Shown: positions 1 through 64,000 of the stretch, piece by piece
How the letters are laid out: the number at the start of each line of letters is the position of its first letter
How positions within the stretch are numbered: the first letter of the stretch is position 1
NCBI GenBank assembly: GCA_963808625.1
Contig: CAWEHK010000044.1
Span: 31,939-95,938, forward strand
Reading direction: 5' to 3'
DNA length: 64,000 bases
DNA from: an uncultured delta proteobacterium
GTDB taxonomy: Bacteria; Desulfobacterota; Syntrophobacteria; Syntrophobacterales; Syntrophobacteraceae
Position numbers and translations under genes: made by a program
The notes under the pieces: model-generated
Databases searched by the model: none
What the model was told of the DNA's origin: nothing
Seen by the model: the letters and a program-made list of their open reading frames with translations, nothing else

Positions 1-101
1 GCGGTTCGAGCCGGACACCCGACCATGCGGTGGCAATCAGTAGGCGCTTTCTCAGGCTCGTTGGCCACGTGGTCGGGTGCCGCTCAACCGCAATGTTGGA
101 G
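1..101 (+). mobile_element. integron attC site (5' end cut by window edge)
   Basis: Imperfect palindrome GCGGTTcGAGCcGgACACCCGACCA...TGGTCGGGTGCCGCTCAACCGC followed by R' core GTTGGAG (95-101). Confidence 0.75.
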
Positions 102-112
102 TAAGATAAACG

Positions 113-720
113 ATGAGATACATTCACCAAAGACCTTATCCAAGATTGTTTTATGGATTTTAACTTCTGCAGGGGTATTGGTTGCTGGCTTTCAAGGGCA
201 TTTTCGAGATTCGAAGATCTATTGAGCAGCGGCGAGAAGAAACGAAACAGAAAGAAGATGAGCTAACCCAACGTGAAAAAGAGTTTCGTTGGAAACAGGC
301 AGAAAAGGCTAAAGATGTCTTGGATGAAATCAATCTGGATATCAAATCACATTCTGCATGTCAGATGCTCGATTGGAGTGGTAGAGAATACAAGATAACT
401 GGAATTTATCTGAGCGAATATCCACCGACGAAATGCTTTCGGCAATGAGAATCGACAATCTTGTCTTTGACCAAAAGAAGGCTTCATTAAAGAGGATTAA
501 GCTTATTCGACAAGACGATTCGTCAGCCATTATATTTCATCATCGGTGCGTCAGGTTGATTTCTAATGATGATTCAAGTTGAAGTTGAGGTACTATGTAA
601 ACCTAATGGCAAAAAAGTAAGAATCCGTTTTTTGCTTTTTTGGAGTTCTATAATTACACTGGAACAATTGCTTTTTTTAGTGAATTTAGCCAATGGAAAA
701 ACGCTCCAACAATGCGCTGA
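113..720 (+). pseudogene. AT-rich integron cassette gene, hypothetical membrane-anchored protein (multiply frameshifted)
   Basis: ORF pieces 25-225, 182-448 and 566-868 join into a TM helix (IVLWILTSAGVLVA) plus a coiled-coil region. It lies between core site GTTGGAG and the exactly complementary CTCCAAC. Confidence 0.55.
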
Positions 721-765
721 AGCGGATCGCCGAGAAAGCCGGCGCCCGCTTAGCTACCGTTCGGC
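704..765 (+). mobile_element. integron attC site (62 bp)
   Basis: R'' CTCCAAC, L'' GCTGAAGC / L' GCTTAGC with one extrahelical base, central stem CGCCG...CGGCG, R' GTTCGGC. Confidence 0.8.
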
Positions 766-964
766 TGGAAAAGCTGAAGCTCCGAGTAACAGCTGCCTTC
801 TATCGTATTGTGGGGAAGCAACCGGTCGATTCGAGATATCTCCCTCCTCGAAATATCGACCCTCTTGATTTTTTCAAGGTTCGCGAATCTTACGTTCCCA
901 CTGAGTTGGGAAGCGGGTGGTTCGGAGGAGGAGTTGCCAGCGCTCCCTCCCCCATGACTCCTGA

Positions 965-1055
965 TTATCCGTGTAGGGTCTCAATCGACCTCGTTGCTTC
1001 ACCATCGCTGATCTTCCCGAGATATCGGTGAGTGGTAGAGAGATTCGAATCCTCC
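965..1055 (-). pseudogene. C-terminal remnant of a tyrosine recombinase/integrase
   Basis: Translation SNLSTTHRYLGKISDGEATRSIETLHG resembles the H-x3-TT-x2-Y catalytic-tyrosine box and tail of deltaproteobacterial site-specific integrases. The rest of the gene is absent. Confidence 0.55.
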
Positions 1056-1167
1056 CAATGCTCACTTGCAAGATCCAGCACGCCGCGCTGGCGAGGGTGC
1101 TGGGTCAGGAGGGGGTGACGCCATTCAACGGGATCGCGGCGGGAGGCTAGGGCCACCGGTGTGGAGG

Positions 1168-1260
1168 TGTTCCATGATGGAACACTGTTCGAAAGGCGAA
1201 CAGCGGGCATAAACCGTATTTAAACTCAGTGGTTAAGCAGTACTGTTCGATTAGCGAACA
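1168..1260. promoter_or_regulatory. three palindromic upstream activator sites (TGTTC-N7-GAACA), likely AcoR binding sites
   Basis: TGTTCCATGATGGAACA 1168-1184, TGTTCGAAAGGCGAACA 1186-1202 and TGTTCGATTAGCGAACA 1244-1260, all upstream of a sigma54 promoter. Confidence 0.7.
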
Positions 1261-1416
1261 CTTTGATCTCAAGATTCTGCATCCGAACCGGCTCAACAAA
1301 TGCTGCTCCGGTTCGTCGGGAGCGTTTGCCCCTAGCCCGGAGGCTTGGGCTTCAGAGCGGAAGTAGATCCCGCAGAAATGCCGATTGTCACTTCATGGGG
1401 ATGCAACGATTCCTGC

Positions 1417-1432
1417 TGGCATGTCCTTTGCT
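1417..1432 (+). promoter_or_regulatory. sigma54 (-24/-12) promoter of the aco cluster
   Basis: TGGCATGTCCTTTGCT has the correct GG-N10-GC spacing, ~70 bp upstream of acoC. A sigma54 activator is encoded at the end of the cluster. Confidence 0.8.
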
Positions 1433-1500
1433 TGTTGCAGGGTATACTTGAGCTTTACCCCTTTAACTAATGCAATTACACCTATGGGAGGAATCCACCA

Positions 1501-2835
1501 GTGAGCGTTAATGTCATCATGCCGAAGCTGGGTATGACCATGCAGACGGGAAAAGTGTCCAAATGGTCCAAGAAAGAAGGGGATCAGGTGCAGAAGGGTG
1601 AAGAGCTCTTCGAAGTGGAGACCGAGAAGATTACCAACAAGGTCGAAGCCCCGGCCAGCGGAATCCTCTTCCAGATTGTCGTTCCAGAAGGAGCGACCGT
1701 TCCGGTCGGAGCCATTGTGGCGGTCATTGCGGAACCGGGAGAACAGCCCGAACGGATCGAGGGCATTCAGGTTGGTGAAATTGCCGAGGTTGCGCCGCAA
1801 CCGGCGGGCGGGGCGCCGCCACAGGCCGAAGCCGAGAGGCCGAAGGAGCGAAGCGAAATCGTGGCGACGCCGGCGGCCAAACGTCTGGCCAAGGAACTCG
1901 GTGTGGATCTCGCTCTGGTGAAGGGCACCGGACCCGAGGGGCGCATCAGGGAGGCAGACGTTACGCACTACCACGAGGAAGCCCAACGAAAACCCAAGAT
2001 CACCCCGCTGGCCGAAGAAATCGCAAAACAGGCGGGCCTCGATCTATCCACGATTACGGGAACGGGAGAAGGCGGGAAGATCACCCGGGAGGATGTAGAG
2101 CGTGCCCTGCAGCCCAGGCAACCGGTGGTCGCAGAACCAATGAAACCTGCCATGACGATCCCTTTGGCAGGCATGCGCAAGGCCATTGCCGATAACATGC
2201 ACGCCAGCCTTCAAAACACCGCCCAGTTGAGCATGTTTACCGAGGTGGACGTCACCGAATCCCTGCGCTTGGTGAAGCTCATTCGCGAACAGTACAAGGG
2301 GGATGAAGCAGTCAGGGTCTCCATGAACGACGTCGTCATCCTGGCAACATCGAGGGCTCTCAAGCGCTTCCCCATCATGAACTCGACCCAGCTGGGCAAT
2401 GACATCATCCTGCATGACCGCGTCGGTATGGGAATCGCGGTGGCCCTGCCTGATGGTCTGATCGTGCCGGTGCTGCGGGATGCCGATCAAAAGGGACTTC
2501 TGGAGATTGCCCGCGAGGCGAGAGTGCTCATCGGGAAAGCCCGATCCGGCTCCCTCGGGATGGATGAAGTAACCGGCGGGACCTTCACCATCAGCAACCT
2601 CAGCGCATCGTGCGTGGACGCCTTCACGCCCATCCTGCGGCCCCCTGAAACGGGGATTCTCGGCCTCGGGCGCGTGGTGGAAAAGCCGGTCGTTTATCAG
2701 GGCGCAATAACGGCTCGCTCCATCATGGGACTGAGCCTGACCATCGATCACCGGGTGGTTGACGGCGCCCCTGCCAGCGAATTCCTGCAGTTGCTGGTCC
2801 GCTATCTCGAACAGCCGATGCTCATGTTGACTTGA
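1501..2835 (+). CDS. acoC: dihydrolipoamide acetyltransferase E2 of acetoin dehydrogenase
   Basis: Lipoyl domain (VETEKITN), two subunit-binding domains (ATPAAKRLA..GTGPEGRI; ITPLAEEIA..GTGEGGKI), catalytic DHRVVDGA; acoA/acoB nearby. Confidence 0.9.
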   Translation: MSVNVIMPKLGMTMQTGKVSKWSKKEGDQVQKGEELFEVETEKITNKVEAPASGILFQIVVPEGATVPVGAIVAVIAEPGEQPERIEGIQVGEIAEVAPQPAGGAPPQAEAERPKERSEIVATPAAKRLAKELGVDLALVKGTGPEGRIREADVTHYHEEAQRKPKITPLAEEIAKQAGLDLSTITGTGEGGKITREDVERALQPRQPVVAEPMKPAMTIPLAGMRKAIADNMHASLQNTAQLSMFTEVDVTESLRLVKLIREQYKGDEAVRVSMNDVVILATSRALKRFPIMNSTQLGNDIILHDRVGMGIAVALPDGLIVPVLRDADQKGLLEIAREARVLIGKARSGSLGMDEVTGGTFTISNLSASCVDAFTPILRPPETGILGLGRVVEKPVVYQGAITARSIMGLSLTIDHRVVDGAPASEFLQLLVRYLEQPMLMLT

Positions 2836-2851
2836 TGAGGAGGTGCTTCAT

Positions 2852-4228
2852 ATGTTTGACGTGATTGTGATTGGAGGAGGATCCGGAGGATACGCCGCCG
2901 CGATCAGGGCCGCGCAACTCGGTGGGAAAGTCGCCTTGGTCGAAGCTGCCGAAATGGGTGGTACGTGCGTGAACCGAGGCTGCATTCCGAGCAAGATCTG
3001 GATGCAGGCCGCCTCGCTCCTGCACCAGATGCGCAAGGCGCCCGACTTCGGGATCAAGGCCGCCATCGAGGAAATCGATTTCAAGACCCTGGTCGAGCGG
3101 AAGAACGGCGTTTCGGGAGACATCCGGATGGGGATGGATGCGCTCCTCCAGAACAACGGCGTGCAGGTGGTCCGCGGCCGCGCCGTGTTGAAAAGCCCCC
3201 GGGAAATTGACGTGGAGGGCAGGTTGATCGAAGCCCGCAGGGTTATCATCGCCACGGGGAGCTGCCTCGCCTTTCCCGCCGTGCCCGGTCTCGATGAAGC
3301 CGTGATCACCACCGATCAGGTGTTCGAGATGACGGAAGTCCCATCCTCGATCCTGATCTTTGATTCCGGGTATCTCGAAGTGGAGATGGCCTTTCTCCTG
3401 AACGCCTTCGGTGCGAAGGTAATCCTCGCCGCCGCATCACCGCGCATCCTGCCCCACGAAGATCATGACACCAGCCAGAGGATCACGCAGTCGCTGAGAG
3501 AAAAGGGTGTGGAGGTGATCACCCGTCATACGCTCGAAGCCATCTCAAAGGCTGAACCGGGGGTGGGGTGGTCCTGCCTGCTCGCCGGAGCCAAGGAACG
3601 CACCGTCGAAGTGCAAAAGGTGCTGGTCGCCTCGAGAAAGCCGGCGACCGCCAACATGGGGCTCGAAAAGGTTGGAGTGCAATTGAACGACGATGGCGCA
3701 ATCCCCGTGAACAACCGGCTGGAGACTTCTGCGGAAGGCATTTACGCCATCGGTGACGCCACCGGTGGCCGGATGCTGAGCCATGCCGCGTCTTCTATGG
3801 CGATTACGGCGGCGGAAAACTGCATGGGAAGGGTCAGCGTCTATCCCTTCCACCTGGTTCCTCGCGGCCTGTGGACGTTCCCGGAAGTGGGTGCGGTAGG
3901 CCTTTCCGAAGAGGAAGCGGAAAAGCAGGGAAAGGAAATCGAGGTCGGGAGCTTTCCCTACGCCATCAATGGGCTGGCCATGGCGCGCAACGAAGCGGGG
4001 GGCGCGGTGAAGGTGGTGGCGGGCGCTCAGTACGGGGAAATTCTCGGGGTGCATGTCGTTGGGGCCGGAGCCACGGACCTCGTAGGAGAAGCCGTGCTTG
4101 CCATGCAGCTCGAAGCAACCGTAAACGAGCTTGCCCGCAGTATCCGGGTGCATCCGACTTTTTCCGAAACCGTCGTTGATGCCGCCCGCGACGCGGCAGG
4201 CTGGGCTCTCTATTTGCCGAAACGCTGA
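2852..4228 (+). CDS. lpdA: dihydrolipoamide dehydrogenase (E3)-like flavoprotein with degenerate NAD-binding site
   Basis: FAD motif GGGSGG, redox CVNRGC and C-terminal HPTFSE are intact. The second Rossmann motif reads FDSGYLE. RBS GAGGAGG. Confidence 0.9.
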   Translation: MFDVIVIGGGSGGYAAAIRAAQLGGKVALVEAAEMGGTCVNRGCIPSKIWMQAASLLHQMRKAPDFGIKAAIEEIDFKTLVERKNGVSGDIRMGMDALLQNNGVQVVRGRAVLKSPREIDVEGRLIEARRVIIATGSCLAFPAVPGLDEAVITTDQVFEMTEVPSSILIFDSGYLEVEMAFLLNAFGAKVILAAASPRILPHEDHDTSQRITQSLREKGVEVITRHTLEAISKAEPGVGWSCLLAGAKERTVEVQKVLVASRKPATANMGLEKVGVQLNDDGAIPVNNRLETSAEGIYAIGDATGGRMLSHAASSMAITAAENCMGRVSVYPFHLVPRGLWTFPEVGAVGLSEEEAEKQGKEIEVGSFPYAINGLAMARNEAGGAVKVVAGAQYGEILGVHVVGAGATDLVGEAVLAMQLEATVNELARSIRVHPTFSETVVDAARDAAGWALYLPKR

Positions 4229-4245
4229 TTCAGGCGATGACCCTT

Positions 4246-4727
4246 GGAGACTATCTCAAAGCTGCCTCATATCGTCACCCCGGCTGAAGCCCATGCGGGT
4301 CAACTTAAGCATTTGCTATCTACCCCGAAGGGGTTTCATAAGTCAGCCCAGGGTTAGCGAAAGCGCCACCCTGGGTCAGGAGATGCCATAAACCATCTTA
4401 CCCTGAAGGGGTTACATCAAACAGAGTCATGGCGAGCACCCGGATCTGTTATGAAAAATGCTTTTTATGTAACCCTTTCAGGGTATGGATACTTGTTGTG
4501 CACCCATACCCAGGGTGGCGCTTTCGCTGACCCTGGGCTTACCTATACAACCCCTTCGGGGTAAAAGGGGATGCACCATCCTGATCGTGAAAGACTATGC
4601 GCCTTCCATCGCCTTAAATTGACGCCAATGGGCTGAAGCCGGGGTCCAGAACTCCACGGAAAACCTGGATTCCGGCCTTCGCCGGAATGACGAATGAGAG
4701 CGTCTTGACGATTTTGAGATAGTTTCT
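4246..4727. mobile_element. outer MITE with TIR GAGACTATCTCAAA/TTTGAGATAGTTTC containing an RPE-like hairpin
   Basis: Terminal inverted repeats; a related short copy lies at 20452-20582. Confidence 0.65.
4291..4631. mobile_element. inner 341-bp MITE with 8-bp target-site duplication, carrying REP-like doublets
   Basis: TIR CCATGCGGGTCAACTTAAG / CTTAAATTGACGCCAATGG; GCTGAAGC duplicated at 4283-4290 and 4632-4639; internal ACCCCGAAGGGGT and CCCAGGGT..ACCCTGGG palindromes. Confidence 0.75.
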
Positions 4728-4746
4728 TGGGAGGGAGCAGAACATT

Positions 4747-4890
4747 CTATACTCGTTTGGGTTTCAAATCTGCTTTCTGTAGGAGCGGCACTTTGCCGCG
4801 ACCTTGTTGAAATCGCGCCTCAGAGGCGCTCCTACAGGGAAGTTGTGGCTCCATAACGTGAAACTTCTCAACCTGAACCGGTGTAAAAAG
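4747..4890. repeat. dispersed REP/MITE-like element (GTAGGAGCG...CGCTCCTAC core)
   Basis: Inverted copy at ~17893-18052; related GTAGGAGCGGG hairpin at 27077-27180. Confidence 0.6.
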
Positions 4891-4949
4891 AGGGCTCAAG
4901 AAGGCCGGACGGGCAGGGTACAGAATCAAACCATTTCAGGGCGTTGGAA

Positions 4950-6524
4950 ATGAGCGATACCTCAACTCCACACTTACAGGTTCTGGACTGGGGACTCCTG
5001 GATTACGGGGAGGCCTTGAAGCTCCAGGAAGCTTTGGTTTCCGAACGCATCGCGGGTCTTTCTCACGACCGGTTGGTGCTGGTTGAACATCCCCCGGTGG
5101 TGACCATCGGGCGAAGCGGCAACGCCAAAGACCTGCGGGTATGCGAAGAGGTCCTCAAGCACAAGGGGGCGTCGGTATTCCGTATCGACCGCGGGGGTAT
5201 GGCAACATTCCATGGCCCGGGGCAGCTTGTGGCTTACCCGATTCTCAAGCTCAGGGAAAAGGACCTCCACCGGTATCTGCAAAAGCTCCTCAAGGCGGTT
5301 GCCGAAGTGCTCGAAAGCTATGGCCTGAGTCCCGAAATCGGAAGGCACGGGCAGGGCGTCTGGGTGGGTACGGCAAAGATCGCCAGTGTCGGCATTGCCG
5401 TTCGACGGTGGGTCACCTACCACGGGATGGCGTTAAACGTAAACACCGACCTCGCCTGGTTCGACACCATCAATCCCTGTGGGAACCCGGAGGAAACGAT
5501 CACCTCCCTGGAGCGGGAACTGGGGCGCACGCCGGCCATGGGCGAAGTCAAAGACCGTTTCATCGGCGCTTTCTGCCGGATCTTCGAGTATCCCCTGCGC
5601 CCGGAGGTGCGTCAGGTGACAAGAGATCGCCCTCCCTGGCTGGCTCTTCCGGCGCCGTCTCCGGAAGCCCTGCAGCGCATGGGAGCACTGCTCGGCCGTC
5701 TGCAGTTGGGCACCGTATGCCAGAGTGCCGGATGTCCCAACCTGGGGGAGTGCTTCGGCCGAGGGACCGCCACCTTCATGATCCTGGGCGCGACCTGCAC
5801 CCGGACGTGCCGGTTCTGTGGCGTGAACAAAGGCGTTCCTGGCCTGGTGGACGAAGGCGAGCCCGAGCGCGTGGCGGAGGCCGTTGCGGCACTCGGCATC
5901 AGCCACGCAGTCATCACCTCGGTCACGCGGGATGATCTCCCGGATGGTGGAGCCGAGCAATTTGTAAGGACCATCGAAGTGATCCGCAATGGCTGCCCGG
6001 GTGTGACCATTGAAGTGCTGGTTCCGGATTTCAAGGGGTCTTTGAAGGCGCTTCAAAGGGTCTGTCATGCTCGCCCGGAGGTCTTCAATCACAATGTGGA
6101 GACGGTGGCGCGCCTCTATCCTCATGTTCGGCCGCAAGCCCGGTACCAGAGGTCGCTGCAAATTCTCGAATACGCCGCGAGGGAGGGGTTGGTGGTGAAG
6201 TCCGGAATCATGCTGGGACTTGGTGAGACCGAGCGTGAAATCCTGGAGACGATTGCCGATCTCAGACAAACCGGCTGCTCCCGTCTCACCCTCGGACAGT
6301 ATCTGTCACCGTCAAGAGATCACCTGCCCATAGCCAGGTATGTCTCGCCGGAGGAGTTCGAACGGTGGGCGGCAACGGCACGATCGATGGGGTTTCGGGG
6401 AGTGGCGGCGGGGCCTCTCGTCCGGAGTTCCTATCGTGCCGAGGACATGGGCCTTGCGGCTAAGGGGGCGCCCACAAATAAAGAACTTTCTTTTACCACG
6501 AAGAACACGAAGGCCACGAAGTGA
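4950..6524 (+). CDS. lipA: fused octanoyltransferase LipB-lipoyl synthase LipA
   Basis: N-terminal LipB (EHPPVVTIGR, DRGG.ATFHGPGQLVAYPI, KIASVG, NPCG). C-terminal LipA (CQSAGCPNLGEC, CTRTCRFC, RSSY). Confidence 0.92.
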   Translation: MSDTSTPHLQVLDWGLLDYGEALKLQEALVSERIAGLSHDRLVLVEHPPVVTIGRSGNAKDLRVCEEVLKHKGASVFRIDRGGMATFHGPGQLVAYPILKLREKDLHRYLQKLLKAVAEVLESYGLSPEIGRHGQGVWVGTAKIASVGIAVRRWVTYHGMALNVNTDLAWFDTINPCGNPEETITSLERELGRTPAMGEVKDRFIGAFCRIFEYPLRPEVRQVTRDRPPWLALPAPSPEALQRMGALLGRLQLGTVCQSAGCPNLGECFGRGTATFMILGATCTRTCRFCGVNKGVPGLVDEGEPERVAEAVAALGISHAVITSVTRDDLPDGGAEQFVRTIEVIRNGCPGVTIEVLVPDFKGSLKALQRVCHARPEVFNHNVETVARLYPHVRPQARYQRSLQILEYAAREGLVVKSGIMLGLGETEREILETIADLRQTGCSRLTLGQYLSPSRDHLPIARYVSPEEFERWAATARSMGFRGVAAGPLVRSSYRAEDMGLAAKGAPTNKELSFTTKNTKATK

Positions 6525-6600
6525 TTTCTTCGTGCTCTTCTTTTCTTCGTGGTTCGAAAAAGGGCTGAAATGAGTGCAAGTTGTTTTTGGACAGTGTCTA
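6463..6600. repeat. dispersed MITE-like repeat family A with 9-nt (CACGAAGAA/G) hairpin
   Basis: Near-identical inverted copies at 29857-29980 and 43822-43972. Confidence 0.75.
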
Positions 6601-6747
6601 AGTACAGCACCACATGAATGGGTGTCCGATATCCACCCGTCATGCCCGCGAAGGCGGGCATCCAGGATTCTTCTTCTGGATTCCCGCTAAAAGCATGCGG
6701 GAATGACGTCTTGGGGTAATGGTCACGCTATCCGGTGGTGCTGCACT
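6601..6747. repeat. MITE-like element with RPE-type hairpin
   Basis: Ends AGTACAGCACCAC / GTGGTGCTGCACT with internal GTCATGCCCGCG..GCGGGAATGAC. Relatives at ~20584-20728, 43563-43823 and 53210-53360. Confidence 0.6.
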
Positions 6748-6779
6748 CAGGTATCGTGTTGAGTCAAAGGAGTTAAGTC

Positions 6780-7142
6780 GTGGCAGGAAATCGCTTCATC
6801 GTAGAAATAGGGACGGGCATGGACCTTCATGGTGAAGACGTCACCAAGGCGGCATGCCGTGCCGTCAAGGATGCGATCTCGAGCAGTTGCCTGTGCGGCC
6901 TGGTTGAGATTCTCGGGATTCAGGACCTGCAGGCGGTAGAGGTGGAGATCGTCGTAGCCGTGCCGAGACCCCAGGATGTCGATTTGCATCGGGTAATGGC
7001 CGAAGTCCCCATTGGACGCAAGACCGCGAAGGCCATCGAGGGCGGCATGATGACGCAGGGACTGTGTGTCGCTCAGTTTGCTCCCGATTGCAGTCAGATC
7101 GTGGTGGCCAATGCGGCCGTGACCGTATCCATCAACCGGTAG
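6780..7142 (+). CDS. Lin0512 family protein
   Basis: RFIVEIGTGMDLHGEDVTKAACRAVKDAI...VVANAAVTV signature. Confidence 0.8.
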   Translation: MAGNRFIVEIGTGMDLHGEDVTKAACRAVKDAISSSCLCGLVEILGIQDLQAVEVEIVVAVPRPQDVDLHRVMAEVPIGRKTAKAIEGGMMTQGLCVAQFAPDCSQIVVANAAVTVSINR

Positions 7143-7188
7143 CACTAAAGGTTAGGGTCAGTCACAAGAATCCGGTGCAATTACTTGG

Positions 7189-7445
7189 AGGCTGTCTGAA
7201 AATTCAAATTTTGCGCAAAACTCGAAGGAAAAATCCTCCTTTAGACAAGGGGGGAGGTCGCTCGTTCGCTCGTTCCCAAGCTCCAGCTTGGGAACGTAAG
7301 CAGGGAGCTCCAGCTTCCCGTGCCTGTTGAGTATCAGGTGGTATCTATACGTTCGACGAAGCTGGAGCTTCCAAGCAGATGGGTTCCCAAGCCAGAGCTT
7401 GGGAACCAGCTTTAACCAGCTTTAAGGGGAATTTTCAGACAGCCT
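7189..7445. mobile_element. MITE family B with perfect 17-bp TIR AGGCTGTCTGAAAATTC
   Basis: TIRs at 7189-7205 and 7429-7445, internal GTTCCCAAGCTCCAGCTTGGGAAC hairpins. Copies at 20731-20959, ~45310-45510 and ~50159-50331. Confidence 0.75.
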
Positions 7446-7653
7446 TTCAGTCTGTGGGGCAGGTTTTCCAGCCTGCCACTAGTCTGGCAGGCTTGAAAGC
7501 TTGCCCCACCATCAAGCAGGAAGATGAGTCACTTATTTTTGTGGAACCCCTTACGCAAAGGAGGGACTTGGGAAGACCAGCAGCACATTGCGAAGAGTCG
7601 GAGAGAAACTTCAGGATTTCAGCTCAAGAACATTAAGGTGGAGGAATAAAAAG

Positions 7654-8617
7654 ATGGAAATCAGCAATGAGAAAATGATCGACATGTATACGGTCATGAC
7701 CAGGATTCGAACGTTTGAGAGTCGGGTCGCCGAACTTTTCGCCGCAGGGAAGGTTCCGGGCTTTGTCCATCTTTATGTCGGCGAGGAAGCGGTGGCGACA
7801 GGCGTGTGCGGCAATCTCCGCAACTCAGACTACATCACCAGCACCCACCGCGGCCACGGGCATCTGATCGCCAAAGGGGGCGACACGAAGCTGATGATGG
7901 CCGAGCTCTTTGGCAGGAAGACCGGGTATTGCAAGGGCAAAGGCGGATCGATGCACATTGCCGACCGCGACCTGGGGATTCTCGGCGCCAATGGCATTGT
8001 CGGTGCGGGGCCTCCGCTTGCCGCCGGCGCTGCCCTGGCGTGCCAATATCAGGGGAAGGACGATGTGGCGATCTGCTTCTTTGGTGACGGGGCATCGAAC
8101 CAGGGGACGACCCATGAGGCCATGAATCTGGCCAGCTGCTGGAAACTGCCGGTCGTCTTTGTCAACGAAAACAACCTTTACGGCATCTCCTCGTGCACCA
8201 TCAACTCCATGTGCATCCCGAACATCGCGGACCGGGCCAGCGCTTACGACATGCCGGGTGTTACGGTGGACGGGAACGACGTCATGGCCGTGTATGAGGC
8301 GGCCCAGGAGGCGATCAAGCGCGCCCGACAGGGACAGGGACCAACGCTGATCGAGTGCAAGACCTACCGCCACCGGGGCCACTTCGAGGGTGATCCCTGT
8401 GTGTACCGGAACACGAAAGAGCTCGACGAATGGAAAGAGAAAGACCCGATTCCCCGCTTCGAGCAGCGACTCGTTGACCTGCGGCGTGCTGACCCCGGAA
8501 AGAATCGAGGCCATCAAGGACGCCATGAAGAACGAAATCGTGGCTGCGGAGCGTTTTGCTGAAGAGAGCCCCTATCCGGCGGTGGCCGAGATCATGGATG
8601 ACGTTTACACCGTGTAG
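7654..8617 (+). CDS. acoA: acetoin dehydrogenase E1 alpha (TPP-dependent); 1-nt frameshift near 8485
   Basis: PGFVHLYVGEEA, STHRGHGH, GDGASNQG, TYRHRGHFEGD. C-terminus continues in ORF 8390-8617. Confidence 0.9.
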
Positions 8618-8680
8618 GCGGGAAACTCAGCGTGCAGGCATTTCCCTGATAGTTCATTCCATCCAAAGGAGGATGACAAT

Positions 8681-9658
8681 ATGCCGACCATGACATTTGC
8701 CCAGGCTTTGAATGATGCCCATCGAATCGAGATGCTGCGAGACCCCAACGTCTATATCGCAGGAGAGGACGTGGGCACCTATGGTGGAATATTTGGCGTA
8801 ACGGCAGGACTGATCGACCAGTTCGGCACGAAAAGAGTGCGCGATACGCCCATTACCGAAAGCGCCATCATCGGAACGGCGGTCGGCGCTGCATCGTGCG
8901 GGCTGCGGCCGGTGGTCGAGTTGATGTTCGTTGACTTTATCGGGGTGGCCATGGATCAGCTTTTCAACCAGGCTGCCAAGATGAAGTACATGTTCGGCGG
9001 CAAGGCAAAAATCCCCATGGTTCTGAGAGCCACGTGCGGGGCGGGAATCGGCGCTGCCGCTCAGCATTCCCAGTGTCTCGAAGCTTGGTTCATGCACGTC
9101 CCCGGCCTCAAGGTGGTGATGCCGAGCACCCCCTACGACGCCAAAGGGCTGCTCATTGCCTCCATTCGGGACAACAACCCGGTGGTTTTCCTCGAACACA
9201 AGATGCTTTATGCAAGAGAAGGCGAAGTTCCCGAGGGGGAATACACCGTGCCCCTGGGTAAGGCCGATATCAAGCGCGAAGGCAAAGACGTTACCGTGGT
9301 CGCCACTGCCCAGATGGTGCATGTCGCCCTGGGTGCCGCGGAGAAGCTGGCTGCCGAAGGGGTCAGTGTCGAAGTGGTAGACCCTCGCACCCTGTCGCCC
9401 CTGGATGAAGAGACCATTCTGAACTCGGTGCGGAAGACCCATCGCCTGGTGATCGTGACCGAGGAAGTGAAGTTTGCCGGCTCGAGTGCCGAGATTGCCG
9501 CCATTGTTTCGGAAAAGGCATTCGATCGCCTGGATGCTCCCATCCTCCGCGTCGCGGCGCCGTTTGTGCCGGTGCCGTTCTCCCCGGTTCTGGAAAAGGA
9601 GTACGTCCCCAGCGAAGAGAAGGTCATTCAGGCAATCAAAACGGTGATGGAATCGTAG
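8681..9658 (+). CDS. acoB: acetoin dehydrogenase E1 beta
   Basis: GEDVG, DTPITE, AAQHSQ, FLEHK, PVPFSP motifs. Confidence 0.92.
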   Translation: MPTMTFAQALNDAHRIEMLRDPNVYIAGEDVGTYGGIFGVTAGLIDQFGTKRVRDTPITESAIIGTAVGAASCGLRPVVELMFVDFIGVAMDQLFNQAAKMKYMFGGKAKIPMVLRATCGAGIGAAAQHSQCLEAWFMHVPGLKVVMPSTPYDAKGLLIASIRDNNPVVFLEHKMLYAREGEVPEGEYTVPLGKADIKREGKDVTVVATAQMVHVALGAAEKLAAEGVSVEVVDPRTLSPLDEETILNSVRKTHRLVIVTEEVKFAGSSAEIAAIVSEKAFDRLDAPILRVAAPFVPVPFSPVLEKEYVPSEEKVIQAIKTVMES

Positions 9659-9681
9659 ACAGCAAAGAAAGGGGGAAGCTT

Positions 9682-10686
9682 TTGTCACTCGTGGGAATCG
9701 TTGCCAATCCGGCGTCCGGCAAGGATATTCGGAGACTGGTGGCTTACGGCAGCTCCTTTGATAATCAGGAAAAGGTGCGGATTGTGCGCCGTGTCCTCCT
9801 GGGCCTGCAGGCTGTGGGTGTGGACCGTATCTGCTACATGCCCGACTACTACGGAATCGTGCCGAGAGCTCTGGACAGCTTGAAGATTGATATCCCCATT
9901 CACCCGTTGGATTTCGACACGAAAGCGGACCAGCGAGACTCAACCGAAGCGGCGCGAATTATGGAGAAAGAGGGCGCAACCTGTATCGTCACTCTCGGGG
10001 GGGATGGGACCAATCGTGTCGTGGCCAAAGGGACAACAAGGGTCCCCATCCTGCCGATTTCCACGGGAACCAACAATGTTTTCCCCTTTATGGTCGAAGC
10101 CACGGTAGCGGGACTGGCCGCCGGTCTGGTTGCCACAGGGGCGGTGCCGTTGGCGGAAAGCACCTTTCTCTCCACCAGGCTGAATGTCAAGGTGGACGGA
10201 GAGGTTGTAGACCTGGCCCTGGTCGATGTGGCCGTTTGCAGCGACCTGTTTGTGGCATCGAGAGCGGTGTGGGACCTCCGGAAGGTGAATCAGATCTTCC
10301 TGAATCGCGCCGAACCGGACTCCATCGGCCTCTCTTCCATCGGGGGGCTGCTGCACCCGGTGACGGCGGAAGAACCGTACGGCCTGTGCCTCGATCTTGG
10401 GGGCCGCGGACGCTCCGTCAAAGCGCCGGTGGCCCCGGGAATTATTGAACGAGTCTTTGTCAAGGACACGCGCATCATGCGTGTGGGCGAGGAAGTGGAG
10501 ATCCGCAGCGTACCCTCAGTCCTGGCCCTGGACGGTGAACGGGAAGTGGAGGTGCGGCGGGGGCATCACGCTGCCATCCACCTCTCTGAGGAAGGTCCCG
10601 TGGTGGTGGATGTGAAGCGGACCATGAACAGTGCCATGAAGAGGAGGATTCTGGTTCCGGCACTGGACGATGAAGGAACCGCCTGA
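9682..10686 (+). CDS. acoX: acetoin catabolism protein X (ATP-NAD kinase family)
   Basis: ANPASGKDIRRLVA, LGGDGT.R, STGTNNVFP, ALDGERE. Confidence 0.88.
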   Translation: MSLVGIVANPASGKDIRRLVAYGSSFDNQEKVRIVRRVLLGLQAVGVDRICYMPDYYGIVPRALDSLKIDIPIHPLDFDTKADQRDSTEAARIMEKEGATCIVTLGGDGTNRVVAKGTTRVPILPISTGTNNVFPFMVEATVAGLAAGLVATGAVPLAESTFLSTRLNVKVDGEVVDLALVDVAVCSDLFVASRAVWDLRKVNQIFLNRAEPDSIGLSSIGGLLHPVTAEEPYGLCLDLGGRGRSVKAPVAPGIIERVFVKDTRIMRVGEEVEIRSVPSVLALDGEREVEVRRGHHAAIHLSEEGPVVVDVKRTMNSAMKRRILVPALDDEGTA

Positions 10687-10832
10687 ATTTATAGCACTTG
10701 GCAATGAGTTATCGTCGAAGATGGGGAGACCGACGCGGTTTCAGAAACCGCGTCGGTCTGGATGTCACGGACAGACATTCTTTGTCGAGGCCTGTCCCCT
10801 GCTCCCCCTTGCGCAGAAGAGAGGAGGAATAA

Positions 10833-11891
10833 GTGAAAGCAGCAGTTTGGTACGGCAAGAAGGATGTGCGCGTGGAAAACGTGCCCGAACCTCCGGCGCC
10901 AGGTCCCAAAGAGGTCAAAATAAAGGTGCACTGGTGTGGAATTTGCGGGTCTGACCTGCATGAGTACGATGCCGGGCCTATCTTCATCCCCGCCAACGCG
11001 CCTCATCCTCTGACAGGGGCGCAGGCGCCCCTGATTCTGGGGCATGAGTTTTCGGGGGAAGTGGTGCAAACGGGCAGCGCCGTTGATAACGTTCAGGTTG
11101 GTGACCGAGTCACCGCCGATGCCTGTCAGTACTGCGGGGAATGCTACATGTGCAAGCAGAACCGTTACAGTCTCTGCAGCACCCTGGCCTTCACGGGTCT
11201 CATGGCCAACGGCGCTTTCGCGGAGTACGTGAATGTTCCTGCCTACACCCTTTTCAAGATTCCACCCGAGATGCCCTTTGATGCGGCCGCGTTCGTGGAA
11301 CCGGTCGCCGTCGGCGTGCATGCCATCCGAAGAGGTCATGTCCTGCAGGGCGACACGGTTGCCATCGTCGGCGCGGGAACCATCGGTCTGGTCACCCTGC
11401 AATCAGCTAAGGCAGCGGGGGCGAGGAAAGTCATCGTCCTCGAAATGGCCAAGGCCCGGAAGGAGTATGCCACCAAGCTCGGTGCTACGGCCGTCATCGA
11501 CCCCACGGAAACCGATCCCATCGCCGATGTTCGTCGCTTGACCGGCGGGCTTGGTGTCGATGTGGCATTTGAGTGCGTCGGAGGCAGCAAGACGGGCGCC
11601 CTTGCCGTCGACTTGACCCGGATTGGAGGAAGGACCGTGCTGGTTGGGATCTTCGAAAAGCCCAGCGAGATCCATTTCAACAACCTGGTCTTCTTTGAGA
11701 AGGAAATCCTGGGTTCGCTCGCCTACTACGGCGAGTTCGCCACAGCCATCGCCCTCATGGCGGATGGGAGGATCATTGCTGAACCATTGATCACGGCACG
11801 AATCAAGCTGGATGACATTGTGGAAAATGGTTTCAAGGAACTGCTGGCGAACCGGGAAAAACACATCAAGATCCTGGTATCGCCGCAGTAG
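10833..11891 (+). CDS. bdh: Zn-dependent 2,3-butanediol dehydrogenase (acetoin reductase)
   Basis: CGICGSDLHEY..GPIFIP, GHEFSG, structural Zn cysteines, GAGTIG, KILVSP. Confidence 0.88.
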   Translation: MKAAVWYGKKDVRVENVPEPPAPGPKEVKIKVHWCGICGSDLHEYDAGPIFIPANAPHPLTGAQAPLILGHEFSGEVVQTGSAVDNVQVGDRVTADACQYCGECYMCKQNRYSLCSTLAFTGLMANGAFAEYVNVPAYTLFKIPPEMPFDAAAFVEPVAVGVHAIRRGHVLQGDTVAIVGAGTIGLVTLQSAKAAGARKVIVLEMAKARKEYATKLGATAVIDPTETDPIADVRRLTGGLGVDVAFECVGGSKTGALAVDLTRIGGRTVLVGIFEKPSEIHFNNLVFFEKEILGSLAYYGEFATAIALMADGRIIAEPLITARIKLDDIVENGFKELLANREKHIKILVSPQ

Positions 11892-12022
11892 GATGGACCA
11901 CCTGTGGGGAGCGGCTGTGTCTAGCATCCTTCTCCCCAATGTTAAGAGCAAGGCACTAGACTATGATCCGTGATTGAACCCGGTTCGTCATTCCTGCGTG
12001 CTTTCCTATGAAAGTCCACGAT

Positions 12023-12206
12023 GTCATACCGGCGAAGGCCGGTATCCAGGCCGGGTTCCTGGATTCCGGCTAAAAGCATGCCGGAATGACGAGGGAGTGC
12101 TCCGGAAGACTTTCATTGTTCGTTGTGACCTCCCGGTCATGGCGGTTGGCGGGAATCCAGGCTGCGCGAATTTTCTGGATTCCCGCCAAGGACATGCGGG
12201 AATGAC
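12023..12206. repeat. two RPE/REP-like hairpins
   Basis: GTCATACCGGCGAAGGCCGG..CCGGAATGAC and GTCATGGCGG..GCGGGAATGAC. Confidence 0.6.
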
Positions 12207-12302
12207 GAACGGAATCTTTGGCCGAACGATTATTTCTTGCCATGCACCTTAAAAGCTATGGGCACTGAGGCCGCATGAGTCCCACAACATCCTGAAATAT
12301 CT

Positions 12303-14164
12303 ATGATAAATAAGCCAAACATTTCTCATGGTTGTCAGCTTCGATGTCTGACGATCATTGTCCTCTTAATCGCATCCACTCTGCCCCTGCGGTCTCACGC
12401 CGAGGCCGCATGGTTCCTTGATGCCGATCGTTTCCATGCCTCGGTGCATGGGCAGGTCTCGTGCACCGAGTGTCACGGTGCCGTCTCCAAAGAGGTGCCG
12501 CATCCTGATCCTGCCGCAGTTAACAGGGCTTTGAACGATTTTTTCCGGCCTGATCAATGCACGGGCTGCCATGGCGAGGTGTTTGCGAAATTGGACTCGG
12601 GACTGCATGCCGGCAAACCGATCAAAGACCTTGTTGGATATCGGGTATGTATCAGTTGCCATGATCCGCACTATCAACTGAGTGCGACCAATCTTCCGCC
12701 TGGCTTTGACCCGTCAAAGCCGGTCAGCGGGCAGTGCGGTGCCTGCCACGCAATGCAAACGGCACTCCCCCCTCTATCCTTACAAGACGAGGAGTGCATG
12801 GCCTGCCATCGCTCCGTTGCCGTGAATGATCATGATCAAGCCACTAAGATTGCAGCCTTTTGCTTTTCCTGTCATGGGGCCGACAAGAGTAAAGAAGGAC
12901 GCTGATTCTTCGGCTTTTGCGAGCATCGATGTGCAGGCGTATGGCGCATCCACCCATCACAAACTATCGTGTCTCGACTGTCACCCGAAGTCCGCCGAGT
13001 TCGGGCATGCCGGGCAGGAGGTGACGGCCTGCCTGCACTGCCACCACCGGCATGATGAGAAGGTTGCTCATGACGCGCATCTGGATGTCCGTTGCGAAGC
13101 TTGCCACCTTGCCGGGATCATTCCGGTGAAACCAGCCGAGGTCACCCAAATTCGCTGGCGGGTTGACCGTAAGCCGGGTGCCGCGAGTGACCTCCATAAC
13201 ATGACTCTCAAACCCGGTGAAAGCTCATGCGAACGGTGCCACTACCGGGGGAATGCGTTGGGCGCCTCGGCCATGGTGCTCCCTGCCAAGAGCATTCTGT
13301 GCATGCCCTGCCATGCTGCCACGTTTTCTGTTGGCGATACGACAACTATCATTTCGCTGTGCCTGTTCCTGGCAGGTATGGCAGGGCTCGGCGTTGTCTG
13401 GTTCTCCGGAGGTCGTTCAAACGGGGAAACCGCAACCTTTGAGACCGAAACCCACAAAAGCGTCGACAGCCTGCCACGGGACGGTTTACCTGTCCAGAAT
13501 GCTCCGTCTGCTCAAGGTCCTGGCCCTCGACGTTTTCCTGCAACGGAGGCTTTTCCGGCAGTCGCGGACGCGATGGTTCATCCATGGTCTGATCTTCTTC
13601 CCGATTATTTTTCGATTCCTGTGGGGGATTACCGCCCTGCTGACGTCGCTATGGGCGCCGGAATCGTCCCTTCCCTGGGTTCTGCTCGACCGGAACTATC
13701 CGCTCGGGGCATTCCTCTTCGATGCCAGCGGCTTGCTCATCCTCCTTGGAGTCATCTTCACCATAGTTAGAAAAGTCACGGGGCAGACTCAAGCCATCAG
13801 CGGTCTGCCGAAACAGGATTGGCCGGCGCTCTGTCTCCTCGGCGGCATTGTGGTGATCGGCTTTGTGCTCGAGGGGATGCGTATTGCCATGACGGGAGTC
13901 CCCGCCGGGTCGGAATACGCCTTCCTGGGATTTGCGCTCAGTCGCTTATTTGTGAATGCTGCGGTGCTGTCGAACGTTTACGGCTATGTCTGGTATCTGC
14001 ACGCGATCGTGACCGGCGCCCTGGTGGCCTATCTGCCTTTCAGCAATTTGCTCCACATGATCATCGCACCGGTTATCATGGCCTTGAACGCCATGTCCGA
14101 ACCCCGTGGACATCAGGCCAAAAGTTCGATTCACCCTCAACTTACGCAACGCGTCTCACAGTGA
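12303..14164 (+). CDS. multihaem cytochrome c (11 CxxCH) fused to a NarI/HdrE/DsrM-like cytochrome b domain; two frameshifts (~12900, ~13470)
   Basis: Signal peptide, 6 CxxCH in ORF 12303-12905 and 5 in ORF 12826-13770, then TM helices with His in WFIHGLIF, YLHAIV and LLHMII. Confidence 0.8.
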
Positions 14165-14178
14165 ACAAGGAGCACATC

Positions 14179-14601
14179 ATGTCCAAGGTTACCATGAACA
14201 CCATCATCAATGCTTCGGCAGACGAAGTGTGGAAGCTTCTTCGTGACTTCAACGGACTCCCCAGATTCATCGCGGCGATAAAAGCGAGCACCATGGAGGG
14301 GGCGGGCGTGGGGGCGGTGCGGACGCTCATCGTCGATGGCGGCGGACCTCCCATTGTGGAAAGACTCGAACGCCTGGACGACAAGGCGCGGACGTTGAGC
14401 TATTCCATCGTCACGTCGCCGCTCCCCGTCGAGGGCTACTTTGCGACCGTCGAAGTAAAGGATGCGGGAGCCGGGCGGTGCGAGTTGACATGGTCTTCAA
14501 CTTTTCAGCCGAAAGATGCTCCAGAATCGGTGGCGGTCCAGACCATCGAGGGGGTGTACGCAGGGGCGTTCGAGGGACTGAAAACACTGTTCAAGGAGTA
14601 A
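14179..14601 (+). CDS. SRPBCC/MxaD-like (polyketide cyclase 2) protein
   Basis: INASADEVWKLLRDFNGLP, GVGAVRTL, ERLE.LD, LSYSI. Confidence 0.8.
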   Translation: MSKVTMNTIINASADEVWKLLRDFNGLPRFIAAIKASTMEGAGVGAVRTLIVDGGGPPIVERLERLDDKARTLSYSIVTSPLPVEGYFATVEVKDAGAGRCELTWSSTFQPKDAPESVAVQTIEGVYAGAFEGLKTLFKE

Positions 14602-14606
14602 AATCC

Positions 14607-15029
14607 ATGGAGATCCAGGGATATAATATGCCCGATGACCTCTATTACGAGGAACATCATTACTGGGTAAAGGTGGAAGGCGACCTTCTGGTCATGGGCA
14701 TGGATGATTTTGCCCAGCAGCTTGCAGGGCAGATTGTATACGTGCAGCTTCCCTTCGAGGGGAAAACGCTCCAGGCTGGGAAGAAGTTCGCCAAGGTGGA
14801 ATCCGGGAAATGGCTCGGGACCGTGTATGCCCCGGTGGATGGTGCCATCGAATCCTCGAACGAGGCACTCGAGGCCGATCCCACTCTGATCAACCAGGAC
14901 TGCTACGGGAAGGGGTGGATGTTCAAAATCCGCCCGAAGGACATGACCCAGGTCCAAAGCCTGATATCCGGGCGGGCGGCCGTGGAATCGTGGCTCCTGG
15001 CGGACATCAAGAAGTACAAGCAGGAATAG
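14607..15029 (+). CDS. GcvH-like lipoyl carrier (LbpA type)
   Basis: PDDLYY..HHYWV, GMDDFAQ, lipoyl-Lys in ESGKW, APVDG, N.DCYGKGW. No gcvP/gcvT in the window. Confidence 0.85.
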   Translation: MEIQGYNMPDDLYYEEHHYWVKVEGDLLVMGMDDFAQQLAGQIVYVQLPFEGKTLQAGKKFAKVESGKWLGTVYAPVDGAIESSNEALEADPTLINQDCYGKGWMFKIRPKDMTQVQSLISGRAAVESWLLADIKKYKQE

Positions 15030-15030
15030 C

Positions 15031-16219
15031 GTGAGCCGTCGCGACTACCGTATCAGACAGGTCCTGGAGATGGATGCCTGCACCCAGTGCCGGCTTTGCG
15101 CCGAGGTGTGCCCTGCGGTTTCTGCGTCGAAGGATGGGATGCTTTCGGCGCTATACCGCATGAAGGGCCTGAAGGAGATTCTTAAGAGCCGCATTGGGCT
15201 CTACCGCTGGCTCTTCGGCACGAAGGGTCCTTCCGAGGAACAGCGGAAACATTACAGCAGCACCGTTTTCCGGTGCACTCTCTGCGCCGGTTGCCAGGAA
15301 GTCTGTCCCGTCGGCATCGGCCTGAAGGACCTGTGGCTTTCCCTTCGCCAGGACCTGGTTCATTCCGGAAATTATCCGAAGAAGATCGAGATGATCCGGG
15401 ACAACTTGAAGGAAAGCCACAACGTCTTTGCCGAAGCCAACGAGGAGCGGGCCGACTGGGTCGGCGATATGCGCGACGCCCCGGAACACGGCTACGTCAA
15501 GGAGCGGGCGGAAGTTGTCTATTTCACGGGTTGCGTGGCGGCCTATTTCCCACTGGCCCAAAAGATTCCCATGGCGCTGGCGGAAATTCTGGATGCCGCC
15601 GGAGTGGATTTCACGCTGCTGGGCGAGGATGAGTGGTGTTGCGGTTTTCCGCTGCTGGGGGCCGGCCTCAGGGAAATGCTCCAGGAGTTCATGAACCACA
15701 ACGTCGAGGCCGTGCGTCGGAAGGGCGCCGGCCGAATCGTCTTCGCCTGCCCGTCCTGTTACCAGATTTGGCGGGAACATTATCCCCGCGAGTTTGAACT
15801 CGCCCATGCATCCGAGCTCCTGGCGCAACTGATCAGGCAACGACAAATTCCGCTCAAGGATCTGCCGCTGACGGTCACCTATCATGATCCATGCGATTTG
15901 GGGCGCGGGGGCAGGGTTTTTGAGGAGCCGCGGGAAGTGATCCGCGCGATCCCCGGCGTGAACCTGGTTGAGCTGCCGAAAAACCGGGAGAACTGCCAGT
16001 GCTGCGGCGGAGGCGGCAACCTGGAAATGGTCGACGCGGAGCTCTCCGCCGCGATCGCCGGCCGGAAGATTGAAGAAGTGACTAGGCACTGGCGCCCAGG
16101 CGGTCGTCACCACCTGCCAGCAGTGTGTGCGAACCATGACGACCTTTGCCAGGAGGAACAAGGTGCCCGTCGAGGTCATGGATCTTACTCAGCTCGTCCG
16201 GAAGGCACTGAAGCGATAG
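15031..16219 (+). CDS. HdrD/GlpC-like Fe-S oxidoreductase (2x[4Fe-4S] plus two CCG domains); frameshift near 16085
   Basis: CTQCRLCAEVCP, CTLCAGCQEVCP, YFTGC, WCCGF, ACPSC, YHDPCDLGR, CCGGGG, then TTCQQC in the shifted frame. Confidence 0.85.
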
Positions 16220-16242
16220 AGCGAGGCATTGGGAGTTGCAGG

Positions 16243-17806
16243 ATGGAGACCTGGCGGCTTTTGGATACACCACCCATGACGGCGGCGGAGAATATGGCGC
16301 TGGATGACGCCCTCGTGGAGCTCAAGGGGGGCGGCGCCACCCCGAACACCATCCACTTCCTGCAGTTTTATCCGCGAGCCGTGCTGGTCGGGTTTCATCA
16401 ATCGGTTAAGAAGAGGTGCGCACCGAATACTGCCGGGCTCATGGGATTCATGTCAACCGGCGCATCACGGGAGGGGGAGCGATCTTCTTCGATGAGAGCC
16501 AGCTCGGCTGGGAAGTCATCTGTGACAAGTCGTTCTTTGACATGGCACTCCCGACCGGAGGGCTTTTCAGGGCGCTCTGCGATCCCGTCGTCACGCGCGC
16601 TGGCGATCCTGGGTGTGGAATCCGCCTTTCGCCCCCGAAACGACATCGAAATCAACGGTCGCAAGATTTCCGGAACGGGCGGGACCGAGAGCGATGGTGC
16701 GTTTCTCTTCCAGGGTACGATGCTCACTGACTTCGACGTGGATACCATGCTGAAGAGCCTGAGAATACCCATCGAGAAACTCAAAGCAAAGGAAATCGAC
16801 TCGATCAGGGAACGGGTCACCTGCCTCAAATGGGAGCTGGGGGTTACGCCGCCGCTGGAAGACATCAAGCGAGCGATTCGGACGGGGTTTGAGCAACACC
16901 TGGGAATCAGGCTCGAACCGGGAGAGCTGACCGCTGCCGAGAGGCAGCTCTTTGAAGAGAAGCTGGAATATTATCAGTCCTCAGAGTGGATCGACCATGT
17001 GAAGCCCGAATTCGAGAAGGGCGAGGTCGTGCAGGCGGCGCACAAGACGGACGCCGGGCTCGTTCGCTTCACCCTGGTCGTCAATCTCCCTCGCAAGAGG
17101 CTGAAGGATGTCTATATCACGGGCGATTTCCTCTCTTTTCCCACGCGGGCGCTGTTCGACCTGGAAGCGAGGCTGAGGGGAGTTCCGCTCGACTACGGCC
17201 ACATCCGCCGTCTTGTCGTGCGATTTCTTTGAGGAAGGACGAATTATCGTCCCCGGCATGTCGTCCGAAGATTTCTGCAAACCCATCGACCAGGCCCTCC
17301 AGAAGGTCGCGATCGCGAACTGCGGCATTCCTCTCGAATACTGCAACCTGATTTCCGTAACCAATGGTTCGTTCGAAGGGGTCATGCGCAAAAAGCCGTC
17401 GGTACTGCTTCTACCCTATTGCGCCAAGCTGCCTGCCTGCGACCTGAGATATGGAAAGACCTGCCGGGCCTGCGGTGAATGTTCGGTCGGGGCCGCGTGG
17501 AGCATGGGCTGTGAACGAAGCATGCGAAACGTCTGTATCACCAGTTTCGAGGATCTCATGGCCGAGCTCGAGAAGTTGAAGGCGTCGGGAACCGAAGCCT
17601 TCATCGGCTGCTGCTGCCAACCCTTCTTCATCAAGCACATGGACGATTTTGCGCGAGCCGGGGTGCCCGGCATCCTCCTCGAGATCGACAACACCACCTG
17701 CTATGAACTGGACCAGGCAAAACAGGCCTATGCCGGGAGCTTCACCAGCCAGACGGAAGTGAATCTCGATTTGCTTCGCGCCGTGCTGGAGGCAGATCTG
17801 GCCTGA
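16243..17806 (+). CDS. lipoate-protein ligase (LplA catalytic plus accessory domain) fused to a Cys-rich DUF116 domain; frameshifts ~16410, ~16595, ~17225
   Basis: WRLLDTP..AAENMALD, NRRITGGGAIF, NDIEINGRKISGTG, ITGDF; C-terminal LLLPYCAK..C..C.C..GCCC. Confidence 0.82.
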
Positions 17807-17830
17807 GGGCATGGGAGTTTCCAATTTCTT

Positions 17831-18089
17831 ACCACGAAGACCACGAAGAGCACGAAGAGCACGAAGAGCACGAAGAGGATCACAAAAATTATTCAAACCG
17901 GTCAGGGTTGAGATCTTTCACTTTGCTGGCGTCACCGCTTCCTTGCTGGTGTCATGGCTTCTCTGCAGGGGCGCCTCTCCGGCGCGATTTTATCAAGGTC
18001 GCGGCAAAGTACCGCTCCTACAAGAAGCGGAGTCTAACCTTAACGAGTATATGCTCTTCTCTTCGTGTCCTTCGTGTTCTTCGTGGTGA
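17831..18089. repeat. inverted 9-nt repeat arms (CACGAAGAG)n/(CTTCGTGT)n interrupted by a GTAG-type element
   Basis: Arms at 17831-17878 and ~18056-18089; the insert matches 4747-4890 inverted. Confidence 0.65.
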
Positions 18090-18135
18090 GATATAGTTAT
18101 GAGGTCTTCTCGAAGGGCGGTAACTTAAAGAGATA

Positions 18136-19201
18136 ATGCAAACACGGACGTGCGATATTCTTGTTGTCGGGGCGGGTCCGGCCGGGACATCGGCCGCCCG
18201 GGAAGCTGCTGCACGAGGGGCCCGCGTGGTCGTGGTGGAGCGCCGGGCCGTGATCGGCGTGCCGGTTCGGTGTGCCGAGTACATTCCAGCGCCTCTTCTC
18301 GGTGAGGCGGGTGTCGGCCGCCATTTTGTCGTCCAGCCTGTACGAGGAATGAGGACCTTTTTGAATGGACGCCTTATCCAGGAAACCATTGCCCCGGGCT
18401 ACACCATCCGAAGGGAACTCTTCGATCAGGCCTTAGCGGGCGCGGCAAGCCTTGCAGGCGCTGCCATTCTGCTTTCAACCGCAGCCGTATCCAGAGATCA
18501 TGACGAAGTGCTCGTCAGACAGGGTAGGGGGCAGTTCTCAAGGATCAAAGCAAAGGTGATCATTGGCGCTGATGGTCCTCACTCCATAGTGGGGAGATGG
18601 ATCGGCTCGGTGAACAGGAATCTGATTCCGGCTGTTCAGGTGAGAGCGCCTCTGAGTCGCCCATGGACTTCACCGAGGTCTTTTTCGATGACCGGATCTA
18701 CGGTGGCTACGGATGGCTGTTTCCGAAAGGTGATGAAGCCAACGTCGGCCTGGGCATGAGGCATGGTGGCGGGAGTAATCAAAGAATCGGGAGAATGCTC
18801 GATGAACTCCTCTCTTTGCTGCGCAAACAGGGAAAAATCAAAGGCAAGCCGCGCGACATCCTGGCGGGATGGATCCCTGCCGAAGCCCCGCGGATGATAA
18901 CCCAGGCGAACGTTGTCCTGGTGGGCGATGCCGCCGGACATACGCATCCCATTACCGGCGCCGGGGTTCTGCAAGCCGTGGTCGGCGGCCGCATGGCAGG
19001 GAAATGGGCTGCACGTGCCGTTGAAGCAGAGGACATGAGCTTTTTGCAGGCATACGAATCCGGCATGGCGGGATTTCTATGGGGAGACACTGCAAAGGGG
19101 CTTTGATCGCCGCAAGTTGATGGAAGGGGAGTTGGAACCGGCTTGAGGAGATCATCAGATATTGTTGGGTGGCCTTCAGGGAGTACTATTGCCGGACTTG
19201 A
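18136..19201 (+). CDS. geranylgeranyl reductase-like FAD oxidoreductase (LipT-type); frameshifts ~18660 and near the 3' end
   Basis: VVGAGPAG, PVRCAE, IIGADG, GYGWLFPK, LVGDAAG.THPITGAG. Confidence 0.78.
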
Positions 19202-19420
19202 AGCGGGAAACGGGGCAGGCGAGAATGGCCATGTGATGCCAGTTGAATAGGTGAGACTCTGATTTTCCCTCCCGCAGCTTGCCCGAGCCGAGTCTTTATA
19301 GCAGGAGTCGTGGCATGATTGGACCCGTCACAAGGATACGGACAGGAAGGTGTGAGAAGGTTGCATAGAGAAGTCGGAACGATACAAAGACAATTGGTAG
19401 CCTACACGGAGGTAACAGCC

Positions 19421-20428
19421 ATGGCACAGGAAAGCCCCGCCAAAGTCAAGTGTAAAGGGATCAATCAGATTGCCATCGTGGTGGAAAACCTGGAACTGGT
19501 GGCGAAAAACTACTGGGAGATTTTGGGTATCGGACCCTGGGCTGTCTTCGATTGGGAGGCGCCCCTGGTCTATGATCGGAAGTACCATGGAAAGGCGGCT
19601 TGGGCGAGAGAGAAGATCGCCCTGGTGCAGGTGGGAGGAGTGCAGCTTGAACTGGTCCAGCCCGTGGATGGTCCGTCCATATACCGTGACTTTCTTGACG
19701 AGCACGGCGAGGGGATCCACCACATGAATTTCCTGGTGGATGATGTGGATGAAGCAGTCGAAATATTGGTTAAAGAAGGGTTCCCCAGCCTGCAGAGCGG
19801 CAAGTTCGGTCCAAGGGACCAGGGAGGCGCATACAACTACCTTGATATCAAGCCGCTTCGAGCCATCTGGGAACCCGTTCATATGGGAGAAGAAATCGGC
19901 GCAGAGCCGATTATGTTTCCGGATACGAAAGGGGAAAGCCCAGCCAAAGTCAAGTGCAAAGGAATCAATCAGATCGCCATCGTGGTGAGAAACCTGGAAC
20001 TGGTGGCGAAAAACTACTGGGACATTCTGGGCATCGGCCCCTGGGCTGTCTTCGATTGGGAGGCGCCCCTGGTCTATGATCGGAAGTACCATGGAAAGGC
20101 CGCCTGGGCGAGAGAGAAGATCGCCCTGGTGCAAGTGGGAGACGTGCAGCTTGAACTGGTCCAGCCCGTGGATGGTCCATCCATATACCGTGACTGGCTT
20201 GACGAGCACGGCGAGGGGATCCACCACATGAACTTCCTGGTGGATGATGTGGATGAAGCTGCCGAAATTCTGGTGAAAGAAGGATTCCCCAGCCTGCAGA
20301 GCGGCAAGTTCGGCCCAAAGGACCAGAGAGGCGCTTACAACTACCTCGATATCAAGCCGCTTCGAGCCATCTGGGAACCTGTCCATATGGGGGAAGAAAT
20401 AGGCGCAAAGCCGGTTACGTTCCCATAA
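19421..20428 (+). CDS. VOC (methylmalonyl-CoA epimerase/glyoxalase-like) protein with internal 168-aa tandem duplication
   Basis: INQIAIVV, QLELVQP..GPSIY.D.L.EHGEGIHH, IWE, all repeated with a 504-bp period. Confidence 0.85.
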   Translation: MAQESPAKVKCKGINQIAIVVENLELVAKNYWEILGIGPWAVFDWEAPLVYDRKYHGKAAWAREKIALVQVGGVQLELVQPVDGPSIYRDFLDEHGEGIHHMNFLVDDVDEAVEILVKEGFPSLQSGKFGPRDQGGAYNYLDIKPLRAIWEPVHMGEEIGAEPIMFPDTKGESPAKVKCKGINQIAIVVRNLELVAKNYWDILGIGPWAVFDWEAPLVYDRKYHGKAAWAREKIALVQVGDVQLELVQPVDGPSIYRDWLDEHGEGIHHMNFLVDDVDEAAEILVKEGFPSLQSGKFGPKDQRGAYNYLDIKPLRAIWEPVHMGEEIGAKPVTFP

Positions 20429-20451
20429 CCGAACATTGAGTACAGTGCTAA

Positions 20452-20959
20452 GGAACTATCTCAACATGGTCAAAATGCCGTTGATCGTCATTCCGGCGAA
20501 AGCCGGAATCCAGTTTTTCTTAGGGATTATGGACCCCGGCTTGCGCCAGGGTGACAGGGTAAGCCAGTTTTGAGAAAGTCTCTAAGCGCAGGGCCGCATG
20601 AATGAGTGCCCGATATCCAACCGTCATGCTCGCGCATGCGGGCATCTGGGCGTTGCTTCTGGATTCCCACCAAGGCATGCGGGAATGACGCTTCAGGATT
20701 ATGGTCACGTTAATGTACGGACCTGTATGAAGAGCCTGTCGGAAAATTGCCGCTTAAAGCTGGTTCCCAAGCTCTGGCTTGGGAACCTACCTTGTTGGAA
20801 GCTCCAGCTTCGTCGGAATTGTCGATCCTACCTGATACCAAAGACATACGGGAAGCTGGAAGCTTCTGTGTCCGCGTTCCCAAGCTGGAGCTTGGGAACG
20901 AGCGAACGAGCGAGCCACCGGCTATACCGGTGGTTAACTCTGACTTTTGGACAGGTTCT
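20452..20959. repeat. stack of three adjacent MITE/REP-like elements
   Basis: 20452-20582 (family of 4246-4727), ~20584-20728 (family of 6601-6747), 20731-20959 (family B). Confidence 0.65.
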
Positions 20960-20979
20960 AAGTAATTCGGGTAGGTACG

Positions 20980-21924
20980 ATGCAGCATCTCAATCGGAAA
21001 ATTGACCAAGCCCGGGAGCTCAGTTGGCAAACGTTTGGCAAACGAATTACCTTCTTCCTCCCCGGCATGTTTTCCTGCAACGGCCATTCAGGTAAATATC
21101 CCGCCTTTTCAATTACTGGCCCGGACTGCCGACTTCAATGCGAACACTGTAAGGCGAAGATCCTTGAGTCCATGATTCCTGCGCGTGAACCGGAAGTACT
21201 TCTGGAGAAATGCCTTCAGCTTGAAGAGAAGGGCAATTCAGGGGTCTTGATCAGTGGTGGCTGCGATGAAGAAGGCTGCCTGCCCTGGGGCAAGTTTGTC
21301 CCGCCATAAAAGAGGTGAAAAGACGGACAGACCTCAGGATCTCCGTCCACAGCGGTTTTGTCACCGAGGCGATGGCTTTTTCCCTTAAGGAAACAGGGGT
21401 CGATCAGGTGCTGGTAGATGTTGTCGGAGACGACGAAACGTACCGAAGAGTCTATCACCTGGAATCCGGCGTCTCCAAGCTTGTTGCCTCCCTCAGGGCG
21501 CTCCGGGAAGCGGGACTGACGATCGTTCCCCACATTTGCTGCGGACTCGATTTTGGAAGAATCAGGGGAGAAAGAAAGGCCATCGAACTGGTTTCCCGGT
21601 TCGAAATAGGGCTTTTGGTGTTCATTTCGCTCATGCCGATTCCGGGTACTCCGATGTGGGGCAAAGCAATGCCCGAGGCCGATGAGGTGGCTGAACTGAT
21701 CGTTGCAGCCCGGCTAAAGATGCCCCGTACGCTAATCAGCCTGGGATGTGCTCGGGAAAGGGGCAACAGGCGTCTGGAAATCCTGGCAATCGATGCGGGA
21801 ATAAACCGCATGGCGCTGCCATCAGAAGAGGCCTTGAACCGGGCGAAGTACTACGGCCTGGAGATTAAATATCAGAGAACCTGCTGTTCCGGTGGGCGAA
21901 GAAATCCCTGATGCAGGATGGTAG
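20980..21924 (+). CDS. lipS1: radical SAM lipoyl synthase subunit, LipS1 type; frameshift ~21300
   Basis: SITGPDCRLQCEHC, LISGGC, LGCAR and C-terminal TCCS motifs. Confidence 0.75.
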
Positions 21925-22024
21925 CCGACTAAGTTATTGTTTTCTCTGCGGCCTCTGCGTCTCTGCGGTGGAAAAGGCGCCTATCCAACCTTAACGAGCA
22001 TAACTGACCAAAGGAATAGCTCCT

Positions 22025-23125
22025 ATGGAAAAAGGAAGTCCGGAAAGCCCCCGCCACCTGAGAATGAGCCTGGCTGCAGCGATGACCCTGGGCTTTCAAC
22101 CCGGCCTCTTTTACCGGAATGCCCGGCTCCATTGCATCAACCTGCTCTTGACGTACGGCACGGGCTGCTCCGCCAGGTGCTCGTATTGCGGCCTATCCGG
22201 CAGCCGCCCCGGGATTCCTTCAGGGAAAAGCTTCATCAGGGTCACCTGGCCGACTTATCCCCTGGAAGACATCATCCGGAGCATCTCGAAGCGCCAGGAT
22301 AAGGTTAAGAGAATCTGCATCTCGATGCTGACCAACCAGCGCGCGGTGCAGGATACGAAAGAGGTTTGCGCAAGGCTGCGGGCAAGCTTCGATATCCCGG
22401 TCTCGCTGCTGATTTCACCCACTCTGGTCAGCTACCAGGATCTGGTGGACTTCAAGACCGCCGGAGGGGACAAAATCGGGGTGGCTATTGACCTGGCAAC
22501 GCCTGCACTGTTTGATCGTTACCGGGGCGCCGGTGCGGGAGGCCCTCATCGATGGGAGACTTACTGGAGCTGTCTTGCCGATGCCATCCGCGTCTTTGGG
22601 AACGGTAATGCAGGGTCTCATTTCATGGTAGGGATGGGCGAAACGGAAAAGGAGATGTGCCGGGCCATTCAGCGGGTCAGAGACCTGGGAGGACGTACGC
22701 ATCTCTTCTCCTTTTTTCCCGAAGCCAACTCGGTCATGGCAGACCATCCTCAACCTCCCATGGACCAATATCGCCGTATCCAGTTAGCCCGCTTCCTGAT
22801 TGATAACGGAGCAAGCAGGGCCGACCAGTTTGTCTATGACGCCCGTGAGCAGCTTACGGATTTTGGCATTCACCGGGAACTGCTCGAGGACACCATCGAT
22901 TCCGGCGAACCTTTTCGCACCAGCGGCTGCGCTGGCTACGACGGGGAAGTCGCCTGCAATCGTCCTTACGCAAACGATCGTCCGGGACCAGGCATTCGGA
23001 ATTTTCCCTTCCGCCCGAATAGAGCGGATATAAGGCGGATTCGGATGCAGATGAAGCCGCCACGTCACAACCGATCCGAGACGCAAAAAGACGGCGTAAG
23101 AAGAAGGGCGCAAGAAGATGATTGA
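22025..23125 (+). CDS. lipS2: radical SAM lipoyl synthase subunit, LipS2 type
   Basis: CSARCSYC, FIRVTWP, FRTSGC.......ACNRP. Confidence 0.78.
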   Translation: MEKGSPESPRHLRMSLAAAMTLGFQPGLFYRNARLHCINLLLTYGTGCSARCSYCGLSGSRPGIPSGKSFIRVTWPTYPLEDIIRSISKRQDKVKRICISMLTNQRAVQDTKEVCARLRASFDIPVSLLISPTLVSYQDLVDFKTAGGDKIGVAIDLATPALFDRYRGAGAGGPHRWETYWSCLADAIRVFGNGNAGSHFMVGMGETEKEMCRAIQRVRDLGGRTHLFSFFPEANSVMADHPQPPMDQYRRIQLARFLIDNGASRADQFVYDAREQLTDFGIHRELLEDTIDSGEPFRTSGCAGYDGEVACNRPYANDRPGPGIRNFPFRPNRADIRRIRMQMKPPRHNRSETQKDGVRRRAQEDD

Positions 23126-23208
23126 CAGACCGGAGCCTTATGCTGCATCTATTGATAAAATAATACTACCGGGAACAATGCCGTAAACCTCCATACGAGG
23201 AGGTTATT

Positions 23209-25287
23209 ATGTACAGGCTGGTCCGCGTCGAAGATCAGTTTCAAGTAGTTGAGGGAAGCGTATCCGGGGACACACTTCCCCCCCATCAAGCCCAACCTCC
23301 CGATTTCCAGGAAACCATCGCCCCGCTCTGGAATCCATGCACACAACTGGAGAAGCAGTTCTGGAGGGATTTCGTAAGAACCGGAAGTGCCAGGCCGGCC
23401 CAGGTGCGCAGCACCATCATCGAGTCCTGGGAACGGTGCCGAAAGGTCAATGTGGAATTCGACCGGGGCAAATGCTGGGACCTCATTTCCGGAAGCGAGC
23501 TGGAGAAAAGAAGGGGCTTGCTGTGTGAGATCTCCGAGCCCATCATGGAAACCCTCTATCAGTGCGTGCGCGGTTCGGGCCAGGTGATCGTGCTGGTGGA
23601 CAAAGATGGATATATCCTCGCCAGCCTTGGTGATTTGACGTCACTCCGGCAGGCCGAGAAGCTGAACTTCGGACCCGGAGCCAACTGGTCTGAACGCAGT
23701 GTCGGTACTAATGCGATCGGCACGGCGCTGGCAATAGGGCTCTCGCTGCATGTCACCGGCGCCGAACATTATTGTGAAACGCACCATACGTGGACCTGCG
23801 CTGCAACGCCCATCCGTGATCCGGAGGGGGGGATCATGGGGTGTCTGGATATCTCCGGCCCCCGTGAGAAGGCCCATTTCCACAGCCTCGGAATGACCGT
23901 GGCCGCCGTGCGCGCCATCGAAGAACGATTGCGTCTCGAACAGTCACACGAATACTACCTGAATGTGAGCAAACATCTTGCGACCGTCTTCAATTCGGTC
24001 TCGGAGGGACTCATCACCATCGACAATCGGGGGCAGGTCACCGCGATCAATATGTCGGCAGCCAGGCTTTTGAATCTGCACCCGAGGGACCTCGTCGGAA
24101 GGCCCATCGATGAGATCGTACGAATGGACCATAAACTTCGCAGTTTCATGGATACCGGGCGGGAATACGCTGAGGAAGAATTGCTGCTGAAGTCGGAAAA
24201 GGGAGCGGTGCGCTGCATCGGGTCCGCGAATCCCATCTGCGGCGAGAATCGATCGAGACTGGGGGCGGTGCTTACTTTTACTAAAATGAAAAGATCTTTT
24301 CATTCCCCAAGTGGGAGCGGGACGGAAGGGGCCGATACCCGATTCCTGTTCAAGGACATTATCGGTGAAAGCCTGGTCATGCAGGAAACCCTGGAAAAGG
24401 CGAAACGATTTGCCAAGGGGCCTTCCACCATTCTCCTGCTGGGTGAAAGCGGCACCGGCAAGGAGCTGTTCGCCCAGGCAATTCACAATGCCAGTGATCG
24501 CCGGAACGGGCCCTTCGTGTCGGTCAGTTGCGGCGCCATACCCGGAGAATTGATCCAAAGCGAGCTTTTCGGCTATGTCGAAGGGGCCTTTACCGGTGCA
24601 AAGAAGGGAGGCCGTCCCGGAAAGCTCGAACTGGCGAATGGAGGTTCTATCTTTCTGGATGAGATCGGTGAGATGCCGCTCCCTATGCAGGTGAATCTCC
24701 TCAGGGTGCTGGAAGAAAGGGCCATCGTGCGCGTCGGAGATAACCGGGTTATCCCCGTGGATGTGAGGATCATCGCGGCAACGAATAGGAGCCTCTATGA
24801 AGAAGTTTCGAGAGGGAGATTCAGGGAGGATTTGTTTTATCGGTTAAACGTTATATCCATAATTCTGCCGCCGCTAAGAGAGCGAACCGGCGACATAACT
24901 TTATTGACTCAATATTACGCGGATCGGATATCCCGAAAAGTCGGCAAGCTCGTCAAGCATATAGAACCGGCGGTTTTGGCGACCCTTGAGGCATACCGCT
25001 GGCCCGGTAACGTGCGGGAACTCTCCAACGTTCTCGAGTACGCCATCAATATGCTGCAGGGTGAGGAATTGTTGATCTCTCATCTGCCTCCTTATATGAA
25101 GAAGAAACAAATATCGGAACCGCTCCTTGAAGATATGGACATCATCCCCCTGGACTTGATGGAAAAAAGGGCCATCCAAAACGCCCTCGTCCACTTTGGC
25201 GGCAACATAACCAAAGTCGCCAATGCGCTCGGCATCGGCCGCAACACCTTATATGATAAAATGAGAAAGTACGGGATTCGGGCTTGA
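23209..25287 (+). CDS. acoR: sigma54-dependent activator (GAF-PAS-AAA+-HTH), AcoR family
   Basis: SWERC, WSE..GTNAIGT, GESGTGKE, GAFTGA, LGIGRNTLY. Confidence 0.9.
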   Translation: MYRLVRVEDQFQVVEGSVSGDTLPPHQAQPPDFQETIAPLWNPCTQLEKQFWRDFVRTGSARPAQVRSTIIESWERCRKVNVEFDRGKCWDLISGSELEKRRGLLCEISEPIMETLYQCVRGSGQVIVLVDKDGYILASLGDLTSLRQAEKLNFGPGANWSERSVGTNAIGTALAIGLSLHVTGAEHYCETHHTWTCAATPIRDPEGGIMGCLDISGPREKAHFHSLGMTVAAVRAIEERLRLEQSHEYYLNVSKHLATVFNSVSEGLITIDNRGQVTAINMSAARLLNLHPRDLVGRPIDEIVRMDHKLRSFMDTGREYAEEELLLKSEKGAVRCIGSANPICGENRSRLGAVLTFTKMKRSFHSPSGSGTEGADTRFLFKDIIGESLVMQETLEKAKRFAKGPSTILLLGESGTGKELFAQAIHNASDRRNGPFVSVSCGAIPGELIQSELFGYVEGAFTGAKKGGRPGKLELANGGSIFLDEIGEMPLPMQVNLLRVLEERAIVRVGDNRVIPVDVRIIAATNRSLYEEVSRGRFREDLFYRLNVISIILPPLRERTGDITLLTQYYADRISRKVGKLVKHIEPAVLATLEAYRWPGNVRELSNVLEYAINMLQGEELLISHLPPYMKKKQISEPLLEDMDIIPLDLMEKRAIQNALVHFGGNITKVANALGIGRNTLYDKMRKYGIRA

Positions 25288-25350
25288 TCAAAAGGCTTAA
25301 GATCCCGCTTGCATGGTGTCTTCTTCCAAAGGATATTGATTTACAGCGGG

Positions 25351-25420
25351 CCCCGCTGGCGAAGCTGGATGAGCTTTTCGCCTCCTCTCCAACACGCGTG
25401 CCTTCCGGGGAGAGCTCTGA
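25351..25420 (+). pseudogene. 3'-terminal remnant of type I R-M specificity gene hsdS
   Basis: With small indels translates as QRAPLAKLDELFASLQHRAFRGEL*, the conserved HsdS C-terminus. A second copy lies at 26226-26259. Confidence 0.6.
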
Positions 25421-25422
25421 CC

Positions 25423-26214
25423 ATGGACACCAGAGCGGGCCAACTCCACTTCGACCGCGAGCCGGTGAGCGATTTCCGTTCCTTGCTTTCGAAATACAAT
25501 GCGAAAGAGTTCGCATCGCCCTGCCGTTCCACTGTGCCACTGCTTTCGTTGATCAAAGACGGCTGGCCCGTCTTCCAGGAGCTGTTGGCCGCTTGTCATC
25601 TCCCTCCGGATTCCAACCTGCACTTCGAGTTTAGAGTCCTCCCGCCCAAGGGCAGGGGGAATCCATCGCACACGGACGTGATGGTGTTCTCCGCAGACAA
25701 TGCGCTCGCGCTGGAGGTCAAATGGAGTGAACCGCGCTACGGGACTGTCCGCGACTGGATTCGGCAGGGGCGCAGCCCGGAGAACCGCCGGAAGGTTATG
25801 ACGGGTTGGCTCGAATTGCTCCAACCCCAGGCGGCGCGGCCCCTGCGACTGGAGGACTTCTCCGACGCGGTTTACCAAATGGTTCATCGCGCGGCTTCGG
25901 CCTGCGCCCAGGGCAAGCGCCCGCAGCTCGCCTATTTGCAGTTTACCCCTCTTCCCGATGGGCAGAAAGCTGACAGCGAGCAGAACTACACCGACCTCAC
26001 CGATTTGCACCGGTTGCTGGGGCATCCATCCGGTTTTCCCTTCCATCTGATCGAGGTTCAAGTCATGCCCACTGACGCTTTCCGATCGATTGAACGGCTG
26101 CCGAAGGGATCATCCAAGACAGCCGAGGCCGTCACTGCGGCCCTCCTCGGCGCCAGTCTGTTCAAGTTTGAGGGATGGCGGCTTCGAACCATCGACGGAC
26201 CAGCGACGTCGTAG
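25423..26214 (+). CDS. hypothetical protein with PD-(D/E)XK nuclease-like motif
   Basis: HFE...SHTDVM...LEVKWSE motif; clean ORF. Confidence 0.6.
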   Translation: MDTRAGQLHFDREPVSDFRSLLSKYNAKEFASPCRSTVPLLSLIKDGWPVFQELLAACHLPPDSNLHFEFRVLPPKGRGNPSHTDVMVFSADNALALEVKWSEPRYGTVRDWIRQGRSPENRRKVMTGWLELLQPQAARPLRLEDFSDAVYQMVHRAASACAQGKRPQLAYLQFTPLPDGQKADSEQNYTDLTDLHRLLGHPSGFPFHLIEVQVMPTDAFRSIERLPKGSSKTAEAVTAALLGASLFKFEGWRLRTIDGPATS

Positions 26215-26315
26215 CCAAGACCGTCCTCCAACACCGCGCCTTGCGGGGGGAGACTGTGAGATGTAGGGTAAATATGGCCTTGACGCATATATTCCTTTGA
26301 GGGTATATTCCTTCT

Positions 26316-26676
26316 ATGGCATGGGAAGTTGAAGTAACGGAAGAGTTCGAGGCGTGGTGGGATGGTCTCGACGAGGCCGAACAGGAAGATGTCGCGGCGG
26401 TGGTCATCCTGCTGGAGGCAAAAGGGACCGAACCTGGGGTTCCCTCACAGCTCCAAAGTTCGAAGCTCGCAATACGGGCAGATGAGAGAACTGCGCATCC
26501 AGCACCGAGGCGAGCCATACCGGGTGCTTTATGCTTTCGATCCTCGCCGGGTGGCTCTGCTGCTGGTCGGCGGCTGTAAGAGCGGCGACGATCGCTGGTA
26601 TGACAAGTACGTTCCCCTCGCCGATCGTCTGCTGGCGGAACACCTTGAAGGATTGGAGAAAGAAAGAGGAGTATAG
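26316..26676 (+). CDS. RelE/HigB-like toxin; frameshift ~26430
   Basis: WEVEVTEEFEAWW, GPNLGFPHSS, MRELRIQH.GEPYRVLYAFDPRR.ALLLVGG.K. Confidence 0.85.
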
Positions 26677-26678
26677 TC

Positions 26679-27008
26679 ATGGCGAAATCGTTCAAGAAGC
26701 TCAAAGAGAAGATGTCGCCTGAATCGCTGACGCGCGCCAATGAGAAGGCCCAGGAGATGCTCGATGCCATGCCCCTGCAGGAACTTCGGCAGGCACGGTT
26801 GCTCAGCCAGGAACAGCTTGCCAAAGCTCTTCATCTCAAACAGCCAAGCATTTCCAAACTGGAGAAACGAACCGACATGTACATCAGCACCCTCCGGAGC
26901 GTGGTGAAGGCCATGGGGGGTGATCTGGAGATTGTTGCCCGCTTCCCCGACGGGAGTGTTCGCATCAATCAGTTTGAAGAACTGGATACGGGCACGACCG
27001 CTCCCTAG
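26679..27008 (+). CDS. XRE/HigA-like antitoxin
   Basis: LQELRQARLLSQEQLA..L.KQPSISKLEKRTDMYISTLR. Confidence 0.88.
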   Translation: MAKSFKKLKEKMSPESLTRANEKAQEMLDAMPLQELRQARLLSQEQLAKALHLKQPSISKLEKRTDMYISTLRSVVKAMGGDLEIVARFPDGSVRINQFEELDTGTTAP

Positions 27009-27222
27009 GCAGCTTCTCGTGGTCCGTGCGATGGTTGCAACCTTTCAGATTCGAAGCTGAACGTCCTCACATGATAGTAGGAGCGGGCCTTGCCCGCGAC
27101 CAATGCGTGCGGACTGCGCTGAGCGAATAATAGGGCGATTGACGGGACGATGAATTCGCGGGCAAGGCCCGCTCCTACAGAAAGTGTCGTCACCCCCGCG
27201 AAGGCGGGGGGAAGGAGCATTC

Positions 27223-28149
27223 ATGGTGGCGAGGCAGCTGATCGAGTGTGTTCCAAACTTCAGCGAAGGGCGTCGCAGCGAGGTGATTGAAGCGATTGTG
27301 GCGCCATTCCGCAGGCAGAAGGGATGCTATCTCCTGGACTACCGAGCGGACCCCGATCACAATCGTCTGGTGGTGAGTCTGGTCGGCCGGGTTGAACCGA
27401 TTCAAGAGGCATTGCTGGCGGCCTCCCTGGTCGCTGTCGAAAGGATCGATCTCAATACGCACCGGGGCGCCCATCCGCGCATCGGAGCGATCGATGTGAT
27501 CCCCTTTGTGCCCCTGCGAAACATCGCCATGGATGAGTGCGTGCGGCTGGCGCACCGCTTTGGCAGGCGCTTCCACGAGGCAACCGGAGTGCCGGTTTAC
27601 TTTTACGAAGAAGCGGCGTTAAGGCCGCAGCGGAGCGCTCTCGAGGTGATTCGCAAGGGCCAGTTTGAAGCCCTTCGCCATGATGTGACGCTCCCGGAGC
27701 GCCATCCCGACCTTGGCGAGCCCTGCCTCCATCCCACGGCCGGGGCTACCATCATCGGGGCACGCAAGGTCCTCATTGCCTTCAACGTTAACCTCGCTAC
27801 CGACAAGCTCGATGTGGCCCGGCAAATTGCCCGGGCGATTCGTTCTTCGAGCGGCGGCCTGAGCTCGGTTAAGGCGATCGGTCTCGCGCTGGAGGGGCGG
27901 GGCATGGTGCAGGTGAGCATGAATGTGGTCGATTATGAGAAGAATGCACTCTACCGCATCGTCGAATTCATTCGGATGGAGGCCAGGCGCTGGGGGGTGG
28001 AGGTGGCCGAAACGGAGGTCTACGGTATGGTGCCGGCAGCCGCGCTCCTCGACAGCGTTTCCTATTACATGCAGACCGCTCGGTTTGATCCCAGGCAGGT
28101 CATCGAACTGGCCGTCCTGGATCAACTGGGTGAAGAAGAGAAGGAATAG
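27223..28149 (+). CDS. ftcD: glutamate formimidoyltransferase
   Basis: LIECVPNFSEGR, D.DHNR, H.GAHPRIGAIDVIPFVP, LIAFNVNL, VQVSMN. Confidence 0.9.
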   Translation: MVARQLIECVPNFSEGRRSEVIEAIVAPFRRQKGCYLLDYRADPDHNRLVVSLVGRVEPIQEALLAASLVAVERIDLNTHRGAHPRIGAIDVIPFVPLRNIAMDECVRLAHRFGRRFHEATGVPVYFYEEAALRPQRSALEVIRKGQFEALRHDVTLPERHPDLGEPCLHPTAGATIIGARKVLIAFNVNLATDKLDVARQIARAIRSSSGGLSSVKAIGLALEGRGMVQVSMNVVDYEKNALYRIVEFIRMEARRWGVEVAETEVYGMVPAAALLDSVSYYMQTARFDPRQVIELAVLDQLGEEEKE

Positions 28150-28153
28150 GCCC

Positions 28154-28786
28154 ATGAATCTCGTTGGACTTACCCTCGAGCAGTTTGCCCGCCTCGTTGC
28201 AGGCGCCACGCCGACGCCCGGCGGCGGCAGTGTGACGGCGCTGGCGGCGGCGTTGAGTGCATCCCTCTGTGCAATGGTCGCTCGGCTCACCCTTGGCAAG
28301 GAAAAGCATCGCGACTGCTGGGCCGCCATGGAAAGGCTGAGAGACACGGCGGACGAGCTCATCAGCGTATTTCTGAACCTGGTGGAAGAGGACACCGAGC
28401 TTACAATGAAGTACTGGCCGCCGGCAAGCTGCCAAAAGAGACCGAGGCGCAAAGAAGCTTCCGTCAACAGGCTATCGAGAAGGCGTTGGAGCACGCTGCT
28501 GCGGTTCCGCTGGCGACGCTGGAAAACCTCCGCCGAATCCCTGACCTGGCGCGTGAAGCTTTGCAGTATGGCAACCCGAACTGTCTGACCGATGCCGGCG
28601 TCGCGGTGCATCTGTTGCGTGCGGCAGCCGCTCGGGGCGGCCTATAACGTCCGCATCAACCTGTCCGGCATCAAGGACCGGCAACTGGCCGGGGCCCTGG
28701 TGGGCCGTGCCGAAGAACTGCTCGCGCAGGTTGGCCGAGCTTCCACGGAATTGGAACGAGTTGTTGAGCAACGTCTGGGCCAATAG
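28154..28786 (+). CDS. formimidoyltetrahydrofolate cyclodeaminase; frameshifted
   Basis: PTPGGGSV.AL, GNPNCLTDAGV, AAYNVRINL distributed over three frames. Confidence 0.8.
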
Positions 28787-28946
28787 CGCGACGAAGATCA
28801 AAAAGTGGAAAAGATGGAGAAGATGAATATCGAATATCGAACAAGGAATTTCGAATGATGAAGTTTTCTGTGAACGCCATGCGGGGTAAGCTCGGTGCCC
28901 GGAATTTCCACCCTGTGCCAACCGGCCGGCCTGGGAGCTGGTTGCC

Positions 28947-29774
28947 TTAACGCGACTCGCTGCGGTTACCGGTAAATTCGGTTACCTCCTGCCACCACTT
29001 CTCATTTGGGGAAACAGGCCAGGTGTTGTGGCCGGCATTTTTGAAGACCCACAGGCGTTTGGGAGAGCGGATCGCGTCATAGAAAGCACGCGTCTGCTTA
29101 TTCGGGATGATTTCGTCGGCATCGGCCATCAGCACGGCGACGGGGTTTTTGAAGTCATTGAGGTTGGCAGCATTGTCGAAGCGGTCCTTCACCAACCATT
29201 TTGCCGGTAAGAACCAGTAAATGGACTGGGCCAGGTCAGGAAGATTGTTCCACGGTGTTATCAAGACCAGGCCATCGACCGCGAGGGATTTCTCGGAAGC
29301 CACGCCGGTTGCCACCGCACATCCCAGCGATTCGCCCCAAACGAAGAGCGGCCCGGGGAATTCTTGTCTGACCGCTCTCGCGGTGACAATGGCATCGGCA
29401 ACCAGGCTCTTCTCACCAAGCGTCCCGGTGCGCGCCCCGTACTTTGGATATTCGGCAAGAAGGACCCGGTAGCCGAGCGGTTCCAGGGCCCTCACATAAT
29501 GCATGCGGTCGTATGCGGACCCGGCGTTGCCGTGGAAGACCACGACGGTTCCTCGCGAATCGCCCGCACCGGACAATGTAATCAGTCCCCGGTAAGTCTC
29601 ATCCGCCTCGGGCCAAAGCTTCACGGGGGAGTCCTTCACCCCTTGCCGGAGTTGGGCGAGTGAATAGTTGTCAGGATAATAGAGCAGCGCATTCTGGAGC
29701 AGATACGCGCCGAGAATCGGGACCGCAAAGAAACCAAAGACGGTCATGAATAAGGTCGTCGAATTCGATGCCAT
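28947..29774 (-). CDS. alpha/beta hydrolase (Bem46/ABHD13-like)
   Basis: FHGNAG, GESLG nucleophile, DEIIP, AGHN. Confidence 0.85.
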   Translation of the reverse strand: MASNSTTLFMTVFGFFAVPILGAYLLQNALLYYPDNYSLAQLRQGVKDSPVKLWPEADETYRGLITLSGAGDSRGTVVVFHGNAGSAYDRMHYVRALEPLGYRVLLAEYPKYGARTGTLGEKSLVADAIVTARAVRQEFPGPLFVWGESLGCAVATGVASEKSLAVDGLVLITPWNNLPDLAQSIYWFLPAKWLVKDRFDNAANLNDFKNPVAVLMADADEIIPNKQTRAFYDAIRSPKRLWVFKNAGHNTWPVSPNEKWWQEVTEFTGNRSESR

Positions 29775-29779
29775 AAAGT

Positions 29780-29857
29780 AGTGGTCAGTGGTCAGTGACT
29801 AGTGGCTAGTGACTAGTAGCCAGTGGTCGGTGACTTGTGATCAGTAGTCCGTGATTA
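29780..29857. repeat. 7-nt periodic tract (AGTGGTC/AGTGACT)
   Basis: About ten degenerate heptamer units, starting 5 nt from the hydrolase start codon. Confidence 0.75.
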
Positions 29858-29980
29858 GAGACTGTCCAAAAACAACTTGCACTCATTTCAGCCCTTTTTC
29901 GAACCACGAAGAACACGAAGAAATCACTTCGTGTTCTTCGTGGTAAAAGAAGGCGCTCTATTTCTGGACGCTCCCCTAGT
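29857..29980. repeat. repeat family A copy
   Basis: Inverted match to 6463-6600. Confidence 0.75.
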
Positions 29981-30011
29981 GCTTGGTGATGCGTGCTGCC
30001 GCAATCACTCC

Positions 30012-30419
30012 TCAAGGATTCCTGGGCTCACCTTGCTTCTCCAGTTCCATGCGCTGGATGACATCGAAAAAACGGTCAGCCTCCTCGATACTCTTGAAGA
30101 TGGGCACGTGGCGCAGGCTGTTGGCAATTTCGAAGACGCGGGCGACCTGCGGCTGCAGCTTCGTCAAAACAACGCTGCCGTTTTGTGCCTTGATCGCCTC
30201 TCTGGCCCTGAAGATCGCGCGCAGTCCCATACTGCTTATGTATTCCAACGCCTCCATGTCGAAGGTCACCAGTTGTACGCCGTTTGACAGCAGTTCGGCG
30301 AGCTTCTCTTCGAATTGAGGGTAGGTGTTGGAATCGAGCCTTCCACCCACGGCGACCAGATAGAAGCCTTCCCTCCGCTTCTCTGTGGTGATCGTCAGAG
30401 ACATGAGCCCCGCCTCCAT
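30012..30419 (-). CDS. STAS-domain anti-anti-sigma factor
   Basis: GRLDS, LEYISSMGLR. Confidence 0.88.
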   Translation of the reverse strand: MEAGLMSLTITTEKRREGFYLVAVGGRLDSNTYPQFEEKLAELLSNGVQLVTFDMEALEYISSMGLRAIFRAREAIKAQNGSVVLTKLQPQVARVFEIANSLRHVPIFKSIEEADRFFDVIQRMELEKQGEPRNP

Positions 30420-30439
30420 TGCCGCACCGGTGAAAGGAT

Positions 30440-32140
30440 TTATCCCGCCTTGCCCGCATTCATGACCTTTGCCCAGGTGTCGCGAAGGGTCACCGTGCGG
30501 TTGAACACCAGGGCCCCCGTGCGGGAGTCCTTGGTGTCGACACAGAAATACCCCAGCCTCTCGAACTGGTACGAGCTGCCCGGAGCCGCTTCGGCCAGAC
30601 CAGGCTCGACGTAGCAGGGTTTCAGCACCTGCAGGGAGTGGGGATTGATGAAGGCGCGAAAGTCATCGCCCTCTTTATCGTCGCTGGGATTGGCCTTGGT
30701 GAACAGGCGATCGTACAGACGCACCTCCACTTCCACGGCATGGGCAGCCGAAACCCAGTGCAGGGTCGCTTTGACCTGGCGGCCGTCGGGGGCCCCGCCG
30801 CCTCGTGTCTCGGGGTCGTAGGTGCAGCGCAGTTCTTCGATTTCACCCGTGTCCGGGTTCTTCACCACGCCCACACATTTGATGAAATACGCATACCGCA
30901 GGCGGACTTCGCGGCCAGGCGCCAGGCGGTAGAATTTGGACGGCGGTTCTTCCATGAAATCCTCGCGCTCGATGTAGAGCACCCGCGAAAAAGGCACCAT
31001 CCGCGAACCCATGGCAGGGTCTTCCGGGTTGTTCACCGCTTCCAGCTCTTCCACCAAACCTTCCGGATAGTTCTCGATCACCACGCGCAGGGGACGCAGG
31101 ACCCCCATCACCCGCGGGGCGCGCTTGTTGAGGTCCTCACGCACGCAGTATTCGAGCAATTGCACATCAACCAGGCTGTCGGCCTTGCCCACTCCGATGC
31201 GTTCGCAGAAATTCCGGAGGGCCTCAGGGGTGTAACCCCGCCGGCGAATTCCGGCCAGCGTCGGCATGCGCGGGTCATCCCATCCGGTCACATGCCCTTC
31301 GGCAACCAATTTCAGCAGCTTGCGCTTGCTCAAAACGGTGTAGCTGAGGTTGAGCCGGGCGAATTCGATCTGCTGCGGATGATAGATGCCGAGTGCGTCA
31401 AGGAACCAGTCATAGAGGGGACGATGATCTTCATATTCCATGGTGCAGATGGAATGGGTGATTCCCTCGAGGGAATCCGACTGTCCGTGAGCGTAATCGT
31501 ACATGGGGTAAATGCACCACTTGTCTCCGGTCCGATGGTGCGATTCCTTCTTGATCCGGTAGAGGACGGGATCACGCAGGTTCAGATTGGGCGAAGCCAT
31601 ATCGATTTTGGCGCGAAGCACGCAGGCGCCGTCTTCGAACTCACCGGCCCGCATGCGCTCAAAGAGATCGAGGTTCTCGGCAATCGAACGGTTGCGATAG
31701 GGGCTCTCTTTGCCGGGTTCGGTGAGGGTGCCCCGGTAGTCCCTGATTTCGTCCGCACTCAAGCTGTCCACATAGGCTTTGCCGGCCTTGATCAGTTGCA
31801 CGGCCCACTGGTAGAGCTGCTCGAAATAGTCGGACGCGTAGTACAAGCGATCGGCCCAGTCAAATCCCAGCCAGTGAACATCCGCCAGGATCGATTCGAC
31901 ATATTCGATGTCTTCCTTGCTGGGATTGGTGTCGTCGAACCGAAAGTTGCACAGCCCGCCAAATTCTGCAGCCAGGCCGAAGTTCAAACAGACGGATTTG
32001 GCATGGCCAATGTGCAGGTACCCGTTGGGCTCGGGAGGGAATCGGGTCATTACCCGTCCGCCGAATTTGCCGGACCGCATATCCTCTATAACGATATTCC
32101 GAATGAAATTGGGTGGAGGCGTAAATTCCGTTTTCGTCAT
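30440..32140 (-). CDS. glnS: glutamine-tRNA ligase
   Basis: [31 protein letters not shown]. Confidence 0.97.
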
Positions 32141-32486
32141 CCGATGGGCTCCCTTCTCGCACAGCAGTGGGTTCTCGGTAAATTAGACTTATCAAAGCCT
32201 GCGGTTAAAGATATTATCACATTGTTGCCGGCAACGCTACTAATCGAGCTGGACGAAATACCCTGTAAATTCGTCTGGGCGCCGTGCGGCGGGTGGTTAA
32301 AAAAGCTAACCGGAGACCGGCGAGACTATTTTTGCCATAACAAGCACTATGCCATGTCGGGCCATTATGTTTCTGACCATTTTCTTTTGCCAAGCGGTCG
32401 CAAAAGTGATAAGAAGACCGCCCGGAAATGGCGAAACATGGGGAGTATGGCTCTGATGAGCCCATATTGAAAAAGAGTGTGAGTAT

Positions 32487-32519
32487 GGGAGTTGCCCTTC
32501 GACGGAGACTCCCTTTTTT
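32487..32519 (+). terminator. intrinsic terminator-like hairpin immediately upstream of the caspase gene
   Basis: GGGAGT...ACTCCC followed by T6. Confidence 0.5.
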
Positions 32520-32565
32520 GCTTTTGGAGCTTGAATGATGAGAAAAGCGCTATTTCTTCAAGGTC

Positions 32566-34215
32566 TTGGGTTGCTGCCTGGTAGGTCTATGCCTCGCAGG
32601 TTTCTCGTACGCGGATGACCGTGGGCTGAAATTGAATACCGGAGAAAGCTCGAGAGGGCAGCCGGAACAGCGCGTGGCCCTCGTCATCGGCAATGGGGCG
32701 TACGAATCGGCGCCGTTGCGAAATTCTCCGAATGACGCCCGGACCATGGGGGCGGTCCTGCGGGAACTCGGATTCGATGTTGTCGAAAAGGAGAACCTTA
32801 CGCAGAAAGAGATGAAAAAGGAAATTCAAGCGTTTGGGCAAAGACTCCTGAAAGGGGGCGTGGGCCTCTTTTACTACGCCGGCCACGGGATGCAGGTCAA
32901 TGGCCGCAATTATTTGATCCCGATGGGGGCGCAGATCGAACATGAAAAGCAGGTCGAGTATGAAGCCGTGGACGTCGGGGCGGTGCTGGCAGAGATGGAC
33001 AACGCCAGAAATCGCCTCAACATCGTGGTTCTGGATGCCTGCCGCGACAATCCGTTCGCCCGCAGCTTCCGTTCGGGCGCCCAGGGCCTGGCTTCCATGA
33101 ATGCGCCAAGCGGCACCCTCATTGCCTATGCGACGGCCCCCGGTTCCGTGGCCAGCGACGGCCCGGGTGAAAATGGCATCTATACGGGAGCGCTCATCAA
33201 GACGATGGCGATCCCGGGCGTCAAAGTCGAGGACGTATTCAAACAGGTGAGGTCGGCGGTGCGTGAGGAAACTCAGGGGCGGCAGGTCCCCTGGGAATCG
33301 TCGTCCCTCGAGGGGGATTTCTATTTCAAAGCTCCAATGCCGGTAGCAGCGCCGGCACCCGCTCCGGCGCCCGTTCCGGAGCGAACCGCCAGCGTTGCAC
33401 CCGCGCAAGCGTCTCGCAGTGAGAGCGCAGCCCGAACCTTCAAGACCTGGAAAGAGCCGATCACCGGTATGGAGTTTGTGTGGGTCCCGGGCGGCTGTTT
33501 CCTGATGGGGAGCCCCCAAACGGAAGGTGGCCGGGACCCGGATGAGGGTCCCGTGCACGAAGTCTGTGTGGATGCCTTCTGGATGGGAAGGACCGAGGTG
33601 ACCAACGCTCAGTACACCACCTTCCACAAAGGCCACACCAGCAAGGCCTTTCAGGGCGTCTCGCTGAATGGTCAGAACCAACCCGTGGTCTACGTCAGCT
33701 GGGAAGATGCCGACAGCTTTGCCCAATGGCTGACCACTCAGAACGGCGGGCAGAATAAATTCAGGCTCCCGACCGAAGCGGAATGGGAGTATGCCTGCCG
33801 GGCTGGGAGCGAAACCTCCCGTTATTGGGGGGATGATGCCAACCGGGGCTGTGAATTTGAAAATGTCGGCGACCAGACGGCGAAAAAACTATGGGCGTGG
33901 GAAGATGTGCACGGCTGTGATGACGGCTATGGTGGGACGGCTCCCGTCGGCACCTTTCAACCCAATGCCTTTGGCCTCAGTGATATGCTGGGGAATGTCT
34001 GGGAATGGTGTCTGGATGTCTACAGCGTTGACGCCTATATCAGGCACGAACATAACAACCCCGTGTATAACAATCAGAGCGGCGGCACCGACCGGGTAAT
34101 CCGCGGGGGATACTGGCATGCCGGACCGGACAGTGTACGCTGCGCTGATCGCGGCAGTGGTTTTCCCAAAGCCATGAACGATGATCTGGGGTTTCGCCTG
34201 GTGAGGGAACCTTAG
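32566..34215 (+). CDS. secreted caspase-like (peptidase C14) plus FGE-sulfatase domain protein
   Basis: RVALVIGN, YAGHG and LDACRDNPF dyad; Pro-Ala linker; RLPTEAEWEYACRAG, DMLGNVWEW, GFRLV. True start may be ~32535 (possible indel). Confidence 0.88.
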   Translation: MGCCLVGLCLAGFSYADDRGLKLNTGESSRGQPEQRVALVIGNGAYESAPLRNSPNDARTMGAVLRELGFDVVEKENLTQKEMKKEIQAFGQRLLKGGVGLFYYAGHGMQVNGRNYLIPMGAQIEHEKQVEYEAVDVGAVLAEMDNARNRLNIVVLDACRDNPFARSFRSGAQGLASMNAPSGTLIAYATAPGSVASDGPGENGIYTGALIKTMAIPGVKVEDVFKQVRSAVREETQGRQVPWESSSLEGDFYFKAPMPVAAPAPAPAPVPERTASVAPAQASRSESAARTFKTWKEPITGMEFVWVPGGCFLMGSPQTEGGRDPDEGPVHEVCVDAFWMGRTEVTNAQYTTFHKGHTSKAFQGVSLNGQNQPVVYVSWEDADSFAQWLTTQNGGQNKFRLPTEAEWEYACRAGSETSRYWGDDANRGCEFENVGDQTAKKLWAWEDVHGCDDGYGGTAPVGTFQPNAFGLSDMLGNVWEWCLDVYSVDAYIRHEHNNPVYNNQSGGTDRVIRGGYWHAGPDSVRCADRGSGFPKAMNDDLGFRLVREP

Positions 34216-34431
34216 TAAAGCCTGGCGAAGAAGTGTCCAAGACATGTGTACGCGCAGGCTTTCCAGCCGGGAATGCCAGGGAACCGGCCACGGGCAGGCT
34301 GGAAAGCCTGCCCCACAAATGATGGCTCTCCGCGGAAACCTCGTTAGTGATAAGAGCCTTCAAGGGAAAAGGTCAAGCGCATCTGCGGAAGCAAAGAAAA
34401 CGACTTCTTTGAGCACGCTGAGGAGGAAGAA

Positions 34432-35148
34432 ATGATGCGTCGAGATCGCGAGGTGAAGGGATTGAAAAGGGTGTTGCGAAACTGCGGATTTGTGCTGTTG
34501 CTGGCAACCCTGGTCTCGTGGCCGGCGGGCGCCTGGGGTGCGGGGGCAAAGGCGAAGATCAAATTCCGTTGGGCCTTCGGGGCCATACGTCAGAGTGAGA
34601 CCGACCTCAAACTTGAAACCATTGGCAGCAACTCCGTGCTGAAAACGGGAGACCAGCTCAAGATGATGGTTGAGCTGGAGAGTGCAGGTTTTGTTTACGT
34701 GGTCCATCACAGCGCTCAGGATGAAATCAAGCTGTTGTTTCCTTATTCCCTGAAACAGCTTGCGACCGATTATCAGCAGCACCGGAAATATTACATCCCC
34801 GAGGGTGACCGGTGGTTTGAGCTCGATCAGCATACCGGCCGTGAGACCTTTTACCTGCTGGCATCCGAGCAGCGGCTGGAAGGTCTCGAAAGGCTTTTCG
34901 AACAATCTGAAAAGGCTGATGCATCCAGGAAAATCGAACTCTCCAGGCAGATTCTGGATGAAATCCGCAACGTCAAGAGAGAACATCGCGAATTGGCCGG
35001 CGCAGCCGAGCGTCCGGAAACCATCGGCGGGGCCGTCCGCGGGTTCGAGAAGGCGCAGGGGATGAACCGTCCCGACATTGCCGTCATCGCCAGTGAGATC
35101 TCCGCTCCGGGCTTTGTCGCGAGGACGTTCACCATTGACCACCAGTAA
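34432..35148 (+). CDS. secreted DUF4384-like protein
   Basis: Signal peptide, L.TGD.LK, FVYVVH, LLFP, WFELD..TG.ETFYLLAS. Confidence 0.7.
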   Translation: MMRRDREVKGLKRVLRNCGFVLLLATLVSWPAGAWGAGAKAKIKFRWAFGAIRQSETDLKLETIGSNSVLKTGDQLKMMVELESAGFVYVVHHSAQDEIKLLFPYSLKQLATDYQQHRKYYIPEGDRWFELDQHTGRETFYLLASEQRLEGLERLFEQSEKADASRKIELSRQILDEIRNVKREHRELAGAAERPETIGGAVRGFEKAQGMNRPDIAVIASEISAPGFVARTFTIDHQ

Positions 35149-35156
35149 TGTGAAGT

Positions 35157-35212
35157 AATGGATGTTGATGGTTGATGGTTGATGGTTGAATGGTTGATGG
35201 TGGATGGTTGAG
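35157..35212. repeat. 7-nt periodic tract (GTTGATG)n
   Basis: Direct heptamer repeats; complementary tract at 37236-37323. Confidence 0.8.
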
Positions 35213-35228
35213 TTTGATCACCAATAAC

Positions 35229-37184
35229 ATGAAGCAAGAAACGAAGGTCACGGCGTTTTTGGTCGTGGCCGCGTTTGTTGCAGCACACCTGTGCCTCTGG
35301 CTCATGCCGGGGGTGTTCGGACCGTGGAATGCGCAGATGATCGACCGGCTCTATCGCTTGCGCGATGCCGTCGAGCATCTCCGACCTGCCTACAATGGAA
35401 CGGTGGTTCATGTCGATATCAACAACTCGGCGATCCAGCAGCTGAACAACTACTACCTCAACCGCTCTCACTATGCCCGGGTGGTGCGAAACCTTGCCGA
35501 GATGGGTGTGGCGATCCAGGCTTACGACTTCATCTTTGCTTCCCGGCTCAACGCTCAGGACGATCAGACCTTGATCGATGCTACCGCTGCCGCGGGCACG
35601 GTCTATTTTGGTCTCGCTTTTTTGCTCTCCCCTAATAATCCCGCCGGCCAAATGAAAAGCACTGTGAACGAGGCCGTTTATCAGTATCTCGATCGCACGA
35701 AATGGCCGCTCGAGGTCATCGGCGATTCTTCCCTGCTGTATTTCGGAAAAGATCCGCTGACGACCTTCATTCCCCTGGCCTCCGCGGCAAAGGGCCTGGG
35801 CTTTATCAACATCAAACCCGATGCGGATGGGGTCTTTCGTCGGGTTCCCCTCCTGGTGAGATATGGTGACGGGTGCTATCCGAGTTTTGCTCTGAGGACC
35901 GTATGCGACGCCCTCGGGGTTTCCCCGGGGAAGATTGTCGTAACGCCCGGCAACAACATCACCCTGAAGGATGCGAGGCAGCCGGGAGGGGTGAGCCATG
36001 ACATCACGATCCCTATTGATGAGCGTGGCAACATGCTGGTCAATTTCATTGGTCCGTGGGAACGGATGAAGCATTACAATTTTGCGGAGATCTACGATGC
36101 TTCGGAAGCACCGGATGAAATGGAAATCTGGACGGAAGAACTCAAAGGGAAAATCGCCCTCATCTCTGACGTCTCAACGGGCTCATCCGACCTGGGTCCG
36201 GTGCCGACGGACCAGAGTTTTCCTCTAAGCGGCCTGCACGCAAACGCCATCCATACGATGCTCACGGAGGAATTTCTGCGGGAAGCGTCAGGAATGGAAA
36301 TGATGGTGGCCGAGCTGTTGTTGGCAGCAATTATTCTGATTTTGTCTTTGCGCTTTGCCGGGCATTTTTTCCCCATCAACATGGTTGCCCTGGCGGCGGG
36401 ATATCTGGTCGTTGCAGCGTTGTGTTTCCTGAAGGCTCGATTGGTCATGGGCGTTATCGGCCCACTCCTGATCGTGTTTTTTGCAGGGGTCCTCGTCACG
36501 GCCTATCGCTATTTCATTGGGGCAAAGGAAAAGGAGGTTCTCAGAAGGACCTTCGAGGCGTATTTCCCGCCTCTGGTGGTAAAGAAAATCGTGGCCAATC
36601 CGGGGTTCCTCGCGTTGGGGGGGCAGAAGAAGGAATTGACGATTCTCTTTAGTGATATCAAGGACTTTACGACGCACTCGGCGGACCTCACCCCGGCTCA
36701 GATTCAGCACTTCCTCAATGAATATTTCGAGGCGATGGTTGAGGTGGTTTTCCGTCATCAGGGGACCGTCGATAAGTACATTGGCGATGGTCTGATGGTT
36801 TTTTTCGGGGACCCGGAACCGCAGCCCGACCATGCTTTGAGGTGCGTGCGCACGGCCATCGAGATGCAAAAGAAAACCGCTGAGCTGAGAGCGAAATGGC
36901 AGGAGAGCGGCGGTTTTCCCATTGCCATTCGCATCGGGATCAACACCGGGGAAGTCGTGGTGGGGAATATGGGTTCCGCGCGGCGCCTGGCCTATACCGT
37001 GCTGGGCTCGGCGGTCAACCTGGCGCAGCGACTCGAAACAAACGCCCCGGTCGGGGGGGTCCTGATTTCCGAGCGTACGTATGACCTGGTCAGGGAAGAG
37101 GTCCCGGCGCGTCCGGTGGGACCGCTCAAGGTCAAAGGCCTCGAGACCCCGATCAGCGCCTACGAGGTGCTCCTGGAGGCATGA
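35229..37184 (+). CDS. CHASE2-domain class III adenylate/guanylate cyclase
   Basis: PDADGVFRRVPL, TM helices, ILFSDIKDFT, DKYIGDG, RIGINTG, VNLAQRLE. Confidence 0.9.
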   Translation: MKQETKVTAFLVVAAFVAAHLCLWLMPGVFGPWNAQMIDRLYRLRDAVEHLRPAYNGTVVHVDINNSAIQQLNNYYLNRSHYARVVRNLAEMGVAIQAYDFIFASRLNAQDDQTLIDATAAAGTVYFGLAFLLSPNNPAGQMKSTVNEAVYQYLDRTKWPLEVIGDSSLLYFGKDPLTTFIPLASAAKGLGFINIKPDADGVFRRVPLLVRYGDGCYPSFALRTVCDALGVSPGKIVVTPGNNITLKDARQPGGVSHDITIPIDERGNMLVNFIGPWERMKHYNFAEIYDASEAPDEMEIWTEELKGKIALISDVSTGSSDLGPVPTDQSFPLSGLHANAIHTMLTEEFLREASGMEMMVAELLLAAIILILSLRFAGHFFPINMVALAAGYLVVAALCFLKARLVMGVIGPLLIVFFAGVLVTAYRYFIGAKEKEVLRRTFEAYFPPLVVKKIVANPGFLALGGQKKELTILFSDIKDFTTHSADLTPAQIQHFLNEYFEAMVEVVFRHQGTVDKYIGDGLMVFFGDPEPQPDHALRCVRTAIEMQKKTAELRAKWQESGGFPIAIRIGINTGEVVVGNMGSARRLAYTVLGSAVNLAQRLETNAPVGGVLISERTYDLVREEVPARPVGPLKVKGLETPISAYEVLLEA

Positions 37185-37235
37185 ACCTCACCCATTCCTG
37201 GTGGGCAAGATAAAGCGCTGTGCCCACCCTACAAT

Positions 37236-37323
37236 ACTGACCACTATCAGCCATTACCTATCACCCATCAACCATCAACTATCAACCATCAACCATTAAC
37301 TATCAACTATCAACTATCAACTG
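37236..37323. repeat. 7-nt periodic tract (ATCAACC/ATCAACT)n
   Basis: Heptamer repeats between converging cyclase and usp genes. Confidence 0.8.
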
Positions 37324-37327
37324 CCCC

Positions 37328-37780
37328 TCACACCTGCCGGTAGGGGTTGATCGTCAGAACGGGGGCGGGGGACTTCTGGACGACCTGGGTGGCGACGCTG
37401 CCGAACAGGATACGATCAAGCCCCTTCCTGCCGTGAGTGCCCATTATGACCAGATCGATTTTTTCCGACGCAATGTACTTCAGGACCTCTTCCGCCGGAT
37501 CGCCCTGCACGACAAAGGTCTTCAGCTTCGGGTATTCACTGAAAAACTCTTCCACGAATTCTTTCAGCTTCTTCTGGCCGCCCTTGAGCACTTCATCGCC
37601 AAAGGTCTGGATAGATGGATGGGGGATGTAAAAGGTCTTGAATTTCTCAAAACTGCCGGCCACAAAAACGAGGTGGACCTCGGCATTGAACTTTTGAGCC
37701 ATGACGATGACGTCCGGGGCAAGCTTCGAAGAGACTTCGGAAAGATCAACCGGATACAAAATCTTTTTGATGTCTTTCAT
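37328..37780 (-). CDS. universal stress protein
   Basis: KKILYPVDLS, DLVIMGTHGRKG...FGSVA. Confidence 0.92.
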   Translation of the reverse strand: MKDIKKILYPVDLSEVSSKLAPDVIVMAQKFNAEVHLVFVAGSFEKFKTFYIPHPSIQTFGDEVLKGGQKKLKEFVEEFFSEYPKLKTFVVQGDPAEEVLKYIASEKIDLVIMGTHGRKGLDRILFGSVATQVVQKSPAPVLTINPYRQV

Positions 37781-37976
37781 AGCACATTCTCCTTTCTTTT
37801 TCTAAATGCCCGAAGGGATAGTGAATTACGTGTGTCTTGTCATTGAGAGCTTTCCGTCCCCGTGGGAAATGCCGTGTGAGACGAAGGCGTAGAACCGTCG
37901 CAAGCTCATGCAGTAAATGTCAATCCCTACAATTTATATAAGCTGAATCGCGGTTTATGTCAATTCGGCGGCGAGC

Positions 37977-38744
37977 TCATTGTGATTCCCGAATGACCAA
38001 TCCTTCCGTATGTTCCTTGCGATTGAATTCGGAGGCAAAGCGCAGGGCTTCCTCACGGTTTTGAAAGAACCCGATCAAGACGCGGTTCCATCGGCCACTG
38101 CCGCTCAGGTTAAGAGTCTCGATGCGCGGTGAGTAGCCTTTGGCTCGGAGTTGCTCGACCAGTTTTTGGGCATTATCGGCGTCTTTCAGGGAAGAGACCA
38201 GCAGCGTAAAGTGCTCGGAGGCCGTCGCCGGCGGCCTTGGCTCCGGCGCTGGGGCTTGCAGTGAGGGAGGGCCTCGCGGGTCCTTGGATGGTTGGGGCTG
38301 CTCTCCCGGTGCCTTCGTTTTTGGACCGGGAGTCTCCGGTGTCGGTTGTTTGGGTTGCGTCGTGGGCATGGTCGGCAAAGGCCTTAAAGTAGGAGTGTTG
38401 GGCGCGTCGCCCTGGGTCAGGTCCTTGTAGTAGTCAAGGGCCTGGAGCATTTCTTGGGGACTGCTAAAGGTTTCCGCAGTCTCGGGCTGAGGTTGTCGCA
38501 CTACTTGCTTTCCCAGGCCGAGAAAGCGCATTAAATGAGCACTCAAAGAGATTTCATCCGAACTGACGAGGGGAATTCCTCTTCCGATGAGGATTCCAAA
38601 AACGAACATCCAGGCAAGCGCCACAAACAAACCGAAGGCGTAAAAGAACACCTCCTTGAAACCGAGTTCTATCCGGTAACGCTTCGGTTTCTTGACCGGT
38701 TCGTCCTGGTCGGTGTTGATGTCGTTTGTCTCCTGACGAGCCAT
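37977..38744 (-). CDS. SPOR-domain (FtsN-like) membrane protein
   Basis: N-terminal TM helix, Pro-rich linker, C-terminal SPOR; directly downstream of argS. Confidence 0.8.
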   Translation of the reverse strand: MARQETNDINTDQDEPVKKPKRYRIELGFKEVFFYAFGLFVALAWMFVFGILIGRGIPLVSSDEISLSAHLMRFLGLGKQVVRQPQPETAETFSSPQEMLQALDYYKDLTQGDAPNTPTLRPLPTMPTTQPKQPTPETPGPKTKAPGEQPQPSKDPRGPPSLQAPAPEPRPPATASEHFTLLVSSLKDADNAQKLVEQLRAKGYSPRIETLNLSGSGRWNRVLIGFFQNREEALRFASEFNRKEHTEGLVIRESQ

Positions 38745-38763
38745 TGCGCCGCTACCTCATCAA

Positions 38764-38961
38764 TTCTTTCTTCTGACTTCTGACTCCTGTCTTCTGTTCT
38801 TCTCATCTTCTGCTCCTCTTTTCAATCATCCACGAAGTCACACGAAGGACAACGAAGTCACACGAAGGAATGATTTACTATTCTGTCTTCTGACCTGACT
38901 CTCGTCTCCTGACTCCTGACTCCTGACTTCTGTCTTCTGTCTCCTGACTCCTGACTCCTGT
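38764..38961. repeat. 7-nt periodic tracts (CTCCTGA/CTTCTGT) flanking CACGAAG repeats
   Basis: Fills the argS-SPOR intergenic region. Confidence 0.75.
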
Positions 38962-38962
38962 A

Positions 38963-40645
38963 CTACATCTTCTCCGGTGCGCTCACTCCCAGCAGTTCCA
39001 TGGCATTACGAATCACCAGGCGGACGGCATCGGCCAGTGCCAGGCGCGCCGCGGTCAATTCCGGGTCGTCGCCAAGGATGCGGTTCTGATTGTAGTAGCT
39101 ATGGAAGAGAGACACCAGTTCGTGCAGGTAATACGGTATGAAATGCGGTTCCAGGGCGGTTGCGCATTTGCTGAGCACCTGCGGGTATTCACCCAGCAGC
39201 TTGATCAGGTTCAGTTCCTCCGGGAGGGTCAGGCTCTTGAAGAGCGAAGGGGCCGTCCCCTGAGGTCTCCGGTAGACAATCCCGCGCTCGCCGGCCACTT
39301 CAAAAACGCTGCAGAGTCGAGCATGGGCATACTGAACGTAATACACCGGGTTGTCGTTGCTCTGACTTTTGGCGACCTCAAGGTCAAAATCGAGCGGGCT
39401 GTCCGAGCGACGGGTGAGAAAGATGAACCGTGCCGCATCTCGTCCCACTTCTTCAATGACTTCGCGCAGCGTTACGAACTCCCCCGCACGGGTGGACATG
39501 GCCACCGGTTTGCCGCCACGCAGAAGGTTAACGAGCTGAACCAGGATGATCCGCAGATCGTCCCGCTTGCGGCCAAGCGCCTGCACGCCTGCCAGCATGC
39601 GTTCCACGTAGCCGTGATGATCGGCGCCCCAGATGTCGATGACGGTATCGAAACCGCGTTCGAATTTATCTCGGTGATAAGCCAAATCGGAGGCGAAGTA
39701 AGTGCTGACCCCGTTCGAGCGGATTACCACCCGGTCCTTTTCATCGCCAAAAGCGGTGCTGCGGAACCAGCGGGCCCAATCCTGTTCATAAACGTAACCG
39801 TGCGCTGCCAGGGCCTCAATGGTTTGCTGAATGGCATCGGCATCATGGAGTCTCTGTTCGCTGAACCAATGGTCGAAATGCACTCCGAAGCTCTCCAGAT
39901 CGTCTTTGATCCCGCCGAGGATGCGCTCGCCGGCAAAGCGCGTGAACACGGGCAGCACGTCCTCCAGCGCGCTCTTCTGGAAGGTATCTGTTCCCCGCTC
40001 GACAAGTTCGCGGGCGAGGTCGAGCATGTAATCGCCCTGGTAATGACCGTCGGGAAATTCAATTTCGTCTCCCAGTTGTTGCCGGTAACGATAATAGAGG
40101 CTCCTTCCCAGGGTATCCATCTGGTTTCCGGCATCATTGATGTAGTACTCGCGTTCCACCCGATAGCCACAGGCGGTCAGGATGTTGGCCAGCACATCCC
40201 CGGTGGCGGCGCCGCGCCCATGGCCGATGTGCAAGGGCCCGGTGGGGTTGGCGCTGACAAATTCGACCTGGACCCTCTGCCCCTTGCCAAGGTTTTGATA
40301 GCCATAGGCTTTGGGATCGTTGAGGATTTCCAGGAGAACCTCGTGCCAGGCAGCCGGTTGAATGAAAAAGTTGATAAATCCGGGTCCGGCGATTTCGGTC
40401 CGGGCAATGGTCTGATCGGACCCCTCGAGGTTTGCCACGATCTGTGCCGCTATCTCCCGGGGATTGCGCCGCAATTGTCGGGTCAGGCTGAAGGCGACAT
40501 TGGTCGCGTAGTCTCCGTGCTGCGGCAGGTTGGGAATGTCAAGCTCGATGGGAAAGGAGCCGCGCGAACTCTTCGCATCCGCCGGCAACAGGGGCAAGAT
40601 GGCATCGGAGAGCATGGCGATGAGCCGGTTCCGAACAAGGGCCAT
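38963..40645 (-). CDS. argS: arginine-tRNA ligase
   Basis: EFVSANPTGPLHIGHGR, WGADHHGY, MSTRAG, YVQYAHAR, APEKM. Confidence 0.97.
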   Translation of the reverse strand: MALVRNRLIAMLSDAILPLLPADAKSSRGSFPIELDIPNLPQHGDYATNVAFSLTRQLRRNPREIAAQIVANLEGSDQTIARTEIAGPGFINFFIQPAAWHEVLLEILNDPKAYGYQNLGKGQRVQVEFVSANPTGPLHIGHGRGAATGDVLANILTACGYRVEREYYINDAGNQMDTLGRSLYYRYRQQLGDEIEFPDGHYQGDYMLDLARELVERGTDTFQKSALEDVLPVFTRFAGERILGGIKDDLESFGVHFDHWFSEQRLHDADAIQQTIEALAAHGYVYEQDWARWFRSTAFGDEKDRVVIRSNGVSTYFASDLAYHRDKFERGFDTVIDIWGADHHGYVERMLAGVQALGRKRDDLRIILVQLVNLLRGGKPVAMSTRAGEFVTLREVIEEVGRDAARFIFLTRRSDSPLDFDLEVAKSQSNDNPVYYVQYAHARLCSVFEVAGERGIVYRRPQGTAPSLFKSLTLPEELNLIKLLGEYPQVLSKCATALEPHFIPYYLHELVSLFHSYYNQNRILGDDPELTAARLALADAVRLVIRNAMELLGVSAPEKM

Positions 40646-40740
40646 AGGCAGTGAAGCCTCCTTTTCTCTGAGTGTGTGGTCATCGATATATATATCAGGA
40701 GGGTGCGCCGGTGCAAGTCCAGCCTTGCAGAATCGCTGAG

Positions 40741-41880
40741 TTAAGCGAACTCCTCTCCACTTGAAGCGTGATGGAAGTACTTAAAGCGATGGCGTCCAAT
40801 ACTGCAATAGATTTCGTAGCTGATGGTATTGCAGAGCTGCGCGATTTCTTCCGCCGTGATCCGCTCATTGCCCTGTTCACCGAGCAAAACGGCCTCGTCG
40901 TCCTCGCCTGCCCCAGGGATGTTGGTCACGTCGACGGTGATCATACTCATCGAGATGCGGCCCACAAGCGGGGCTCGCTTGCCGCGAATGAGCACCTGCG
41001 CGCGGTTGGAAAGGACCCTTGGATAGCCGTCGTCGTATCCGACGGGAAGCGTGGCAATGCGGCTCGTTCTGGTGGTCGTATAAGTGCGTCCGTAGCCGAT
41101 GGGGTGATTGGGAGGCACCTCCTTGAGTTGCATGACCCTGGCCTTAAAGCTCATCACCGGGCGCAGATCTGCCGGGTAATGGATCTCATCCGAAGGCGGA
41201 GAACCGTACAGCATGATGCCCGGCCGCACCAACTGAAAATGGGCATGGGGCAGATCCAGGATGCCGGCGCTGTTGGAAATATGGGCATAGGTGGCGGGGC
41301 GCCCGGCATCCGCAAGCATGCGCAGCACGGATTGGAAGCGGTTGAGCTGAAATTCCGAATAGGTTTTGTCCGCCTCATCGGCGACGGCGAAATGGGACAG
41401 GACCCCTTCCAGTTCTACGGCGGGCAGGTCCAGCAGTTCATCGAGAAAGGCAGGCACCGCTTCAAAGGGAACGCCCAGTCTTCCCATGCCGGTGTCTACT
41501 TTAAGATGCACGCGGACCGGCTGCTGCAAGCGGGTTGCGATGCGGCTCAGGAGCCGGGCATGGTCGATGCGGAAAACGACCGGTCGTACTTGCAGCCTGA
41601 TGGCTTCTTCCATATCGGCAGGTTCCAGCCCCAGGAGCGTGAGAAGCGGGAGCTGAATGCCATGGGCACGGAGCTCCTGGGCCTCCCAGAACTTGCTCAC
41701 CGCCAGGAAGTTGACGCCGCAGGCGACGAGTTCCCTGGCCACCGGGACCATCCCGTGTCCGTAAGCATCGGATTTGACCACGCCAAGGACTTGGGCATTC
41801 GCCGTCATCCTGTTTTGCACCTGGTTGACGTTGTGTCGCAACGCCTCGAGATCAATGTCAACCCAGCTTAGAGGCATCAT
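40741..41880 (-). CDS. alr: alanine racemase
   Basis: VVKSDAYGHG, KVDTGMGRLG, RPGIMLYG, GYDDG. Confidence 0.95.
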   Translation of the reverse strand: MMPLSWVDIDLEALRHNVNQVQNRMTANAQVLGVVKSDAYGHGMVPVARELVACGVNFLAVSKFWEAQELRAHGIQLPLLTLLGLEPADMEEAIRLQVRPVVFRIDHARLLSRIATRLQQPVRVHLKVDTGMGRLGVPFEAVPAFLDELLDLPAVELEGVLSHFAVADEADKTYSEFQLNRFQSVLRMLADAGRPATYAHISNSAGILDLPHAHFQLVRPGIMLYGSPPSDEIHYPADLRPVMSFKARVMQLKEVPPNHPIGYGRTYTTTRTSRIATLPVGYDDGYPRVLSNRAQVLIRGKRAPLVGRISMSMITVDVTNIPGAGEDDEAVLLGEQGNERITAEEIAQLCNTISYEIYCSIGRHRFKYFHHASSGEEFA

Positions 41881-41892
41881 TCCCTCCGCGGT

Positions 41893-42084
41893 ATTAGCAG
41901 TTAGCTCTTAACTCTTAGCAGTTAGCTCTTAGCTCTTAGCCCTTGGCCTTTTCGTTTTTGCCTTTTCTATCTTTGATGCCTGTGCCCCTTGTGGCCATTT
42001 TCCTCAACACCGGCCTACCACCGCCACTTATCGCCCGTTACTCACCACTCATCACTCGTGACTCACACTCGTTACTCATCACCC
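41893..42084. repeat. two 7-nt periodic tracts (TTAGCTC; ACTCATC-like)
   Basis: 41893-41942 and ~42037-42084. Confidence 0.7.
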
Positions 42085-42197
42085 ATTGAAACGCGCGCCG
42101 ATGAGTCCCTATGCAAGCCGGTCAAAATATGTTAGGCGAATCCCGGAAGAATGGGAAGAAGATCTTTGGGAGACTTGCAGTATGAAGAAGGAGAAAC

Positions 42198-42398
42198 ATG
42201 TCTCTGGGGTATTTCCTCACGGTCATCGGGCTGATTTGCTTTCTTGAAGGCTTGCCTTACTTTGCTTTCCCAAAACAAGTGAAGACCTGGCTGGAGAAGC
42301 TCACGCTCATGCCCTGCACGCAACTCCGCATGATCGGCGGGGCCTTGATGGTCGTCGGGCTGCTGCTTGTCTATTGGGGGCGCCGGCATGGAGGGTAG
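42198..42398 (+). CDS. DUF2065 small membrane protein
   Basis: IGL..FLEGLPYFAFP...LR.IG. Confidence 0.85.
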   Translation: MSLGYFLTVIGLICFLEGLPYFAFPKQVKTWLEKLTLMPCTQLRMIGGALMVVGLLLVYWGRRHGG

Positions 42399-43466
42399 GG
42401 GAGACCTCACATACGATCTTGAGGACTACCATTATGATCTTCCTGAGACCTTGATTGCTCAGGAGCCTATGGAGAAACGGGAAGCCTGCCGGTTGTTGGT
42501 CCTGCGGCGCTCACCGGAGAGTCTGGAACACCGGCGCTTCGATGAGATCTGCTCGTATCTGCAGCCGGGCGACCTGCTGGTCCTCAATGACACGCGGGTT
42601 GTCCCTGCGAGGCTGCTGGGTGTGAAGGCGACGGGGGGCAAGATTGAACTCCTCGTGTTGGAGCCGTTCAAACCCGCAGAGCATGATAACGGAAAGGCCT
42701 GCTTATGCCTGGTGAAGGCCGCCAAACCCCCGCAGCCTCACAGCCTGATTACCTTCAGAAACGGCCTCCAGGCAGAGGTGCTCAGTCGGCCGGAAGAGGG
42801 TAAGGCTCACGTGCGCTTCCTGACCTCTGAACCTCTTTCGGCGCTCCTGGAGGCTGTTGGAGAAGTTCCTCTGCCACCCTATATCCATCGTGACGGCACC
42901 AGTCCTCATGGGGAAGATGCGACTTCCTACCAGACGGTTTATGCCCGGGAGCCGGGATCGGTTGCGGCCCCTACTGCCGGCCTGCACTTCAGCCTGGGTC
43001 TCCTCGAGAAATTGGAGCAGCGCGGTGTCGAGATCGTCAAGGTCACCCTGCACGTTGGCTACGGTACCTTCGCTCCGATGCGGGTCAGGGACATCCGGCA
43101 GCATGTGATGCATCCTGAGTACGCGGAAATCAGCCATGATGCGGCCCGGCGGATTGATCAGGCGAAGAAGGAAGGCAGGCGTATCGTCGCCGTTGGGACG
43201 ACTTCAGCCCGGATCATTGGAATATGCCGCCCTCCAAGAGGGAAGGGTTACGGCCTTTTCCGGATACTGCGATTTATACATCTATCCAGGCTTTCCACTC
43301 CAGGTGGTGGACGCCATGATCACCAACTTCCATTTGCCGAAGTCGTCCCTGCTGTTGTTGGTTTCGGCTTTGGCCGGCCGGAAAGCGATCCTGCATGCTT
43401 ACCGGGAAGCGGTCAGGGAGGAACTATCGGTTCTTTAGCTATGGCGATGCGATGCTGATCCTGTAG
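42388..43466 (+). CDS. queA: S-adenosylmethionine:tRNA ribosyltransferase-isomerase; frameshifts near 3' end
   Basis: YDLPETLIAQEP, NDTRVVPARL, PLPPYI, AAPTAGLHF, TNFHLPKSS, SYGDAMLI. Confidence 0.93.
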
Positions 43467-43562
43467 GAGTGGGCCGTCACCAATTCTCCGAAAGAACTGG
43501 AGGGGCGACTTCATTTGTGGGGCAGGCTTTCCAGCCTGCCACTCAGATCAAGCATGGCACTT

Positions 43563-43995
43563 AGCACAGCTCCACAGAATAAAGTAACCATAGACCTGAC
43601 GCGTCATTCCTACGAAAGTAGAAATTTATCATGGCAAATCAATGATTTATAGATTCTATTTTTTTTGAAGCCAAGTTGTATGCCAATTTTACTTTCATTG
43701 AACGGGGTGTAAGCTTGCATGGAAGATTCCGGTGAAAACCGGAATTCAGAGCACTGCCTGGATACCGGATTTCGCAGGTATGACGATCTGAATCCGGACA
43801 CTTATTTTTGTGGAGCATTACTTCGAAATTGTCCAGAAGCAACTTGCGCTCATTTCAGCTCTTTTTCGAACCACGAAGAACACGAAGAGCACGAAGAAAT
43901 CACTTCGTGGTCTTCGTGCTCTTCGTGTTCTTCGCGGTAAAAGAAGGCGTTCTATTTTCGGATGTCCCCTTGGGGCGGGTTGGAAAACCCGCCCT
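43563..43995. repeat. stack of MITE/REP-like elements
   Basis: AGCACAGCTCCACA..TGTGGAGCATTACT element, family A copy (43822-43972) and a GGGCGGGTT..AACCCGCCC hairpin. Confidence 0.65.
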
Positions 43996-44089
43996 CCTTT
44001 GGGTGTGATCCCGATGAGGCTTGGCGGGAATCGAGAAGGTCGGGATGTATGACTAATCAGGTATCTTATGAGGTTTAAGGACTCCTCCA

Positions 44090-45196
44090 GTGGTTTTTGA
44101 GATTCTCGCCCGTGATCCAGGATGTGAAGCGCGCCGCGGTCGTTTGGTGACGGCCCATGGTATGGTTGAGACACCGGTGTTTATGCCCGTGGGCACTCAA
44201 GGGACGGTTAAGAGCCTCACTCCTGACGAACTGGAAGCCCTGGGTGCTCAGATGATTCTCGGGAATACCTACCACCTCCAGATGCGGCCGGGTGCGGAAC
44301 GGATCGCCCGTCTTGGCGGGTTGCACGCCTTCATGCACTGGCCCCGGTCAATCTTGACGGACAGCGGCGGTTTTCAGGTCTTCAGTCTGGCCCGGATCAA
44401 CAAGGTCGAAGAGGAAGGAGTGGTCTTCCAATCGCACCTGGATGGCTCGCGGCATTTGCTCAGCCCGGAAACGGCGGTGCAGATCCAGATGCAACTGGGC
44501 TCGGATATCGCCATGGTGTTCGATGAATGCAACTCTTATCCGGTCACTTACGGCTATGCCACCGAGTCCATGCAGCGCACCGTGCGCTGGGCTGAGCGCT
44601 CCAAAGCGGCCCACCAACTTCAGGAGCAGGCTCAGTTCGGAATCATCCAGGGGAGTGTCTTTCTCGATCTCAGGAAATCCTGCCTGGAACAACTGGCGGC
44701 CATCGGTTTCGATGGGTATGCCCTGGGCAGCCTGTCCGTAGGGGAGCCCAAGGAAGAGATGCTTGCCGTTTTGGAGACCATGACACCCCTCATGCCGGCT
44801 TCGCGTCCCCGCTATCTGATGGGGGTCGGGACTCCCGAGGATCTCGTCGAGGGTGTGCGGCTGGGGGTGGACATGTTCGACTGTGTCATGCCGACGCGCA
44901 ACGCCCGCAACGGCATGCTTTTCACCTCGTGGGGGAGCATCCAGATCAAAAACAGCGCGTACGCGGAGGATGCCGCGCCCATTGAATCGGGGTGCGCCTG
45001 CTACACCTGTCAGCGCTTTTCCCGGGCCTATCTGCGGCATCTTTTCATGGCCCGGGAACTCCTTGCCTATCGCCTGAACACCCTCCACAACCTCCACTAT
45101 TACCTGACGCTCATGGCCGCCATGCGCCAGGCCATTCAGGATCACCGTTTCGAAACCTGGCGCAAGGCCTTCTATGCGGAGCGTGCGTCAGGGTAG
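44090..45196 (+). CDS. tgt: tRNA-guanine transglycosylase
   Basis: TPVFMPVGT, LTDSGGFQVFSL, DMFDCVMPTRNARNG, C.CYTC. Confidence 0.96.
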   Translation: MVFEILARDPGCEARRGRLVTAHGMVETPVFMPVGTQGTVKSLTPDELEALGAQMILGNTYHLQMRPGAERIARLGGLHAFMHWPRSILTDSGGFQVFSLARINKVEEEGVVFQSHLDGSRHLLSPETAVQIQMQLGSDIAMVFDECNSYPVTYGYATESMQRTVRWAERSKAAHQLQEQAQFGIIQGSVFLDLRKSCLEQLAAIGFDGYALGSLSVGEPKEEMLAVLETMTPLMPASRPRYLMGVGTPEDLVEGVRLGVDMFDCVMPTRNARNGMLFTSWGSIQIKNSAYAEDAAPIESGCACYTCQRFSRAYLRHLFMARELLAYRLNTLHNLHYYLTLMAAMRQAIQDHRFETWRKAFYAERASG

Positions 45197-45309
45197 GGTG
45201 CATCGTGACTCGCAATGAGCATCCCGTTTCGTCCAGCAGCAAGCCTCCCCAATGGCAGGGCAATTCGGCTGCCGAAGAATCGCTTGTTCCTGTTGTCCCC
45301 AGCTCAAGC

Positions 45310-45510
45310 CTGGCTCGTTTCGCTCGTTCCCAAGCTCCAGCTTGGGAACGCAGTCATGGAAGCTCCAGCTTCAAGTGTCTCTTGAGTGTCGGGTGGCAGC
45401 CACACATCCGACGAAGCTGGAGCTTCGAAGCAGGTGGGTCCCCAAGCCAGAGCTTGGGAACCAGCACAACCAGCACACCAGTGCCAAGTGCGCTTTTCAG
45501 ACAGGCTCTA
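45310..45510. repeat. MITE family B copy
   Basis: Matches 7189-7445. Confidence 0.7.
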
Positions 45511-45579
45511 AAGTGCCCTTTTGATCAACGGGGGATACCGGCCCATCCATAGTCGGTGACATGCTTCTGCCGACCTTCG

Positions 45580-47481
45580 CTAGCGCTTTGCCTCCCTCGA
45601 GTCCAGCCCCAATCCGGCGCGCTTGCTTTCGATATGGTTGATGATCAGGGCGGCGGCCTTCTCCGGGTCGGGTTCCACGGCAAAGGTGGCCCCGACCACG
45701 TCCTTCAGGCCCTCGGTAAGGAGTTTTACGATGTTGATGCTGCCCGTTACGGGAGGCATCGGGCCGAGGTGGGTGAAAACTCCCGAGGCAACGAAATAAC
45801 AGCCGATCGTTGCCGCCTTTTCGGAATACCACTCGGGGGCCGATCCCGCCACCGGGAGGTCGCTGATGTCGCAGCCGAGAGTGTTCGCCAGGGCTGAGAG
45901 CAGGACCAGAATGCGCACATTGTCCACACAGCTTCCGACATGAAGAACGGGCGGGATGCCGAGTGCGCCGCAGACTTCCTTCAGACCCGGCCCCGCTTTT
46001 TCCAGCGCCTCGAGGGTTTTGAACCCGGCGCGGGCGTGGGCCACGGAAACGCACCCGGTGTCGACCACCAGGATGTCGTTGGCAATGAGCTCGGAGGTCA
46101 GGTTCACGTGGCCGAAATCCTGCTTGATGCGCGGATTGTTGCAGCCGACCACCCCGACGGCGCCCCGGATCTTGCCCGCCTTGATCGCATCAATGAGGGG
46201 CCCGGCGGTCCCGCCAAGGGCTCCCAGCACCGCTTCGACACTCATCCCGCAGATGACTTCCTGAGGCTCGACCGGAATGAAAACCCGCTTGCTGTCGCGG
46301 TTGGAGAAATTGTCGATGGCCATTCTAACCAGAGTTTCGGCCTTTTCGTAAGCGTTCTCCGGGGTGAACTCGTGGTGTTCCATGCCGGGAAATTTGGCCT
46401 TGTCGGAGGTCGAGATCATCTTCGTGTGGTAGCAGGCGGCGACATCACTGATGGCGGGCATGATGCACTGGTAGTCCACAATCATCATCTCGACCGCCCC
46501 GGTGACGAGCACGAGTTCCGTGGAGAGATGATTCCCCGCCATGGGCACGCCATGGCGCATCATGAGTTCGTTCCCCGTGCAGCACACCCCCGCCAGATTG
46601 ATGCCTTTGGCCCCTTTCTGTTCCGCCAGTTTGATCATGTCGGGATGCTGGCAGGCCGCCACCAGGGTTTCGGAAACCACCGGGTTGTGGCCGTGGACGA
46701 TGATATTCACCTGGTCCTGCTTCAATACTCCCACGTTGACCGTGCTCTTGGCAGGCTGCGGGGTGCCGAAAAGGATGTCGCTCACTTCGGTGGCGATCAT
46801 GGAGCCGCCCCACCCGTCGGAGAGGGCGTTCCGCAGCCCGTGCAGCAGGATGCTGACCCAGTCGTTGTCGACGCCCATGTGGGTGCGGTGCATCATCTCC
46901 GAAGTTTCGCGGTCGATGCCGCGCGGCATGATGCCGAGCTTCTGCCAGAGTTCCTGGCGTTGTCTGGGCGCGCGACTGATCAAGGTGAGGCGGTGCTTCT
47001 TCGAGCCGTAATCGTCGAACATGGCGTCGGCCAATTCCGCCGCGATGGTCAGGTCGTCTTTGCCGTCGCTCTCGATGCCAAATTCCGCAGCTACCCGCCG
47101 GAGCTTTGCCGGATCTTTGATGGCGTAGCCCGGGGCCTTGCCCTGGGCCACCTTGCTCAGCACCTCCACGAGGTCGCGGCCGTGATCGGAGTGGCTCGCA
47201 GCCCCGGCGGCAATCATGCGGCCCAGGTTGCGGGCCACCATGATATCGGCGTTGGCGCCGCAGACGCCCTTTTGGGGACCTTCGCCGAAAGGATCGATGC
47301 GGCACGGTCCCATCATGCAGATGCGGCAGGAAAGCCCCATTTCGCAAAACCCGCAGTTGGGCTGCTGGGCTTGATAACGGTCCCACACGGTTTCGACCTG
47401 GTCCCTTGAGGCCTTTTCCAGCAGCAGTTGGGTGTCGGGGACGATACTGTACCGGGAGTAGTCCTTTTGGTAACTCATCAC
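45580..47481 (-). CDS. cooS: anaerobic Ni,Fe carbon monoxide dehydrogenase
   Basis: CRICMMGPC, HSDHGR, HGHNP, CCTGNE, DYQC, GCNN, TGC, GSCVDN, SEKA. Confidence 0.95.
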   Translation of the reverse strand: MMSYQKDYSRYSIVPDTQLLLEKASRDQVETVWDRYQAQQPNCGFCEMGLSCRICMMGPCRIDPFGEGPQKGVCGANADIMVARNLGRMIAAGAASHSDHGRDLVEVLSKVAQGKAPGYAIKDPAKLRRVAAEFGIESDGKDDLTIAAELADAMFDDYGSKKHRLTLISRAPRQRQELWQKLGIMPRGIDRETSEMMHRTHMGVDNDWVSILLHGLRNALSDGWGGSMIATEVSDILFGTPQPAKSTVNVGVLKQDQVNIIVHGHNPVVSETLVAACQHPDMIKLAEQKGAKGINLAGVCCTGNELMMRHGVPMAGNHLSTELVLVTGAVEMMIVDYQCIMPAISDVAACYHTKMISTSDKAKFPGMEHHEFTPENAYEKAETLVRMAIDNFSNRDSKRVFIPVEPQEVICGMSVEAVLGALGGTAGPLIDAIKAGKIRGAVGVVGCNNPRIKQDFGHVNLTSELIANDILVVDTGCVSVAHARAGFKTLEALEKAGPGLKEVCGALGIPPVLHVGSCVDNVRILVLLSALANTLGCDISDLPVAGSAPEWYSEKAATIGCYFVASGVFTHLGPMPPVTGSINIVKLLTEGLKDVVGATFAVEPDPEKAAALIINHIESKRAGLGLDSREAKR

Positions 47482-47497
47482 AGATCCTCCTTATTGA

Positions 47498-47620
47498 CAG
47501 TGGTCAGTGGCCAGTGGTCAGTGATCAGAAGTGATTGACCAGTGACCAGTGATCAGCGATCAGTAATTAATGGCCAGCGATCAGTAGTCAGCGACCGGTA
47601 GCCGGTTGTCGGTGAGCAGC
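47498..47620. repeat. 7-nt periodic tract (CAGTGGT/CAGTGAT)
   Basis: Degenerate heptamers; complementary tract at 48550-48660. Confidence 0.7.
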
Positions 47621-47664
47621 AGCATAGCCGCAGCCTTCAGTTCGTGTTCACTGGCAGCCATCGC

Positions 47665-48282
47665 TCACGATCTCTGACCCTTGGAGCTCATCGCCGCCGT
47701 TGTGCGTTTGCTCTGCACCAATAGCTCAAAACCGGCGGAAGCGGGGCGCATGGCAGCTTCCATGGCACTCAGCAGCCGGGCCGTCACACGCTCCATTTCG
47801 CGGCGAAAGGCCGCCGTCGGTTCCTCGAAAGTGAGCGCTCCCACCAGGCAGGTCTCCACGCACGCGGGAACGAGGCCCTGGTCCTGACGTTCCAGACAAT
47901 TGTCGCACTTCACCGCCACGATCTTTTGGGGAGGGGCAGCGTAGTCCTGATGATATCGAATCACCCCGAAGGGACAGGCCATGGCGCACGAGGCGCAGTT
48001 GATGCACAGGTCCGGGTCGATAAGGACGGTGTTGGACGACGCGTCGCGCCTGATGGCGCCGGCCAGGCAGGCCAGCATGCAGGGGGCTGGGTCGCAGTGC
48101 CGGCAGCGGTTGGGGAACCCTTCGCCGGCCGGCCCCGCGCCAAGATGAATCCTGGGTTGCGGGCGCGGTTCCTCCAGGGTAGCGAGGAAGAGACTCTTGG
48201 CTCGCGAGTGCGCGGTGGCGCATGCGGGCATGCACTGCATGCAGCCAACACAGCGCTCGGGATGCACTAACACCGTTTTCAT
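47665..48282 (-). CDS. cooF: CooF-like 4x[4Fe-4S] ferredoxin subunit
   Basis: CVGCMQC..AC, CRHCDPAPC..AC, CINCASCAMACP, KCDNC...PACVETC. Confidence 0.88.
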   Translation of the reverse strand: MKTVLVHPERCVGCMQCMPACATAHSRAKSLFLATLEEPRPQPRIHLGAGPAGEGFPNRCRHCDPAPCMLACLAGAIRRDASSNTVLIDPDLCINCASCAMACPFGVIRYHQDYAAPPQKIVAVKCDNCLERQDQGLVPACVETCLVGALTFEEPTAAFRREMERVTARLLSAMEAAMRPASAGFELLVQSKRTTAAMSSKGQRS

Positions 48283-48303
48283 GATGGCACCTCCGTTTAG
48301 GAA

Positions 48304-48660
48304 AGAAGACAGAAGACAGGAGTCAGGAGATCAGGAGTCGGGAGAGTCAGAAGGAGTCAGGAGACAGAAGTCAGGAGTCAGAAGATCGGGAATCACGAGT
48401 CTCATTGACAGAATTTGCATTCCAGCCGTATTCTGCCGCCTGACTTCCGCTCACCCGATAAGCCTGATCGCCGGTCATCGACAGGAACCCCTATCGCCGA
48501 CGCACTTTTCCTGCAAAAACCGACCACTGGCCTGCTGACCTGCATCCAGACCACTGTCACTGCCACTGCTCACTGTTCATCACTCATCACTAGCCACTAA
48601 CTCACTCATCACTCATTACTCATCACTCATTACTCGTCACTCCACTGTTCACTGACTACA
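48304..48660. repeat. two 7-nt periodic tracts (CAGGAGT; CACTCAT/CACTG)
   Basis: 48304-48390 and 48550-48660. Confidence 0.75.
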
Positions 48661-49910
48661 CCACGCTTGCGCAGCGGAACAAGACTGGCATAGTTGAATC
48701 CCGGCTCGAGGAGGCGGGTGCGATCTTTGTCCACGGGAATGCGCCCGGCGATGGTGTTCATGAGGACGCCTCCCTGTTCCACGCGGCCCACCAGAGCTGC
48801 CCCCACCAGATAATCGTCTTTGAATACCAGCTTGCGATAGGTCTGCCGTTTGAGGTCGCGAAGGGCCAGCACTTCATACTTCGCGTCAGTCGGAGGGTTA
48901 ACCAGGCCGGCGGTGAGGACATCGAGGTCGAAAATGCGAATGACGTTGCGGCTGAGGCTCCCACGATAGCGAACCCGGCGTCCCGCCATGTTCATCCCGG
49001 CGATCCGGCCCATCTCGACGGCAACCGGCCAAATGGCATTCACCCAACGTTCGCCGCGTGCAAGGTCATAATGTTCGGCCACATCCCCTGCGGCATAAAC
49101 TCCGTCGACGCTCGTCTGCAGATGGTCATCGACCAGGATGCCGGCATCAATGCGTACCCGATCGCGCCCGAGAAACCTGACGGAGGGCCAGACACCCTTT
49201 CCCACCACCACCATTTGACAATCGAGGGACTGCCCGCTGCTCAATTGGGCGCGGGCCACGCGCCCGAGGCGGTCGCTCTCGATGGCCGTCACCTCGACGC
49301 CCACCTGCACGGTGAGGCCGTGGCGTTCCAGTTCGGCCTGGATGATGGCCCCCGCTTCCGCGTCCACCTGCATGGCGAGAGGATGGTTGGAGCGGATCAG
49401 CATCGTCACCGCCAGACCTCGCCGCAGAAGCCCGTAAGCTGCCTTGAAACCGACGAGACCGCCGCCCAGCACGAGAGCATGCCGGGTCCCCTCGAGGGCC
49501 TCGAGCATCATGCGCACATCGTCAGCCTTACGCATGGTGAAGACACCCAGGCATCCGGCTCCGTCTGCCCGAAGCGGCCGGGGATCGGCGCCGGAAGCAA
49601 CGAGGAGGCGATCGAAGGGGATTTTTGCGCCGCGATCGGTTTGCACGGTGCGCGCTTTCCAGTCGATGGCGACGGCTTCCTGGCCCGTCAGGGCTTCAGC
49701 CCGAAGTCGTTGATAGTAGTCGGGAGAGCGCAGAGGCAGTTGAGGGAAATCGGCGGTCGCCGCCAGGACCTGGCTGATCATAGGGCGGCTGTAAGGCAGG
49801 TCCTCCTCGCGGGCGATGAAGGTGATGGGAGCCTCCGGGTCCAGTGAACGAATGGCTTCGGCCGCGCTCACTCCCGCGATGCCGTTCCCAATGATGACAT
49901 GTCGCAGCAT
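48630..49910 (-). CDS. FAD-dependent NAD(P)H oxidoreductase (FNOR, NirB/rubredoxin reductase-like)
   Basis: IIGNGIAG, YSRP, VLGGGLVG, YAAGD; RBS GGAGG. Confidence 0.88.
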   Translation of the reverse strand: MLRHVIIGNGIAGVSAAEAIRSLDPEAPITFIAREEDLPYSRPMISQVLAATADFPQLPLRSPDYYQRLRAEALTGQEAVAIDWKARTVQTDRGAKIPFDRLLVASGADPRPLRADGAGCLGVFTMRKADDVRMMLEALEGTRHALVLGGGLVGFKAAYGLLRRGLAVTMLIRSNHPLAMQVDAEAGAIIQAELERHGLTVQVGVEVTAIESDRLGRVARAQLSSGQSLDCQMVVVGKGVWPSVRFLGRDRVRIDAGILVDDHLQTSVDGVYAAGDVAEHYDLARGERWVNAIWPVAVEMGRIAGMNMAGRRVRYRGSLSRNVIRIFDLDVLTAGLVNPPTDAKYEVLALRDLKRQTYRKLVFKDDYLVGAALVGRVEQGGVLMNTIAGRIPVDKDRTRLLEPGFNYASLVPLRKRGVVSEQWSDE

Positions 49911-50559
49911 ATCACGCACCTCCTGCGGCAAGTTTGATGTGGTCTCCATGGAGATCTGTTGGTTGAAAAAGAACAGGGTGTGTGCCGGGCGCTTTCAGAA
50001 GAGTAGCGGCGCCTCAGGGCGGGGCAAGAGATTGAAGGTGGTGCATCCAGTTTCAGTTTTCGGAACCCGACAATACTGCTTTATACCGCTCGGCAAAAAA
50101 AGAAAAGCCTAAGATTTCTGCAGCAGTCTTTAGCAACTCACGATTTGATCCTGTCTCGGAGTCTGTTTGAAGGTTTAGTCTTTGGCTAAAATCCGAGGAA
50201 AAATCCTCCGGACCCAGCTTTGGAAAAGACGGGAAATCGTTCGTTCCCTCGTACGCTGGTTTCTAACCTCCAGTTTGGGAACCGGCTTTAACCAACTTTA
50301 GCCGGCTTGATGGGGAATTTTCAGACAGTCTGCTCGCCCCCAGCCCTTGCATGCAGACTTCCAGATCTCGACACGTCCGCGACCACACTCATAGGCGTCT
50401 ATGGACCTGGAAATTGTTTTTTTGAGAAAGACCTGATAAAAGAAAGCCTCGCAAGAGGGGGGCTGCTCCTTGGCTTGGAAGGAGTGGTTTCGTGTCTCGC
50501 TCTATGGTCGGCTCCTTGGGGCTTCCTCGGGGAAAATTTCAGCACAAAGGAGGAGAAGA

Positions 50560-51099
50560 ATGAGAATCACAAGTTCCAGAGCTTCCGTGGCGACGATTAT
50601 GACGGGTCTGGTAGTCCTGGTGATGGTTTTGGTCAATGGTTGCGCCTCGGTGCAGCAGGCACCGGTGAGTTCCGGGGAAGGAGGCGAAAAGATTCTGGTT
50701 GGTAAGATTACCGAAGACGAGCTCTTCCACCAATGCCCCATCTTCGGGGAGCAGGCGGCGCGCTATGTTCCGGACCGGATGACGGTCGGAAAGCTGAGAA
50801 GGGTCAACAAGCAAACCGAGATCCTCATGTTCCTTGGAACGTGGTGCCCGGATTCCATCAGTGAAGCACCGAAGTTTATCAAAGTCTATAACACGGTCAA
50901 CAATTCCTGGCTTTCGCTGCAGCTCTATGGTGTCGACCGAGCCAAGCAGGACGGTCTCGGCCTGACTGCGAAATACGATGTGAAGAGGGTCCCCACCATC
51001 ATCTTTCTGCGGGACGGCAGGGAGTTGGGCAGAATCATCGAATACCCGAATAAAACCATGGAAGAGGATGCCCTGGCAATCCTTACGCGGGCGCAGTGA
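50560..51099 (+). CDS. thioredoxin-like lipoprotein (CxxS)
   Basis: Lipobox-like VNGC, GTWCPDS, RVPTIIF, ELGRIIE.P. Confidence 0.8.
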   Translation: MRITSSRASVATIMTGLVVLVMVLVNGCASVQQAPVSSGEGGEKILVGKITEDELFHQCPIFGEQAARYVPDRMTVGKLRRVNKQTEILMFLGTWCPDSISEAPKFIKVYNTVNNSWLSLQLYGVDRAKQDGLGLTAKYDVKRVPTIIFLRDGRELGRIIEYPNKTMEEDALAILTRAQ

Positions 51100-51212
51100 T
51101 CTCCCGTCTCCTCCCGTTATTTCGGAATGCGCATTGACATTCCTGACTCGCACAGTTTACATATATAACCATATTAGAAGTATGTACCATATGGTGGAGA
51201 TGGAGGAATGCC

Positions 51213-51750
51213 ATGGCGTTGGTGAAGAAGACGATTGAGCTTGATCAGGAGCAAATCAATCGCATCAGGATCGCTCTGAGTACATAATGGGTCCTCAAAC
51301 AATATCGACACGATGTCACTCCTGACACATCAGATCGGCTTTTCGACTTGGGATCTGACGACTTCAGGCGATCAGAGTTTTGATCAATGTTTTCAATCCG
51401 TGGACTCTACCAATATCAGTCAACCGATTCAATAAGGTGGTCTTCCTGGTACATCCGGTGCTTCACGAGCTATGGATGGGGGCAAAGGGTAAAGGCGAAA
51501 TCATGCACCTGGTTCGCTTTGGAAAAACCTTCGTTAAGCTGGGTCGCCTGCAACCGGCCTTCCACCCAAATTATGATAGGTCGGGTTTCCGGAGCTTCGT
51601 TTTTCAGGAAAGCTTGATACAACGAATCCCAAACTCTATAACGACGTCTGTTTTCTCTCCTGCCCGTCAGATCGGTGCCACCTTTTACCAGGATCTCGAC
51701 GATTTAGGGCATTCGAATGTTGATTTTCGCTTCAGGGACGTCGCTGATTG
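51213..51750 (+). pseudogene. decayed VapB/VapC (PIN) toxin-antitoxin locus
   Basis: Truncated MALVKKTIELDQEQINRIR; fragments VLHELWMGA and ARQIGAT typical of PIN toxins, with many frameshifts. Confidence 0.55.
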
Positions 51751-51932
51751 GCCCTCAGCATCGATCACCACAGATCCTCAGCCGCACCTTATCTCGTCAT
51801 CGCCTTGAAGGCATCGATTTACGAGTGAGATTTTGCTTGCATCCGCTCGTCTGCGAGTCATAATCATGCCAGCTGTGGGATGTTGTGAGCATTGTCCGGT
51901 AGTCTGACAATTTCCGAACAAAGGAGGCGCAC

Positions 51933-53225
51933 ATGACCCGATCAAACCTTTGTCAATTCAGGTTGTTGGCGGCTTTGGCGTGGTTCTTTCTCCTCTTTTC
52001 CGGCATTGCCTGGGCTGGTCCGTACCTCAACGATAACTTCAACGATAATAGCCTCAACACCACGCTCTGGTCGATCACCAATTTTGATGGCGTGACCGTG
52101 GCAGAGGCGAACGAAAGACTCGAAGTTGCCATTCCCGGGACGGCTACCGGCAATCCGTTTTGGGGGGGTGTGACCAGCTATGACGCTGCCAGCCACAATT
52201 ATTTTTTCATCAAGGAGGGGTCTGAATTCGAAGTGAGCGTGGATTTCAAGCTTGTGGACTGGCCCCGGCCGGCCAACGGTATCAGGATGGCGCTCAAGGT
52301 ATTCATCGAAGTGGACCCGGTTAACAATAAATGGCATGAATATACCGCTGGTCGTATGAGTGACCCTGGTTATGTGGTAGCGGATACAAAATACTGCGAG
52401 CAGTTTCCGAACAAGGCACTTTGCACTGGCGACGTGCTTCTTCCCTATACCTCTCATTATGCATCCGCGAAAAGCGGCACCCTCATTATCCGGAGAACAA
52501 GAGGTATCGACGGCAGCGCCTGGATATTGCAGCAAATCGTACTGCCCGGGGAAACCACGGGGGCCCCTGTCTTGACGGCCGACTGGGGAAAGACCGTCGT
52601 GCAACTGGTGGCGTGGGGCCATGATTGGAAATTTTCCAAGCAGGCTGTGAAGGTCACTTTTGACAATCTGAAAATCAAGACGGAAAAAGGCTTCATCTTT
52701 CCTCCCGGTGATCTCCAGGTGATCATCAAACCGCAGAAGGCCATCGACGCCGGGGCTGAGTGGCGGGTGGACGGCGGGGACTGGCAGCCCAGCGGGGCGC
52801 TCATTGCAGGTCTTGCGGTCGGGAGTGGGGATAAGCACGTTGTGTCGTTCAAGGAAACCACCCATTGGGCTGCACCGGAAGACCGGGAAGTCGTCGTCAT
52901 CAGTAACAAAACCCGGACGATTACTGCGACCTACATCGAACGGGGCTCGCTTATCGTGAATATCAGCCCGGATGAAGCGGTCATGGCCGGGGCTCGGTGG
53001 CGGGTGGACGACGGAGCCTGGAAGAAAAGTGGGGCGAAAGTTCAAAATTTGGATGCCGGTGACCATACCGTGTCGTTTAACAGCGTGACCGGTTGGACCG
53101 AACCACCAGCTCAAACCATTCTTATTGAGAGCGGAAAAACCAAAAAGATCACAAGAACCTATGTGAAATTGGCAGAAAGCGCTCTACCGGCAGACGAAGT
53201 TGCTGAGGACAGCACAGCAGAATAA
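51933..53225 (+). CDS. secreted protein, N-terminal lectin-like beta domain plus two C-terminal GAxWRVDxG repeats
   Basis: Signal peptide, strong RBS, duplicated L.V.I.P..A..AGA.WRVD.G.W..SG...H.VSF...W..P module. Confidence 0.7.
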   Translation: MTRSNLCQFRLLAALAWFFLLFSGIAWAGPYLNDNFNDNSLNTTLWSITNFDGVTVAEANERLEVAIPGTATGNPFWGGVTSYDAASHNYFFIKEGSEFEVSVDFKLVDWPRPANGIRMALKVFIEVDPVNNKWHEYTAGRMSDPGYVVADTKYCEQFPNKALCTGDVLLPYTSHYASAKSGTLIIRRTRGIDGSAWILQQIVLPGETTGAPVLTADWGKTVVQLVAWGHDWKFSKQAVKVTFDNLKIKTEKGFIFPPGDLQVIIKPQKAIDAGAEWRVDGGDWQPSGALIAGLAVGSGDKHVVSFKETTHWAAPEDREVVVISNKTRTITATYIERGSLIVNISPDEAVMAGARWRVDDGAWKKSGAKVQNLDAGDHTVSFNSVTGWTEPPAQTILIESGKTKKITRTYVKLAESALPADEVAEDSTAE

Positions 53226-53413
53226 AGCGTCCATTACCCCTGACCGTCATTCCCGCATGCTCCTGGCGGGAATCCATGGGATTTGCACAGCCTGGATTCC
53301 CGCCAGAAACGCGGAAATGACGTCTCTAATCCGGACACCCATTTATGCGGAGCGGTACTGAGTAGCAACGGAGTGAAAAGGGCGGCTCCGGCCTGAGAGC
53401 GGCCCTGCTCTTC

Positions 53414-55068
<1,655 letters not shown>

Positions 55069-55199
55069 CTCTGGGCTCCTTGCTGTGAACGAGATCAAAA
55101 CCATCAGATTTTATACCACATCCGTGGTGAAGGTGTAACAGCTTGTTGATGTCACAGTGTTTTCATCGATGCGCATTGCCATCCGAATGAAGACCAGTG

Positions 55200-55365
55200 G
55201 GGATTCCTGTCCCAGAGGGCGTTGAATGTCTTGAAAAGGCGGCTGGCCGCGTGCAAAAATCCCTGAGCCCTGCCGGGCGCAGGCCCTGCGCATGCCGACC
55301 TACGGCAAACCGCGAATCATCTCCTGCGTTGAGGAGACTCACGAGTATCTCTGCCTTCCGCGAAG
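55200..55365 (+). pseudogene. internal fragment of a DEAD/type III R-like helicase (TOTE-primase associated)
   Basis: ..RLAA.KNPE..RAQALRMPTYGKPRIISC.EE..EYLCLPR. Confidence 0.5.
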
Positions 55366-55703
55366 GAAATTGCTTTTTGGAGGTTTCTGGATGAAGCTTC
55401 TGTCAGGGCGGTCAAGGACCTCTTCGTCTCAATTTCTGCCGAATTGCGTGGCAAATTCTCGCTCTTTTCAAAGAGCTGCCCTTCCGTGCCGGTCACTGAA
55501 CCGGGAAAGTTATTCCGGGATGTCACGGCGTTGCTGAAGAAGAACTGAATCGCGGTTGCATGGATCAGGAGGATTGGTCTTGCGCTGCTCGCGCGCCGCT
55601 TTGAACGCAAGGGCAAGCGGGGTGCCTTCTGCAAGCGCCAAGATCTTTTCGAGGCTCTGCGTCACATGGGCCTCAGCGCCAGAGCCTGTCACCGGATCCT
55701 CCC

Positions 55704-57434
55704 TCAAACCACTCGAAGATCCCTGAGCAGCCGAGAATTGCCCACGACTCGTTTGACCTCCGCTCGGAAGGCATGGTGTCGTTTGAATTTAACCTGGATG
55801 AATTCATGCAGCAGCGATTTGGCCTTATCCCGTTCATTGGCGAGCATATAACATTCGGCCAGGGCGCCGAGCGCTCGCGCGGCCCGGTCGTAGGCAGTGC
55901 GATGCTGGTTGGAGACGATACTGCTCGGCGCGGTCCCGACCGACCTTGCCGGCCCATGCAAGATATTTCTGCTTTTCCGCTGGAGTGAGCTCAAGCGATG
56001 CCAGCCCTTTCACGATTTCGGTGTAGAGGTCTCGCGTCTTTTCCGAATTTCCGCCAAAAGTGCTGTGGAGGCGGTCGGCATATTCCTTCAGCAGGGCATC
56101 GATTGTGCTTGCCTGTTGAGAATTCCCGGTCAGCGCCGATAAGACGCCGGCGAAAAGGATTCCCCCTTTGCCAAAGGACCAGCCGACGGTCTTTTCGTTT
56201 TTGCCTTCGTTGAAGGCCTCATCGAGTCTTCCTGCCATGAGGAGGACCTTGAGCAGCAAATCCCCTCGGCCATCCCCCCGACCTTTGATTGCCTCTCTGT
56301 GGGCCAGAACAGCATCCAATTCGCGGGAGCGCAGGTTTTGGTTTGCTGCTTCTTCGAGGAGATCGAGCAGGTTCTTCTCGCCTGGGGCGGAAAGGAACCG
56401 CTCGCGTTTCCCCTGGAGCACAACATTCGCGTCCCCCAGATTCGATTGCCGCCGTTACCAGGTATTCGGCGGCCTGCTCCCGGAAACTATTGAACGGCAG
56501 GACCTCGAGGGCTTCCTGGCAGGCCCCGAGCATCTCCCGCCAGTCCTCATTGATTTCCAACCGCTGAATCCAGAAGAGGGTGCCATATGGCTGACGGGAC
56601 TGCCACTCCCTGGCAAGCCGGGAGACGGCGTCGATCCCCTCCAACCATGCTAATGCCTCCATCCGCAGCACCACAGCCCGGCTCGTATCATAGGACGCCA
56701 ACTCCTGCTCCCAGGCGAGGAGGAATGATTCCCAATCGCCAAGCTCACCGGGCCTGGCGTCGATCACATCCTGCACCATGGGAAACGGTTCCGATTCGAG
56801 ATCCAGGCGATGGCGGCTCAGAGTGGCATTCACCTTCATCGAGTCGAAGAAATCATCCATTCGTTTCACCGGATCGGCAGTCTCATAGACACAGCGACAG
56901 AGCCTCGCTCTCGCTTCGCGGAAAGTGGGGGACCCTGGAGGAAAATGATCGGCGATATGTTCGTTTCCATCCATGAGATCAAACAGAGCCAGATACAAGC
57001 GGCGCGCGCTTTCCAATTGACCGTCCAGGAAGAGCGCACCGGCTTCAAGGAACAAGCTGTTTAACTCATCCGCCTGCTCTTCCGTGACGTAATCGGGGTT
57101 TTCCTCATCATAGTCATCCTCCCACGGCTCCCGATCCTCGAAGTAATCGCCATTTTCGATGGCGGCGATTCTTTCTTCGATCTCCTCTCGCAGTGCTTCA
57201 ATTTGCTCCAGCAAGGGCTTCCTCAAGGCTTTTCACGCTCTCCCGCTTCGGGAAGGGGGAATGAGGTGCGAGAGCTCGGATCTTGTCCAGGAATTCTCCA
57301 CGCGCTCCCATCGGAACGTCCTGAGCAAGCTCCAGGATGGTTGCCGTCAGCTCTTCCTGGGAAAGCCTCTCGCAGTAACCTCTTACAGCTTCGAGATAGG
57401 GTTTCAGCGCCATTTTGGACGATGTTGTTTTCAT
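55704..57434 (-). CDS. large alpha-helical hypothetical protein, broken by several frameshifts
   Basis: Consecutive same-strand ORFs 57198-57434, 56219-57226, 55834-56421 and 55704-55994 join by single-base shifts. Confidence 0.6.
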
Positions 57435-58047
57435 TTTGATCTCTTCTTCCTTGCCTGGAGTGTCGGGTGGGGAGCATGTCTTTCAAACCTGAAAGTCTTC
57501 AGTCCAAAAACAACAGGTCCTCATGATACCACAGACCAGAGGACCCGTCACCGATGACAGCACATGACCGACCGCGTTCATGCTGCCTCCTAGTTCCTCT
57601 TTCCCTCTTCCGTTTTCCGTCTCCAGTCTAAAGTTGAGGAGTTGCCGCCAAGCTGAACAAAAAGTTCAGTCCATAAAGAAATCCTTAGATCCATATGCCC
57701 TATGGATCGAACCCTGGTTAACCTGGACCTTCACCGGTTCACCGGTTGTCTTCACCCACCGATGGTCAACAGCAATCAGTCTTATGACACACGGATCATC
57801 CTACTCTCCGAGCCTTCCCGTCACGCCGAGGCATGACAGTGGCATTTTCGGATTTCATCCCCGATCAAAGCGGAGGGACCGTTTCCGATTTGCACGGGAT
57901 TCCCTTTTAAACCCCTGGGGGTGCCTGATGCCTCTCCCAAATTATTTGCAGCGAGCCCATCCATCATCACCCACCTGCCTGTCAACCACAAAGAATCGCT
58001 CTATGTGAAACGTCTTGCAGACCCTTGCTTTTTCGCCTATCCTTTCC

Positions 58048-58163
58048 CCGGCGTTTGCCGCGAAAGATCGTAAACCGTCTCAACCACTTGATGTGAGCCT
58101 GCTTGGTCCGGGCTGGATGAGGCTTTTTCGGATCTCGTCCCGTGCCTGATCGAGCAATGTCAC
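58048..58163 (-). pseudogene. intI: N-terminal remnant of integron integrase IntI
   Basis: VTLLDQARDEIRK-[shift]-..ARTKQAHIKWLRRFTIFRGKR matches the IntI N-terminal LLDQVR..IR..HYS.RTE.AY..WI.RFI.FHGKRHP; divergent from the cassettes. Confidence 0.72.
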
Positions 58164-58225
58164 CCAAGTGAAGCTTTATCCGTATCTTTTTGGGATACTC
58201 CAAAATAACGATGCCTGAGCTACTC

Positions 58226-58299
58226 AGCCAACGCCTAGTTTTCTGTTTATCATGCACGATGTAATTGGTGTCAGCAAACTATACAATCACTTGTTGGGC
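58226..58299 (+). mobile_element. candidate attI site
   Basis: ..CAGCAAACTATACAATCACTT-GTTGGGC (GTTRRRY at 58293-58299) between the intI start and the first cassette gene. Confidence 0.55.
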
Positions 58300-58336
58300 G
58301 CGATGGCATCTTCTCAACGCGAAGGGGAGGCGTAAG

Positions 58337-59371
58337 ATGAGATTGCTCGGAACCATCACTGTTCGGGGCACAGGTGGAAAGCGCATCGAGCTCTACCAGG
58401 GCGACTTGACCTCGCTTGACCCAGACCAAGGGTTTGACCTGCTCATCGTCTCTGCCTTTCCGGATGACTACGTACCGACTTCAACCTCCTTGATTGGCGC
58501 GCTACATCGCAAGGGTGTGTCCGTCGCGAAGCTTGCTGCAAACAAGGAAATCGATCTCAGAAGCAACTTCTCGTGCTGGCTGTCTCACGAGTTCAAGCCA
58601 TCGCACCGCGATCTTCGCTTCAGCCGCATTTTATGTTTCGAGCCGTTATTCCGCGGAGATCCACCTGCCGTTGTCGGGGATATTTTCCGGGCTCTGACAC
58701 CCATACTTGCCGAGAGGGAAAAGACTAGAACTGTAGCAATGCCCATCGTAGCCGCCGGGGATCAGGGGTACTCGGTCGCGCAGATGCTTGAACCGCTACT
58801 AGACGCTGCCATCCACTGGATGGAGCAAGGTCTCCCGTTGGGGGTACTCAAGATAGTCGCCTACGGAGACCAGCAAGCGGACGAAGCGCGAGAAACCTTC
58901 GAAAATAAGGCGACGACCTACGCGGCATCCGTTCCGCCATCGTCGGAAGCTGCCGCCGACTTCGACGTATTTATCAGCTACGCGCACGAAGACACAGCAG
59001 AGACGCAGATGTTCGCAGAGGCTCTGTTGCGCGCTAATCCGGAGGTTAAAATCTTCTTGGATCGAAAGAGCATCGACATTGGCGTAGCGTGGCAACCCGA
59101 GATTTTCGAGAGTATAGATCGCTGTCGGAAACTTGTCGCAATGTTTTCACCTCACTATCTGGCTTCGAAGGTATGCAAGGAGGAATTCAACATTGCATGG
59201 GTCAGGAGCCGTGAGACGGATCGGGACATCATCTTCCCCGTCTACCTCTATAGCGCGAATCTTCCGACGTACATGAAGTATCGCAGCTACCTCGATTGCC
59301 GCGAAGGTGACCCGGCAAAGATCGAAGCCGCACCCGGTCGACTGTTGCGGTCCTTAGCGTCGAATGTCTAA
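58337..59371 (+). CDS. Macro-like domain-TIR fusion protein (integron cassette 1)
   Basis: IELYQGDLT and TVAMPIVAAGDQG (macro-like); FDVFISYAHED and SPHYLASKVCKEEF (TIR with catalytic Glu). Stop codon lies inside attC R''. Confidence 0.8.
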   Translation: MRLLGTITVRGTGGKRIELYQGDLTSLDPDQGFDLLIVSAFPDDYVPTSTSLIGALHRKGVSVAKLAANKEIDLRSNFSCWLSHEFKPSHRDLRFSRILCFEPLFRGDPPAVVGDIFRALTPILAEREKTRTVAMPIVAAGDQGYSVAQMLEPLLDAAIHWMEQGLPLGVLKIVAYGDQQADEARETFENKATTYAASVPPSSEAAADFDVFISYAHEDTAETQMFAEALLRANPEVKIFLDRKSIDIGVAWQPEIFESIDRCRKLVAMFSPHYLASKVCKEEFNIAWVRSRETDRDIIFPVYLYSANLPTYMKYRSYLDCREGDPAKIEAAPGRLLRSLASNV

Positions 59372-59462
59372 CCAATGGATACAGTTGACCGGGCCAGCAT
59401 TTTCTCTTCCCGTGGCGTGAAGTCGTTGCAGTCGGCTCGGCAACTGATCCCCGGCATTCTAC
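59366..59462 (+). mobile_element. attC site with degenerate R' (ATTCTAC)
   Basis: GTCTAAC..GGATACAGTTGACCGGGCC...GGCTCGGCAACTGATCC..ATTCTAC. Confidence 0.7.
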
Positions 59463-59520
59463 GTTAATGAACCGAATGACGATCGAAGAAGCCAGGCGAT
59501 CTTTTTGAAGCACAGGAAGG

Positions 59521-59843
59521 ATGAGCCAGACTTTTGCGCAGATCCTCCGGCTGGTTGAAGGGGGGATGTCAAAATATCGCATCATGGCTATGATGAATTG
59601 GCAGCGGACGCGCTGACGGTGCGCGACGCGATATCATCGATACGGGACGGCGTGGTCGTCGAGGACTACCCCGGCTATCGCAAAGGGCCTTGCGTCTTGG
59701 TGCTTCAGAAGGACCGGAAAGGAAAGCATGTTCACGTGGTCTGGGGTATTCCCAGAGGCAGTCCATCGCCGGCCGTTCTTGTCACCGCGTATCGACCGGA
59801 CTAGAAGCGATGGGAGCCGGACTTCCTGCGGAGGACGAAATGA
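59521..59843 (+). pseudogene. DUF4258-family putative toxin (frameshift in G-run, internal TAG at 59802)
   Basis: [18 protein letters not shown]...GPCVLVL..HVVWGIP....[10 protein letters not shown]. Confidence 0.7.
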
Positions 59844-60055
59844 GTACGAGGCATTACACCAAGCTGGTTCACGAAGGCGAGTTCTTTGCCGAAGTGGATG
59901 TCGCGCTCATCTACACGGATGAAGGGTGGTCCCCTTACCTGTCCATGGAGGATGCCTGCAAGCTCGACGACGTCAGAGAAGCCCTGCGGCAGGGAGACGT
60001 GAAGTCGGCTGCGAAGCTCGCGCGGGTCTACACGTTGACGCCTGTCGCGGTCTGA
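59840..60055 (+). CDS. small putative antitoxin partner of DUF4258
   Basis: TKLVHEG.F.AEVDV.LI....WSPYLS.EDA.KLD.VR.ALR.GD; ATGA overlap with the upstream gene. Confidence 0.65.
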   Translation: MSTRHYTKLVHEGEFFAEVDVALIYTDEGWSPYLSMEDACKLDDVREALRQGDVKSAAKLARVYTLTPVAV

Positions 60056-60064
60056 TGAAGAGTC

Positions 60065-60159
60065 GTACAACAACCGCGTGAACCAGACGCTCGAAATACG
60101 GCTTTGCTTCGCGTTGCCTTCGGATTGGTCAGCTCGCGCTGGTTACGCAGGCGTTCGGC
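60065..60159 (+). mobile_element. integron attC site (95 bp)
   Basis: GTACAAC..GCGTGAACCAGACGC...GCGCTGGTTACGC..GTTCGGC. Confidence 0.8.
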
Positions 60160-60592
60160 TCAATGATGATACTAATAATCAAACCCGTATACTTGATGTC
60201 GGCGGCACTACCGACCGGTTGCGCCGCCACGTATGCACAGGGCCGCAAGCACGATGCTACCGATATCCTTTTCCTGCTCCACCGCCACTTCGCTGCTTGC
60301 TCGAAAGGACGCGATGCGCTCCGGTCTGCTCCATGCGACTGCCCGGCGCGGCTCGGCCCCCTGTGGGCGGGGGCGGACCAAATGAAGTGGCTGGGTTTCC
60401 ATGTGAGTCACCGGTTTGCAGTGGTATTTTGGAGCTTAGAGGGGCAATCTTGCCATGGAAATGATCAAAATGAGCGGGGTGGCCAGAGAGCATGCGAAGA
60501 GTGATCCGGCATTACCTGCCCGGTCATGCATCAGGGGCATCGCGGGCCGGTGCTGGTGCGATTGGAAGACGAAGGAGATAAGGAGGTATTTA

Positions 60593-61064
60593 ATGCGCTT
60601 AAATGAGATTCCCGAAATTGACCGGTTGAGTATTCCTGAAAAGATCCTTCTTGTCGAAGACCTATGGGGCAGTTTCGCTTCGGATGAATCCAGCGTGCCT
60701 GTCCCTCAGAGTCATATCAAGGAACTGGGCAGAAGGCTTAAAAGATATAGCTCTCATCCAGGGGACATCCTGTCGCTTGAGGAACTCCAAAGAAGGATAG
60801 CGAAAAGAAGAGGTTCTGCGAAACCCTTTGATTTGTTCCAAAGTCCATCGTGAATTCCGGCGGCGTCTGCTTCGGCGATTCCCCTATGCGCTTTACTTCC
60901 GAATAGAAGATAAGGAGATCGTGGTTTTTGGGCTTTTCCATTGCGCGCGCGATCCCCAACTACCAGAGCGGTTCTTCGCGTCCGAGGCGAATCGAGGAGC
61001 CCATGACGAACGCCAATCGGGAAACCGAACGGGGTCGCACTCCCAGAGAACGACACGCGGCTGA
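60593..61064 (+). pseudogene. addiction-module antitoxin plus 5'-truncated ParE-like toxin
   Basis: LSIPEKILLVEDLW.S.....VP..H..EL.RRL; then RRFPYALYF..EIVVFGLFH.ARDP lacking its N-terminus. Confidence 0.7.
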
Positions 61065-61381
61065 ACCGAAGAGCATCCGCACGGTATTGTGAATTCGCCG
61101 CCGGTGTGATGAAGTCCGGCTTCAGCGCGGGAGTCGGGCCAGGGAGTTGCCTTGCCCGCTGATGTGGGGATCGCATTGAGCCTGCCCTGCGGGGCCGGCT
61201 TGGGTTGCGTTGTCAGAAAGAAAGAGATCATGATGGTTCCGAAGGATAACAAAGATGGTGCTGTGAGAGGTCGCATCACTCCTGACCGTTTTTTTCAAAT
61301 AATAAGGAGAAGACCAAACTCAATTGGTTTCTGTTCGAGTTTGCGCTGGAGATTGAGCGATTTATCGCCAAGGAGAAGCGC

Positions 61382-61693
61382 TTGATGGCGCAACTGCACC
61401 GTGCGGGAGTCGATGACGGCCGCATGAGAGACTTCTGCGTTCACTACGCCAAGCACATGAAGAAAGAGATTCTTGACAAGCTGGCTGGAAGGACTGCCAA
61501 TGTAGGATTGGGATACCTGGAAATCGAGCGATTCTTCCCTCAGATCGGAGATCGTCTTGTGGACCGATTGCTGACGGTCGTTGGCAAGGCATGGGACTCA
61601 CAAACTGAACTATGCGTCGTCTGCCCGACGCGGTGCATCTCCGAAAGGGACAAACGGGCGCCGATGTTTGACGATCCGGACTACTGGGACTAG
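61382..61693 (+). CDS. hypothetical protein with C-terminal CxxCxxxC
   Basis: ORF with RBS AAGGAG; CVVCPTRC. Confidence 0.45.
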   Translation: MMAQLHRAGVDDGRMRDFCVHYAKHMKKEILDKLAGRTANVGLGYLEIERFFPQIGDRLVDRLLTVVGKAWDSQTELCVVCPTRCISERDKRAPMFDDPDYWD

Positions 61694-61718
61694 AGACATC
61701 GCAGGAGATAAATGGACA

Positions 61719-62676
61719 ATGAATCAACCCTCCTTTTCAGAGCTTTTTGAGGGATCTCCCTGCATCCTTGGCGAAGGGGCAGTCATCGAGCGTCTGCGCC
61801 GGAGCAGTGGCTTGGAACTCGACCCCCATATCGTCAATTCCGCATTTGTCTATGACGAGGAAAAACGTGCGGCCCTCGAAGCGATCTGCCGGCAGTACCT
61901 GGACATCGGCTTCCAATACGGTTTGCCGCTCCTGCTTTCGACCCCCACCTGGCGGGCAAGCCGCGAACGGATCGCGGCGGCAGGTTACGCAGGGTTGGAC
62001 GTAAACGGCGACAATTTCAGGTTTCTGGATTTGTTGCGCAACAGCTATGGGAGATACGCGTAGAAGGTCGTCATCTGCGGCTTGCTGAGCTGCCGTGGGG
62101 ATGCCTATAACCCGGCTGAAGCCCTGGGTGCGCCGAGGCGCGTGAATTCCATGCCTGGCAGGCCACGATGCTGGCGGAGGCAGGAGTCGACTTCCTCCTT
62201 GCCGCCACTCTGCCGGCCCTCAGCGAGGCGACTGGGCTGGCCTTGGCTCTGGCCGCCACCGGCAAGCCGTACATCGTCAGTTTTGTGGTTCGCCGGAAGG
62301 TACGCTGCTGGATGGTACCCCTCTGAAGGAGGCCATCGCTGCCATCGATGCCAGCGCCAACCCAAGGCCGCTGGCCTACCTGGTCAATTGCACACATGCT
62401 TCAATCTTCAGATCCGCTCTCCTGCATGAAGTCAATTCATCTCCTCTGGTCAGGGATCGACTTGTGGGTCTGTTGGCCAACACCTCAGCACTCAACCCCC
62501 AAGAATTGGACAACAGCACCGGTCTGGTAGAGGAGGAGCCGGAGACTTTCGGCCAATCTGTCGCCGCCCTGCACCAGGAACTCGGCATGAAGATTCTCGG
62601 AGGTTGTTGTGGCACGGACGATCGGCATATCCGTTGTCTGGCGAGACTGCTGGCCTCGGGAATGAATGACCGGTGA
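61719..62676 (+). pseudogene. homocysteine S-methyltransferase family protein (internal TAG at 62061, frameshifts)
   Basis: LGEGAVIERL, TPTWRA, RGDAY, YLVNCTH, ANTS, ILGGCCGTD.RHI. Confidence 0.8.
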
Positions 62677-62692
62677 CGATACGATTTGTGTG

Positions 62693-62822
<130 letters not shown>

Positions 62823-63067
62823 GAACAACGACAGGTTATTTATTCTGCTGCTGTTCTCCAGTTGTTGTACTTTGTTGTGACCCGGTATGTAGTCGCTGAA
62901 CCAAGGCGTCGCCTTCGGCGTGGAGCTCTTCCCAACAGCGCTGCTGCAGGTTGTGGAGAACAAGAGACGGGGGCACGGAAGGCGCACCGTCCAAGAGTAT
63001 GGGGTTTATGCGGTGCATCTCCAATATACTTTCGAGCACGATACCGCTCCTGGAAACGTCTTCCACC

Positions 63068-64000
63068 TCAACGACCCGGCTGATGGTCGCCAATGTCGGA
63101 ACCGATAAAGCAGTAGGGATCCCGCTCTTCGAATACATTTAGTCCGAAGCTGTAAGTGATGGCGAGGCAGCCGCCGCATACGGGGCGCATGGTGCAGGGC
63201 TTGCAAGCCCGGGGGCCGGAGCGGTAGCGCCGGGCGGAGTCGGAGTCGTAGAGTTCCCCGAGACTGCTGGTGAGGATGCTGCCGACGGGTGAAGGAAACT
63301 TGCGGCAGGCATGGACGGTCCCATCCGCCAAAAGACACATGAAGTTGAAGGCGGCTCCGCATCCATAACCGGTACAGCCGCCAAAAACGGGCAAACCGTG
63401 TCGGCAACGGGTGATGTTGATGAGGTTGTCTTTTGAGGCGATAACGGGGTTATGGTTGAGGGCCTCCAGGTAGGCCTCCAGAAAGGCGATATAATCGCTC
63501 TTTGAGGGGAGTTTGAGCCCGGCGCCTTCACCAACCTGGGAGAGGCGGTTAAAGGTGAACAGGTCAGCGTGGTCACGAAGCATCTCAGCGAGAGGCAGCA
63601 CTTGCGAGAGATTCTCCCTGGGTCAGCGTGAGCATCACCATGGAATAGATTTCGAACCGTCGCAACACGCTGAGGAAATCAAATACCCGTTCAAAATGCC
63701 CATGCCCGCGAATAGTGTCATTATGCTCGGGTAACCCTTCGAGGCTCACCTGGTAGTAGACCGGCGGCTCGATGGCAATCAGGTTCTCGATAGTCTTTTC
63801 GGGCACGGGGTTCCCAAGAACGGCAAGGCTGAACGCACGCTCCGAGACACCCCTGTAGACCTCCATAAAATGGGGATAGAGAAGGGGGTTGCCGCCGGTG
63901 AGGAGAGACTTGCCCCCGCACCTTGCGGGACCGACAGAATTCAAGAAGGTCATCAAGGACCCTCACTGCCTGTGGGAGTTCGAGACTCCGCATATCGCTC
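63068..64000 (-). CDS. sbtM: SbtM-like radical SAM/SPASM RiPP maturase (3' part, frameshifted)
   Basis: TGGNPLLYPHF, YQVSLEGL.EHND.IRG.GHF, SMVMLTLT, FTFNRLS.VGEG, GGCTGYGCGAAFNF, HACRKFPS, C..C...CGGC, RDPYCF. Confidence 0.75.

Follow-up and report, generated by a model that had tools for sequence, protein, structure and literature searches.

Dihydrolipoamide dehydrogenase (E3) catalyzes a reaction that normally ends in NADH, and the canonical enzyme binds NAD through a GxGxxG motif and a ribose-binding acid. Two-haem cytochromes b of the NarI type have four His ligands, and the DsrMK/DsrC system of sulfate reducers is a known system related to HdrDE. A pattern of three His is found in the cytochrome b of EMO and HdrE. 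In EMO/EtfD, a His blocks the proximal non-cubane cluster and the distal cluster has lost a Cys; the EtfD clusters relay electrons from a flavoprotein and perform no thiol chemistry, and non-cubane domains need not be catalytic. Five lipoate-dependent complexes have been characterised in addition to LbpA (Cao et al.), whose hallmark is two conserved Cys, one close to each terminus (N and C). The sHdr system is absent from 58% of bacteria carrying LipS1/S2. The gene acoX is typical of acetoin dehydrogenase clusters, according to the available part of PMC3543383, and the accessible parts of PMC2702500 and PMC10553843 make no mention of lipoyl carriers.

We analysed a window of 64,000 nucleotides (the whole stretch of DNA studied) from an uncultured delta proteobacterium of the sulfate-reducing type. 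Pfam and NCBIfam scans and three-frame translation recovered every gene that the original prediction had named, all on the forward strand. A sigma54 -24/-12 promoter-like site, the sole match in the window, lies on the same strand (1416..1432), 69 nt upstream of the first gene. Taken alone this site is weak (chance expectation 0.2 per window), because 18 of 100 shuffled sequences yield a match. Scans for sigma70 promoters and terminators gave counts at or under chance. A single transcript from this promoter, in line with the predicted organization as one cluster under it, is only a possibility: six gaps of 255-721 nt, most of them with dispersed palindromic repeats, split the cluster into blocks. 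Eleven one-base frameshifts were detected, near 8481 (E1 alpha), 12890 and 13475 (cytochrome), 16080 (HdrD-like protein), 16408, 16595 and 17218 (lipoate ligase), 18650, 19061 and 19125 (LipT-like flavoprotein) and 21300 (LipS1-like protein). They are most likely assembly errors, since rpoB of the same assembly is broken into five pieces and is intact in two relatives. The frameshifts also explain a 733-residue ORF (15031-17232) that joins HdrD to the ligase, so we do not regard it as a true fusion; the homologs found have 395 residues, longer forms lying outside the search.

The gene set of an acetoin dehydrogenase system is present. It comprises an AcoC-like E2 with a single lipoyl domain, retaining the lipoyl Lys and the catalytic DHRxxDG motif (1501..2835), an E3-like flavoprotein (2852..4228), an AcoA-like E1 alpha (7654..8617) and an AcoB-like E1 beta (8681..9658). 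These are accompanied by an AcoX-like protein of the NAD-kinase fold (9682..10686), a Zn-dependent alcohol dehydrogenase (10833..11891), whose context points to butanediol as the probable substrate, and a PAS-sigma54 activator resembling AcoR/DhaR (23209..25287). Together, acoX, the activator and the alcohol dehydrogenase suggest that the cluster serves acetoin (and butanediol) catabolism; the window E1 alpha did not match the acoA-specific profile model, so the assignment comes from context. Plasmid searches returned matches of at most 41% for E3 and about 60% for E1, with no informative name among them. The same region encodes a Lin0512 family protein (6780..7142) and a LipB-LipA fusion (4950..6524), representing canonical lipoylation, probably for E2; the two genes are also fused in eight loci of cluster 19.

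The E3-like protein scores above the cut-off of TIGR01350 (440 bits, cut-off 409), with intact FAD site, CxxxxC motif and His-Glu dyad. Its NAD site is altered: the first Gly is replaced by Asp and the third by Glu, the second strand does not end in an acid, and the Gly of GRxP is missing. The NAD signature (GxGxx[G/A] plus the acid ending the second strand) was found in none of 120 window-type E3s (window included) vs 120 of 120 controls, all of a single E3 lineage, with related genomes not counting as independent. Among the same 120 proteins, His and Glu are always present, and the FAD glycines and both cysteines are retained in all 119 sequences that cover them. The window-linked E3 thus appears to have lost its NAD-binding site. 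An E3 that keeps its FAD, disulfide and His-Glu sites yet has no NAD signature would be new: our literature searches, to which most subscription papers were out of reach, returned no description of such an enzyme or of the module described below.

Alternatively, E3 could still bind NAD(P) at a remodelled site. The carrier and membrane complex would then act as an NAD(P)H:quinone/cytochrome oxidoreductase, or in reverse, recycling NADH from the butanediol/acetoin step, as proposed for LarG in Pelobacter (available part of PMC3543383); NADH from butanediol dehydrogenase does require an outlet. Remodelling is conceivable because the residue just downstream of the lost acid is Asp or Glu in 103/120 window-type E3s, the third Gly is almost always Glu (119/120), and NAD-domain identity is only modestly lower than in controls (0.64 vs 0.68). 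In addition, the nicotinamide-side Glu and the Arg of GRxP are invariant. Seven E3 sequences found next to this module make up a second clade, which carries the Ala and Arg of glutathione reductase; it looks NADP-type and may use NADP, and the idea that all module-linked E3s are blind to nicotinamide was rejected for this clade. Against a remodelled site, D/R/E/N/K takes the place of the first pyrophosphate-loop Gly in 45/120 proteins, and D/N that of the second in 23/120, and the window E3 has neither the shifted acid nor the NADP-type Ala/Arg pattern. We therefore regard retained NAD(P) binding as unlikely.

Further downstream, the cluster contains a tightly packed block. It encodes a fusion of an 11-haem cytochrome c with a cytochrome b that has five helices and the EtfD/EMO/NarI fold (12303..14164), an SRPBCC protein (14179..14601), a stand-alone lipoyl carrier (14607..15029), an HdrD-like protein with two cubane motifs and two CCG domains (15031..16219) and a lipoate:protein ligase fused to DUF116 (16243..17806). 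The gaps between them measure 14, 5, 1 and 23 nt (HdrD stop at 16219), as expected from the predicted spacing of 1-23 nt. This block is followed by a geranylgeranyl-reductase-family flavoprotein, called LipT-like from its context (18136..19201), a glyoxalase/epimerase-fold protein with an internal duplication (19421..20428) and two radical SAM proteins, LipS1-like (20980..21911) and LipS2-like (22025..23125). LipS1 is the best family for the first, an intact homolog scoring 218 bits (under the cut-off of 230). LipS2 is the best family for the second, with 220 bits for the window protein in NCBIfam and a range of 216-220 bits (under the cut-off of 270).

The ten CCG cysteines of the HdrD-like protein are invariant in 61/61 sequences. 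A CPSC/CPTC motif is present in 129/136 proteins (7 unmatched), and the EtfD-type His in none. The protein predicted to be a two-CCG HdrD homolog thus has the ten-cysteine pattern without the blocking His of EMO, and by these residues it qualifies as a putative catalytic Hdr of the HdrB/HdrD type. The window cytochrome carries the predicted 11 CXXCH motifs, here over two frames (6+5); intact homologs form one ORF, with 11 motifs in 56/68 and 10 in 12/68. Its cytochrome b domain has three His that never vary and, ten residues beyond the first of them, an equally invariant Arg (68/68). Within the HdrE/NarI/DsrM-type group named in the original prediction, this is the three-His pattern of HdrE, shared with EtfD and EMO, and not the four His of NarI. 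Models of DsrM, DsrK, TfrB and TmcB scored far under cut-off for the window proteins.

EtfD is the closest solved relative of both the HdrD-like protein (profile E 1.9e-53) and the cytochrome b domain (Z 14.8, rmsd 3.9 over 231 residues, against EMO/EtfD, PDB 9OJN); the Foldseek and VIA searches concern the membrane domain, the c-haem part being barely covered. Together with the three-His cytochrome b and the fact that non-cubane domains can be non-catalytic, these matches would suit a pair acting like EMO/EtfD, which would take single electrons directly from a flavin (of E3 or a GlcD-like oxidase) and leave the carrier as an adaptor or for another purpose. We consider this very improbable: EMO/EtfD has a lost Cys and a blocking His, whereas here all ten Cys are invariant and the His is absent, and the carrier retains its Lys and often its own ligase even where no E2 is nearby.

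The lipoyl Lys of the carrier (pI 4.8 in the window) is invariant in 66/66 aligned sequences, and the ESGKW motif is present in 113/113. The original prediction had named this protein an LbpA, a label that its terminal residues contradict. At the position of the LbpA N-terminal Cys, Tyr is found in 96 sequences and Phe in 3 (14 unmatched, n=113), and only 1/113 has a Cys within the last 8 residues. In a quick tree, which contains no named LbpA and whose deep forks are weak, the carriers of the module group together on a separate branch (96-99), and four LbpA-like rows with two Cys fall elsewhere (97). With one NCBIfam model, the carrier scores above the cut-off for the GcvH subfamily, and an ESM Atlas search returned GcvH-family clusters only. 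A role as GcvH of glycine cleavage was nevertheless rejected: the motif is ESGKW and not of the VKA type, the carrier falls outside the GcvH branch, and gcvP is found in 0/136 loci. As predicted, gcvP, gcvT and sHdr genes are absent from the 59 window ORFs scanned with Pfam/NCBIfam, and neither these ORFs nor the recurrent neighbours scanned include sHdr or sulfur-transferase genes. A separate gcvH-gcvP-E3 cluster is located on another contig (C31) of the same genome. Carriers of the broad type were detected in 64/400 sampled genomes, also beside HdrC/HdrB and FAD-oxidase-CCG fusions. One natural fusion (P0122) joins a FAD oxidase, a CCG protein and three carrier-like domains, the last of these without an ESGKW lysine motif.

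The cytochrome-carrier-HdrD-like block is conserved across Desulfobacterota. From 160 loci, we removed 12 under 55% identity and 12 near-duplicates, and loci with short flanks were left out of each count (n up to 136). The carrier adjoins HdrD in 106/110 loci (4/110 have none), the cytochrome in 68/68 and the ligase in 54/84. All 22 genomes with an HdrD ortholog also have a carrier ortholog, located within 3 kb in 21. SRPBCC is present in 2/136 loci and lies outside the conserved core, as does the glyoxalase-fold protein. ETF genes were not found among the recurrent neighbours scanned. Among 58 long loci, 33 have a GlcD/GlcF-like dehydrogenase partner, 19 an E1/E2/E3 partner and none both. The block is therefore not specific to acetoin, given its pairing with a GlcD/GlcF-like dehydrogenase in 33/58 long loci. 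The original prediction had tied it to the aco genes; its occurrence in loci lacking them is one of two observations which, taken together, the prediction itself had named as counting against it.

We also considered that the carrier may be a lipoylation helper or a sulfur carrier, the redox block merely adjoining the aco genes. The presence of the block without E1/E2/E3 in 39/58 long loci, its patchiness (1/40 near relatives has it) and the GcvH-model score of the carrier would fit, but E2 has a dedicated LipB-LipA within the cluster, GcvH is encoded separately in the genome, the carrier has no LbpA cysteines, and the two partner classes are mutually exclusive (19 vs 33, 0 shared). The altered E3 also tracks the module. 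Window-type E3s (at least 54% identity) occur in 14/400 sampled genomes, of which 11 have an HdrD ortholog, within 4-10 kb in 10 of them. Only 3/378 genomes lacking an HdrD ortholog carry such an E3, and in these three a related carrier lies next to CCG proteins of other kinds. One genome (G404) has the altered E3 and no module within the 20 kb examined. A mere helper or sulfur carrier therefore seems highly doubtful to us.

We instead favour, as the likely reading, an NAD-independent relay running from E2-dihydrolipoyl over the E3 disulfide, the free lipoyl carrier and the HdrD-like enzyme to the membrane cytochrome. In such a scheme, E1 and E2 would split acetoin, the presumed substrate, into acetaldehyde and acetyl-CoA, leaving E2 as dihydrolipoyl by established chemistry. 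The cysteine pair of E3 would accept the two electrons and be unable to hand them to NAD+. The free lipoylated carrier would then re-oxidise E3 at the same disulfide site in a ping-pong manner and diffuse in its reduced form to the HdrD-like protein, where two non-cubane clusters would oxidise the dithiol, as Hdr chemistry suggests. Electrons would pass over two cubane clusters to haem b, and either menaquinone or the eleven c haems in the periplasm would take them up next. LipB-LipA would lipoylate E2, and the dedicated ligase, with LipT, LipS1 and LipS2, the carrier. The original idea that a free carrier, together with a membrane enzyme of the HdrDE kind, re-oxidises lipoyl groups in place of NAD+ gains from the missing NAD signature of E3 and from the ten Cys of the HdrD-like protein without a blocking His. 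The parts that call for revision are the LbpA identity, the tie to acetoin, and quinone reduction with energy conservation, which is no more than a possibility beside a three-His cytochrome b. At the level of the locus, an acetoin catabolic cluster has probably been joined to an exchangeable redox module.

More tentatively, the 'KW'-type free lipoylated protein might act in Desulfobacterota as a two-electron dithiol/disulfide carrier of general use, equivalent, in protein-bound form, to CoM-S-S-CoB and DsrC. Through it, CCG enzymes and a transmembrane haem wire could be connected with NAD-blind E3s, with HdrABC-Flx and with GlcD/GlcF-like hydroxyacid dehydrogenases. If the relay exists, no other acetoin or 2-oxoacid dehydrogenase complex would precede this one in being oxidised without nicotinamide, and many orphan CCG proteins, in sulfate reducers and syntrophs, could be given a thiol partner. 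Lipoate complexes would be wired in a new way to respiration or reverse electron flow by an E3 that lacks the NAD site, tied to an Hdr-like membrane enzyme and a free carrier, and this carrier is a candidate LipS1/S2 target in organisms that are not sulfur oxidisers. Window-type E3s are annotated as ordinary dihydrolipoamide dehydrogenases, so metabolic models would count NADH that is possibly never made. Cultured hosts exist: L083 (Desulfovibrio desulfuricans SFAD67), L091 and P0289 (Desulfomonile tiedjei).

Among known systems, the acoABCSL/acoX/acoR/budX genes of Pelobacter carbinolicus likewise form a single cluster, in which a diol dehydrogenase and an activator accompany E1, E2, E3, lipoyl synthase, lipB and acoX (available part of PMC3543383). 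The present locus differs by the additional cytochrome-carrier-HdrD block and may differ by its E3 without NAD signature. The same part of that source holds the genome-based LarG proposal, in which a free lipoyl carrier would serve as a disulfide carrier of electrons between a membrane complex and E3. The likeness is one of description; in that proposal, Act would be the membrane complex, and the role given to E3 is the reduction of NAD. EMO of Syntrophus aciditrophicus and EtfD of Mycobacterium smegmatis (PDB 9OJN) give the best solved match for both parts, but here the HdrD-like and membrane parts are two genes and not fused, the recurrent neighbours scanned include no ETF genes, no His blocks a cluster and no Cys is lost. 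The sHdr-LbpA system with sLpl(AB)-LipS1-LipS2-LipT (PMC6067878, PMC10332631) shares a free GcvH-like GKW carrier, a CCG partner, a dedicated ligase and LipS1/S2/LipT-like genes. In contrast, the carrier described here has no LbpA cysteines and forms a separate branch, and its recurrent neighbours are organic-substrate dehydrogenases and not sHdr or sulfur-transferase genes. Finally, HdrDE of Methanosarcina likewise combines two cubane domains and two CCG domains (the latter with their ten Cys) with a cytochrome b of five helices and three conserved His; here, the host is bacterial, the proposed substrate is a lipoylated protein, and the cytochrome b forms a fusion with 10-11 c haems in the periplasm.

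The lipoamide dehydrogenase (E3) of the acetoin dehydrogenase cluster retains the FAD glycines, the redox cysteines and the His-Glu pair, and its NAD site is altered. In the NAD loop, the first Gly is replaced by Asp and the third by Glu, the end of the next strand carries no acid, and the Gly preceding RxP is absent; the roles of these residues are established in Rossmann-fold biochemistry. The full NAD signature was found in none of 120 proteins (the window E3 and its 119 best homologs) and in all 120 controls (the glycine-cleavage E3 of the same genome and its 119 best homologs). Window-type E3s form a single branch in a quick tree (99). Several observations argue against a simple loss of the NAD site. 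An Asp or Glu shifted one residue on is present in 103 of the 120 window-type E3s, though absent from the window protein, and identity across the NAD domain is 0.64 in this group versus 0.68 in the controls. Moreover, the Gly-to-Glu change occurs with the acid retained in 4 of 14 control loci (family f25), and a second module-linked E3 clade (n = 7; L062, L067, L074, L134, L136, L154 and L168) has Ala and Arg as in NADP-using glutathione reductase. The pattern of this second clade appears NADP-like, and an NADP-linked E3, if true of it, would be unusual in itself.

Profile scans and frame translation placed 18 genes, all co-oriented, at 1501-25287. The gene list of the original prediction was confirmed, including the acetoin dehydrogenase genes, the cytochrome c/b fusion, the free GcvH-like lipoyl carrier, the HdrD-like protein (Fer4 and two CCG domains) and the lipoate ligase, as was the tight packing of the core (gaps of 14, 5, 1 and 23 nt); the cluster tail additionally carries a sigma54 activator and genes resembling LipT, LipS1 and LipS2. 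The gene blocks are separated by six gaps, each 255-721 nt long. Dispersed palindromic repeats of several families fill the intergenic gaps 4229-4949, 6525-6779, 7143-7653, 11892-12302, 17807-18135 and 20429-20979, some being 85-112 nt long and 80-83% alike from gap to gap. Eleven one-base frameshifts affect acoA and the cytochrome, HdrD, ligase, LipT and LipS1 genes. Because rpoB is in five pieces in the source assembly and whole in two relatives, we read these frameshifts as assembly errors and therefore used intact homologs for analysis. A phosphoglucose isomerase gene split across two frames (53673-55104, minus strand) is a further sign of such errors. A glyoxalase-fold gene is internally duplicated (halves 19429-19728 and 19933-20232, 94% identical in DNA), a doubling also seen in the homologous loci L015 and L020. 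Elsewhere, the window contains a cluster of CO dehydrogenase, ferredoxin-like protein and pyridine-nucleotide oxidoreductase genes (45580-49949, minus strand), a row of caspase-FGE fusion, DUF4384 and CHASE2 cyclase genes (32566-37184, plus strand) and a TIR-domain gene (58265-59371, plus strand). The source genome has dsrA and a futalosine-pathway menaquinone gene, and two further E1 alpha/beta pairs on contigs C23 and C43, with no E2 or E3 match on C23.

The block is real and conserved. Its closest homologs among the matches listed are from Syntrophobacteraceae (76-78%). Two collection scans, each with over 600 matches of which the top 80 were taken, yielded 160 loci, 148 of them with an HdrD ortholog at at least 55% and 136 once near-duplicates were removed. 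In this set (top 80 of over 600 matches per scan), and where flanks sufficed, the HdrD ortholog adjoins the carrier in 106 of 110 loci and the cytochrome in 68 of 68, and 84 loci could be scored for a ligase (nearby in 54) and for LipS1/S2 (in 24); gcvP stands beside the HdrD ortholog in none of the 136. LipS1/S2 are described as common outside sulfur oxidisers (PMC10332631). An OsmC-like gene directly follows HdrD in six loci (L065, L078, L081, L084, L087 and L150). Among 400 genomes sampled evenly across the phylum, the HdrD ortholog is present in 22; all of these also have the carrier ortholog, at most 3 kb away in 21. The distribution is patchy: only 1 of 40 near relatives has the module, again adjoined by two diol-dehydrogenase-like genes. 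In locus L219 (9773-12887, genome G070), the cytochrome of the module is shorter and has six haems, and our queries found no dehydrogenase partner there. Window-type E3s at at least 54% are present in 14 of the 400 genomes, 11 of which have the HdrD ortholog, in ten within 4-10 kb. The three others comprise G420, where a variant with two carriers, an FAD oxidase and a CCG protein adjoins E3, and G361 and G404, where a related carrier lies elsewhere, between HdrC/HdrB and a GlcD/F fusion.

Partners were counted in the 58 loci with at least 7 kb upstream, from the top 80 of over 600 matches per scan: E1/E2/E3 genes occur in 19, a GlcD-like FAD oxidase and/or second CCG protein in 33, both classes together in none and neither in 6. 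Loci of the GlcD/CCG class often also encode lactate racemase and a TRAP or lactate transporter. Since the partner classes alternate, the block is an exchangeable module rather than an acetoin-specific device.

The carrier is acidic, with its lipoyl Lys within an ESGKW motif. It had been proposed to be LbpA; it lacks the LbpA cysteines, by the criteria given in PMC6067878 and bioRxiv 10.64898/2026.10.01.755906, and in a quick tree it branches separately from both GcvH and two-Cys LbpA-like sequences. A related carrier occurs in all 12 sampled f12 genomes. In one of this family (G087; L220:8285-19542), a c-haem-free cytochrome b, an HdrD-like gene and the carrier stand head to head with HdrC-HdrB-HdrA-like and probable Flx genes. 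In L232, L235 and L237 (families f25 and f32), the carrier adjoins 820-860 aa FAD-oxidase/CCG (GlcD/F) fusions accompanied by lactate racemase or HdrC/HdrB, without cytochrome. The 1391-aa protein P0122 fuses three GcvH-like domains, which lack the lipoyl motif, with an FAD oxidase, Fer4 and two CCG domains.

Electrons could pass from dihydrolipoyl on E2 to the disulfide of E3, then to the lipoyl carrier, through the non-cubane clusters and cubanes of the HdrD-like protein, and via haem b either to menaquinone or to c haems in the periplasm. Menaquinone lies at about -0.07 V and lactate at about -0.19 V. Given a lipoamide potential of -0.29 V (PMC6067878), transfer from lipoyl to menaquinone would be downhill. 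Outward transfer to the periplasmic haems would be favoured by the membrane potential and would fit H2 or formate formation by reverse electron flow; as it would spend that potential, the route may or may not be energy-conserving as predicted. In the GlcD class, the step from lactate to lipoyl would be uphill, requiring such a pull or else the opposite direction of flow, which is a weakness of the general carrier reading.

LarG has been suggested, as an untested idea, to act as a free lipoyl carrier linking a membrane complex with E3 (PMC3543383). The literature searched gave no description of the module, which we regard as a probable kind of Hdr-type thiol:membrane oxidoreductase, or of an E3 without NAD site; the supplementary phylogeny of bioRxiv 10.64898/2026.08.18.745454 may include the HdrD-like clade. 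Cytochrome homologs are single ORFs of about 600 aa with 10-11 CXXCH motifs, about 11 further conserved His and an N-terminal hydrophobic stretch, read by eye as a putative signal peptide. In a model of the L020 homolog (pLDDT 82), the membrane part aligns with EtfD at Z 14.8 and with NarI at Z 9.7. Across the homologs, the cytochrome b part has three invariant His, like EMO and HdrE (bioRxiv 10.64898/2026.08.18.745454); the distal His may bind either a b haem or the last of the c haems. EtfD and EMO are described as employing CCG domains without catalysis, one cluster being blocked by a His and the other having lost a Cys (PMC13083937; bioRxiv 10.64898/2026.08.18.745454). The HdrD-like protein has ten CCG cysteines, none of which varies among homologs, and Ser or Thr occupies the position of the blocking His in 129 of 136 loci (top 80 of over 600 matches per scan). 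Judged from sequence, its cysteine pattern is that of the catalytic Hdr type, although its nearest solved relative is EtfD.

Follow-up and report, generated by a model that had tools for sequence, protein, structure and literature searches.

A clade of dihydrolipoamide dehydrogenases altered at the NAD site and its probable link to a GcvH-like lipoyl carrier

Described systems and the present locus

In described lipoate-dependent dehydrogenase complexes, dihydrolipoamide dehydrogenase (E3, or Lpd) closes the reaction by making NADH, and in the acetoin dehydrogenase system described from Pelobacter carbinolicus the E3 is reportedly NAD-linked. Enzymes of the HdrDE, DsrMK and TmcBC type, which combine a CCG protein with a NarI-like cytochrome b, have CoM-S-S-CoB or DsrC as disulfide substrates.

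According to the available part of PMC3543383, the P. carbinolicus acoXABCL and acoABCSL clusters bring together genes for E1 alpha, E1 beta, E2, E3 and lipoate synthesis with AcoX-like, butanediol-dehydrogenase-like, epimerase-family and sigma-54 activator genes. The same portion of that source proposes, as a genome-based hypothesis, that the GcvH-like protein LarG acts as a disulfide carrier between a membrane complex (Act) and a normal E3 that reduces NAD. In the sHdr-LbpA system, as presented in the accessible sections of PMC6067878 and PMC10332631, a GcvH-like lipoyl protein works alongside Hdr-type proteins and has a lipoylation cluster of its own (sLpl(AB), LipT, LipS1 and LipS2), and NAD+ is the proposed electron acceptor of E3. 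The flavin thioredoxin reductases FFTR and DTR (PMC8154056, in excerpt) are disulfide reductases of another subfamily that have lost the NAD(P)H site and changed partner, taking ferredoxin electrons at the flavin.

The window, that is, the whole stretch of 64,000 nucleotides analysed here, encodes an E3 of 458 residues (hereafter, E3*) in a single open frame. E3* scores 440 bits against TIGR01350 (dihydrolipoamide dehydrogenase, EC 1.8.1.4; cut-off 408.8), and its top Foldseek and solved-structure matches are E3s. It resembles canonical E3 (PDB 2eq6, 39% identity) in fold, FAD motif, CxxxxC, His-Glu pair and proximity to E2 and E1. The genes around it are as follows.

1501–2835, +: E2 dihydrolipoamide acyltransferase with a lipoyl domain, two E3-binding domains and the catalytic DHRVVDG
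2852–4228, +: degenerate dihydrolipoamide dehydrogenase (E3*)
4944–6524, +: LipB-LipA fusion
6780–7142, +: Lin0512-family protein
7654–8611, +: E1 alpha, frameshifted near the 3' end in the present assembly
8681–9658, +: E1 beta
9682–10686, +: NAD-kinase-like protein, which we take to be AcoX
10833–11891, +: Zn-dependent dehydrogenase, by its context a putative 2,3-butanediol dehydrogenase
12303–14164, +: multihaem cytochrome c fused to a NarI/DsrM-like cytochrome b, in three pieces here
14607–15029, +: GcvH-like lipoyl carrier (GcvH*), ESGKW with Lys68, and Phe50 at the predicted E3* interface
15031–16216, +: HdrD-like protein with a 2x[4Fe-4S] domain and two CCG domains, frameshifted near the 3' end
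16252–17812, +: lipoate-protein ligase, LplAB-like, fused to DUF116, split here
18136–19198, +: geranylgeranyl-reductase-family flavoprotein, probably LipT-like by analogy with the available part of PMC10332631, split here
19421–20428, +: double glyoxalase/methylmalonyl-CoA-epimerase-family protein
20980–21911, +: LipS1-like lipoyl synthase, split here, the best piece under the family cut-off
22025–23125, +: LipS2-like lipoyl synthase (220 bits, cut-off 270)
23209–25287, +: PAS/sigma-54 activator (AcoR/DhaR-like)

The gene set of an acetoin dehydrogenase is present (E1 alpha and beta, E2, E3, AcoX-like, butanediol dehydrogenase and AcoR-like genes). Unlike the aco system, the E3 here appears to be without an NAD site, and the cluster adds a cytochrome-NarI/GcvH*/HdrD module, its own ligase and LipS1/LipS2. 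The nearest solved relatives of E1 beta are pyruvate and 2-oxoacid dehydrogenase subunits, and the E1s of other E3* loci differ widely (37–91% identity).

The HdrD-like protein and its NarI-like partner resemble HdrDE, DsrMK and TmcBC in composition. The HdrD-like protein reaches no named NCBIfam cut-off, and the matches of the CCG protein and the cytochrome b to the DsrK, TmcB, DsrM and TfrB models are weak and all below cut-off. In contrast to those enzymes, a lipoyl protein seems to be the disulfide substrate, and a multihaem cytochrome c is joined to the cytochrome b, the fusion being one open frame with 11 CxxCH motifs in the three relatives counted. Among 24 clade loci from named genomes, E2 is found at 23 and, in the examined flank, the cytochrome-NarI gene at 10 and GcvH* at 7.

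A literature search for an NAD-less E3 or for an E3*/GcvH*/HdrD module, with subscription papers mostly outside its scope, found no description of either, and the accessible portions of PMC6270654 and of a 2026 lipoylation preprint contain nothing on such a system.

The NAD fingerprint across the E3* clade

The earlier note on this DNA had described the FAD motif, CVNRGC and HPTFSE as intact, and the NAD GxGxxG and the acid ending beta2 as replaced by DSGYLE and VILAA. The motif positions below and the alignment of the clade bear out these observations.

2873–2890, +: FAD motif GGGSGG, intact
2966–2983, +: redox-active CVNRGC, intact
3362–3379, +: DSGYLE in place of the NAD GxGxxG, with Glu176 for the third Gly
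3419–3436, +: beta2 VILAAA, with the position of the lost acid at 194
3464–3502, +: helix 205–217 of the former NAD domain, with clade-specific Q209, R210, Q213 and R216, a predicted contact of the GcvH-like carrier
3620–3640, +: VLVA-SRK (VLVASRK), AxGR loop one residue shorter, Arg262 retained
3908–3967, +: interface-domain residues 353–372, the second half of the predicted carrier interface, beside the lipoamide site
4151–4168, +: catalytic His-Glu pair HPTFSE, intact

The best 120 of 7802 homologue matches (65–100% identity) are all degenerate in the NAD motif. Among 156 clade rows, some of which are near-duplicates, none has GxGxx[G/A]xE (against 125 of 135 control rows) and none an acid at the end of beta2 (Glu in 130 of 135 controls), while the third Gly is replaced by Glu in 143 (Glu176, 92% conserved). 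The AxGR loop is one residue shorter in all 156 rows than in 132 of the 135 controls. The change to VASRK is thus a one-residue in-frame deletion, more than the substitution proposed earlier. By comparison, CxxxxC is kept in 155 rows, the remaining one being N-truncated, and HPxxxE in all 156. The residues that we take to face the nicotinamide or the flavin (K48, E178, M308 and R262) are also kept, FAD-binding residues are conserved, and the clade has new invariant surface residues relative to canonical E3.

Control-conserved columns are lost at 2/28 in the FAD, 2/13 in the NAD, 2/14 in the central and 3/23 in the interface domain, a tally that does not single out the NAD domain. The signal of NAD loss, as far as it can be read from sequence, is in which columns are lost and in the non-conservative nature of the changes, not in general decay. 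The dN/dS of E3* is 0.07–0.16 in 11 of 13 pairs (one pair at 0.44 and one saturated). Purifying selection extends to the NAD domain, and an AlphaFold model of one chain predicts this domain to be well folded (mean pLDDT of the model 72.9, below 50 for the interface domain).

Many neighbours of E3* are frameshifted in the present assembly and the E3* of one relative (L021) is split, as might be expected of a decaying pseudogene or a sequencing artefact, a reading that we regard as practically dismissed. The assembly is error-prone: 4 of 24 testable genes beyond the operon and 5 of 16 within it are split. Splits occur throughout the genome, and relatives have the genes next to E3* intact. A frameshift or sequencing artefact was rejected: the alignment of E3* with its homologue runs in one frame over the full length, and the 120 listed homologues are degenerate too. 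The same changes are found in 156 rows, and the contigs of relatives span the fingerprint region free of gaps. A pseudogene was likewise rejected at a dN/dS of about 0.1, and at the level of the clade the whole reading is refuted.

In NADP-specific disulfide reductases of the glutathione reductase type, GxGxxA is accompanied by a basic residue after beta2 (PMC3995211). In the E3* clade G-G-[GA] is found at the three columns in 0/156 rows, and the residue at +1 is Lys or Arg in just 3 and Asp or Glu in 121; with no GxGxxA-type motif, a switch to NADP was rejected on sequence. It also seems improbable that a rewired site, perhaps of weak affinity and with Glu176 replacing the beta2 acid, still lets E3* work with NAD(H) or NADP(H). 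Glu176 does accompany the loss of the beta2 Glu, E178, M308 and R262 persist in a selected and well-folded domain, and another family member, an NADH oxidase, lost little of its NADH activity when the beta2 acid alone was missing (PMC3995211). A rewired site is, however, hard to match with positions 171–174, which are free to vary (Asp at the second Gly in 29/156 rows, Asp or Arg at the first in 57/156), with a Desulfovibrio-type lineage that keeps the third Gly, loses the first and mostly the second, with the universal AxGR deletion, or with the missing NADP signature. The earlier assertion that this E3 cannot use NAD+ becomes a strong sequence indication, in that three parts of the ADP/pyrophosphate site are altered together across the clade and no NADP signature takes their place.

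A heterodimer with a canonical E3 from elsewhere, which would supply the sole NAD site, had also been suggested, and we consider it very unlikely. A search of the genome for a second lpd returned two complete canonical E3 genes (C8 and C31), and further E3-like matches were found in 10/10 other genomes tested, those read having intact NAD motifs. The two canonical copies lie in operons of their own, for glycine cleavage and 2-oxoglutarate dehydrogenase, and the fetched flanks of E3* (24 loci from named genomes and 15 other loci) contain no second lpd. In one genome that is 100% complete (G231) nothing else matches except a distant E3-like protein under the family cut-off. E3* itself retains both the disulfide and the His-Glu pair, the two active-site halves that a homodimer would need.

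Overall, loss of the NAD fingerprint marks a conserved clade of E3s in anaerobic bacteria that has kept its disulfide chemistry. The clade includes the cultured Desulfomonile tiedjei DSM 6799 (WP_014808636.1), and in genome and metagenome scans the degenerate group accounts for 24/80 and about 23/80 loci among the matches listed. The shares of E3* in sequencing runs are small, at most 0.14. In three soil RNA runs of one study, contigs of about 92% identity cover E2, E3*, E1 and neighbouring genes, which is not proof of transcription; the cytochrome gene is thinly covered in the same runs and uninformative there.

The GcvH-like carrier and its predicted contact with E3*

GcvH* has the GcvH fold (PF01597), and its Lys68 is invariant in 10/10 sequences, as expected for the lipoyl-lysine of an LbpA. 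The available text of PMC6067878 (Cao et al.) gives LbpA two conserved Cys, one near each end; GcvH* has Cys99 only, without the N-terminal Cys, and is for this reason not a strict LbpA. No sHdr subunit was found among 21 ORFs scanned between 1501 and 25284, and the neighbours are in this respect unlike the sHdr sulfur-oxidation genes of PMC6067878 and PMC10332631, as far as the accessible sections describe them.

In one sample of 401 genomes GcvH* is present in 21 of 23 with a degenerate E3, which come from 7 families and include kin that are not independent, versus 48 of 378 others, which may hide degenerate E3s because motifs were read in the top E3 matches only. The two exceptions are 85% and 80% complete, and in families f1, f23, f43 and f46 GcvH* is restricted to E3*-bearing genomes. 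It is also found in 8 of 10 further E3* genomes, but not in G404 (best match 3e-28) or G410 (no match). The HdrD* type is absent from 3 of 16 core genomes.

The complex of E3* with GcvH* was predicted with a score of 0.70, against 0.02 for the best of three controls, a canonical E3/GcvH pair not being among them. Of 157 solved complexes 116 pass the mark applied to such predictions, as do 2 of 215 mismatched pairs. Own alignments were used, and E3* was modelled as one chain, whereas the lipoamide channel is a feature of the dimer. At least 89% of contacts are shared between runs, and the partner pLDDT is 89 or higher. H-protein and E3 are a textbook pair, so the model may score from family likeness. 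Of the 15 interface residues on E3*, four belong to a clade-specific list of 29 positions made before the prediction (about one expected), and six to a looser list made after it (p 0.003). Residue 372 of E3* corresponds to Ala381 in the lining of the lipoamide site of a solved Lpd, and on the other side the interface surrounds lipoyl-Lys68, with residue 50 of GcvH* in the closest predicted contacts. GcvH* is predicted to dock on E3* via clade-specific residues beside the lipoamide site.

Residue 50 is Phe or Leu in 12/12 HdrD*-type modules with E3* and in 0/11 without, and modules of both kinds are interleaved in the HdrD tree. Phe50 is missing in 4 of 8 further E3* genomes, in G374 and G397, in L029 and in the sister family. 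Modules without E3* often have an alternative input, with a second CCG protein in 9/11 and an FAD-linked oxidase in 6/11; if these oxidases act on lactate, reduction of the lipoyl group (-0.29 V) would be uphill. In some lineages a soluble HdrABC-type set adjoins the carrier instead of the HdrD/NarI module.

An NAD-independent E3* could alternatively pass electrons from its flavin to another acceptor (the [4Fe-4S] domain of HdrD, a ferredoxin, flavodoxin or ETF, or a quinone), leaving GcvH* to serve other enzymes. We think this rather unlikely. Dihydrolipoamide, at -0.29 V, is a poor donor for low-potential ferredoxin, and the clustered neighbours of E3* include no recurrent gene for a ferredoxin, flavodoxin or ETF. 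The predicted partner interface is on the lipoamide side, and clade-specific residues take part in it. When longer, fused versions of E3* were sought, one match was found (40% identity, with domains of E2 and E3) and no fusion to GcvH or FeS domains, which is weak evidence. The conserved FAD-binding residues and the presumed flavin-facing K48 and E178 would suit such transfer. So would the precedent of a related fold that lost its pyridine-nucleotide site and switched to ferredoxin (PMC8154056, in the part available), and the adjacency of cytochrome-NarI and HdrD genes with no GcvH* between them in L015 and G144, although the L015 genome has GcvH* elsewhere.

A proposed lipoyl relay

Of the three options raised in the earlier note, lipoyl-to-lipoyl transfer is the best supported, by the co-occurrence and the complex prediction, with the proviso that the carrier is not the strict LbpA then envisaged. 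We somewhat favour the view that E3* is an NAD-independent lipoyl-to-lipoyl exchange enzyme, passing electrons from an acetoin-type dehydrogenase to an Hdr-type complex. E1 and E2, whose genes are present, would oxidize acetoin or a related substrate, as the gene set suggests, to give dihydrolipoyl-E2. This would reach E3* by the usual lipoamide channel and reduce its Cys39-Cys44 disulfide, His434-Glu439 serving as base; these residues are in place and the chemistry is that known for the E3 family. As E3* seems to have no NAD site, its reduced form is proposed to be reoxidized by oxidized lipoyl-GcvH* in the reverse half-reaction, with the carrier docked, as modelled, on helix 205–217 and residues 353–372. 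Judging from gene context, the CCG clusters of the HdrD-like protein may then oxidize dihydrolipoyl-GcvH*, and electrons may pass via the NarI-like cytochrome b to quinone or to the periplasmic multihaem domain. Loss of the NAD site would insulate this route from the NADH pool.

The LarG proposal in the available part of PMC3543383 differs in ending with NAD reduction by a normal E3 and in involving another membrane complex. The FFTR and DTR enzymes (PMC8154056, in excerpt) differ in their electron source, lipoyl-lipoyl exchange being predicted for E3*.

In the E3* clade, electrons probably go not into NADH formation but to a small lipoyl carrier, which in turn supplies an iron-sulfur/cytochrome complex of the membrane. 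More tentatively, and with slightly more doubt than belief, we suggest that a free lipoyl protein may serve as a general cytoplasmic dithiol electron carrier and provide bacterial HdrDE-like and HdrABC-like enzymes with their working disulfide substrate. It would be loaded by the repurposed E3 of a dehydrogenase complex that makes no NADH, the input being either E1/E2/E3* or FAD-oxidase/CCG dehydrogenases.

Members of the clade are annotated as ordinary Lpd. If the NADH step has been dropped, they would represent a new enzyme activity, and the redox bookkeeping would be wrong in models of sulfate reducers and syntrophs bearing E3*. For the disulfide substrate of bacterial Hdr-like proteins, long a matter of question, GcvH* would then be a candidate that could be tested with four soluble proteins.

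The degenerate E3 and its clade

By family profile the product of the gene is a dihydrolipoyl dehydrogenase (E3; TIGR01350, 440 bits versus a cut-off of 408.8), and its nearest solved relatives, both by sequence and by fold, are E3s.

2852-4228, + strand: open reading frame of the degenerate E3, 458 aa; the E2 gene immediately precedes it

The FAD motif, CVNRGC and HPTFSE are intact, and the NAD motif reads DSGYLE with beta2 ending in VILAAA, all as described in the earlier note. The AxGR loop is changed to VA-SRK, as also described, although not solely by substitutions: relative to canonical E3s, one residue is deleted in frame. Fold and score identify the protein as an E3, yet it lacks the NAD fingerprint. 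The C-terminal WALYLP (4202-4219) is near-invariant across the core clade, where the tail differs from that of canonical E3s, and may shape the lipoyl channel.

Alignment with E3 homologues revealed NAD-site losses that are clade-wide and not peculiar to the window gene; all 120 listed homologues (the best 120 of 7802) are degenerate. The 156 clade rows, which contain near-duplicates, comprise these homologues with 21 named-genome loci and 15 handle-genome loci, two fragments, one split gene and two canonical loci having been left out. The control is 135 of 150 representative E3-like proteins, from which 15 clade members were removed (11 recognised by tree position, and 4 fragments recognised by motif).

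Motif states in the degenerate clade and in control E3s
GxGxx[G/A]xE: clade 0/156, control 125/135
Glu ending beta2: clade 0/156, control 130/135
Short AxGR loop: clade 156/156, control 3/135
CxxxxC: clade 155/156, control 135/135
HPxxxE: clade 156/156, control 135/135

Glutamate replaces the third glycine of the NAD motif in 143 of the 156 rows. Of 13 pairs compared, 11 give a dN/dS of 0.07-0.16, one gives 0.44 and one is saturated. Judged from these sequences, NAD-site loss is a real and conserved clade trait and not an accident, and an artefactual sequence is scarcely conceivable. The NAD domain is no less constrained than the remainder of the protein, and use of NAD might be retained through a rewired site; with the canonical motif missing throughout the clade rows and an NADP signature, looked for in the same 156, also absent, we regard this as improbable.

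In a quick tree of 98 proteins the core clade (SH-aLRT 100) is nested in a larger degenerate group (99) amid canonical E3s. Most named members belong to Thermodesulfobacteriota (Syntrophobacteraceae, Desulfovibrionaceae, Desulfarculaceae, Desulfobacterales); some others are labelled Deltaproteobacteria/Myxococcota, and one is a Leptospirales bin. The cultured Desulfomonile tiedjei is among the carriers. Nine E3-like proteins that the tree places outside the group (P0164, P0221, P0214, P0167, P0255, P0248, P0266, P0176 and P0132) also have damaged NAD motifs, possibly through independent losses. In one relative (L021:9989-11339) the gene is spread over two ORFs, by error or as a pseudogene.

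Genomic setting

The window operon encodes E2, the degenerate E3, LipB-LipA, a Lin0512 protein, E1 alpha/beta, an NAD-kinase-like protein that we take to be AcoX, a Zn dehydrogenase, a multihaem cytochrome c-NarI fusion, a GcvH-like lipoyl carrier, an HdrD-like CCG protein, LplAB-DUF116, a flavoprotein, an epimerase-family protein, LipS1/LipS2-like proteins and a sigma-54 activator. Several accessory genes are shared with the acetoin cluster of P. carbinolicus (PMC3543383), and this analogy makes acetoin or butanediol the probable substrate of the window E1/E2. The E1s at other clade loci are quite unlike that of the window.

Several window genes are split in the present assembly and whole in relatives:

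7654-21911: frameshifts in E1 alpha, cytochrome-NarI (twice), HdrD, Lpl, the flavoprotein and LipS1
53673-55104: frameshift in one further gene, presumably pgi-like

Splits also affect 4 of 24 testable genes in the rest of the genome, so the frameshifts are probably assembly errors. Intergenic gaps of the operon (e.g. 4300-4720) hold palindromic repeat-like elements, over some of which contig depth is very high in one wetland run. Beyond the operon, several ORFs (45580-49949) presumably encode CO dehydrogenase, a ferredoxin-like subunit and an FAD/NAD oxidoreductase.

Among 24 named-genome clade loci, E2 was found in 23, the cytochrome-NarI gene in 10 and the carrier in 7 within the flank examined. 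The order E3-LipBA...cytochrome-carrier-HdrD is seen at 10 of 15 handle loci; in G043 the HdrD gene lies just beyond the stretch covered. Distant sister lineages likewise adjoin E1/E2, and one adjoins a cytochrome-NarI gene. Small proteins recur, of the Lin0512 family (window 6780-7142) at 11 of 26 loci and DUF6506-like (L008:17697-18002) at 7 of 26; five loci (L006, L012, L013, L021, L119) have E2 in duplicate within one cluster.

The second lpd sought by the earlier note exists: the source genome has two complete canonical E3s, in glycine cleavage and 2-oxoglutarate operons, and additional E3-like matches occur in 10 of 10 other genomes tested. A canonical partner for a heterodimer is thereby available; no second lpd was found in the flanks examined at the 24 named-genome loci, and we consider such pairing very unlikely. 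Behind a PDH-like E1/E2 set lies another E3 match, interrupted by an internal stop (C43:140362-141261), and an E1 alpha/beta pair (C23:38238-40222) has no E3 match nearby.

Co-occurrence with the carrier and HdrD

Degenerate E3, the HdrD-like type and the carrier were searched for in the same sample of 401 genomes of the phylum and found in 23 (16 core, 7 sister), 24 and 69, respectively. The carrier is present in 21 of 23 degenerate-E3 genomes versus 48 of 378 others, a contrast inflated by kinship; the two genomes with no match are 85% and 80% complete. In four families it is confined to genomes bearing the degenerate E3, and it is present in 8 of 10 further genomes. The proposed association with HdrD holds in 13 of 16 core genomes and fails in three. 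In two of these three the carrier is flanked by HdrA/MvhD-, HdrC- and HdrB-like genes and an FAD-oxidase-CCG fusion (assigned by Pfam for G374 and by matching arrangement for G397), a soluble set that may use the lipoyl protein as its disulfide.

L283:4266-11948 and L284:7721-15809: the soluble-Hdr layout

In three sister genomes the carrier adjoins a lactate-racemase-like gene and the FAD-oxidase-CCG fusion. Eleven genomes have the HdrD-like type and no degenerate E3; their modules (cytochrome-NarI, carrier, HdrD) include a second CCG gene in 9 and show an FAD-linked oxidase in 6. In L212, L214, L216, L218, L219 and L221, all from genomes lacking the degenerate E3, the module has both an FAD-linked oxidase and a second CCG protein, and in some a lactate-racemase-like gene or a TRAP transporter is close by. 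This suggests 2-hydroxyacid oxidation via the same carrier. The module thus resembles a constant output served by interchangeable inputs.

Predicted contact and proposed electron route

Complex prediction gave 0.70 for the degenerate E3 with the carrier, against 0.02 for the best of 3 controls, with at least 89% of contacts agreeing between runs and partner pLDDT of at least 89. Of solved complexes, 116 of 157 reach the mark, as do 2 of 215 mismatched pairs; these counts are only rough here because our own alignments were used. As H-protein and E3 are a textbook pair, the pass may reflect family likeness. Even so, the interface itself is telling. The predicted interface comprises E3 residues 205-216 and 353-372 and the surroundings of lipoyl-Lys68 on the carrier. 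Four of 15 interface residues (Q209, R210, R216, E357; ~1 expected) were on a clade-specific list that preceded the prediction; a looser list, drawn up afterwards, holds 6 of 15 (p 0.003). E3 336-444 aligns with 345-453 of PDB 2a8x at equal length, and residue 372 corresponds to Ala381, part of the lipoamide site (PMC10739260), so the model places the carrier at the lipoyl entrance, away from the former NAD face. In HdrD-type modules, position 50 of the carrier is Phe/Leu wherever the degenerate E3 is present (12 of 12) and Asp/Glu/Pro wherever it is absent (11 of 11), the two kinds interleaving on the HdrD tree; the rule is not strict, Phe50 being missing in 4 of 8 further degenerate-E3 genomes, G374/G397, L029 and the sister family.

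At its disulfide, E3 trades two electrons reversibly with a lipoyl group, so the half-reaction could proceed in one direction with E2 and in reverse with the carrier, making NAD unnecessary. Dihydrolipoyl-E2 would reduce the E3 disulfide, E3 would then reduce the lipoyl carrier, and HdrD would oxidise the carrier and send electrons onward to the membrane. Such an NAD-independent lipoyl-to-lipoyl relay into an Hdr-type membrane route is reasonably probable. Direct transfer from the E3 flavin to another acceptor is rather unlikely given the predicted docking.

The carrier, taken earlier for LbpA, is GcvH-like and falls outside the LbpA definition. The closest published ideas are LbpA with sHdr (PMC6067878, PMC10332631) and the proposed LarG carrier (PMC3543383), which both end in NAD, and the ferredoxin-linked thioredoxin reductases, in which NADPH binding has been lost (PMC8154056). 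No description of an NAD-less E3 or of the module was found in the literature searched, mostly outside subscription journals, and the clade is apparently undescribed in print.

The potential of NAD is -0.32 V. That of lipoamide, -0.29 V (PMC6067878), is slightly higher, so the usual E3 step is uphill and NADH-sensitive. Passing the electrons to quinone or to periplasmic cytochromes would avoid this. The carrier may serve Hdr-type enzymes of bacteria as their general disulfide substrate.
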